From Aliivibrio fischeri ES114 (lineage in GTDB: Bacteria; Pseudomonadota; Gammaproteobacteria; Enterobacterales; Vibrionaceae): 32,000 nucleotides of DNA. The notes beneath the pieces were generated by a model. That model was not told the origin of the DNA. It searched no databases and saw only the letters and a list, made by a program, of their open reading frames with translations. Where the stretch lies: NCBI RefSeq assembly GCF_000011805.1, contig NC_006840.2, one strand, 5' to 3'. Of the stretch, positions 1 through 32,000 are shown piece after piece (positions within the stretch are counted from its first letter, which is position 1; the number at the start of each line of letters is the position of its first letter). Position numbers and translations under genes: made by a program.

Positions 1-29
1 TGGTAATGTGTATATTATGCCGATAAATC

Positions 30-247
30 AAACTGCATCACTTACACCCCCTCCTAGCCTCCCCTTATATCGGCAGTTTCTACCAAGTTACATTGGTGAA
101 AAAGGGGAGGGACAGTATTGTGAGCGCTGCGGCTACCACGATCACTCCTGAACCCTGTAAGGGAGCTTGCGACCGATCTGAACCCTAAGCTCTTCCTCGA
201 GGACGAAGTCCGTACTCGTTTCTCGAAGCGTAGCGCACTCGTCCCTA
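30..247. repeat. Nested-palindrome intergenic repeat, copy A (right-hand part; may continue past the left window edge)
   Basis: Type-1 core hairpin in reverse orientation: CCTCCCCTT 58-66 pairs with AAGGGGAGG 102-110 across a 35-nt loop. Long-form arm CCTGAACCCTGTAAGGGAGCTTGCGACCGATCTGAACCC at 147-185. Outer module CTCTTCCTCGAGGACGAAGTCC...CACTCGTCCCTA ends at 247, 20 nt before the yiiD ATG. The same modules recur in copies B-L. Confidence 0.85.
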
Positions 248-267
248 ATCATAATAAAAGGATTTAT

Positions 268-1167
268 ATGTTTCGATTGATCACACCAACAACAGAAGCT
301 GAATTAAAAGCTTACTACCATTTTCGTTGGAAAATCTTACGTGAACCTTGGCGTCAGCCGGAAGGTTCTGAACGCGATGCGTATGATGATATGAGTCAGC
401 ATCGAATGATTTTAGATGGTCGTGATCAGCCTGTTGCCGTTGGGCGTTTATATTTAACTCCAGATAATGACGGTCAAATTCGCTATATGGCGGTTGCACC
501 ACATTGTCGAGGAAAAGGCATTGGTGCATTGATTATGGTTGCTCTGGAGTCTTATGCACGCCAAGAGAACGCTAAGCGCCTTGTATGTAATGCTCGTGAA
601 GATGCAATTCCATTCTATGTAGGAAATGGATTTACTAGCCAAGGTGAATTGAGTGATGAGAGAGGACCTGTCCGTCACCAACAAATGCTCAAACATTTAG
701 ATCCATTAGCTGATGTGCTGCGACGTCCTGACTGGTGCGCAGAGCTTCAAAAGCGTTGGGAAAATGAAATTCCAATCAGCGATAAAATGGGGATTAAAAT
801 TACCCAATACACAGGTTATCGTTTTGAAGTCAGTGCCATTTTAAATGCCAACCTTAATCCACATAATAGTATGTTCGCAGGCAGTATTTTCACCATGGGT
901 ACATTAACCGCTTGGGGAATTGTTTGGTTATTGCTAAAAGAACGAGGCTTGGATACCACCAGCATTATGTTGGTTGATAGTCATATTAGATATCGCCAAC
1001 CTATTGTTGATAATCCTAAAGGCATTACGTCGCTGAATTGTTTGGAAGGGGATTTTGATCGTCTACAATCAGGTAAGCGTGCGAGAGTGAAAGTAAAAGT
1101 CGATTTGTGTAATGGTGATAATCCTGCTGCGGAATTTACTGGAACGTTTATGTTGATGAGGGATTGA
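268..1167 (+). CDS. yiiD: GNAT N-acetyltransferase fused to a thioesterase-like (hot-dog) C-terminal domain, YiiD/FabY-type
   Basis: 299-aa ORF. The N-terminal half carries a GNAT acetyl-CoA motif (IRYMAVAPHCRGKGIGALIM). The C-terminal half (IKITQYTGYRFEVSA...HIRYRQPI) resembles the YiiD C-terminal thioesterase-like domain. AAGGA Shine-Dalgarno lies upstream of the ATG. Confidence 0.75.
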   Translation: MFRLITPTTEAELKAYYHFRWKILREPWRQPEGSERDAYDDMSQHRMILDGRDQPVAVGRLYLTPDNDGQIRYMAVAPHCRGKGIGALIMVALESYARQENAKRLVCNAREDAIPFYVGNGFTSQGELSDERGPVRHQQMLKHLDPLADVLRRPDWCAELQKRWENEIPISDKMGIKITQYTGYRFEVSAILNANLNPHNSMFAGSIFTMGTLTAWGIVWLLLKERGLDTTSIMLVDSHIRYRQPIVDNPKGITSLNCLEGDFDRLQSGKRARVKVKVDLCNGDNPAAEFTGTFMLMRD

Positions 1168-1170
1168 GAT

Positions 1171-1490
1171 TAGGGGCGAGGACGGACTTCGTCCTAAAGG
1201 TTTCAGGAAGAGCAAGAGCAGAGTTCAGATCGCTTCGCTTGCAGATTTCAGAGTTGCTCGCTGAAATTACAGTGACAAAGAATGGTTCTCCCCCTTTATC
1301 ACTATTGCTATGAGATCAATATAGTGAATACAAGGGGGAGTTAGAGGGGGTTGGTTGTGATTACTAGGTTTCAGGAAGAGCAAGACCTGAGTCCGGTTTG
1401 CTCTTCCTGAAACCTTAAGCCTGAAACCTCTTATAGTCTCTATTTTCAGATTTATACGCTGAAATCACAGCGATTACCTCTGAATCCTAA
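1171..1490. repeat. Nested-palindrome intergenic repeat, copy B
   Basis: Starts 3 nt after the yiiD stop with TAGGGGCGAGGACGGACTTCGTCC. Short-form arm GCAGAGTTCAGATCGCTTCGCTTGCAGATTTCAGAG at 1218-1252. Type-2 core hairpin: CTCCCCCTT 1288-1296 pairs with AAGGGGGAG 1332-1340. Perfect 18-bp hairpin AGGTTTCAGGAAGAGCAA 1366-1383 / TTGCTCTTCCTGAAACCT 1398-1415. Truncated right arm CCTCTGAATCC at 1477-1487. Confidence 0.9.
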
Positions 1491-1500
1491 GATCTCACTC

Positions 1501-2190
1501 CTAATCCGCCGCCTGCATTCTTGCCCACCACTCTTCATCAGCAACGATCTGCCCAGTTTCATCAAGCTGTGGTAATTCAAGACCTTTACGTTTGGCTACT
1601 TTCGCAAGAACAGGGTGGCCGCGTTCAAACAACACCTTATTGATGTATTCCTTTGGCAGCATACTCTCTTCACGATCATACATACCCGCTAAATCACGCT
1701 GACGCTGCGCTTCATATAAAATAAGCGCACTTGCAACCGATACATTTAGTGATTGCACCATACCTACCATAGGAATGATGATGTCTTGATCAGCCATTGC
1801 TAATGCTTTTTTGCTGATGCCTGTTTTTTCACTACCAAGAATGATGGCAGTTGGTTTGGTGTAATCAATTTCTCGAAAATCTACAGCTGTATCCGATAGA
1901 TTTGTCGCTAGAATCTGCATGCCTTGTTCTTTAAGCGTAGCAAAAGCATCTTCAATATTTTTATGTGTTTCCACATCAACCCAATTACGAGCACCAGCAG
2001 AAGTATGTCCTAGCATCTGCATCTGCTCTGTAGGCCAAACCGCATGAATTTTATGGATGCCTGTTGCATCAGCAGTACGAACAATCGCAGAAACGTTATT
2101 GGCTTTATGTACTTCTTCTAAACAAAGAGTGAGATCAGTTTGACGAGCTTTTAATACAGAAGTAATTCGTTGGTAGCGTTCTAAATTCAT
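1501..2190 (-). CDS. trmH: tRNA (guanosine-2'-O)-methyltransferase, SpoU/TrmH family
   Basis: 229 aa with SpoU-type motifs (NVSAIVRTADATG, IILGSEKTGIS, IPMVGMVQSLNVSVA). It lies downstream of spoT on the same strand, as in the E. coli gmk-rpoZ-spoT-trmH cluster. Confidence 0.9.
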   Translation of the reverse strand: MNLERYQRITSVLKARQTDLTLCLEEVHKANNVSAIVRTADATGIHKIHAVWPTEQMQMLGHTSAGARNWVDVETHKNIEDAFATLKEQGMQILATNLSDTAVDFREIDYTKPTAIILGSEKTGISKKALAMADQDIIIPMVGMVQSLNVSVASALILYEAQRQRDLAGMYDREESMLPKEYINKVLFERGHPVLAKVAKRKGLELPQLDETGQIVADEEWWARMQAAD

Positions 2191-2213
2191 AATTTTAATT
2201 CTTGAGATAGGTT

Positions 2214-2436
2214 GGAGGGACTAGGTTCTAGGGACGAGAAAGAGGTAGTCAAAATGGAACTAGAAACTATACGCTGCGCTAGCTAGAGACGATAAGAGCA
2301 TTATATGACTAAAGTTGAACGTCATTCTTAAATGGGTAATGCTTTTGATTTTATAGTTTCTAGAGCGAAGCGTTCTAGTTAGCGTAGTGTATAGATCTAA
2401 CTAAAAGGACGAGGTCCGTACTCGAACCTCGTCCCT
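2214..2436. repeat. Nested-palindrome intergenic repeat, copy C (between spoT stop and trmH start)
   Basis: Outer pair: TAGGGACGAG 2229-2238 with CCTCGTCCCT 2427-2436. Perfect 12-bp pair: CTAGAAACTATA 2260-2271 with TATAGTTTCTAG 2352-2363. Central hairpin: AAGAGCATTA 2294-2303 with TAATGCTTTT 2337-2346. Also contains the words AGAGCGAAGCG and TTAGCGTAG. Confidence 0.9.
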
Positions 2437-2441
2437 CGCAT

Positions 2442-4565
2442 CTAGTTCTTATGTCTACGTACTTTAAGTGCGTGTGGCATAACACGGATACGACGCATTA
2501 TTTCAGCTAAATGTTTACGATCTTTCACCGTAAGCTCGATGGTTACTGTATATAAGCGTCCATCTTTTTCTTCTGTTGAAATACCACGGATATTTGATCC
2601 TGTACCTGCAATCACATTCGCCAAATCAGCTAATGCACCTTGGTGGTTTTGGATATCAATATCTAATGCCGTATCAAATTCTTGATCGAATTCATCAGCC
2701 CATTCAACGCCCATGTACTTATCAAGTTCTTTTTGATAACCACGAACATTTGCACACTCTTCCATATGAACCACAAGGCCACGGCCAGGACTTACGTGAG
2801 CAATAATGTGATCACCCGGAATAGGGCGACAACAGTTTGCAAATGTCAGTAAGATGCCATCAGCACCACGGATTGGTAGTTTTTTACCAGTGGTGGTTTC
2901 AATGTTTGAGGTTTGTTCCGTTAATTCATCAGCAGAGCCTAATAGGCGACGAGCAATAACAATACTCATCAACTCACCTAAGCCGATAGCGGCCAGTAAG
3001 TCATCCAGTTCTGCTAATTTAAGATCAGATAAAACGTGATCAATATTCTCTTGAGATATATCGTCTAGTGATACGTTATGACCTAAAGCGTGATTCAATA
3101 GGCGACGACCTAATACTACAGAGTCTTCTCTGCGCATGGTTTTTAGCACTTGGCGGATCTTCGTACGTGCTTTTGATGTTACTACGTAGTTCAGCCATGC
3201 TGCATTTGGACGAGCACCAGGAGCACTGATGATTTCAACCGTCTGACCATTTTTAAGTGGTTTACTTAGTGGGTAAGGTTGACGGTTAACACGTGAACCA
3301 ACACAACTGTTACCAACATCAGAGTGAACGGCGTAAGCAAAATCTACAGCCGTTGCGCCAACAGGCAGTTCAAAAATACGGCCTTTTGGAGTGAAAACGT
3401 AAATTTCGTTCGGGAAGAGATCCGATTTTACGTTTTCAATAAATTCAAATGAGCTACCTGCACTTTGTTGAAGTTCAAGTAAGCTTTGCATCCAGCGTTG
3501 TGCTCGGATTTGAGCCGTTGTGCTAGAGTTATCGCCTTCTTTGTACGACCAATGTGCAGCAACACCTTTGTTCGCCATTTGCTCCATATCTTCAGTACGA
3601 ATTTGTACTTCAACAGGAACACCGTGAGGGCCAACCATAGAGGTATGAAGCGATTGGTAGCCATTGGCTTTTGGTACAGCAATATAGTCTTTAATACGAC
3701 CCGGACGAGGTTTGTAAATGCTGTGAACTTGGCCTAATGCTCGATAACAAGTATCGACATTATCGGTAATTACTCGGAACGCATAGATATCCATAATGGT
3801 ATGGAAACGCTGTTCTTTATTTTTCATTTTATTGTAAATAGCGAACAGGTTTTTCTCTCTACCAATCACTCGGCCAGTGATGCCAGCTTCAGCAATACGA
3901 CCTTCAATTTCAGAGTGAATTTTTTGGATCATCTCTTTACGGTTACCACGAGCTGACTTCACCACTTCTTTTAATACGCGATAGCGATTAGGGTAAAGGG
4001 CTTCAAAACCTAACTCTTCAAGTTCAGTTTTAATATTGTGGATACCAAGGCGATGCGCCAAAGGAGAGAAGATTTCTAAAGTTTCACGAGCAATGCGGCG
4101 ACGTTTATCAGGGCGTAAAGCACCCAACGTGCGCATGTTATGAGTTCGGTCAGCAAGTTTGATCAATATAACGCGGATGTCTTGCACCATCGCCATGACC
4201 ATTTTTCGGAAGTTTTCAGCCTGTGCTTCTTTTTTATCGCGGAACTTAAGTTTGTCCAGCTTAGAAACACCATCCACTAATTCGGCAACCGTATCACCAA
4301 ACTGCTCAGCGAGCTCTTCTTTGCTAACTGCAGTGTCTTCAATAACATCATGAAGCAGCGCAGCCATCAGCGTTTTGTGGTCGAGCTTCATTTCTGCAAG
4401 GATTCGAGCCACAGCTACTGGGTGGATGATATAAGGTTCGCCACTTGAGCGAGTTTGCCCTTCATGGGCTTCTTTTGCTACCAGATAAGATCGACGAAGA
4501 GCCTCAATGTGAGGCTCTGGCAGGTAATCTTTGGCAACATCTTTCAGGCTATCGAATAAATCCAA
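2442..4565 (-). CDS. spoT: Bifunctional (p)ppGpp synthetase/hydrolase SpoT
   Basis: 707 aa. The N-terminus aligns with E. coli SpoT as I recall it (LFxSL...YLVAxxAHEGQTRSSGEPYIxHP). HD hydrolase motif HDVIEDT is present, followed by RelA/SpoT synthetase, TGS and ACT-like C-terminal regions. The start codon is TTG at 4565. Confidence 0.95.
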   Translation of the reverse strand: MDLFDSLKDVAKDYLPEPHIEALRRSYLVAKEAHEGQTRSSGEPYIIHPVAVARILAEMKLDHKTLMAALLHDVIEDTAVSKEELAEQFGDTVAELVDGVSKLDKLKFRDKKEAQAENFRKMVMAMVQDIRVILIKLADRTHNMRTLGALRPDKRRRIARETLEIFSPLAHRLGIHNIKTELEELGFEALYPNRYRVLKEVVKSARGNRKEMIQKIHSEIEGRIAEAGITGRVIGREKNLFAIYNKMKNKEQRFHTIMDIYAFRVITDNVDTCYRALGQVHSIYKPRPGRIKDYIAVPKANGYQSLHTSMVGPHGVPVEVQIRTEDMEQMANKGVAAHWSYKEGDNSSTTAQIRAQRWMQSLLELQQSAGSSFEFIENVKSDLFPNEIYVFTPKGRIFELPVGATAVDFAYAVHSDVGNSCVGSRVNRQPYPLSKPLKNGQTVEIISAPGARPNAAWLNYVVTSKARTKIRQVLKTMRREDSVVLGRRLLNHALGHNVSLDDISQENIDHVLSDLKLAELDDLLAAIGLGELMSIVIARRLLGSADELTEQTSNIETTTGKKLPIRGADGILLTFANCCRPIPGDHIIAHVSPGRGLVVHMEECANVRGYQKELDKYMGVEWADEFDQEFDTALDIDIQNHQGALADLANVIAGTGSNIRGISTEEKDGRLYTVTIELTVKDRKHLAEIMRRIRVMPHALKVRRHKN

Positions 4566-4615
4566 ATTTCGCCCCGTCAGGTTTGCTGTTTACAATCTAC
4601 AAGAGATTATAAAGA

Positions 4616-4888
4616 TTAACGATTGTGTGTGATTGAGCTTACTGCTGCTAATTCAGCTGCGTCTTGCTCTTGTTGCTCTTGGCGCTCACGAGCATCTAGT
4701 AATTCTTTAGTGATCAGGCCTTCTTCAATTTCACGAAGAGCGATAACAGTTGTTTTATCGTTCTCTTCAGGCACTAGCGCATCTTTACCACCAGTTTGCA
4801 TTTGACGTGCGCGACGAGAAGAAATAAGTACTAGATCGAAACGGTTGCCGATTTTCTCAACTGCGTCTTGAACGGTTACACGTGCCAT
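4616..4888 (-). CDS. rpoZ: DNA-directed RNA polymerase subunit omega
   Basis: 90 aa. [21 protein letters not shown]...RRARQ is the canonical omega N-terminus. The gene lies between gmk and spoT. Confidence 0.95.
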
Positions 4889-4996
4889 GAGGACTCCAAT
4901 TTATTAACAAAAATAGTTATATGATGAGAAAGTATACAAGTAACCCGTATAAGTTTCTAGCTAGGGTTACAAGATACTCGTAGAAATATGAAGAAA

Positions 4997-5638
<642 letters not shown>

Positions 5639-5833
5639 TTATGGCATTTCTCTTAATATACCATTTTTTTAGATATTGAGAGGAAATGCGAAGCATAGAA
5701 AATTGGGTGGCGAAGAATAGCACAATCAAGAATCAATTTGAATGAAAGAAATACGCTAATTCAAATAATAATTTTGTGTTAAATCGAGTTGGCACTATCA
5801 TTAAGGCTTAATTAATCCTCAACCTTAATAATA

Positions 5834-6274
5834 GTGGATATTTTAGTTATGCCTTCTCATCTGCCGAAATCATTTAGTAAACCGTTTTTAAAAGTCTTCC
5901 ATATTTTAGAAGCAATATTATTGGTCGCTATTACGCTAGCTACCTTATTTGCGATGGTGAACGAATTCATTCATGTTTTTGTCGAACAACAAATTCAATT
6001 AACAGACATCCTTTTAATGTTTATCTACCTTGAAGTGTTAGCCATGGTGCAGCAGTTCGTGATGAACGGTAAAATCCCGGTTCGTTATCCTATCTACATC
6101 GCTATGATGGCCATTGCTCGTTACATTACATTAGGAATGAAAGAGATTGATGCAACCTTGGTGGTTTGGTTAGCGTTAGCCGCATTCATTCTTGCCGCTG
6201 CGACGTTATTGATCCGTGTTGGGCACCATTACTGGCCATATGAAATAAACGAAAACAAACATTATGATGAGTAG
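5834..6274 (+). CDS. PsiE-family (phosphate-starvation-inducible E-like) small inner-membrane protein
   Basis: 146 aa with four hydrophobic helices. The layout and the conserved central stretch (YLEVLAMV...IPVRYPIYIAMMAIARYI) resemble PsiE. The ORF-track start is GTG 5834; an ATG at 5849 is an equally plausible start. Confidence 0.6.
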   Translation: MDILVMPSHLPKSFSKPFLKVFHILEAILLVAITLATLFAMVNEFIHVFVEQQIQLTDILLMFIYLEVLAMVQQFVMNGKIPVRYPIYIAMMAIARYITLGMKEIDATLVVWLALAAFILAAATLLIRVGHHYWPYEINENKHYDE

Positions 6275-6307
6275 CCTTAACGCTATTTTTTATTGGTAAT
6301 AATAAAG

Positions 6308-6340
6308 CGCCCCTGTAGTGATTAACTACAGGGGCGTTTT
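6308..6340 (+). terminator. Rho-independent terminator after the psiE-like gene
   Basis: 11-bp GC-rich stem: CGCCCCTGTAG 6308-6318 with CTACAGGGGCG 6326-6336. It is followed by TTTT. Confidence 0.7.
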
Positions 6341-6467
6341 AATAACGCATTGATGAAAATAACCGTGCTTTTTTGCTGTAAGGATTGTGTAAAAAAACGT
6401 AATGCTTATTGTGAAGTGAGTCGTATGCCGTTATCTTCATTCTTGTATTTATGTCTAACGAGATATT

Positions 6468-6851
6468 GTGATGCTAATTAGAAAGATAGCCACAATTTGT
6501 ATTTTAATGGCGACACTATTAGTTTTAACACTATATAGTGCGACATCTCGTGCAGAAAATTTACCAACTCAGTTCTCTGATAATCACGCTGTGGTTGAAA
6601 TTAGTCATGTTGATTTTTGTAATCTAGAACTTGGTGATATTCAATCATCAGCAGAGTCGGGGTGTTGTGATCCCGGAGGCTCTTGTTTTGAAAAGCAATG
6701 TTGTTCTCATGGGCATGCATCAAGCAGCAGTTTGGTGAGTAATTCACTGTTTGTTAATATAACGCCTTATCATTTTGTATCAGCTCCTATGGTATCTACT
6801 ACCTACTTAAGTGCTGATCTCGGTTATCTTTACCGACCTCCAATCAGTTAA
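6468..6851 (+). CDS. Hypothetical secreted Cys/His-rich small protein
   Basis: 127 aa. The N-terminal signal-like segment (ICILMATLLVLTLYSATSRA-EN) is followed by a Cys/His cluster, CCDPGGSCFEKQCCSHGH. I could not recognise a family with confidence. GTG 6468 and ATG 6471 are both possible starts. Confidence 0.55.
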   Translation: MMLIRKIATICILMATLLVLTLYSATSRAENLPTQFSDNHAVVEISHVDFCNLELGDIQSSAESGCCDPGGSCFEKQCCSHGHASSSSLVSNSLFVNITPYHFVSAPMVSTTYLSADLGYLYRPPIS

Positions 6852-6894
6852 TTCCTATCTCGTGACGATTTTGTCACACCACAATTATATCTAT

Positions 6895-6919
6895 GCGTGA
6901 ATACACGCGTGCTTTTTTT
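6895..6919 (+). terminator. Weak candidate terminator after the Cys-rich ORF
   Basis: Stem GCGTG 6895-6899 with CACGC 6904-6908, then GTGC and a 7-T run at 6913-6919. The stem is short, so confidence is low. Confidence 0.35.
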
Positions 6920-7082
6920 GTCATGCAGGTACATCAATTCGTTGATGGATTTACCTCGCTTTTTGATAGGGATCTGAAAATGTCTTTTAGATTTATTAAT
7001 TACGTATTTTTCTATTTAACTCAATACGTTTGCTTCTCATGTAATCATTCTATTCGCTCTGTATGTAAAGAAGGAGCGCATT

Positions 7083-8015
7083 ATGAATAAGAAATATTTA
7101 CCCGCATTATTGTTTGTTTCAGTGTGTTTAATTTGGGGAACAACTTGGCTGGCAATGGAGTTTGCCGTTCAGACGATTCCTCCAATCTTTGCGACTGGTT
7201 TGCGTTTTTTAATTGCTTCGCCACTATTAATTATGTTGGCTAAGTTGTTTAAGCAGTCTCTCTTTTTTCCGAAAGGAAAGAGACTTTGGATGCTGATAGT
7301 AGCAATGTTTTATTTCGCTATTCCGTTTACCTTGATGATTTTTGGAGAGCAGTATATTTCATCTGGATTAGCTTCGATTATCTTTGCAAATATGCCAATC
7401 GCTGTGATGTTTACATCCAGTCTATTCTTAGGTTTAAAGCTGAGAAAGATTCAAATCGGTGGTTTATTTATTGCAGTCTTAAGCTTAATTTTGATTTTAA
7501 CAAAGGAGATGAGTTTAGGCGGAGAGGATTATCTGCTTGGATTTTTGGCTCTAGGAGGTGCAGTTCTTATGCATGCCATCATGTATGTGTTGGTTGAGAA
7601 GTTCTGTGAGCGAGTTCCTGTACTTACGTATAATGCGCTTCCTAATTTGATCGCTTCTTTATGTTTGCTTGTCACATCTATGTTTATCGAGCAGCCAGAT
7701 GTGAGCACATTCTCTGTAGATTCGATTATGGCTGTTATCTATTTAGGTATATTTGCAAGTGTTGGTGGCATTGTGGCTTACTTTAAACTTGGTCAAGTAT
7801 CTTCACCATTTACGGCATCTATTTGCTTCTTATTTTTCCCTCTTATCGCTTTAAGCCTTTCTGTTTGGTTTGCGGGAAATAGCATATCTACCACCTCTGT
7901 TTTATTGTTGTTGCCTCTACTTTTTGGAATTTTAATCACTAAGCTTGATGCTTCTTTTTGGACTAAGCTTTTTTCACTAGGTATGGGAGAGAGAAGAAAA
8001 CAAAAGGTAAGTTAA
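7083..8015 (+). CDS. EamA/DMT-superfamily transporter (10 TM)
   Basis: 310 aa with about ten hydrophobic helices in two EamA-like halves. A strong AAGGAG Shine-Dalgarno lies 6 nt upstream of the ATG. Confidence 0.8.
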   Translation: MNKKYLPALLFVSVCLIWGTTWLAMEFAVQTIPPIFATGLRFLIASPLLIMLAKLFKQSLFFPKGKRLWMLIVAMFYFAIPFTLMIFGEQYISSGLASIIFANMPIAVMFTSSLFLGLKLRKIQIGGLFIAVLSLILILTKEMSLGGEDYLLGFLALGGAVLMHAIMYVLVEKFCERVPVLTYNALPNLIASLCLLVTSMFIEQPDVSTFSVDSIMAVIYLGIFASVGGIVAYFKLGQVSSPFTASICFLFFPLIALSLSVWFAGNSISTTSVLLLLPLLFGILITKLDASFWTKLFSLGMGERRKQKVS

Positions 8016-8040
8016 AGAGCGTATCGTTATTGATAGCGAT

Positions 8041-8070
8041 AAAAAAGCCCTGATAAGTTCAGGGCTTTTT
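8041..8070. terminator. Bidirectional Rho-independent terminator between the EamA gene and yicC
   Basis: Stem GCCCTGA 8047-8053 with TCAGGGC 8059-8065. It is flanked by an A-run at 8041-8046 and a T-run at 8066-8070. Confidence 0.8.
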
Positions 8071-8096
8071 ATTAATCTATATTTAGTAGAATCGAA

Positions 8097-8960
8097 TTAT
8101 TCAATATTCTGAATTTGCTCACGCATTTGTTCGATAAGTACTTTCAGCTCAACACCAGATGCAGTGATATCTGTGCTGATTGATTTAGATGCTAGCGTGT
8201 TGGCTTCACGGTTAAACTCTTGCATCATGAAATCCAGTTTACGACCACATGCGCCGCCTTTTTTCATAATACTGTTTGCTTCTTTAACGTGAGAATCTAA
8301 ACGATCGATCTCTTCAGCTACATCCGATTTTTGAGCTAAAAGGATCAACTCTTGTTCAACACGAGAAGAATCCAGTTCAATTTTCGCATCTTCAAATTTA
8401 GTCAGAAGACGGTTACGTTGCCATTCTAGGATCTCTGGCATACGAGCACGAACTTTTGCAGCTTCTTCAGTAATAGCATCTAAGCGTTGTACGATAAGTG
8501 TTTGCATGTTTGCACCTTCACTTGCACGAGCTTCAATGAAGTCATTTACTGCTAGCTCAAAGTGCTCAAGAAGCTCTTTATTAATCGCATCGAAATCCTG
8601 CTCAGGAGCTTCCATTACGCCTTGCCATTGCAGAATTTGGAAAGGGTTAATGCTGCCTTCGCCTGATTCAGTTTTTACCCATTGTGCTGCTTTAATCACT
8701 TGGCGAGCTAAATCTTCATTAATTTTTAATTCGCTGTTTGCTGCATTGTTTGCTTCAAAGCGTAGGTGACATTCTACTTTACCGCGAGCAAGACGCTTAC
8801 GGAAACGCTCACGAAGAACAGGTTCTAAGCCACGGAACTGTTCTGGCATACGGAAATAAGTTTCTAAATAACGTTGGTTTACTGAGCGGATTTCCCACAC
8901 AGCGTTACCCCAATCTGCTTTTACTTCGCGGCGTGCATAAGCCGTCATACTGTAGATCAT
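8097..8960 (-). CDS. yicC: YicC-family stress-induced protein
   Basis: 287 aa. The N-terminus MIYSMTAYARRE...WEIRSVNQRYLE and the C-terminal EFNREANTLASKS motif are typical of YicC. The gene is divergent from rph, as in E. coli. Confidence 0.9.
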   Translation of the reverse strand: MIYSMTAYARREVKADWGNAVWEIRSVNQRYLETYFRMPEQFRGLEPVLRERFRKRLARGKVECHLRFEANNAANSELKINEDLARQVIKAAQWVKTESGEGSINPFQILQWQGVMEAPEQDFDAINKELLEHFELAVNDFIEARASEGANMQTLIVQRLDAITEEAAKVRARMPEILEWQRNRLLTKFEDAKIELDSSRVEQELILLAQKSDVAEEIDRLDSHVKEANSIMKKGGACGRKLDFMMQEFNREANTLASKSISTDITASGVELKVLIEQMREQIQNIE

Positions 8961-9120
8961 GTAAGCGTCCTCAAATCATCAATAGGAAGGATGATGAATA
9001 AAATATCGCGATACTATAACAGATAAGCGCAATAGTGAGTAACTAGAGAAACAGGTGCTATGCTTTATTCTTGGACTTGGGTATAATCGGCGACAATTTG
9101 TCATAATCAAGGTATCTGCC

Positions 9121-9837
9121 ATGCGCCCTAGCGGAAGAACAGCTCAGCAAGTCCGTCCAATTACACTTACTCGTAACTTTACTGCACACGCAGAAGGTTC
9201 AGTATTAGTTGAATTTGGTAATACGAAAGTAATTTGTACTGCAAGTGTTGAAGAAAATGTTCCTCGCTGGTTAAAAGGCAAAGGGAAAGGTTGGGTAACC
9301 GCTGAGTACGGTATGTTACCTCGCGCAACACACACTCGTAACCGTCGCGAAGCAGCAAGCGGTAAACAAGGTGGTCGTACGATGGAAATCCAACGTTTGA
9401 TCGCTCGTAGTTTGCGTGCAGCCGTTGACCTAGAAGCACTAGGTGAACAAATGATCACTGTTGACTGTGACGTTATTCAAGCCGACGGTGGTACTCGTAC
9501 AGCATCTATTACTGGTGCAAGTGTGGCTTTAGCTGACGCAATTAATCACATGATTGCTACGGGTAAACTAAAATCGAACCCAATGAAAGGTCATGTAGCG
9601 GCGGTTTCTGTTGGTATCTACAATGGCGAAGCAATTTGCGACCTTGAGTATGTAGAAGACTCAGCAGCAGATACAGACATGAACGTTGTCATGATGGAAG
9701 ATGGCAAAATGATTGAAGTGCAGGGCACGGCAGAAGAAGCGCCGTTCTCTCACCAAGAATTGTTAGACATGCTGGCTCTGGCGCAACAGGGCATCAATGA
9801 CATTATTGAGAAGCAGAAAGCGGCGTTGGCCGAATAA
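9121..9837 (+). CDS. rph: Ribonuclease PH
   Basis: 238 aa from ATG 9121 ([20 protein letters not shown]...). The ORF-track start at 9055 adds 22 residues that do not resemble RNase PH. Confidence 0.95.
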
Positions 9838-9846
9838 TTGATTTTA

Positions 9847-9875
9847 ATAGCTCCTAATTTAGGGGCTATTTTTTT
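9847..9875 (+). promoter_or_regulatory. Hairpin plus T-run 10 nt after the rph stop; candidate pyrE attenuator/terminator
   Basis: Stem ATAGCTCCT 9847-9855 with AGGGGCTAT 9861-9869 (one G-T pair), followed by a T-run to 9875. The position matches the E. coli rph-pyrE intercistronic attenuator (established knowledge). Function here is inferred. Confidence 0.55.
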
Positions 9876-9888
9876 ATGTATAAAAAGA

Positions 9889-10045
9889 GCAAAGCAGACG
9901 GCTTTGCCTTGAGAGCGCTGCGCTTAAGACGCAGCAAGCTGCTAAAGAATGAAGAAGAGTAAGATTGAGTACAATTGTGTTCTTTTGATTTTCTTTAGCG
10001 AAGCGTCTCAAGGACGGAGTCCGTCTTAAGCGAAGCGCTCTTAAG
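9889..10045. repeat. Nested-palindrome intergenic repeat, copy D (between the rph attenuator and pyrE)
   Basis: 24-nt terminal inverted pair: CTTGAGAGCGCTGCGCTTAAGACG 9908-9931 with CGTCTTAAGCGAAGCGCTCTTAAG 10022-10045, 22 of 24 complementary. Small hairpin: GCAAAGC 9889-9895 with GCTTTGC 9901-9907. Inner words TTTAGCGAAGCGTC and GGACGGAGTCCGTC are shared with the other copies. Confidence 0.8.
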
Positions 10046-10085
10046 TAACTTGTTACGTCTATTTTTTAAAAAAGAGAGAATGAAA

Positions 10086-10727
10086 ATGAAAGCATACCAG
10101 CGTGAGTTTATTGAATTTGCCCTTGAGAAAGAAGTACTAAAGTTTGGTGAGTTTACTTTAAAGTCTGGTCGTAAAAGCCCATATTTCTTTAACGCTGGCT
10201 TATTTAATACCGGTCGTGATTTAGCACGTTTAGGTCGCTTTTATGCAGCTGCATTGGCGGATTCTGGTATTGAATATGACGTATTATTTGGCCCTGCGTA
10301 CAAAGGCATTCCAATCGCAACAACGACTGCAGTAGCATTAGCTGATCACCACGATACAGATAAGCCATACTGTTTTAACCGTAAAGAAGCAAAAGATCAC
10401 GGTGAAGGTGGCAACCTAGTTGGTAGCGCACTTGAAGGCCGCATTATGCTAGTTGATGACGTGATCACAGCCGGTACAGCGATTCGTGAATCAATGGAAA
10501 TCATTCAAGCAAATGGCGCTGATTTAGCGGGTGTTCTTGTGGCTATTGACCGTCAAGAAAAAGGCAAAGGTGAGTTATCGGCGATTCAAGAAGTTGAACG
10601 TGACTTTAATTGCTCAATCATTTCGATTGTAAGTCTGACTGACTTAATCTCTTTCTTAGAAGAGAAAGGCGATAATGCTGAGCAACTAGAAGCCGTAAAA
10701 GCGTACCGTGCTGAGTTTGGTATCTAA
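10086..10727 (+). CDS. pyrE: Orotate phosphoribosyltransferase
   Basis: 213 aa from ATG 10086 ([38 protein letters not shown]...). It is near-colinear with E. coli PyrE. ATG 10080 is an alternative start. Confidence 0.95.
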
Positions 10728-10753
10728 TTGATGCTAAAACCCTTTAAGTAGGG

Positions 10754-11524
10754 TTAATAATGCTTTTTCAAAATAGAAGAGTAAGTGGTTGATGTCGTAT
10801 CAGCCACTTTTTTTTGCGCTTCATCTTCAACATTTGTTGTCTGTGTCATATCGACATTTAACCACTCTTTCATGTTCTTCCAGAGCGGTTTATCAAGCTC
10901 AGGGTAGCGAGCTAAGAAACAGTTCTTTTCTGAAAACATCTCTTGATATGCTTGATGCTCAGACATGGTACCTAAAAGCGGGTACTTCATATGCTGCAGC
11001 ACTTTATGAACAAACTCAGTACCTTGGTTGTTTTCTTTGCAGCGAGTAATAACAAAGGCTAACTCAACATTATTATGCTTAAACGCAGGGGAATTAATTA
11101 AGTCTTTAATGAAGCCAAGCATTGAGTGCACATCAATTGGTGATGGTTGGACAGGGAAGATGATCTTATCAACCATAGAAATATACTTCTCCATCTCAAA
11201 ACGACTAAAGTTAGAGGGAGAATCAATCACTGTGATTTTGGTGTCCGCTTCCAAGCGCAAAGCGAGAGAAAAGGGCACATTTGATGATGGTAAAAAACGA
11301 GTTGTTCTTACCCCTTCGGTTTTACTGCCCCAAAAGTGGCTTGTACCTTGAGGGTCAAGATCAATGATTTCCGTTTTTACTTTTTGATGAGCGTAGAAAG
11401 ACGCCATTGCTATTGCAAACGTGGATTTTCCTGCGCCACCTTTACGGTTGATGACAAGAACTTTTTTACATTGTGCTCGTTTATATCCAACTAACATGAT
11501 GAACTCATCTATAATCATTGACAA
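10754..11524 (-). CDS. Orphan ParA/MinD-family P-loop ATPase
   Basis: Deviant Walker A NRKGGAGKST, an A' motif IIDLDPQG and a Walker B-like ITVIDSP. No parB-like gene is adjacent. Possible starts are TTG 11524, ATG 11518 and ATG 11497. Confidence 0.8.
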   Translation of the reverse strand: MSMIIDEFIMLVGYKRAQCKKVLVINRKGGAGKSTFAIAMASFYAHQKVKTEIIDLDPQGTSHFWGSKTEGVRTTRFLPSSNVPFSLALRLEADTKITVIDSPSNFSRFEMEKYISMVDKIIFPVQPSPIDVHSMLGFIKDLINSPAFKHNNVELAFVITRCKENNQGTEFVHKVLQHMKYPLLGTMSEHQAYQEMFSEKNCFLARYPELDKPLWKNMKEWLNVDMTQTTNVEDEAQKKVADTTSTTYSSILKKHY

Positions 11525-11702
11525 TATTATAACTAAGCAATCAATATGCCATGTAATTCAAGTTTGACACGGTAATCTGTCTTAAAGTTTGAACTCGTTA
11601 CATAAAAAGTAACAATTTCATCTCTCATTTTTTATGAAATACCGCTTCAATTGCTTCGAGTTACGAGTAAACTGAAATAAGACATATATTGAGGTTAAGC
11701 CC

Positions 11703-12422
11703 ATGCAAGAAAACCATAAGATTTTAGTAGTTGATGATGATGCTCGTCTTCGTTCTTTATTAGAGCGTTACTTGTCAGAACAAGGCTTTCAAGTGCGTAG
11801 CGTAGCTAACAGTGAACAAATGGACCGTTTATTGGCTCGTGAAACTTTCCACCTAATGGTATTGGACTTAATGTTGCCGGGTGAAGATGGCCTATCTATT
11901 TGCCGCCGCTTACGCAGTGCAAATAATATGTTGCCGATCCTAATGCTAACGGCAAAAGGCGATGAGATTGATCGCATTGTTGGTTTGGAAGTCGGTGCTG
12001 ATGATTACTTACCAAAACCATTTAACCCACGTGAATTACTAGCACGTATTCGTGCGGTATTACGTCGCCAAGTAATTGAAGCGCCTGGTGCTCCAAGTGC
12101 AGAAGATAAAATGATTGAGTTTGGTGAATTCCGCTTAAATCTAGGCACACGTGAAATGTTCCGTAATGAAGAACCAATGCCACTGACATCAGGGGAATTT
12201 GCCGTTCTAAAATCATTAGTGACGAACATGCGTGAACCAATGTCGCGCGATAAATTGATGAATATGGCTCGTGGCCGCGAATATTCAGCAATGGAACGTT
12301 CAATTGACGTTCAAATTTCTCGTCTTCGTCGTATGATTGAAGAAGATCCAAGTCGTCCACGCTATATTCAAACGGTGTGGGGATTAGGTTATGTATTTGT
12401 TCCTGATGGGGCAGAAGCGTAA
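11703..12422 (+). CDS. ompR: Osmolarity response regulator OmpR
   Basis: 239 aa. It has a receiver domain (ILVVDDD...VLDLMLPGEDG) and a winged-helix OmpR/PhoB output domain (IQTVWGLGYVF), and is highly similar to enterobacterial OmpR. Confidence 0.95.
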   Translation: MQENHKILVVDDDARLRSLLERYLSEQGFQVRSVANSEQMDRLLARETFHLMVLDLMLPGEDGLSICRRLRSANNMLPILMLTAKGDEIDRIVGLEVGADDYLPKPFNPRELLARIRAVLRRQVIEAPGAPSAEDKMIEFGEFRLNLGTREMFRNEEPMPLTSGEFAVLKSLVTNMREPMSRDKLMNMARGREYSAMERSIDVQISRLRRMIEEDPSRPRYIQTVWGLGYVFVPDGAEA

Positions 12423-12425
12423 GAG

Positions 12426-12830
12426 TAGGGACGAGAATTGAGTACGTTTCGCTTAAGGGGCGAGGAAGAGCGTTAAAAGCAGAGTTCAGATCGGTCGCAG
12501 GCTCCCTTGCAGGATTCAGGGGAGATCGTTGTGATATCTACGATCACAGTACAGCTCCTCCCCTTGTTCATTAATGTTACTTGGTAGTAATTGTTGATAT
12601 AAGGGGAGGCTAGGAGGGGTTGTAAATGATGAAGTTCGGTTTAACCGAATAGCAAGAAACATTATAACCAACCCCCCCTCTAACTCCCCCTTGTATTAAC
12701 TATGTCGATCTCATGGCTATTGCGATAAAGGGGGAGAACCTTTCTTTGTCGCTGCTATAACAATATCCACCTCTGAATTCTGCTAGCGAAGCGATCTGAA
12801 CTCTGCTCTTTCAGAACCCTAGTCTTCAAA
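12426..12830. repeat. Nested-palindrome intergenic repeat, copy E (double-core form between ompR and envZ)
   Basis: Outer module TAGGGACGAG starts at 12426. Long-form arm 12479-12522. Linker hairpin: GATCGT 12524-12529 with ACGATC 12540-12545. Type-1 core: 12557-12565 with 12601-12609. Central palindrome TTCGGTTTAACCGAA at 12635-12649. Reverse type-2 core: 12684-12692 with 12728-12736. Short-form arm 12770-12806. The two arms are equidistant from about position 12642. Confidence 0.9.
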
Positions 12831-12854
12831 TTCATCACCAAACAGAGAACCTCT

Positions 12855-14159
12855 ATGAAAAGCACCTTCGCCAGAACCCTTTTACTCCTCGCATCCCTTC
12901 TTATCGCCAGTCAAGTATTCTCCTATCTCGCGGTTTTTAATTACGCCTTATTACCTAGCTTGCAGCAGTTTAATCGCATTTTGGCTTATGAAGTACGCTT
13001 AATGTTGGCGGAAGATGTCACGCTAGAGAGTGGTAAAAATGTTCATTTAGGGCAGCCTCTACGACGCCAATTATTAGAGCAACTTGGTGTAAGTATTCAT
13101 GATGAAAACGATCCTGATATGAAAGAGTATTATCAGGCCAGTCCGGTTGAATTTTTAAGTGAAGAGATGACTCAGGAATTAGGGGCACCAACAGAGGTGC
13201 GTTTGATTCTAGGTGCAGACAGCTATGTATTGTGGATGAAGAGTGAAGCAATGCCTGAGTTTTATATGCGAATACCACTTTCAGAGCTGCAAGAAGATGA
13301 TTTTGCACCGCTCTTTAGAAACAGTTTATTTATCGCTCTACTCGTCATTCTTGGTGGTTGGACGTTTATTAAAATTCAGAATAGACCATTAATGGCACTG
13401 CAAACTGCCGCTCGTAAAGTAGGTAAAGGTGAAATACCCGATCCGTTACCTGAAAAAGGAGCATCAGAGATTCAAGCAGTGACTCGTGCATTTAACCAAA
13501 TGTCGAAGGGCATTCAGAAATTAGAGCAAGACCGAGCGTTATTAATGGCCGGGGTCAGTCATGATATTCGAACACCATTAACTCGGATTCGTTTAGCCAC
13601 AGAAATGATGTCTCCAGAAGACAGCTACCTTGCCGAAAGTATGATTAAAGACACGGAAGAGTGTAATGAGATCATCGGTCAATTCATGGACTATTTAAAG
13701 CCAGTCGCAAAGCAAGATTTTACTCAGGTGGATGTTAATACCATCGTTAATGAAGTGATATTAGCTGAGGGTGGTTATGAACGTGAAATTCAAACCAAAC
13801 TCGCCATGATCCCAAAAGCGATTAATGGTAATGCAGTAGCAATTAAGCGAGTGATCACTAATTTGGTCGTTAATGCGATTCGATATGGTGGTGATTGGAT
13901 CCAAGTCTCAACCAGTGTGTCTGCTGACCATAAAACCGTATGGATTATTATTGAAGATAATGGCCCTGGAGTTGATAACGCACAGCTAGAAACCGTTTTT
14001 GAACCTTTTACTCGAGGTGATACAGCTCGTGGTAGTGAAGGAACAGGGTTAGGATTAGCCATTGTTAAGCGTATTGTTACTCAGCATCAAGGTGAAGTGA
14101 GTTTATCGAACCGAAGTGAAGGTGGTTTGAAGGTTCAAGTTGAGTTTCCGTTGGGGTAA
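12855..14159 (+). CDS. envZ: Osmosensor histidine kinase EnvZ
   Basis: 434 aa. FARTLLLL...[16 protein letters not shown] aligns with the EnvZ N-terminus, followed by a HAMP domain, an H-box [22 protein letters not shown] and the G2 box GTGLGLAIV. The frame is open upstream only to TGA 12774-12776, with no ATG, GTG or TTG before 12855. The Shine-Dalgarno sequence is weak. Confidence 0.9.
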
Positions 14160-14405
14160 GAGTAAAAAGCTAGGATTCAGGTCTCAGGTTTCAGGAAGAG
14201 CAAAAGCGAGTACACCTGAAACCTGCAAGCGTAGCGCCCTGAAACCTAAAAACTCACCACATCAACCATGTCCGCTCTTATAGTTTCTAGTCAGCGCAGC
14301 GTATCGTTCCTAGTAAAAAATAAAAAAGACCGCAGATGATAATCACCTGCGGTCTTTTTCGTTTTTACTCGTCCTTAGAGCGAAGAGAACTTGTTTCTAG
14401 TCCCT
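14160..14405. repeat. Nested-palindrome intergenic repeat, copy F (convergent envZ/xanP gap)
   Basis: TTTCAGG module with an 11-bp stem, CAGGTTTCAGG 14185-14195 with CCTGAAACCTG 14215-14225, and a 19-nt loop. Also CAAGCGTAGCGCCCTGAAACC and a T-module, CTTATAGTTTCTAGTCAGCGCAGCGTATCG, at 14277-14306. The degenerate outer end ...CTAGTCCCT finishes at 14405, directly abutting the xanP stop codon. Confidence 0.85.
14322..14359. terminator. Bidirectional Rho-independent terminator embedded in copy F
   Basis: Stem GACCGCAG 14328-14335 with CTGCGGTC 14347-14354. An A-run lies upstream and TTTTT downstream. Confidence 0.8.
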
Positions 14406-15797
14406 TTAAGCAATCACATCTTGTTTTGCTTCTTCTTTCACTTCTGCATACGGCAATACGATATTTAAGATAATCGCAGTTACACCACCAGCAGTTACAC
14501 CTGATGAGAAAATGTTTTTAATCATCTCAGGCATGAACTGAAGAATTTCAGGTTTTTGAGCTAAACCAAGACCCATGGAGAAAGACATAGCCATGATTAG
14601 GATCGCGCGACGATCTAGTTCAACACGAGAGATAATACGCACACCAGCAGCCGCAATCGTACCGAACATCACAATAGTCGCACCACCAAGCACAGGCTCA
14701 GGAATGATCTGCACCATGCTTGCTACCCCTGGGAATAAACCAAGAAGAACTAGCATACCTGCGATGAAATAACCCACATAACGGCTTGCTACACCCGTTA
14801 ATAGAATTACGCCATTGTTTTGGCTAAACGTTGAGTTAGGGAAGCTGTTAAATGCTGCAGCGATTGCCGAGTTAATACCATCAGCTAATACACCGCCTTT
14901 AATGCGCTTCATATAAACCGGTCCTTTCACTGGTTGGCCTGATACTTCTGATGTCGCAGTAATATCACCAATGGCTTCTAGTGCCGTGATTAAGAAGATA
15001 AGCACCAAAGGAATAAACAGAGACCAGTCAAAACCTAAGCCATATTGCATAGGAATAGGTAGGGCAATGAGAGCTGCATCATGAGACATCTCTGTATTAA
15101 GCATTCCCATCGCCCACGCCACTAGCGTACCTACCGTCATTGCGATAACGATAGACGCCATACGTAGGTAAGGGTTAGTTGCTCGGTTTAATACCACAAT
15201 AATTAGTAATACCGTGCCAGCAAGAGCGAGTTTATCAAGGCTACCAAATGTGCCTTCGCCCATAGCTGAATACCCGCCCCCCATAGACACTAAACCGACT
15301 TGAATAAGAGTAAGGCCAATTAGGGTAACAACAATGCCAGAGACTAATGGAGTAATGATTTTTTGAGCGTATTCAAGAACACGAGACAGGAAAATTTCAG
15401 CGGTTGAAGCAACAAGAATGGTACCGAAAATGGCTGCCATCATTGTAGGAACATCAGCACCACCGGCTTTTAGTGCAAGGCCAGCACCAATGATTGGGCC
15501 TAAGAAATTAAAACTGGTGCCTTGAACTGAAAGTAAGCCAGAACCGATAGGGCCAAAGGTTTTAATTTGAATAAAAGAAGAAATGCCCGAAGCAAATAAA
15601 GACATGCTGATGATGGTATTGGTTTCAGCCGCTGGAACACCAAGTGTCTGACAGATGATCAGAGAAGGCGTAATAATAGCAACAAACATTGCCAGTAAGT
15701 GCTGAAAAGCAGCAAATAAAGTGTGCGGTAGCGGTGGACGATCATCTAATTGGTAGATCAATTCAGATGGTTTTGTGGTGCTGTTTTTAACGGTCAT
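14406..15797 (-). CDS. xanP: NCS2-family xanthine permease (XanP/YicE-like)
   Basis: 463 aa and colinear with E. coli XanP as I recall it ([34 protein letters not shown]...GDITATSxVSxQPVxGP...[16 protein letters not shown]). Confidence 0.85.
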
Positions 15798-15997
15798 GGC
15801 CGATATTCCTAGTTGTGTAACGTTGTCTTCAAATCTCGCTGAATGGGAGTTTGAAGTGAGAAGGCGTCAATCTGTGATTGCTGTTAATCAGAACCTTTCT
15901 CGATAGGGTTGCATTGTTAAGTTCAATACTTAATCAATTGGAGCGGTATTTTATAGATAATTTAATGAAAAGCAATCGTTTGCTTCGTTTTTTAAAT

Positions 15998-16177
15998 GAA
16001 GGGACGAGAGACGAGGACGCTTCGCTCGAGAGGGAGGCAGGGCAAAGTCGAAGAGCGAGGATTCAGGTCGCTTCGCTTGCAGGCTTCAGGTGTACTTGCT
16101 TTTGATTTTCCTGAAACCTGAAACCTGAAACCTGAAACCTCGCCTTTGCTCTTATAGCTTCTAACTCCGCCCCGTCC
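15998..16177. repeat. Nested-palindrome intergenic repeat, copy G (overlaps the comF 3' end)
   Basis: Outer module GGGACGAGAGACGAGGACGCTTCGCTCGAG starts at 16001. Arm AGGATTCAGGTCGCTTCGCTTGCAGGCTTCAGG at 16058-16090. A 19-nt loop follows, then CCTGAAA x4 at 16110-16140. The end CTTATAGCTTCTAACTCCGCCCCGTCC reaches 16177, inside comF. Confidence 0.85.
16110..16140. repeat. Tandem heptamer (CCTGAAA) x4.4
   Basis: Four perfect head-to-tail CCTGAAA units at 16110-16137 plus CCT. Other copies of the same module carry one or two units. Confidence 0.95.
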
Positions 16178-16880
16178 TACAAACCGTATACACATCAATA
16201 CGCTCAACTCCCGCTTTCCTTAATTCCACACACAACAGATTAATCGTTGCACCTGTTGTCACCACATCATCAACAAGAGCAACGTGTTTTTCTTTGATTG
16301 GTTGAGTGATTTTAAATGCGCCGAGTAAATTGGTTTGTCTAAACGAGCGAGATAAACCTTGTTGAGGCCTTGTCGCTTTTACACGCTTCAATATCTTGTT
16401 ATTACAGTGAGTGGTGGACGACTTAAGGTTGAACTCCCTTTCTAATGTCCAACCTAAATGATCACTTTGATTGTAAGAACGCCACCAAAATCGTTTCCAA
16501 TGAAGAGGAACAGGAAGAATGAGAGGCGCTGGTTCAGGGATGTGCTTACTGAGTAATACGCCTAAATCTTGGGCTAGCCAGAACTGTTGAGCGTATTTAA
16601 GTTTATTAATGTATTCGCGTAATGGTTCAGAATAATCACTTACACAATATAAGCGGTCCCATTGTGGTGGGTTCAAAAGACACTCTCCGCAGACATCGGT
16701 CTCATGCTCGGTTTGCAAACCACATCGCTGACAGCGAGGCACTGTTTTGATTAAATCTAAGCAAGCTTGGCACCAAATGGTTTCAGATGGTGGCATTGCT
16801 TGTGAGCAAAAGTCACAATGACTTACGCCTAATTTTTGTATTGATCTTCTTATCCACCTGATGAACACTAAACCACCCAT
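16161..16880 (-). CDS. comF: ComF/GntX-family competence protein (phosphoribosyltransferase fold)
   Basis: 239 aa. The N-terminal Cys-rich zinc-finger-like region (CxxC repeats) is followed by a C-terminal PRTase motif, VALVDDVVTTGAT. The gene is divergent from bioH, as gntX is in E. coli. Confidence 0.85.
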   Translation of the reverse strand: MGGLVFIRWIRRSIQKLGVSHCDFCSQAMPPSETIWCQACLDLIKTVPRCQRCGLQTEHETDVCGECLLNPPQWDRLYCVSDYSEPLREYINKLKYAQQFWLAQDLGVLLSKHIPEPAPLILPVPLHWKRFWWRSYNQSDHLGWTLEREFNLKSSTTHCNNKILKRVKATRPQQGLSRSFRQTNLLGAFKITQPIKEKHVALVDDVVTTGATINLLCVELRKAGVERIDVYTVCRTGRS

Positions 16881-16908
16881 ACTAATTAATCATTAACAGG
16901 CAGTGTAG

Positions 16909-17682
16909 ATGACAACACCTCTTTATTGGCAAACGGAAGGCGAAGGTTCCGATCTGGTTCTCATTCATGGATGGGGAATGAATGGAGCGGTGTGGCAGAC
17001 CACATCTGAAAAGCTTAGCCAGCATTATCGTGTGCATACTGTCGATTTATCTGGTTATGGTCACAGTGCAGAGTTAGGCTGTGCTGATTTTGATGAAATG
17101 GTAAAACAAGTTCTTGCTCAAGCACCTAAAAAGGCTGCATGGTTAGGTTGGTCATTAGGGGGATTGATTGCGACAAAAGCTGCGTTAACTTCTCCCGAGC
17201 GAGTATCACAACTCATTACCGTTGCGAGTTCACCACGGTTTTCAGCAGAGAAAGGCTGGCGAGGCATAAAACCTCTCGTATTATCACAATTTACTGAGCA
17301 GCTAAAAACCGATTTCACATTAACCGTTGAGCGCTTTATGGCACTACAAGCTATGGGTAGTCCTAATGCTAAGCAAGACATTAAGTTAGTAAAAAAGGCT
17401 GTATTTTCAAGGCCTATGCCTGATCAGCAAGCATTAGCTACAGGTTTAATGATTCTGGCCGATATAGATCTACGAGAAGCTGTATCTCAATTGTCGATGC
17501 CAGTATGTCGTATGTATGGACGACTGGATGGATTAGTGCCAATTAAAGTTGCTCATGATATGGATGAACTTATGCCGAATTCGGCTAAAATCGTTTTTGA
17601 GCAAGCATCACACGCACCTTTTATTTCGCATAATGACGAATTTATTTCTGAGCTACGCACTTTTTTAAATCAACACGCTTAG
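16909..17682 (+). CDS. bioH: Pimeloyl-ACP methyl ester carboxylesterase BioH
   Basis: 257 aa. It has the alpha/beta-hydrolase motifs LVLIHGWGMN and the nucleophile elbow GWSLGG, and is colinear with E. coli BioH. Confidence 0.95.
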   Translation: MTTPLYWQTEGEGSDLVLIHGWGMNGAVWQTTSEKLSQHYRVHTVDLSGYGHSAELGCADFDEMVKQVLAQAPKKAAWLGWSLGGLIATKAALTSPERVSQLITVASSPRFSAEKGWRGIKPLVLSQFTEQLKTDFTLTVERFMALQAMGSPNAKQDIKLVKKAVFSRPMPDQQALATGLMILADIDLREAVSQLSMPVCRMYGRLDGLVPIKVAHDMDELMPNSAKIVFEQASHAPFISHNDEFISELRTFLNQHA

Positions 17683-17708
17683 TTTTTATTTAGTTAAGGA
17701 AACGCTTT

Positions 17709-18188
17709 ATGATCTTTTCACCTAACAGTGTCAGTGTGCCGCTTATCGCACCTTCTGTTAATCTGCCAACAGAACAAGTAGCACGTGAAAATCGTGTTAA
17801 GAAGCCTGTTGCGCCGACGACAAAGATGAGCGAAACCACATCTGAAAAAGCAATCAAAGGTGATGATAAGCAACATAAGCGGGATGCTTGGGAGCCATCA
17901 GATCACCCTGGTTATGATGTGATGGAAGAGAAAGAGGAGCCTAAACCTCATTTCGCCACTCTGTATGATATCGATGACGATTTAGCTAAATTAGCTCGAT
18001 TGTTGTCGTTGGATACTTACGCTCAAGGTGAAGGAACGGGTTATACCATCCGTTTTAATTTGCCAAAGAATTTATTAGATAAACTTGAAGAGATGGGACG
18101 AATGGTTCGCCGTCGTAGTGTGATAAGTTTTCACTATGATAAGGCTGTGGTTCCGAATAATCCGTCGGATATATTGGCGGTGCTTTAA
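17709..18188 (+). CDS. Hypothetical protein, apparently co-transcribed with bioH
   Basis: 159 aa. AAGGA Shine-Dalgarno lies 8 nt upstream, and the gap after bioH is 26 nt. The N-terminal half is charged and low in complexity; the C-terminal third looks structured (YTIRFNLPKNLLDKLEEMGRMVRRRSVISFHY). I recognised no family. Confidence 0.6.
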   Translation: MIFSPNSVSVPLIAPSVNLPTEQVARENRVKKPVAPTTKMSETTSEKAIKGDDKQHKRDAWEPSDHPGYDVMEEKEEPKPHFATLYDIDDDLAKLARLLSLDTYAQGEGTGYTIRFNLPKNLLDKLEEMGRMVRRRSVISFHYDKAVVPNNPSDILAVL

Positions 18189-18194
18189 GGGGTT

Positions 18195-18383
18195 AAGAGC
18201 AGGGACGAGAGGTGAGTACGCTTCGCTCGAGGAGCGAGGGAGAGCGTAGGATTCAGGCCTCAGGTTTCAGGAAGATCAAAAGCGAGTACACCTGAAACCT
18301 GCAAGCATAGCGCCCTGAACCCTAAAACCTTTTTCTCTGCTCTTACTCGCCCCTAGAAGCGCAGCGTTCTCGTCACTCGAAAC
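18195..18383. repeat. Nested-palindrome intergenic repeat, copy H (complete outer-F-outer form; convergent gap)
   Basis: AAGAGCAGGGACGAGAGGTGAGTACGCTTCGCTCGAGGAGCGAG starts at 18195. Central 11-bp stem: CAGGTTTCAGG 18261-18271 with CCTGAAACCTG 18291-18301, 19-nt loop. The right outer module CTCTGCTCTTACTCGCCCCTAGAAGCGCAGCGTTCTCGTCAC runs up to the tex stop codon. Confidence 0.9.
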
Positions 18384-20699
18384 TTACTTCTTCGCCTTCG
18401 CAAAAGCAGCCGCAAACGCACCACCCATTGCACCACCGCCAACATCGTTATTACGTTGCTGTCTTGGCGCTTGAGAACGCTCATTGCGCTGTTGTGGTTT
18501 ATTTGATTGGCGTTGAGGGCGATTGTCTTCCCCTGGCTTATCGTTTAAACGCATAGAAAGAGCGATACGCTTACGTTGCACATCTACTTCCATAACCTTC
18601 ACTTTTACAATATCACCGGCTTTAACGACTTCTCTAGGGTCAGAAACAAACGTATCACTTAATGCAGAAATATGAACTAAGCCATCTTGGTGAACACCGA
18701 TATCAACGAATGCACCGAAGTTGGCTACGTTTGATACAACACCTTCTAATACCATGCCTAATTCAAGGTCAGATACCGTATTTACGCCATCAGCAAAGGT
18801 GGCTGTTTTAAACTCAGGACGAGGATCTCGACCCGGCTTATCTAGCTCTTTAATGATGTCAGTGACTGTTGGCAAACCAAAATCTGCACTGATGTAATCG
18901 TTAGCCGCAACCGAGCGTAAAAACTCAGTATTACCAATAATCGCATCAATAGCTTTGCCATTTTTCTCAGCAATGGTTTTTACTACTGGGTAAGCTTCAG
19001 GGTGAACCGCAGAGGCATCCAATGGGTTTTTACCGTTCATTACACGTAAGAAACCAGCACATTGTTCAAAGGCTTTAGGCCCTAAACGAGCGACTTTTTT
19101 CAGTGTCGTACGGTTTTCAAAGCGACCGTTTTCATCACGGTAATCCACAATGTTTTGTGCAATCGTTGCTGATAAACCTGCAACACGAGTTAATAGAGCA
19201 GGAGAGGCTGTATTTACGTCAACACCAACGGCGTTTACACAGTCTTCGATGACGGCATCTAATTTTTTCGCTAGTTGGCTTTGGCTTACATCGTGTTGAT
19301 ATTGACCAACACCAATGGCTTTAGGGTCGATTTTTACTAGCTCTGCCAGAGGATCTTGCAGACGACGAGCGATAGATACTGCACCACGGATGGATACATC
19401 TAAATCAGGGAACTCTTTCGCTGCTAATTCAGAAGCAGAATATACCGATGCACCCGCTTCACTTACGATGATTTTCGCCGTTGATAGGCCAGCATCTTTT
19501 AGTAGATTACCCACAAAGGCATCGGTCTCACGTGAAGCAGTACCGTTACCAATGGCGATTAAATCTACATTGTGTTGTTTGATTAATGCTTCGATAATCT
19601 GTGCTGATTTTGCAATTTGATTATGGGGTTGGTTAGGGTAAATCGTATCTGTTGCTAGTACTTTACCAGTAGCATCAACCACGGCGACTTTCGTACCTGT
19701 ACGTAGGCCTGGATCAAGTCCAAGTGTCGTTTTAAGACCTGCTGGAGCTGCCATTAATAGGTCTTTAAGGTTAGTAGCAAATACATCAATCGCTTCGTTT
19801 TCTGAGCGTTCTTTTAGACCACCCATTAATTCCGTTTCCATGTGCATTAAAATCTTAATACGCCATGTCCAGCTGATCACTTGTTTACGCCATAAATCAG
19901 CAGGTTGAGAACCTAGCGTAATGCCATAATGATTGGCGATGATGATTTCACAGTACGAGCCACGAGCACCTTCTTCTTGAGTTGGGTCAGCGTTAATAGA
20001 AAGCTGTAAGAAGCCTTCATTACGACCACGTAGCATAGCAAGAGCACGGTGAGAAGGGACTTTGGTTAATGCTTCATGGTGATCAAAGTAATCTTTGAAC
20101 TTTTCACCCGCTTGCTCTTGGCCGTCTACCATTTTAGATACAAGCTCAGCATTAGCCGTTAGATAAGTACGTACTTTTTCAAGTAAGTTTGCATCTTCTG
20201 CCATGCGTTCCATAAGAATGGCACGAGCACCGTCTAATACTGCCTTAGTATCTGCAAAGCCTTTTTCTTCATCAATGTAAGATTGAGCGGCATCTTCAGG
20301 TGTATTTTCAGGCTGTGTCCACAGTAAATCAGCTAATGGTTCAATACCTGCTTCAATGGCGATTTGGCCTTTAGTACGACGCTTACGTTTAAATGGTAGA
20401 TACAGGTCTTCAAGACGTGTTTTGCTGTCCGCATCTAAAATCTCACGCTCTAATTCAGGCGTCAGTTTGTCTTGTTCTTTAATCGATTTTAAGATCGACT
20501 GACGGCGGTCATCCAACTCACGTAAGTAAGTTAAACGAGTATCAAGCGTACGAAGTTGCGTATCGTCTAGGCCATCTGTTACCTCTTTACGGTAACGAGC
20601 AATAAATGGGATGGTGCTACCTTCGTCAATTAGTTGAACGGCAGCAGAAACTTGTTGAGGGCGAACGTTAAGTTCTTTAGCAATTATGTTTATTATCAT
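18384..20699 (-). CDS. tex: Transcription accessory protein Tex (YhgF)
   Basis: 771 aa. The Tex N-terminal region ([34 protein letters not shown]) is followed by YqgF-like and HhH regions, a C-terminal S1 domain ([21 protein letters not shown]) and a basic tail. Confidence 0.95.
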
Positions 20700-20752
20700 T
20701 TTGATTCTTTTTATTTAATTTATTTAAAGCGTGTGATTGGGCTGTTTTAATT

Positions 20753-20929
20753 AGGTTTCAGGTTTCAAAAGAAGCAGAGTTCAGATCGCTTCGCTGGCAG
20801 AATTCAGAGGTGATCGCTTTAATTTCAACGATCACTTCTGAACTCTGCAAGGGAGCTTGCGACCGATCTGAGTTCTGCTCTCAGCTCTTCCTCGTCCCTC
20901 GAGCGAAGCGTCCTCGAATCTCGTCCCTA
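20753..20929. repeat. Nested-palindrome intergenic repeat, copy I (between greB stop and tex start)
   Basis: (GGTTTCA)x2 starts at 20754. Short-form arm 20774-20810. Linker hairpin: TGATCG 20811-20816 with CGATCA 20829-20834. Long-form arm 20835-20878. The outer module CTCTTCCTCGTCCCTCGAGCGAAGCGTCCTCGAATCTCGTCCCTA ends at 20929, and its last three bases are the greB stop codon. Confidence 0.9.
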
Positions 20930-21400
20930 CACCTGGTACCTAATCGAATTCACGAACCACTCTTTATCCCCATCAGGCGTTTTTACAATCACATCTTCAT
21001 CCACTTCTTTTTTGATCAGTGCACGAGCCATTGGGGAATCGATAGAGATATAGTCGTTGCGGCCAAATATTTCATCAGGACCAACGATGCGAAAAGAGAG
21101 GGTATCGCCTTGTTCGTTTTCAATTTCAACGAACGCACCGAAAAAGATTTTTCCGTCTTGCTGTGGGGAATAGTCGACCACTTTTACTTGGTCTAAACGT
21201 TTACGAAGGTAGCGAACACGGCGGTCTATTTCACGAAGGCGTTTTTTGTTGTATTGATAATCAGCGTTTTCACTGCGATCACCAAGGCTAGCCGCCCAAG
21301 TCACTTTTTTTGTGACTTCTGGGCGTTCTTCTTTCCATAGAAACGTGAGTTCATCTTGTAGCTTATTAAAGCCTTCACGTGTGATTAAATTGGTTTTCAT
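20927..21400 (-). CDS. greB: Transcription elongation factor GreB
   Basis: 157 aa. MKTNLITREGFNKLQDEL...GDRSENADYQYNKKRLREIDRR is the Gre coiled-coil signature, and the C-terminal globular domain is present. Confidence 0.9.
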   Translation of the reverse strand: MKTNLITREGFNKLQDELTFLWKEERPEVTKKVTWAASLGDRSENADYQYNKKRLREIDRRVRYLRKRLDQVKVVDYSPQQDGKIFFGAFVEIENEQGDTLSFRIVGPDEIFGRNDYISIDSPMARALIKKEVDEDVIVKTPDGDKEWFVNSIRYQV

Positions 21401-21418
21401 TATTTATCCTGACACGCC

Positions 21419-22357
21419 CTAATCGTAGCGGATGCCTTTTTTAACGTTTGGATCTTCCATTGTTTTAAAACGTTTATGTAGCCACATCCATTGAGGAATA
21501 CAGCGTAAAATGACACGTTCTACCGCTTTATTCATTACCGTAGCAACACCAACGGGATCTTTCTTCGGAAATTGGTCACTGATGTCATTATCAATTTGTA
21601 AGTGGTAATTATTGTAAGTTCTAAAGCCCGATGCAGTAACAACGGCACATTTACTTGCACTGATTAATATATCCGAGCCTACGGTAGTACAAGCATCTGG
21701 AACCGCAAAGAAAGGAACAAAGACCGATTTATTGCGGTTGTAATCGTGGTCAGGCATATACCAAAGACGCTCACCTTTACGTAATACACGCAGCATGCCT
21801 TTGACGTCTTTTCTATCAATCATTTGGTTGCCATTATTGGTTCGGCCCCAATGTTGAATGAAATCGTAAGCTGGGTTGTTATGTGGGCGGTAAACACCAT
21901 AACCTGGAGCAAAAGAAGTGAATGCACGAGCGGTAAGTTCAAGGTTTAATGCGTGAACACAAACAACTAATACGCCACGACCTTCTTCTGCAAGATCAAG
22001 AATGTGCTGCTTGTTTTCATAACTAAAATGTTTTTCGACACGCCAATCTGGCCATACCCAAGCCATTGCGGTTTCAAAAATCGCAAGACCTGAATTTTTG
22101 AAATTCTCAACAATAATGGCTTCACGCTCAGACGATTCCATTTCTGGAAAAGCGAGTTCTAAATTACGGCGAGCAACATGGGCTCTTGATTTTCCGAGTT
22201 TTAATCCAAGTAAACCAAGAGAGCGACCAAGTTTGTAAGTTACTTTATAAGGTAATAGGGTGACGATGGCAAAAAGGAATCCGAATCCAAACCATACCCC
22301 CCAATATTTAGGGTGTAGAAGAGCGCTAGAGAATTTAGGTGCTGGATACTTTGACAT
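21419..22357 (-). CDS. Lipid A secondary (Kdo2-lipid IVA) acyltransferase, LpxL/LpxM/LpxN family
   Basis: 312 aa. An N-terminal membrane anchor is followed by the HX4D-type acyltransferase region (VCVHALNLEL), with overall similarity to HtrB/MsbB-type enzymes. The donor acyl specificity cannot be called from sequence. Confidence 0.85.
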   Translation of the reverse strand: MSKYPAPKFSSALLHPKYWGVWFGFGFLFAIVTLLPYKVTYKLGRSLGLLGLKLGKSRAHVARRNLELAFPEMESSEREAIIVENFKNSGLAIFETAMAWVWPDWRVEKHFSYENKQHILDLAEEGRGVLVVCVHALNLELTARAFTSFAPGYGVYRPHNNPAYDFIQHWGRTNNGNQMIDRKDVKGMLRVLRKGERLWYMPDHDYNRNKSVFVPFFAVPDACTTVGSDILISASKCAVVTASGFRTYNNYHLQIDNDISDQFPKKDPVGVATVMNKAVERVILRCIPQWMWLHKRFKTMEDPNVKKGIRYD

Positions 22358-22381
22358 CGTGAGCCTATTTTATCTAATTAA

Positions 22382-22972
22382 TTATTGGATCTGAGCACTG
22401 AGTAGCGCCCAATACTCGTTAAAGTTTTCAGTCGGTTGATATTTAAAATCAGAACGAACAAAACGACAGAAACTCCCCTCGACTTGACCCACAAGCTGAG
22501 CGGCTAAAATACTTTCATCAATTGGGAATGCTTTCCCTTCACGTAATTTACGTTCACGTAAGATTTGTTTGAATTGAAGTTCAATACGCTCAAATATTTG
22601 ATTGATGCGGCTTCTTAAGCGCTCATTTTCAAACATCAGCGCATGGCCTGTCATAATTCGAGTTAATCCCGGGTTACGTTCAGCAAAGGCGAGCAGAAGT
22701 TTTAATAATAGCTCAATACGTTTTAAAGTATCTTTTTCATCTTCAAGAATGCGGTTAACACGCGAAAAAATAGATTCTTCAATAAATTCAATTAAGCCTT
22801 CAAACATTTTGGCTTTGCTTGGGAAATGGCGATATAACGCAGCTTCTGATACACCAACCTGTTTTGCTAATTTGGCTGTGGTAATGCGAGCAGCACCTTC
22901 ATTGGACTCTAGCATTTCAGCTAAAGCTTGTAGTATTTCATCACGACGATTTGGTTTTCTTGGGGTCGCCAT
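22382..22972 (-). CDS. slmA: Nucleoid occlusion factor SlmA (TetR family)
   Basis: 196 aa. [15 protein letters not shown]...[36 protein letters not shown] matches SlmA. It lies next to coaBC, as in enterobacteria. Confidence 0.9.
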
Positions 22973-23020
22973 TACGGTTCCTTTGTCATTTTTTATTATT
23001 TTTTGTGGAGCTGTTTTTAT

Positions 23021-23124
23021 AAGAGTTCAGATCGCTTCGCTTGCAGAATTCAGAGGGGAGCGTTGAAATATCAGCGAGCACCTCTGAACCCTGTAAGGGA
23101 GCTTGCGACCGATCTGAATCCTGC
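23021..23124. repeat. Nested-palindrome intergenic repeat, copy J (minimal arm-linker-arm form)
   Basis: Short-form arm AAGAGTTCAGATCGCTTCGCTTGCAGAATTCAGAGG at 23021-23056. Linker 23057-23080. Long-form arm CCTCTGAACCCTGTAAGGGAGCTTGCGACCGATCTGAATCCTGC at 23081-23124, ending 2 nt before the coaBC stop codon. Confidence 0.9.
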
Positions 23125-23126
23125 TT

Positions 23127-24356
23127 CTACAGTTTCTCAACGATCTCAAGCATAATCGCTTTACCCAACTCCGACTTCGTCGTTAACGGTAGCGCTTTAT
23201 CACCTTCTTTCCAATATAGGTGAAGCGCATTGTTATCACTATTAAAGCCTTGTCCCTGAACTGATACATCGTTTGCACAGATCATATCTAAATTTTTGCG
23301 TTCTAATTTACCGCGAGCGTATTTTTCCACATCTTGAGTTTCAGCTGCAAAACCAACAGTAAATGGACGCTGATTCGTTAATGCTGCAACTGAAGCGACA
23401 ATATCTGGGTTCTTAACCATATGAAGCGTCATGCCATCTTCATCGGCGGTTTTCTTTAATTTTTGAGTCGCCACTTGGCTTAGTTTGAAATCAGCAACGG
23501 CAGCACATGCGATAAAGATAGAATGAGATTGTGCATTTTTCATTACCGCTCCGTGCATTTGTTCTGCGCTTTCAATATCAATGCGTTTCACGTTCTCTGG
23601 TGTTGCAAGGTTAACAGGACCACTGACTAAAGTGACGTTAGCACCTAATTGAGCTGCGGCTTCTGCAATAGCAAATCCCATTTTCCCTGAGCTATGGTTA
23701 GAGATATAACGAACAGGATCGATGGCTTCACGAGTTGGGCCCGCAGTAATAAGTAGAGATTGACCTTTAAGTGGTTTTTCATCAGCTTCTGCTTGTTCAC
23801 AAGAATTCGCTTGGAAAAAGTCTTCACATAAATGAACCAGCTCCATTGGCTCAAGCATTCTTCCCATGCCCACATCACCACAAGCTTGTTGGCCCGCTGC
23901 TGGGCCCCAAATGTGCATGCCACGACGAGCTAGTGTTGCTATGTTTTCTTGCGTCGCGATATTGCTATACATTTGCTGATTCATAGCAGGAGAGACCGCG
24001 ACAGGAGAATCTGTAGCAAGAACTAAAGTAGATAATAAATCGTTACCCATGCCAGCAGCCATTCGAGCAATCAGATCAGCCGTAGCAGGAGCAAGTAAAA
24101 CAATGTCAGCCCACTTTGCTAACTCAATGTGTCCCATTGATGCTTCAGCAGCAGGATCAAGTAAACTATCAGCAACAGGGTGGCCAGAAACCGCCTGCAT
24201 TGTTAATGGGGTAATGAACTCTTTTGCTGCTTTTGTCATTACTACACGAACTTCAGCGCCGCGTTCAATCAATCGACGAGTCAGTTCTGCACATTTATAA
24301 GCTGCAATGCCGCCGCTAATACCAAGAAGAATTCGTTTCCCTGCAAGAGATGCCAT
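23127..24356 (-). CDS. coaBC: Bifunctional phosphopantothenoylcysteine decarboxylase / phosphopantothenate-cysteine ligase
   Basis: 409 aa. The N-terminal flavoprotein motif ([13 protein letters not shown]) is followed by the C-terminal CoaB domain ([25 protein letters not shown]). Confidence 0.95.
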
Positions 24357-24576
24357 GACACTAATTACCCTGTTAGTGGTTCACCATAAAGTAGCGCTAA
24401 CCATATCATAATTTTTTTTCAGAGTGATGCACTTCCAATCTCTTCCATCAAGTAAATGACCAAAAACATAATTGCAATCAAGGTTTGAAGCTTGCCGAAG
24501 GCTAAGTAATCGAGAAAGCGCATAAGATTTAGACATCGTAGGCTGTGTAGATAGCAAGCTATTAATTGAGAAAACT

Positions 24577-25251
24577 ATGTCATTAATGAACCTACCAGAA
24601 GAATCTAGACCAAGAGAGAAGTTACTCGCACTTGGGCCAAAGTCATTAACGGATGCTGAATTACTCGCGATCTTTTTAAGAACTGGGACCCAAGGAATGA
24701 ATGCCATTGAACTGGCAGACAAACTATTAAAGGAGTTCGGCTCATTAAGGAAGTTACTCAGTTCTGATGAAAATGAATTCTGCAGTCATAAAGGGTTGGG
24801 AACCGCAAAGTTTGCACAGCTGCAAGCCGTTGTTGAAATGACAGAACGGTATTTATTTGAAAAGATTGAAAAAGAGGATGCGTTAACCAGTCCCGAGCAT
24901 ACAAAGCGTTATTTAACCCGAATGTTAAGAGATAGACATAGGGAAGCGTTTTATGTTTTGTTCCTTGATAATCAGCATCGAGTACTAAAAGGGGAGATAT
25001 TATTTGAAGGAACAATCGATGTTGCTGCCGTTTATCCGAGAGAAGTTGTAAAAAGATCGATAGATTATAATGCAGCCGCCATCATTTTAGCGCATAATCA
25101 CCCCTCCGGTGTAGCCGAACCAAGTCAAGCCGACAGAAGAATTACAAAACGTATTTCTGATGCCGTAGAATTGGTGGATATCCGAGTCCTTGATCATTTT
25201 GTGATCGGTGATGGAGAAATAGTCTCTTTTGCCGAAAGAGGATGGATTTGA
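24577..25251 (+). CDS. radC: RadC/YicR-family JAB-domain protein
   Basis: 224 aa. The N-terminal [26 protein letters not shown] motif is followed by the C-terminal JAMM motif ILAHNHPSG. The gene is divergent from coaBC, as in E. coli. Confidence 0.9.
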
Positions 25252-25313
25252 GTGTTTTTTTTACCGATTGAATAAAAAAAATACAAAAAACCGTAAAAAG
25301 ATCCCTTAGGGTC

Positions 25314-25343
25314 TTGAGCAATGCGCAATCACATTAGTATAAT
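25314..25343 (+). promoter_or_regulatory. Candidate sigma-70 promoter for rpmB-rpmG
   Basis: TTGAGC at 25314-25319, an 18-nt spacer, then a perfect TATAAT at 25338-25343, about 100 nt upstream of rpmB. Confidence 0.45.
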
Positions 25344-25446
25344 GCGCGACCTTTGATAGCCTTGAATTAGAAATTTCCTATGGAATTTCTAGTGGTTTTT
25401 CGCCACCAAGGTGATATCGAGCTGAAACGATTTGGAGAAGACAGCA

Positions 25447-25683
25447 ATGTCCCGAGTATGCCAAGTAACTGGTAAGCGTCCTGCAGTTGGTAACAACCGC
25501 TCACACGCAAAAAATGCCACCAAGCGTCGTTTTCTGCCGAACCTACAAACTCATCGTTTCTGGGTAGAAAGCGAAAAACGCTTCGTTAAACTTCGTCTTA
25601 CCGCTAAAGGTATGCGTATCATTGATAAGAAAGGTATCGAAACCGTTCTTGCAGATATGCGTGCTCGTGGCGAGAACGTTTAA
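25447..25683 (+). CDS. rpmB: 50S ribosomal protein L28
   Basis: 78 aa from ATG 25447 ([32 protein letters not shown]). The ORF-track start at 25432 adds 5 non-conserved residues. Confidence 0.95.
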
Positions 25684-25697
25684 GAGGAATCTGAACA

Positions 25698-25865
25698 ATG
25701 GCTAAAGGCGCACGTGAGAAAATCAAGTTAGTATCAACTGCTAACACTGGTCACTTCTACACAACTGACAAAAACAAACGTAACATGCCAGGCAAAATGG
25801 AGATCAAAAAATACGATCCTGTTGTACGCCAGCACGTTCTTTACAAAGAAGCAAAAATCAAGTAA
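25698..25865 (+). CDS. rpmG: 50S ribosomal protein L33
   Basis: Not in the ORF track because it is too short. My manual translation gives 55 aa: [61 protein letters not shown] Shine-Dalgarno lies upstream, 14 nt after the rpmB stop. Confidence 0.95.
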
Positions 25866-25900
25866 TTCGATTACTGATTGCAACTTTGATAAAATTGAAA

Positions 25901-25928
25901 ACCCAGCCTTGTTGCTGGGTTTTTTTTT
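25901..25928 (+). terminator. Rho-independent terminator of rpmB-rpmG
   Basis: Stem ACCCAGC 25901-25907 with GCTGGGT 25914-25920, followed by eight T at 25921-25928. Confidence 0.85.
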
Positions 25929-25932
25929 GCGT

Positions 25933-26306
25933 GAAGAGCAGGGACGAGAGGTGAGGACGCTTCGCTCAAGGAGCGAGTAAGGTCAAAAACGGAAGAGCTA
26001 GAGTTCAGATCGCTACGCTTGCAGAGTTCAGAGGCACTTGCTTCTAGCTCCTCCCCTTTATCGACATAGCCACTTGGTTGATAAAGTAAATATAAGGGGA
26101 GGCTGGGAGGGGTTGTTAGTAAATGACTAGGAACTATACGCTGTGCTAACTAAATACTATAAAATCGAGTATGGTAGGTGTTTTGAGTTATCATGAAACA
26201 TGAAACCTCGATCTTGCTCTTATCGTTTCTAGTTAGCGAAGCGTATAGTCTCTAAAACTCGCCGCTTCTTGAACCTCGAACGAAGCGTCCTCGCTTCTAG
26301 TCCCTG
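25933..26306. repeat. Nested-palindrome intergenic repeat, copy K
   Basis: GAAGAGCAGGGACGAGAGGTGAGGACGCTTCGCTC starts at 25933. Arm TAGAGTTCAGATCGCTACGCTTGCAGAGTTCAGAGG at 25999-26034. Type-1 core: CCTCCCCTT 26050-26058 with AAGGGGAGG 26094-26102. T-module halves at 26116-26157 and 26218-26258. Right outer module ...CGAACGAAGCGTCCTCGCTTCTAGTCCCTG ends at 26306. Confidence 0.9.
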
Positions 26307-26325
26307 TTCTTAAAAAGGATTTAAA

Positions 26326-26781
26326 ATGAAAAAACCATCACGTCGCAAATACAACAACATGCTGATCATCTTCGTGTTGCTTTTCATTGCAGTACTTCAA
26401 GCTCCTCAGCTAATAAAAACATATTTAATAGAACCAAAAGAAAATATTGAAGTAGTTGAAGGTATTAAGCCGTTATTCGAAGGGGAAAATGCGATCCAAA
26501 AAATGCATTTTTCAGAATACGATCTAAGTGCTAATACTTCAGAGCAAGAGAGCCAACTCATTGAACGTTGGTTTACGCTAGAAGGAACCCTTCTTAATGA
26601 TGATTCAGTAAAAGCATTGAAAGAAAAGTTACCCGCTCCAAGCTCTGTTGAAGTCTGGCTTGAAGACCAGGAAGAGCCGCAACGAATTACTATTTACCAA
26701 GCACCAAGTTTTTGGATGATGCAAAACTGGCAAGGTGAGTGGATCGCAGTAAGTGCGGAAGAAGGGTATTTGTTTAGGTAA
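26326..26781 (+). CDS. Hypothetical membrane-anchored protein
   Basis: 151 aa. A basic N-terminus is followed by one hydrophobic helix (MLIIFVLLFIAVL) and an acidic soluble domain. AAAGGA Shine-Dalgarno is present. I recognised no family. The ORF is bracketed by repeat copies K and L. Confidence 0.6.
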   Translation: MKKPSRRKYNNMLIIFVLLFIAVLQAPQLIKTYLIEPKENIEVVEGIKPLFEGENAIQKMHFSEYDLSANTSEQESQLIERWFTLEGTLLNDDSVKALKEKLPAPSSVEVWLEDQEEPQRITIYQAPSFWMMQNWQGEWIAVSAEEGYLFR

Positions 26782-26998
26782 GAGCAGGGACGAGAGGCGA
26801 GGACGCTTCGCTCGTAGAGTTCAGAGGCAGTTGCTTCTAGCTCCTCCCCTTTATCGACATAGCCACTTGGTTGATAAAGTAAATATAAGGGGAGGTTGGG
26901 AGGGTTTGTTAGTAAATAGCTAGAAATTATACGCAGCGTTAACTTGAGCGCTTTACTTGCAGAGTTTAAAGGAACTTGCTTTTGATTTTCCTGAAACC
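26780..26998. repeat. Nested-palindrome intergenic repeat, copy L (deletion derivative of the K form)
   Basis: AAGAGCAGGGACGAGAGGCGAGGACGCTTCGCTCG starts inside the stop codon of the 151-aa ORF. Type-1 core: 26843-26851 with 26887-26895. Positions 26831-26895 are identical at 65 of 65 bases to 26038-26102 of copy K. It ends with ...CTTGCTTTTGATTTTCCTGAAACC at 26998. Confidence 0.9.
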
Positions 26999-27020
26999 TT
27001 ATCTTTAAAAGGAAGCCCCA

Positions 27021-27839
27021 ATGCCAGAATTGCCAGAAGTAGAAACCAGCCGCCTAGGAATCACGCCACATCTGCAAGGTCAGACAATTAAAGCTATTGT
27101 GGTTAGAACGGATAAGCTTCGTTGGCCAATCCCTCAAGAATTGCAAAAATTAGTTGGACAAAGAGTTCAGTCAATTCGCCGTCGTGCAAAATATTTAATG
27201 ATAGATACCCCAAAAGGCAGTGCGATTATTCATTTAGGAATGTCGGGCAGTTTACGAGTTTTAGATGAAGAAGTGCCGTCAGCAAAACACGATCATGTTG
27301 ATCTAGTCTTAGAAAATGGCAAAGTTCTTCGTTATAACGATCCACGCAAGTTTGGTGCTTGGTTATATTCTGAGGTAGGTGTAGCGCATCAAGTACTTTC
27401 GAAGCTAGGGCCAGAACCACTAACAAATGAATTTAATAGCGAGTATTTTGCAGAGAAAGCCAAGAATAAAAAAACCGTAGTGAAACAATTTATAATGAAC
27501 AATGCTGTAGTGGTTGGTGTTGGTAATATTTATGCCAGTGAATCCTTGTTTATGGCTCAAATTCATCCTAAAACGTCGGTAGGTTCATTAAAAGCGTCTC
27601 AGATTACTCTTCTTGTAGCTGAAATAAAAAAAGTGCTAGAAACCGCAATTAAGCAAGGTGGAACAACACTAAAAGATTTTAATCAAGTTGATGGCAAGCC
27701 TGGATATTTTGCACAGGAATTGCATGTATATGGTCGCGCCAAGAAAAAATGCCTACTATGTAGCTCAATTATTCAAGAAGAGAAAATCGGACAACGAAAC
27801 ACTTTTTGGTGTGGACATTGTCAGCCATTTAATAAATAA
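27021..27839 (+). CDS. mutM: Formamidopyrimidine-DNA glycosylase
   Basis: 272 aa. The catalytic N-terminus MPELPEVE, an H2TH region and a C-terminal zinc finger ([25 protein letters not shown]) are all present. Confidence 0.95.
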
Positions 27840-27863
27840 CGTTAAAAAAATAGAGAGAACCAA

Positions 27864-29843
27864 ATGAATTTCCAACAAAACTATAAACAACTTAGTCGAG
27901 CCATTTGGTTATCAGTTTTTATTGCTGTGATTATATTATCTGTAGGACGTTTAGTTTTTTTAGCTAATATTGTTGATACGGCCGAGCTTGCACAAAGAGA
28001 AGGTGATTTATGGCGAGCCCTATTTACTGGGTTCCGTTTTGATTTGAAAGTTGTTGTTATTGGTTTCGCACCATTATTGTTAATTGGTTTAAGCGTCGCA
28101 GCTTTTCCTAAAATGTATCGCATATTTTCTAAGGTATTTCCTTGGTACTCTGGCCTTATCTTTTTTCTAGTTACTGGTTTCTCTATTGGTAATTATTATT
28201 ACTACCTTACCTATGGTAGCTATATTGATGTCTTTATTTTTGGCTTGGCTGATGATGACACTAAAGCTGTTTTAGCTAACGCATGGGCTGATTATCCAAT
28301 TTTCTTATCTTTTATAAGTAGCCTGATTGTTGCTTGTTGTTGTGCTGCTTTTATTCGTACAATCATAAAGAAAATGCAGCAATGGGAATGGAAAACACCG
28401 CATAAAATAACAACATCTGTATCCGTGTTTATGATGATTCTTACTGTTTTCTTCTTTGCCAGAGGCACGTTAGGCTCCCACCCATTAAAACGTTATCATG
28501 CCCAAGTATCTGATTATAAAGTGCTGAACAGCATCACCCCAAATGGCATTATTGCGCTTGAATGGGCAAACAGTGATTATAAAAAGCAGAATAAATTCCA
28601 CACAGTAAGCAAAGCGGAACTTGAAGATCAGTTCACTAAGGTTGTGGGCAACACAACAGGCGAATTTACCACGTCTAAAAATACCTATTTAGCCAATAAT
28701 AAACCTCATGTTGTGATGGCATTAATGGAAGGCATGGGGACTAACGTATTGGTTGAAGATGACTACCCACAAAACGATTTACTCGGTGCCTTACGACCAG
28801 CATTTGAATCCGATTTTGTCTTTAAACGATTTTTAGCGGAAACCCCAGCAACCATTAACTCATTGGTGAACATGCTAGGGCAAAGTAATGTGCCAACCAT
28901 CAGTCACTCTTCCGCTCAAAAAGTAGAGGTGGCAGCCGCAGCCGCACGACCATATAAAAACGCGGGCTACAAAACGCTGTTTATCACCGCAACCAATGGC
29001 ATGTGGCGTAATGTCGCGAACTACTTACCGGCACAAGGCTTTGATGAGATTTTAGATGAAAATGCCATATTAAAAGCCTTTCCTGAAGCGGAAGCGTTTC
29101 GTGGTGAGTGGGGATTATCTGATGAATACGCGTTTAAGTTAGCGGAAAAAGAGCTTAATGAAGCCACGCAACCGCTGATGATTTACATCTTAACGATCAC
29201 CAATCATACGCCATATGAAGTGCCAAAAAATTATGACGTTAAGCCACTAAAAGTGAGTAAGCAATTAGTAGAGCGTATGCAAAAAGGCGAAGAGGAAGCG
29301 ATGCGACTGCTTGAGACTTACCAATATGCCAATAACGCATTGGGAGAGTTTATCGCCAATGTCAAACAGTCACCATTAGGAGACTCAACCCTTATCGCGG
29401 CAGCCGGGGATCATAAGCTAAGAGGGTTTACCATGAAGTACCCAGATGATATCGCTATCATGAATGCGGTGCCGTTTTATCTCTATGTGCCTGAAAAAAT
29501 ACAACAGTACGTGCCTTATCTTTATGATGAAAAACGCGTAGGGTCACACAAAGATATCTTCCCAACCTTGTATGCATTCAGCTTGTCAGAAGCGGCGTAT
29601 TACAGCTTAGGTGGTGAGAATATGTTGAGCACAACGGATACAAGTCGATTCGGCTATAATCCTGAAATGACGGTGGTAGAGCAGGGAATGTATTTGAATA
29701 GCCAGCCTGAAAAACTGTATCAATGGCGATCGGAGTTGGAAACCTCTCTTGAGCCAACATCAAACGACAAGCCTAATGTCGATAAGGATTACCACACATT
29801 GCAAACCTTATACATTAATGGCCAAGTAAAAGGCGTTCATTAA
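27864..29843 (+). CDS. LTA-synthase/sulfatase-family membrane transferase (alkaline-phosphatase superfamily)
   Basis: 659 aa. About five N-terminal TM helices are followed by a large extracytoplasmic domain with sulfatase-like motifs (VVMALMEGMGTN, ITNHTPY, AAAGDHKLRG). It starts 24 nt after mutM and lies next to coaD and the LPS-core genes. The substrate cannot be called from sequence. Confidence 0.7.
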   Translation: MNFQQNYKQLSRAIWLSVFIAVIILSVGRLVFLANIVDTAELAQREGDLWRALFTGFRFDLKVVVIGFAPLLLIGLSVAAFPKMYRIFSKVFPWYSGLIFFLVTGFSIGNYYYYLTYGSYIDVFIFGLADDDTKAVLANAWADYPIFLSFISSLIVACCCAAFIRTIIKKMQQWEWKTPHKITTSVSVFMMILTVFFFARGTLGSHPLKRYHAQVSDYKVLNSITPNGIIALEWANSDYKKQNKFHTVSKAELEDQFTKVVGNTTGEFTTSKNTYLANNKPHVVMALMEGMGTNVLVEDDYPQNDLLGALRPAFESDFVFKRFLAETPATINSLVNMLGQSNVPTISHSSAQKVEVAAAAARPYKNAGYKTLFITATNGMWRNVANYLPAQGFDEILDENAILKAFPEAEAFRGEWGLSDEYAFKLAEKELNEATQPLMIYILTITNHTPYEVPKNYDVKPLKVSKQLVERMQKGEEEAMRLLETYQYANNALGEFIANVKQSPLGDSTLIAAAGDHKLRGFTMKYPDDIAIMNAVPFYLYVPEKIQQYVPYLYDEKRVGSHKDIFPTLYAFSLSEAAYYSLGGENMLSTTDTSRFGYNPEMTVVEQGMYLNSQPEKLYQWRSELETSLEPTSNDKPNVDKDYHTLQTLYINGQVKGVH

Positions 29844-29853
29844 TCGTTATCAT

Positions 29854-29880
29854 AGGCCACTTATTTAAGTGGCCTTTTTT
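29854..29880 (+). terminator. Rho-independent terminator after the LTA-synthase-like gene
   Basis: 9-bp stem: AGGCCACTT 29854-29862 with AAGTGGCCT 29867-29875. It is followed by a T-run to 29880. Confidence 0.8.
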
Positions 29881-29886
29881 AACGTA

Positions 29887-30375
29887 TTACAATGATGACG
29901 CAACTTTATTTTTTAATGCTTGATTAACCGAAGAAGGAACAAAGGCTTCCACACTTCCTCCATGCAACGCTACTTCACGAACAATGGTCGAAGAGAGAAA
30001 CGCATACTCCTCAGAAGGCGTAAGAAACACACTCTCTAATTCAGGCATTAATTTACGATACATACTGGTTAAGCCAAATTCGTACTCAAAATCCATGGTG
30101 GTTCTTAGCCCACGCACCAATAAGTTGGCCTTTTTTTCTTTGGCAAAATCCACCATCAATCCAGAGAAACCTTCAACATAAACATTAGGAAGATCTTTCG
30201 TTACGGCTTGCACCAGTTGAACACGTTCGTCTAAAGTAAACAGTGTTTTCTTACTTGGGCTTGCCGCCACTGCAACAATGATGTGATCAAACATGGAGGC
30301 AGAACGTTTAATTAAATCCAAATGTCCATTAGTGATAGGATCAAACGTACCGGGATAAAGCGTTAATTTAGTCAT
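29887..30375 (-). CDS. coaD: Phosphopantetheine adenylyltransferase
   Basis: 162 aa from ATG 30375 ([24 protein letters not shown]...). The ORF-track start at 30426 adds 17 unrelated residues. The start overlaps the end of the upstream glycosyltransferase by 8 nt. Confidence 0.95.
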
Positions 30376-31396
30376 GTTGTAAAGCTCGTTGATAAACCTT
30401 GAAATACAGAGCCGCAGTATGCTCAATCATAAAGGAGGTTAATTTTTCTCGTCCTCCTTCAATTAAGCGTTCTTTTAGCGTGGCATCATTGGCTATTTTT
30501 TCAATGTTTTCGGCCAGTTCTACAGAATTACCCGGCTCGATAAGTAGTCCTGATTTATCATGTTCGATAATGTCAGGGATCCCTCCTGCATGCGAACCAA
30601 TAGCAGGAAGTCCAGCATTCATACCTTCTAAAATCACAGACCCGAGTCCTTCAGTATAAGAAGGGTGGATCAACAAATCGGCAGCCGCAAACCAGTCACC
30701 CATATTATGTTGGCGACCCATAAATGAAATATTCGCTAATCCTGAAGCTTGTTCTTCTAGTTCAGAACGTTGTTTCCCATCCCCTAATAAACAGAGATGA
30801 ACATTAGGATCTTTCAGTCGCATTGCGGCGTTAACCGTGACATCAAACCCTTTATGAGGGATCATATTACCAGCTTGAATGACCAAAAATTTATCCTTAA
30901 ATCGCTCCCTAATATTGGCGACTTCAGAATGATTGACCGGATAAATCACGGGTGAATCAGGAATCGTCACAATATGTTGTTGTGGAAGGCGTGTTCGTAC
31001 TACCTCAGAAACGCAAGTGCTGATCCCAACAATGGCTGCGGCATTAGAATACGCAAAAGTCGTGAGCCATTTCTTCTTAATCGGGTTATCTAAGCGTCGA
31101 GTAATAATATAAGGTGTTTGGCTTACTTTATGCTGAATTGCAGCCCAATAGATAGCATGCCCTTCATGAACATGGAGAACGGCATCTTTTGGAAGAGAAA
31201 TCGTGTGGCCTAATAGATAATGTCGAACCGTAATGACTTCACAACCTAAATCAGATACGGCTTGATGAAAAGGGCTATTAGCTAAAGCGATAACTGCTAT
31301 TTCTTGTTGCTGTTTTTGGTGCTGTTTAATGAGAGCGAGAGTTTGTTGCTCTCCACCGCTAAAACCACGAGCAAGGTTAATATGATAAATTTTCAT
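30368..31396 (-). CDS. GT4-family (GT-B fold) glycosyltransferase, probable LPS core biosynthesis
   Basis: 342 aa. The C-terminal [20 protein letters not shown]...GGIPDII motif (E-X7-E type) is typical of GT4 enzymes. It is translationally coupled to coaD. Confidence 0.8.
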
Positions 31397-31398
31397 TA

Positions 31399-32000
31399 TT
31401 ATTCCTTGTTGGATTTATTGTAATCACGTAACCATAAATCTGCATAGCGATTAAACGTCACACTGGCACTTAACATTGCTAATAGCAAGCCATGTCGGCC
31501 ATCTAAAAAACCACGTTTTAGAATGTACATGCGAATAAAGCAAAAGAAACCATGGAAAAAAGCACCACTTAATGAGCCTTTCTTTTTTCCTTCTCGCTGA
31601 TCAACCCATGACTTAATGTACATAACATTTTTCGCATTGTATTGATGTAAAACGTCGTACGTAAAATGCAGTAAACGACCGGATAATGGGGCCACTTGAA
31701 CGCCATCAGGGACTGACACACTTTCATGAACCAAAGCATCATTATAAGCCATGTCATTCACTTTATATAAACGCACCACCCAATCTGGCGACCAACCAGA
31801 GTGCTTAATGAACTTCCCAAAGGCAGAGCTAAGACGATTTATCTTATACGCCACATTCGGTTTATTGGCTTTTACCGCCGTCAAAATATCTTCTTTTAAC
31901 TCAGGCGTAACTCGCTCATCGGCATCCAACCACAGCACGTAATCGGCTGTCACATATTGCTGTGCTAACTGACGCTGCTTACCAAATCCCGGCCATTCGG
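31399..32000 (-). CDS. GT2-family glycosyltransferase, WaaE/KdtX-like (5' end outside the window)
   Basis: The reading frame stays open to the window edge (...EWPGFGKQRQLAQQYVTADYVLWLDADE...). The DxD-type LDADE motif and the C-terminal RGFLDGRHG segment are typical of KdtX/WaaE-type LPS core enzymes. The ORF-track start at GTG 31953 is internal. Confidence 0.75.
   Translation of the reverse strand, partial: EWPGFGKQRQLAQQYVTADYVLWLDADERVTPELKEDILTAVKANKPNVAYKINRLSSAFGKFIKHSGWSPDWVVRLYKVNDMAYNDALVHESVSVPDGVQVAPLSGRLLHFTYDVLHQYNAKNVMYIKSWVDQREGKKKGSLSGAFFHGFFCFIRMYILKRGFLDGRHGLLLAMLSASVTFNRYADLWLRDYNKSNKE

Follow-up and report, generated by a model that had tools for sequence, protein, structure and literature searches.

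The window analysed here, a 32,000-nt stretch of Aliivibrio fischeri chromosome I with the gene order yiiD-trmH-spoT ... ompR-envZ ... greB ... mutM, carries a modular repeat family between its genes (Table 1). A repeat search maps every large direct and inverted repeat family to twelve intervals, in all of which the same words recur in both orientations. The ORF map combined with NCBIfam annotation yields 20 gaps longer than 100 nt, 12 of which contain repeats. None of the four divergent gaps is occupied, and the three occupied convergent gaps (of six) are the only ones of that class above 100 nt. No transposase is present among the 30 annotated ORFs. In all of these points the preliminary description of the region holds. 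Its "GC-rich islands" do have raised GC, but just modestly so (42–54% in the copies, 41.6% overall).

Table 1. Repeat copies in the window, with their location, module order and predicted fold
Copy	Position	Location	Organisation	Fold z
A	1–247	dtd-yiiD gap	Right half of double-core palindrome, cut at window edge: core', linker', long-spacer arm, GGACGAAGTCC mini-hairpin, outer O' module	
B	1171–1490	Convergent yiiD/trmH gap	O-like head, F stem, A arm, linker, single core, complete F hairpin, degenerate A' arm	-6.4
C	2214–2436	spoT-trmH gap	O/O' frame around T...T' palindrome	-7.2
D	9889–10045	rph-pyrE gap, directly after rph terminator 9846–9870	P-type element: X words CTTAAGA/CTTGAGA, three CGCTNCGCT spacers, GGACGGAGTCC mini-hairpin	-8.0
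E	12426–12830	Within ompR-envZ operon	O module, then double-core palindrome: long-spacer arm, linker, core, centre, core', linker', short-spacer arm	-7.5
F, left part	14160–14319	Downstream of envZ	F hairpin (CCTGAAACC duplicated around spacer), then T' module	
F, right part	14361–14405	0 nt from xanthine permease stop codon	Degenerate O' module	
G	15998–16160	Downstream of comF	O module, F unit, microsatellite (CCTGAAA)4.4 at 16110–16140	
H	18195–18383	Convergent orf159/tex gap	O...O' frame enclosing F hairpin	-5.9
I	20753–20929	greB-tex gap	(AGGTTTC)2, arm-linker-arm element, O' module	-6.6
J	23021–23124	coaBC-slmA gap	Minimal arm-linker-arm form, 104 nt: short-spacer arm CGCTTCGCT facing long-spacer arm GGTCGCAAGCTCC	
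K	25933–26306	After rpmG terminator 25897–25924	Concentric: O, A, core, T ... T', O'	-9.0
L	26780–26998	orf151-mutM gap	Half-element: O and A units joined at their CGCTNCGCT spacers	-2

Extent of the copies and placement relative to genes

Several boundaries differ from those first proposed. Copy A, first placed at 30–247, is no short form but half of a ~460-nt palindrome truncated by the window edge, so that its start is base 1; the complete form occurs in strains L021, L023, L024 and L025. Copy G was thought to end at 16177, of which 16161–16177 are the final comF codons. The single interval given for copy F (14160–14405) does consist of family modules, but it also holds a genuine, conserved bidirectional terminator (14322–14360) that lies outside the family and parts its left portion from its right. 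The 104-nt arm-linker-arm form described for copy J stands, and copy L is a real, non-palindromic half-element with 88% identity to the left half of copy K. The left part of copy F is 94% identical to copy H, and 171 nt of copy A are 80% complementary to 12481–12651. Paralogous copies in the window are just 80–94% identical and so give no indication of a recent burst.

The clusters are located between a stop codon or intrinsic terminator and the 5' region of the next gene, so that transcripts are expected to carry them as 3'UTR or intercistronic segments. Element ends lie 0–11 nt from 12 stop codons, the outermost module beginning 0–11 nt past the upstream stop or directly behind an intrinsic terminator. 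The TAG of GTAGGGACGAG in copy I doubles as the greB stop codon, the TAA of TAAGAGCAGGGACGAG in copy L as that of orf151, and 2 nt separate the end of copy J from the coaBC stop codon. The O-like head of copy B lies 3 nt past the yiiD stop codon, as does the O module of copy E past that of ompR, and the OmpR C-terminus stays native despite this copy. This fixed 3-nt offset of the outer module recurs at several stop codons (TAA GAG YAGGGACGAG), which hints at a sequence-directed insertion step. At the other side of a gap, the right end of copy A is 20 nt upstream of the yiiD start codon. The modules are not terminator-like; real terminators stand before copies D and K, and the gap of copy H contains no intrinsic terminator. 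The region upstream of the permease gene (15798–15990) is repeat-free.

Unit anatomy and predicted folding

All five modules (O, A, F, T and core) are as the preliminary description gave them. Counts of their words were compared with 100 dinucleotide-preserving shuffles of the window, none of which reached the observed count for GCAGAGTTCAGATCG (12 matches with up to 3 mismatches, 0.72 expected), AGGGACGAG (21 with up to 1 mismatch, 2.97 expected) or CGCTNCGCT (22 matches, 0.80 expected, 20 of the 22 within the twelve intervals). The underlying repeat unit is a word X of 6–10 nt, a generic spacer and X again, with a period of 23 nt. Spacers are of two kinds, S1 (CGCTNCGCT) and S2 (CGGTCGCAAGCTCCC), while X varies with module type (TTCAGA, TTTCAGG, GACGAG, CTAGAAAC or CTTAAGA); units are joined by AAGAGC(A). 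The 10-mer preceding S1 is repeated 23 nt downstream at 37% of 136 sites, compared with 9% in cross-site controls. In 156.6 kb, CGCTNCGC occurs 145 times (~7 expected), its central N being T at 69 sites, G at 55, A at 20 and C at 1.

Since the units are set in nested inverted pairs, a whole gap folds as one long imperfect hairpin with co-varying arms. Such hairpins are predicted for copies B–K (n = 10), with z = -4.3 to -9 relative to mononucleotide shuffles. In a set of 35 distinct arm-linker-arm matches, pairing holds for 88.4% of cells (28–49% in slid controls) and 15 of 36 pairs are altered on both sides; the covariation score of 0.152 (0.096 shuffled) is reached by none of 500 shuffles. 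The transcribed strand folds better than its opposite in six of nine copies with mixed magnitudes, and thus has no consistent advantage.

These hairpins resemble the REPIN/RAYT system of Pseudomonas fluorescens, in which ~100-nt inverted doublets form hairpins and are lineage-specific with long vertical persistence (Bertels & Rainey, PMC3116915). Inverted doublets such as copy J (predicted to fold at -26.4 kcal/mol, z = -5.0, as single-stranded DNA) would then be non-autonomous and copied via single-stranded hairpins by a single-copy HUH tyrosine transposase elsewhere in the genome, and the mosaics would be accumulated, decayed doublets. Inverted arms around a short linker do give long hairpins with compensatory changes, and the doublet is polar, its covariance model reaching 148 bits for one strand and 70 bits for the complement. 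The Aliivibrio family is likewise lineage-restricted, vertically persistent and located at gene 3' ends. The variable base of AGCGNAGCG would also coincide with the free-base position in the GNA triloop of the known d(GCGNAGC) mini-hairpin, which would favour this origin. However, the arms are not palindromic REPs and the units themselves are no 20–40 nt palindromes; no fold is predicted for S1 by itself, and just a weak one for S2 (-4.6 kcal/mol, z = -1.7). The GTAG head is found in just two of ~12 outer modules, the copies are more diverged than REPINs and half-elements are common, and a whole doublet accounts for none of the polymorphic indels. A search with E. coli TnpA-REP found no relative, and hence no RAYT, among the ORFs of 454 kb of highly redundant sequence (<10% of a genome). 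We consider an origin of this type unlikely.

Variation between strains and species

In ten other A. fischeri strains, the length of repeat-free gaps (~108, 213, 193, 230, 160 and 178 nt) stays within ±1 nt. That of repeat gaps changes two- to three-fold, spanning 192–450 nt at the site of copy B, 177–254 at C, 128–257 at D, 220–476 at E and 246–553 at F. The outer frame is constant and the interior variable. At the dtd-yiiD gap the O/O' outer pair encloses 171–536 nt, and at the site of copy C a constant frame is filled by the T palindrome in one allele and by an F unit in the other. The ompR-envZ gap has three allele classes, and loop variants are exchanged between its copies and those of the copy F gap. 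All ten strains have O/F modules in place of the P-type element of copy D, and strains L027 and L030 have an unrelated P-type element at the site of copy J. The sole insertion sequence seen, an IS4-family element in L007 with unrelated ends, is located inside a core module. Part of the strain variation may represent old alleles carried with flanking genes by homologous recombination: a comparison of the window with L008 gives 87% identity for yiiD-trmH and 97.7% for spoT.

Empty orthologous sites had been proposed as a mark of mobility. All comparable gaps proved occupied, with no empty site in the 11 compared (five in the ten A. fischeri strains, six in one to three other Aliivibrio species), and in the other species they are filled with different modules. 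This universal occupancy undermines a simple mobile-element reading. Clean indels are always a unit or half-element flanked by direct repeats of 5–12 nt: indels of 23 and 30 nt are flanked by X words, and half-element indels of 157 and 167 nt by direct repeats of 10–12 nt. None is a whole element with terminal inverted repeats, and the comparison revealed no consistently paired terminal inverted repeats accompanied by a target-site duplication. Spacer-to-spacer fusions distinguish L017 from L023 and copy L from copy K, and the (CCTGAAA) microsatellite ranges from one to six units in copies of other strains.

A concentric structure could also arise if each palindromic layer (O, F, A, T) were a miniature inverted-repeat element that a DDE transposase acting in trans had moved, with a preference for the loop of an older element. 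Outer inverted pairs with AAGAGCAGGGACGAG ends bracket whole gaps, the F-hairpin loop of the copy F gap is empty or contains 87 or 250 nt depending on strain, and a 52-nt O unit flanked by TAAGAGCA is present or absent. AGAGCAG occurs 57 times (14 expected) and is preceded by TA at 17 of them, but this is just 30%, and the flanking AAGAG/CTCTT words are part of the inverted repeat rather than direct duplications. No matching outer ends are present in copies G, I, J and L, terminal inverted repeats are missing from the inserted half-elements, and no related insertion sequence was seen. Together with the divergence of the copies and the filled gaps, this makes nested miniature elements quite unlikely, and a cut-and-paste MITE is disfavoured by indels of units and half-elements between short direct repeats.

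Alternatively, selection may retain the repeats at these particular genes as cis-acting sites, the phased X words or spacers being host-protein binding arrays or structured regulatory RNAs. Identical gaps are filled across species, the 23-nt phasing corresponds to about two helical turns, the arms co-vary, and the orientation of the outer module is fixed relative to the stop codon. Yet the modules at any one gene vary freely in type, number and order between strains and species, the same spacers are common to at least five different X words, Rfam has no matching family, and strand preference relative to transcription is absent. Such a role for the family is in our view improbable.

A proposed mosaic family in a REP/BIME-like niche

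We favour, with moderate confidence, a lineage-restricted family of non-coding mosaic repeats that occupies a REP/BIME-like niche and is remodelled by slippage and recombination, not transposition. Of the two readings first offered, the BIME-like mosaic at gene 3' ends is thus retained, given the occupied gaps with reshuffled modules, and the MITE- or REPIN-like mobile family is considered less likely. Permissive gaps would keep their clusters, which would be altered through local DNA processes, the events being visible in the strain comparison. Short direct repeats may mediate deletion or duplication, units may fuse at their spacers, the 7-nt microsatellite may slip, and recombination or gene conversion could replace palindrome interiors with those of other copies, the shared arms providing homology. 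Breakage of the hairpin tip followed by ectopic repair would fit the constant frame and variable interior. Recombination and slippage would account for turnover, not for the colonisation of many gaps or the fixed 3-nt offset. By analogy with REPs, the hairpins may affect read-through, the stability of mRNA 3' ends and perhaps the termination of translation. REPs act as 3'UTR terminators and stabilisers and vary between strains (bioRxiv 10.64898/2026.03.23.713779). Orthologous gaps do not share a conserved set of modules, which suggests that no particular sequence is needed.

The likeness to the REP/BIME of E. coli and Salmonella extends to extragenic location at gene 3' ends and inside operons but not in divergent promoter gaps, to clusters of units in alternating orientation with few linker motifs, to long hairpins, and to sites that stay occupied with strain-dependent content. 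Liang, Rudd & Deutscher reportedly placed many E. coli REP copies within ~15 nt of a stop codon (2015). In contrast, there is no sequence similarity, Rfam giving no match for the Aliivibrio repeat. Its unit consists of two direct repeats flanking a conserved spacer and is not a GC-rich 20–40 nt palindrome, the GTAG head is not conserved, and its order is concentric where BIMEs alternate linearly. BOX of Streptococcus pneumoniae (boxA-(boxB)n-boxC), Rhizobium RIME and Sinorhizobium Sm are similarly built from few short modules in variable number, intergenic, strongly structured and without their own transposase, but their sequences are not known to be related to it, and the linear order of BOX is fixed while that of the Aliivibrio repeat is nested and inverted. 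Neisseria Correia and enterobacterial ERIC/IRU elements are also imperfect palindromes co-transcribed with neighbouring genes, and ERIC has size variants from internal insertions. They differ in having defined lengths and ends, with duplication of a TA target by Correia; constant ends, length classes and target duplications were not found here.

The preliminary suggestion that the family may be undescribed is upheld in Rfam, in phage and plasmid records and in the literature searched, where neither a match nor a named family was found. Exact matches to the arm-module 22-mer come from Aliivibrio species and one Vibrionaceae MAG alone, with just one to three per representative genome, and on these matches the family so far appears restricted to Aliivibrio and that MAG. 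Wollenberg & Ruby are said to have built VfRep-PCR typing on a V. fischeri-specific repetitive element (2009), for which we know of no described anatomy or mechanism. This typing may already use the repeat of these gaps: VfRep belongs to the same species and is reportedly polymorphic enough for strain typing, comparable to the hypervariability of the repeat gaps.

Extent and placement of the repeat family

Annotation of the window with NCBIfam yields 30 ORFs in the order yiiD / trmH spoT rpoZ gmk / psiE-like, orf127, eamA / yicC / rph pyrE, followed by parA-like / ompR envZ / xanthine permease / comF / bioH orf159 / tex and then greB lpxL slmA coaBC / radC rpmB rpmG / orf151 mutM sulfatase / coaD, with further genes beyond. 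None of the 30 is a transposase, in agreement with the preliminary description, and a scan of the window for tRNA and tmRNA genes returned none. Three ORFs have no NCBIfam or Pfam match but are conserved (Table). Ten A. fischeri assemblies, MJ11 (CP001139) among them, encode an RpoZ protein identical to that of the window, which, together with the taxonomic range of the arm word given below, assigns the window to A. fischeri chromosome I.

The repeated words had been assigned to twelve intergenic gaps (copies A to L, in window order), and a repeat search of the window maps every large direct and inverted repeat family to these intervals. Their recurrence is non-random, the diagnostic words being 7- to 27-fold more frequent than expected from dinucleotide shuffles, none of which reached the observed counts. 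The census of gaps is reproduced, with 12 of the 20 gaps longer than 100 nt occupied, including 0/4 divergent and 3/6 convergent gaps, and the claimed ~2.8 kb of repeat comes to 2,812 nt (8.8% of the window). Two details required correction. Copy A is no short form but is cut by the window edge, which falls mid-way in a ~460-nt double-core palindrome of the dtd-yiiD gap, as is evident from four other A. fischeri strains (L021 and L023-L025), and copy G ends at 16160 rather than at 16177.

In collections holding one genome per species, exact matches to a 22-mer of the arm module, GCAGAGTTCAGATCGCTTCGCT, were found at 16 loci, in Aliivibrio spp. and one Vibrionaceae MAG only (fischeri, logei, sifiae, finisterrensis, kagoshimensis and several unnamed Aliivibrio species), with only 1-3 exact 22-mers per representative genome. 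Repeat coverage in the 16 loci of other Aliivibrio genomes is 7.1%. Four of the 16 matches genus-wide fall in the region orthologous to the window (L004, L007, L008, L016), in different gaps, although that region makes up <1% of a genome. Such clustering suggests that the region is a hot spot or that copies are exchanged locally. Because the region may be a hot spot, the local repeat density is not to be extrapolated, and a genome-wide copy number based on it was dropped as unreliable given the low 22-mer counts and the share of matches in the orthologous region.

The proposed location at gene 3' ends holds for 12/12 copies, all of which lie in co-directional or convergent gaps. The outermost unit is always directed away from the upstream gene and starts 0-11 nt past its stop codon (Table), a rule that envZ also obeys in strains bearing an O (outer) unit. 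The C-terminus of OmpR encoded in the window (...YVFVPDGAEA) is close to that of E. coli OmpR (...YVFVPDGSKA), and the native stop codon has therefore been kept. At rph and rpmG the element begins directly 3' of a strong intrinsic terminator, and in gaps G, I and J the regions upstream of the downstream genes are repeat-free. The modules themselves were considered as intrinsic terminators and rejected, as matches to a GC-rich stem-loop with a T run are weak and at chance level; three strong terminator-like sites adjoin repeats but lie outside them.

Table. Coordinates, gene-end junctions and directly repeated words of the repeat family and its surroundings (window coordinates unless a comparison locus is named)
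Feature	Coordinates	Sequence or distance past stop codon	Remark
yiiD junction		TGA GAT TAGGGGCGAG
trmH junction		+10 nt
spoT junction		+5 nt
ompR junction		TAA GAG TAGGGACGAG
Xanthine permease junction		+0 nt
comF junction		+0 nt
orf159 junction		+11 nt
tex junction		+5 nt
greB junction		stop TAG within GTAGGGACGAG
coaBC junction		+2 nt
orf151 junction		TAA GAG CAGGGACGAG
dtd junction		TAA GGG CAGGGGCGAG	same rule
X word, A (arm) module		TTCAGA
X word, F module		TTTCAGG
X word, O module		GACGAG
X word, T module		CTAGAAAC/ACTATA
X word, P type		CTTAAGA	copy D
ORF without NCBIfam or Pfam match	6468-6851		127 aa
ORF without NCBIfam or Pfam match	17709-18188		159 aa
ORF without NCBIfam or Pfam match	26326-26781		151 aa
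Strong terminator-like site	9846-9870
Strong terminator-like site	14322-14360
Strong terminator-like site	25897-25924
Rfam terminator look-alikes (E <1)	14259-14473
Linkers and cores with Shine-Dalgarno/anti-Shine-Dalgarno look-alikes	20810-20835, 12525-12550, 12557-12623, 26050-26116	GATCACCTC/GAGGTGATC
ompR-envZ separation	12423-12854		432 nt of repeat
orf159-tex gap	18189-18383		A. logei counterpart L007:3690-5100
Clusters K and L	25866-29886		compared with L027-L030
Part compared with L004, L007, L008, L016	189-21136
brkB-bipA insertion	L019:16413-16708		~4 kb left of window start

Unit grammar and folding

The five modules O, A, F, T and core share a common deeper grammar, in which the basic unit is X-spacer-X, a word repeated directly on both sides of a generic spacer. 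The core of the first spacer, S1, is CGCTNCGC, extended to the 9-mer CGCTNCGCT, and is found at 145 sites in 156.6 kb, where ~7 are expected. Its central N is T at 69 sites, G at 55, A at 20 and C at 1, and the base that follows is T at 96% of sites. Within the window 20/22 S1 sites lie inside repeats. The flanking word X measures 6-10 nt and differs between modules (Table). At 37% of 136 sites the 10-mer 5' of S1 is found again 23 nt downstream with at least 8/10 identities, compared with 9% when flanks are paired across different sites, and no other offset is prominent. A second generic spacer, S2 (CGGTCGCAAGCTCCC), faces S1 in the arm-linker-arm form and is seen with CTTAAGA words in another strain. 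Spacers in the window are arranged as inverted pairs, with 12 in + and 11 in - orientation, and units join at AAGAGC(A)/GCTCTT words (210 observed, 70 expected). Cores are of two types, CCTCCCCTT-N35-AAGGGGAGG and the short-loop CCTCCCCTT-AGT-AAGGGGGAGG. The concentric nesting noted in the preliminary description is borne out by strain L017, where the F stem GGATTCAGGAAGAGC...GCTCTTCCTGAAACC surrounds an A-type double-core palindrome, and by the dtd-yiiD gap, where O and its inverted partner O' surround everything else. Several linkers contain GATCACCTC/GAGGTGATC, strings identical or complementary to the 16S rRNA 3' end, and in the cores CCTCCCCTT pairs with AAGGGGAGG, after which comes a second AGGAGGGG. 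The resemblance to Shine-Dalgarno and anti-Shine-Dalgarno sequences may be a coincidence.

Ten copies fold as long hairpins with imperfect stems (z = -4.3 to -9). A covariance model built for the arm-linker-arm form has 44 matches in 400 kb. The element is polar, since the model scores 148 bits on one strand but 70 on the opposite one. Across 35 distinct arm-linker-arm rows 88.4% of cells are paired, with both-sided changes in 15/36 pairs, and pairing falls to 28-49% in slid controls where the partner is moved by 1-3 columns. The arm covariation score of 0.152 compares with 0.096 for shuffled alignments and was reached by 0/500 shuffles, but is supportive rather than decisive because the rows were aligned by fitting them to the model and include some orthologues. 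Folding energies and G-U counts, compared between sense and antisense as a guide to an RNA or DNA role, show no consistent bias, the transcribed strand being better in 6/9 copies. With nearest-neighbour DNA parameters, S1 and its flanks have no predicted single-stranded DNA fold and S2 is predicted to form a 5-bp stem only (-4.6 kcal/mol, z = -1.7). These parameters include no GNA-triloop bonus, so the idea of spacer mini-hairpins derives from literature knowledge of GNA triloops.

In a different account, S1 and S2 (13-20 nt) would themselves be the primary inserted units, each duplicating 8-10 nt of the word on which it lands, through hierarchical micro-insertion or templated insertion. The 23-nt period of X-S-X would then be the outcome of spacer landing, whole O units flanked by AAGAGCA words would repeat the process one level up, and the targets would be hairpin arms and stop-codon-proximal TAAGAG. 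We know of no described bacterial system that transposes at this scale, and consider the account very improbable.

Variation among strains and species

Six repeat-free gaps are constant in length to +/-1 nt in ten A. fischeri strains (about 108, 213, 193, 230, 160 and 178 nt). Over ten strains, the repeat-bearing gaps span 192-450 nt (B), 177-254 nt (C), 128-257 nt (D), 220-476 nt (E) and 246-553 nt (F). The pairwise indel listing is noisy where unrelated modules are force-aligned, and only events with clean flanks were counted. These include fusion of units at S1 spacers, seen in gap D between strains L017 and L023 and in the window between copies L and K; indels of 23 nt and 30 nt, equal to one spacer and one X; half-element indels of 157 nt and 167 nt bordered by direct repeats of 10-12 nt; and an event involving a 52-nt O unit with borders TAAGAGCA. 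The number of (CCTGAAA) copies ranges from 1 to 6. Interiors are also replaced within a constant frame: gap C holds a T palindrome in some strains and an F unit in others, alleles of gap E fall into three classes, the F-hairpin loop of gap F contains nothing, 87 nt or 250 nt, and gap J carries an A-type or a P-type element. Among the indels none is a whole element between terminal inverted repeats.

We suggest that the mosaic is maintained and reshuffled by slippage, deletion between direct repeats and ectopic recombination. The constant frame and variable interior would fit a model in which hairpin tips break and are then repaired from other copies. In strain L023 the E-gap copy shares its loop variant with the F-gap copies, which lie 1.7 kb away, and this suggests local gene conversion. 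Identity between the window and strain L008 is 87% over yiiD-trmH and 97.7% over spoT. Since some allele differences move with diverged flanking genes, part of the diversity is old and has been shifted by homologous recombination.

A mobile (MITE) reading, offered in the preliminary description, predicts empty orthologous sites, and none was found in 5 gaps x 10 strains or in 6 gaps x 1-3 species. Gaps D, E, F, G, H and I are occupied in A. sp. 1S175, A. sifiae and A. logei with different module sets; these species keep the neighbouring terminators and the comF-bioH gap of 28 nt. MITEs carry constant terminal inverted repeats at both ends of every copy; here the picture is mixed, the inverted pair O/O' framing copies C, H and K as well as the dtd-yiiD gap, and the two ends being different or non-matching in copies F, G, I, J and L. 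Direct repeats border internal units, not whole elements. The flanking AAGAG/CTCTT words were rejected as target-site duplications because they are inverted and hence part of the repeat, and a TA target site was set aside as weak (TA before AGAGCAG in 17/57). Membership of the MITEs fails on both target duplications and empty sites.

Other insertions were noted in and around the region. The A. logei orf159-tex gap has an IS4-family insertion inside a short-loop core module, with GGGTTAGGG on both sides, ends unrelated to the repeat family and a 419-aa transposase (Pfam Nterm_IS4 and DDE_Tnp_1). The brkB-bipA gap carries an unrelated AT-rich insertion of ~165-180 nt with inverted ends of ~17 nt (ACCAATCCAAATAAGTA / TACTTATTTGGGTTGGT), present in 4/10 A. 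fischeri strains (L019, L021, L025, L026) and missing from the remaining six. Such a presence/absence polymorphism is typically MITE-like and contrasts with the mosaic family. Around copies K and L, strains vary in which genes they carry and in the order of these genes: gap K of L027 and L030 has an additional sulfatase gene (513 aa), and in L027-L029 a sulfatase gene of 659-660 aa, on the opposite strand, separates orf151 from mutM, whereas in the window a sulfatase gene follows mutM.

Affinities, novelty and possible consequences

As in REP/BIME, the family is extragenic, follows gene 3' ends or separates co-transcribed genes, avoids promoters, and forms clusters of units in alternating orientation with recurrent linkers. 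The BIME-like reading in the preliminary description is supported by distribution, mosaic build, hairpins, nearness to stop codons and strain variability, and REPs have been described as context-dependent 3'UTR terminators or stabilisers of strain-variable location (bioRxiv 10.64898/2026.03.23.713779). Membership of REP/BIME proper fails on the defining features tested. REP units are imperfect palindromes of 20-40 nt with a conserved GTAG (or CGTC) head, whereas the units here are direct repeats about a spacer and their outer heads are [T/C]AGGGACGAG, preceded by the G that would give GTAG only after ompR and greB. REP/BIME and REPIN families also have a cognate RAYT (a Y1 HUH transposase) that the repeats flank; a phmmer search with E. 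coli TnpA-REP (query verified against 4ER8) had no match among 1,559 ORFs from 454 kb, a coverage far too small to decide. Because the family behaves as REP/BIME but fails on tested features of both REP/BIME and MITEs, we regard it as a BIME-like mosaic with a new build.

The suggestion that the consensus has no known match stands in Rfam, with none at gathering scores and, at E <1, terminator look-alikes and unrelated weak matches only. Surveys of REPs (PMC3733652, PMC12306157, PMC2817692) do not mention Vibrionaceae, and inverted repeats of the ain locus (PMC5601948) are unrelated to the mosaic family. Phage and plasmid records (blastn) and viral contigs (exact scan with two arm words) gave no match. 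In the searchable literature, four module words returned chance matches only, and nothing relevant was found on MITE, REP, BIME or intergenic repeats of Aliivibrio or V. fischeri. Wollenberg and Ruby (2009) reportedly used VfRep-PCR fingerprinting based on a V. fischeri-specific repetitive element, of which, to our knowledge, neither anatomy nor dynamics have been described. One paper confirms that VfRep genotyping exists, and nothing further. If VfRep is the mosaic family, the existence of the family is already known.

Repeats make up ~9% of this housekeeping region, and occupied gaps vary two- to three-fold in length among strains. In E. coli ompR and envZ overlap; in the window they are separated by repeat, as they are by 220-476 nt in other strains, and this natural allele series of spacers could alter the EnvZ:OmpR ratio. 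The length-variable gaps and the structured spacer inside the ompR-envZ operon make the mosaic repeats a plausible hidden source of regulatory variation among strains. A. fischeri serves as a symbiosis model open to genetic manipulation, and natural repeat alleles are ready for swap experiments. For the origin and persistence of REP/BIME-like mosaics the family provides a second system, unrelated to the first, whose grammar is unusually easy to read. The repeats are also a practical target for strain typing and may account for fragmented short-read assemblies. Among Logan short-read contigs (L032-L036, 2.1-2.3 kb) several independent assemblies break to either side of slmA-lpxL-greB, and the greB-bearing contigs stop at elements I and J, where either repeats or palindromes could be the cause.

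Follow-up and report, generated by a model that had tools for sequence, protein, structure and literature searches.

OmpR-EnvZ is a textbook two-component system in which the regulator:kinase ratio affects signalling robustness, and Aliivibrio fischeri is a leading symbiosis model. In Escherichia coli K-12, the annotated ompR and envZ genes overlap by 4 nt, as stated in an initial annotation of the locus studied here, whereas in the 32,000-nt stretch of A. fischeri ES114 DNA that we analyzed (referred to as the window) the two genes are separated by 432 nt and thus lack the tight spacing of a coupled operon. This arrangement raises the question of what the intervening DNA is, how it came to lie between a response regulator and its kinase, and what it means for their expression.

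Genes and translation start at the ompR-envZ junction

All features are given on the plus strand. The ompR gene (11703-12422) encodes a 239-aa response regulator of the VF_0114 type with the Pfam domains Response_reg and Trans_reg_C, and the protein is 100% identical in many A. fischeri assemblies; envZ (12855-14159) encodes a 434-aa protein with HAMP, HisKA, and HATPase_c domains that shares 99% identity with EnvZ of A. fischeri strain emors.2.1. The TAA stop of ompR, which ends at 12422 and directly adjoins the repeat described below, and the envZ ATG at 12855 lie where the initial annotation had put them. It was also correct in that the envZ frame is closed by TGA at 12774-12776 and that ATG, GTG, and TTG are absent from there to the ATG at 12855. 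VF_0115 of ES114 is annotated as 1,305 bp, which corresponds to the same ATG start (PMC7811199).

The ribosome-binding site of envZ is weak (CAGAGAACCTCT-ATG), as had been noticed before; the Shine-Dalgarno (SD) sequence is just a GAG at positions -10 to -8 in CAGAGAACCTCTATG. This SD-like GAG belongs to the envZ leader TCTTCAAATTCATCACCAAACAGAGAACCTCT (12823-12854), a unique sequence of 32 nt that is kept, together with the ATG, at all core Aliivibrio loci, whatever their repeat content. The ensemble folds leave about 0.55 of the leader unpaired, versus 0.33 of the gap body, and such an open leader beside the repeat body would fit a self-contained repeat structure that leaves the start site accessible. 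Several public annotations (L076-L082) assign EnvZ a noncanonical ATC or ATT start located 21 to 24 nt before the ATG, giving proteins of 441/442 aa; these starts fall within the conserved leader (window 12834-12854), and ES114 uses the ATG (434 aa).

The spacer is a nested composite of repeat modules

As initially proposed, the gap corresponds to one copy of a dispersed repeat; it is made wholly of modules of a mosaic repeat plus the 32-nt unique leader. Module A (12425-12471) starts 2 nt past the ompR stop and extends from GTAGGGACGAG through a GCTTCGC-type core, here mutated to GTTTCGC, to GAGGAAGAGC; it is present in all A. fischeri alleles and has 85% identity to 18194-18247 and to 20884-20930 (reverse complement). 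The two outer arms that follow occupy the positions described previously. The left arm (12478-12522; "C long-form" in reverse orientation) harbors, on the opposite strand, a small TGCAAGGGAGCCTGCGA-type hairpin; the arm matches 20826-20879, 23058-23126, and 120-186 when these are reverse complemented and pairs with 12768-12810 in the minimum-free-energy fold. The right arm (12768-12807; "C short-form" in reverse orientation) carries a GCGAAGC mini-hairpin core at 12786-12792 and matches 20773-20812 and 23022-23056, read as reverse complements, at 97%.

Between the arms, a small local hairpin seen in the fold, GATCGTTGTGATATCTACGATC (12524-12545), precedes the core hairpin Da (12553-12622), which runs from CTCCCCTT to AAGGGGAG, ends in the G-rich tail AGGAGGGGTTG, forms a hairpin in the minimum-free-energy fold, and is 76% and 73% identical to 26046-26116 and 26839-26909, respectively. 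The palindrome center (12623-12668) includes an 8-codon mini-ORF and the central palindrome TTCGGTTTAACCGAA, found at 12635-12649 in agreement with the first description, and it is common to the copies in L076, L079, and L082 and to those downstream of envZ in L075 and L066. The inverted core hairpin Db (12669-12749) begins with a C-rich tail, continues from CTCCCCCTT to AAGGGGGAG, and is followed by AACC and TTTCTTTGT; it is 85% complementary to 1214-1350. Of the two complementary tails that had been reported, the C-rich one was placed exactly (12669-12679), whereas the G-rich one was displaced by one base and lies at 12612-12622, not 12611-12621. Beyond the right arm, alignment of alleles identifies a remnant of a B-type arm, CTTTCAGAACCCTAG (12808-12822), after which about 62 nt, comprising a spacer and a module named E', have been deleted in the window allele.

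The symmetry of the gap is pronounced. A gapped alignment of its two halves agrees at 118 of 168 positions and scores 47.5 versus -6.7 ± 4.9 for shuffled sequences, and terminal inverted repeats are present at 12475-12493 and 12792-12810, which are complementary at 18 of 19 positions (95%). The RNA fold prediction that had been recommended gave -156.3 kcal/mol for the gap (z = -6.75), a value reached by none of 100 shuffles, and folding as DNA yielded a minimum free energy of -73.4 kcal/mol (z = -7.1). The mini-ORF at the apex (12626-12652; MMKFGLTE-stop) has a perfect AGGAGG 8 nt upstream. The combination of SD sequence, ATG or GTG start, and 8-codon ORF is kept in independent copies of the palindrome, located in L066 (about 4460), L075 (about 5440), and the window (about 40-60, reverse complement), with the translations VMQFDLSA, MMNLNLSE, and MMKFGLIE, each followed by a stop; this conservation may simply be that of the palindrome sequence.

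The modules belong to a repeat family spread through intergenic regions

Copies of the family occur in about 12 intergenic regions of the 32-kb window, among them 1-267, 1168-1500, 2191-2441, 14160-14405, 15978-16160, 18189-18383, 20754-20930, 23019-23126, 25918-26316, and 26782-27013, and several of these regions sit between codirectional genes. Inverted nested pairs (A...A', C...C', and E...E') build mosaic clusters of alternating orientation. The palindrome of about 330 nt is itself a repeated unit found at several unrelated loci: besides the gap, copies lie downstream of envZ in Aliivibrio sifiae L066 (4327-4653; 328 nt, 86%) and in A. fischeri L075 (5331-5619; 293 nt, 85%), and another, cut by the window edge, lies at window 16-186 (171 nt, 80%). 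The copy in L075 occupies a B-hairpin loop that is empty in other strains. In A. sifiae L066, direct copies of the unit stand on both flanks of envZ (2685-2934 and 4327-4653), a configuration that could promote deletion or gene conversion.

When oriented on the motif GCGNAGC, each repeat arm consists of direct-repeat units, the motif, and then the same units again, with units of the flavors CTGAAYTC, CCTGAAACC, CCTCG/TCGTCCC, TCTAG, and CTTAAG (briefly CTGAA, CTAGA, CTCG, and CTTAA). GCGNAGC has been described as an extraordinarily stable DNA mini-hairpin motif (PMC13037366). It occurs 32 times in the window, versus 12.8 ± 3.7 expected, and 22 of the 32 cores are intergenic although intergenic DNA makes up 16% of the window; examples are at 12786-12792, 14229-14235, 16019-16025, 18220-18226, 20788-20794, 20903-20909, and 26236-26242. 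GTAG is found at some module starts (12425, in GTAGGGACGAG; 26812; 18245), inconsistently, and the units are direct repeats around GCGNAGC, not simple palindromes.

Further regularities were observed among the copies. Module A (AAGAGCAGGGACGAG / GTAGGGACGAG) repeatedly begins at the stop codon of a neighboring gene or overlaps with it, as in TAA|GAGTAGGG, TAA|GAGCAGGG, and a TAG stop within GTAGGGACGAG on the minus strand; such contacts are located at window 12420-12435, 26779-26794, 20920-20930, and 14400-14408 and just after envZ in L075, L078, and L081. The presence of module A after the envZ stop varies by strain, with TAAG flanks. AAGAGC/GCTCTT recurs as a linker between modules, and a tandem array of four CCTGAAA units lengthens one arm of a B-type module (window 16110-16140).

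Pairs of filled and empty alleles gave no convincing target-site duplication, pointing instead to module replacement or hairpin-loop insertion, and only AAGAGC/TAAG-type linkers recur at their junctions. Rfam returned no match at the gathering score over the whole window and, at a permissive threshold, two chance-level matches in the gap (a microRNA and a small nucleolar RNA; E about 0.3). A blastn search of the gap against plasmid and phage collections found no match, so that nothing points to an origin on a plasmid or phage, and a metagenome scan with the conserved arm motif retrieved 4 contigs with partial arm matches. In the literature, searches for a described Aliivibrio or Vibrio fischeri repeat or miniature inverted-repeat (MITE) family and for REP/RAYT surveys covering Vibrionaceae turned up nothing specific. 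The family built around GCGNAGC mini-hairpin cores thus seems to be undescribed; it is abundant, shapes most intergenic regions of Aliivibrio, and confuses gene callers, and its direct-repeat arms, AAGAGC linkers, apex mini-ORF, and loop-directed nesting make it worth a genome-wide study.

The spacer is an insertion shared by the core Aliivibrio

Spacing was compared at 72 loci that had been retrieved with EnvZ. In Photobacterium, Grimontia, and Enterovibrio, the ompR TAA is followed by 3 nt and the envZ ATG, and a GAGG is located within the end of ompR; Aliivibrio kagoshimensis and a related metagenome-assembled genome have a 12-nt gap and the same MKSTFAR start as the window. In this comparison, the core Aliivibrio (A. 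fischeri, A. logei, A. sifiae, A. finisterrensis, and other species) show gaps of 184 to 426 nt with repeats at the junction in all of them, and modules of the family were detected solely in these loci, the taxa with enlarged gaps. Compared with the ancestral state of 3 nt in Photobacterium, Grimontia, and Enterovibrio and 12 nt in A. kagoshimensis, the gap is a true insertion, as originally suggested. Since relatives without the family keep 3 to 12 nt and all core Aliivibrio carry repeats, the insertion is clade-wide, and its 432 nt make termination-reinitiation coupling impossible in the window strain.

It had been argued that the element would lose significance if close relatives lacking it had the same envZ start and spacing; L010 and L013, which lack it, do have the same start (MKSTFAR), but relatives without the family show a spacing of 3 to 12 nt rather than 432 nt. 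The shared start also disposes of the idea that the insertion shortened the EnvZ N terminus, because EnvZ of these element-free relatives begins at the same MKSTFAR; truncation of EnvZ by the insertion is accordingly rejected, and the shorter N terminus predates the insertion. We also rejected the possibility that the repeat supplies the ompR stop, because in species with other modules the stop is again TAA or TAG and lies at that position or right next to it. A large ompR-envZ spacer is not a peculiarity of the Aliivibrio clade, since other Vibrionaceae lineages have one as well. The Vibrio rumoiensis/litoralis/algivorus clade has gaps of about 210 to 300 nt containing GCGAAGC-core modules of its own, which are repeated locally, and Vibrio hibernica and relatives have gaps of about 160 to 180 nt. 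L045, L048, and L033 exemplify such gaps in Vibrionaceae lineages with uncoupled ompR and envZ.

Strains of A. fischeri carry different spacer alleles

For variation within the species, contigs encoding an identical OmpR were collected. The gap measures 184 nt in L074; 220 to 228 nt in L075, L073, L077, and L080; 323 nt in L078; 432 nt in the window and L081, which are identical; and 475 to 494 nt in L082, L079, and L076. L009 has a gap of 419 nt. The spacer is therefore hypervariable (184 to 494 nt), even where the envZ genes of the strains differ by about 1%. Module maps and alignment show that the short alleles have the order A-B-spacer-E'-leader, that in L078 a C hairpin is accompanied by a short D hairpin, and that in the window allele, which has lost the spacer and E', Da, the center, and Db are added inside the C hairpin; the longest alleles retain E'. 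Among A. fischeri alleles, nothing but module A, the leader, and the ATG is invariant. The initial picture of the giant palindrome as a fixed control device is not borne out, because near-identical strains carry alleles of 184, 220, 323, 432, and 475 to 494 nt with other modules, and the dispensability of the palindrome among such strains argues against a dedicated switch.

Gap alleles do not track the envZ phylogeny, which points to rapid turnover, recombination, or both. Relative to the window, envZ has 11 nucleotide differences in L075 (220-nt gap) and 14 in L074; the latter combines an envZ of the A. fischeri type with a 184-nt gap and leader whose allele is that of another Aliivibrio species, L002 (244 differences), a mismatch suggestive of recombination whose breakpoint lay close to the start of envZ. 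The spacer downstream of envZ is equally polymorphic, with 246 to 536 nt between strains. In the window it (14160-14405) has the layout A-B-spacer-E' of the short ompR-envZ alleles, as seen in comparison with L075 5246-5781 and L078, and a genuine terminator (GACCGCAG...CTGCGGTCTTTTT) follows the repeats downstream of envZ. All gap alleles are structured to a varying degree (z from -0.9 to -8). Every core Aliivibrio keeps at least 184 nt of structured repeat and none has returned to a tight junction; the decoupled state could therefore be selected and not merely tolerated. With at least five different structured ompR-envZ spacers, A. fischeri strains offer a natural allelic series for the effects of repeats on operon stoichiometry.

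Expression signals and alternative explanations

The suggestion that the insertion brought a new internal promoter found no support in the window, where a scan of the gap revealed no promoter-like (sigma-70-like) site. A search for terminator-like sites likewise gave no match in 12423-12854, and Db is a poor terminator candidate: its loop is long, at about 34 nt, and the U tract is shifted 4 nt away from its stem (AACC and TTTCTTTGT). VF_0114 and VF_0115 were reported to be upregulated together (PMC7811199), and a light-organ proteome lists OmpR but not EnvZ (PMC3187790); neither a transcription start site map nor processing data for V. fischeri were found in the literature.

An envZ transcribed independently of ompR from a promoter carried by the repeat is, in our judgment, very unlikely. 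Most alleles do contain a promoter-like TTGTCG-N18-TATAGT in the spacer and E' module, some 42 nt before the envZ ATG (L079 4126-4155; L075 3870-3899), so envZ may not need to depend on read-through alone in those strains; the match, however, arises at about the chance rate in shuffled sequences, the module is deleted in the window allele, which has no other promoter-like site, and the two genes are reportedly coregulated. It is scarcely credible that the uncoupled envZ is dispensable and decaying or that the spacer is an assembly artifact. Single-base deletions do interrupt envZ in two assemblies (L079, position about 20; L073, about 917), but they lie in short homopolymer-like runs, the ParA-like gene upstream in L073 is also split, and both contigs (2.9 Mb) are presumably long-read assemblies, all of which makes sequencing error the likely cause; envZ is intact in the window and in 20 or more Aliivibrio loci, with 89 to 99% protein identity. 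An artifact was rejected because the independent assembly L081 has the identical 336-nt palindrome and the same 432-nt gap.

We consider it doubtful, though a serious candidate, that the structured spacer is an adaptive posttranscriptional control element, serving as a partial terminator, an RNase III/E site, or an exonuclease barrier for a high OmpR:EnvZ ratio. Its very stable fold, an 18/19-bp outer duplex near the size of RNase III substrates, the Db hairpin followed by AACC-TTTCTTTGT on the mRNA strand, and the retention of a structured spacer in all core Aliivibrio would all accord with such a role, and terminator-like hairpins at the ompR-envZ junction in three other Vibrionaceae lineages (L008 2914-2943, L040 2924-2950, and L056 2864-2885) suggest recurrent selection for uncoupling. 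However, module content varies even within the species, neither the palindrome nor Db is found in the short alleles, some of which have folds hardly more stable than those of shuffled sequences (L077, z = -1.0; L037, z = -0.9), a canonical terminator is absent, and the same repeats occupy most other intergenic regions. A more elaborate scheme, in which the family is an undescribed class of nested elements, marked by direct-repeat arms around the ultrastable GCGNAGC DNA mini-hairpin, by AAGAGC linkers, and by an SD-led 8-codon mini-ORF at the apex of the palindrome, that target hairpin loops, move via single-stranded DNA, and form a strain-specific spacer "rheostat" that sets EnvZ:OmpR ratios, appears improbable to us; were the rheostat real, the alleles of 184 to 494 nt would set this ratio, and osmoregulation, biofilm, and symbiosis phenotypes would be affected.

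A probable permissive intercistronic site for a nested repeat

The 432-nt spacer is shown here to be a nested assembly of modules from a mosaic repeat family that is genome-wide and specific to Aliivibrio, and its presence between ompR and envZ looks like ordinary repeat-element turnover and not a dedicated switch. The account that we favor, and regard as reasonably probable, is that of a nested MITE/BIME-like repeat at a permissive intercistronic site, with ompR and envZ probably cotranscribed and envZ translated independently from its weak site. A basal composite of module A, a B/C-type hairpin, the spacer, and module E' is present at the junction in all core Aliivibrio; in the window lineage, a separate palindromic unit (the small hairpin, Da, the center, and inverted Db) lies within the loop of the C hairpin, with which it makes up the palindrome of about 330 nt, and the spacer and E' were later lost via a short deletion. 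The repeats may spread and turn over by recombination or gene conversion between copies or by hairpin-directed transposition, and they probably accumulate at this junction because the site tolerates them.

As for expression, the conserved leader and ATG, the intact envZ, the lack of promoter and terminator, and the joint upregulation lead us to infer cotranscription with independent translation of EnvZ. Both genes would still lie on one mRNA from the ompR promoter, the repeat would fold on itself and leave the conserved 32-nt leader fairly open, and EnvZ would arise from independent, inefficient initiation at the ATG at 12855, in place of termination-reinitiation. The long hairpin may block 3' exonucleases and so shield the ompR portion of the transcript, or it may be a cleavage site of RNase III or E; either, by analogy with REP, ERIC, and Correia elements, would favor OmpR over EnvZ. 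A change of OmpR:EnvZ stoichiometry by the insertion, as first proposed, is plausible; any such effect would be generic to the family and strain variable, not specific to the palindrome of the window. If the spacer has no effect, the operon would be tolerant to the loss of translational coupling.

Comparison with known intercistronic repeats

REP sequences are known between cotranscribed genes such as malE-malF and hisJ-hisQ, where the upstream cistron is favored. The Aliivibrio family shares with REP/BIME elements (reviewed in PMC3184786 and PMC2817692) a high copy number, an extragenic location, a mosaic of short imperfect palindromes in alternating orientation, and positions between cotranscribed genes directly past stop codons, where the elements fold in mRNA. 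The Aliivibrio units differ in that they are longer, with an onion-like nesting of up to 330 nt, have no consistent GTAG/CGTC head, possess arms that are direct repeats around GCGNAGC, and show no sequence similarity to REPs. ERIC/IRU elements, imperfect palindromes of 127 bp in Enterobacteriaceae and Vibrionaceae, likewise insert into transcribed intergenic regions, even inside operons, and grow into larger variants through internal insertions. Both ERIC and REP elements act within transcripts (PMC3184786), and ERIC can alter mRNA decay via RNase E (De Gregorio 2005, as summarized in PMC3184786). The Aliivibrio repeats appear to form a different sequence family, and they are restricted to Aliivibrio, modular, and far more variable in length.

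Correia (NEMIS) elements of Neisseria and the Chunjie MITE of Geobacter are similar as MITE-like palindromes in operons that are left functional; a MITE insertion has been reported to leave its operon intact, and duplexes of Correia inverted repeats are cut by RNase III (PMC10969869). Those elements, however, have defined terminal inverted repeats with TA or other target duplications, whereas the Aliivibrio repeat shows no clean target duplication. The BOX elements of Streptococcus pneumoniae resemble it as modular mosaics beside genes, with a variable number of modules and stable predicted structures, but they are unrelated in sequence and host, and their modules are linear, not nested. BOX elements are built as mosaics of boxA/B/C-like modules repeated next to genes. 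In its organization and probable action, the Aliivibrio element is like the intercistronic repeats of the BIME/REP, ERIC, or MITE type.
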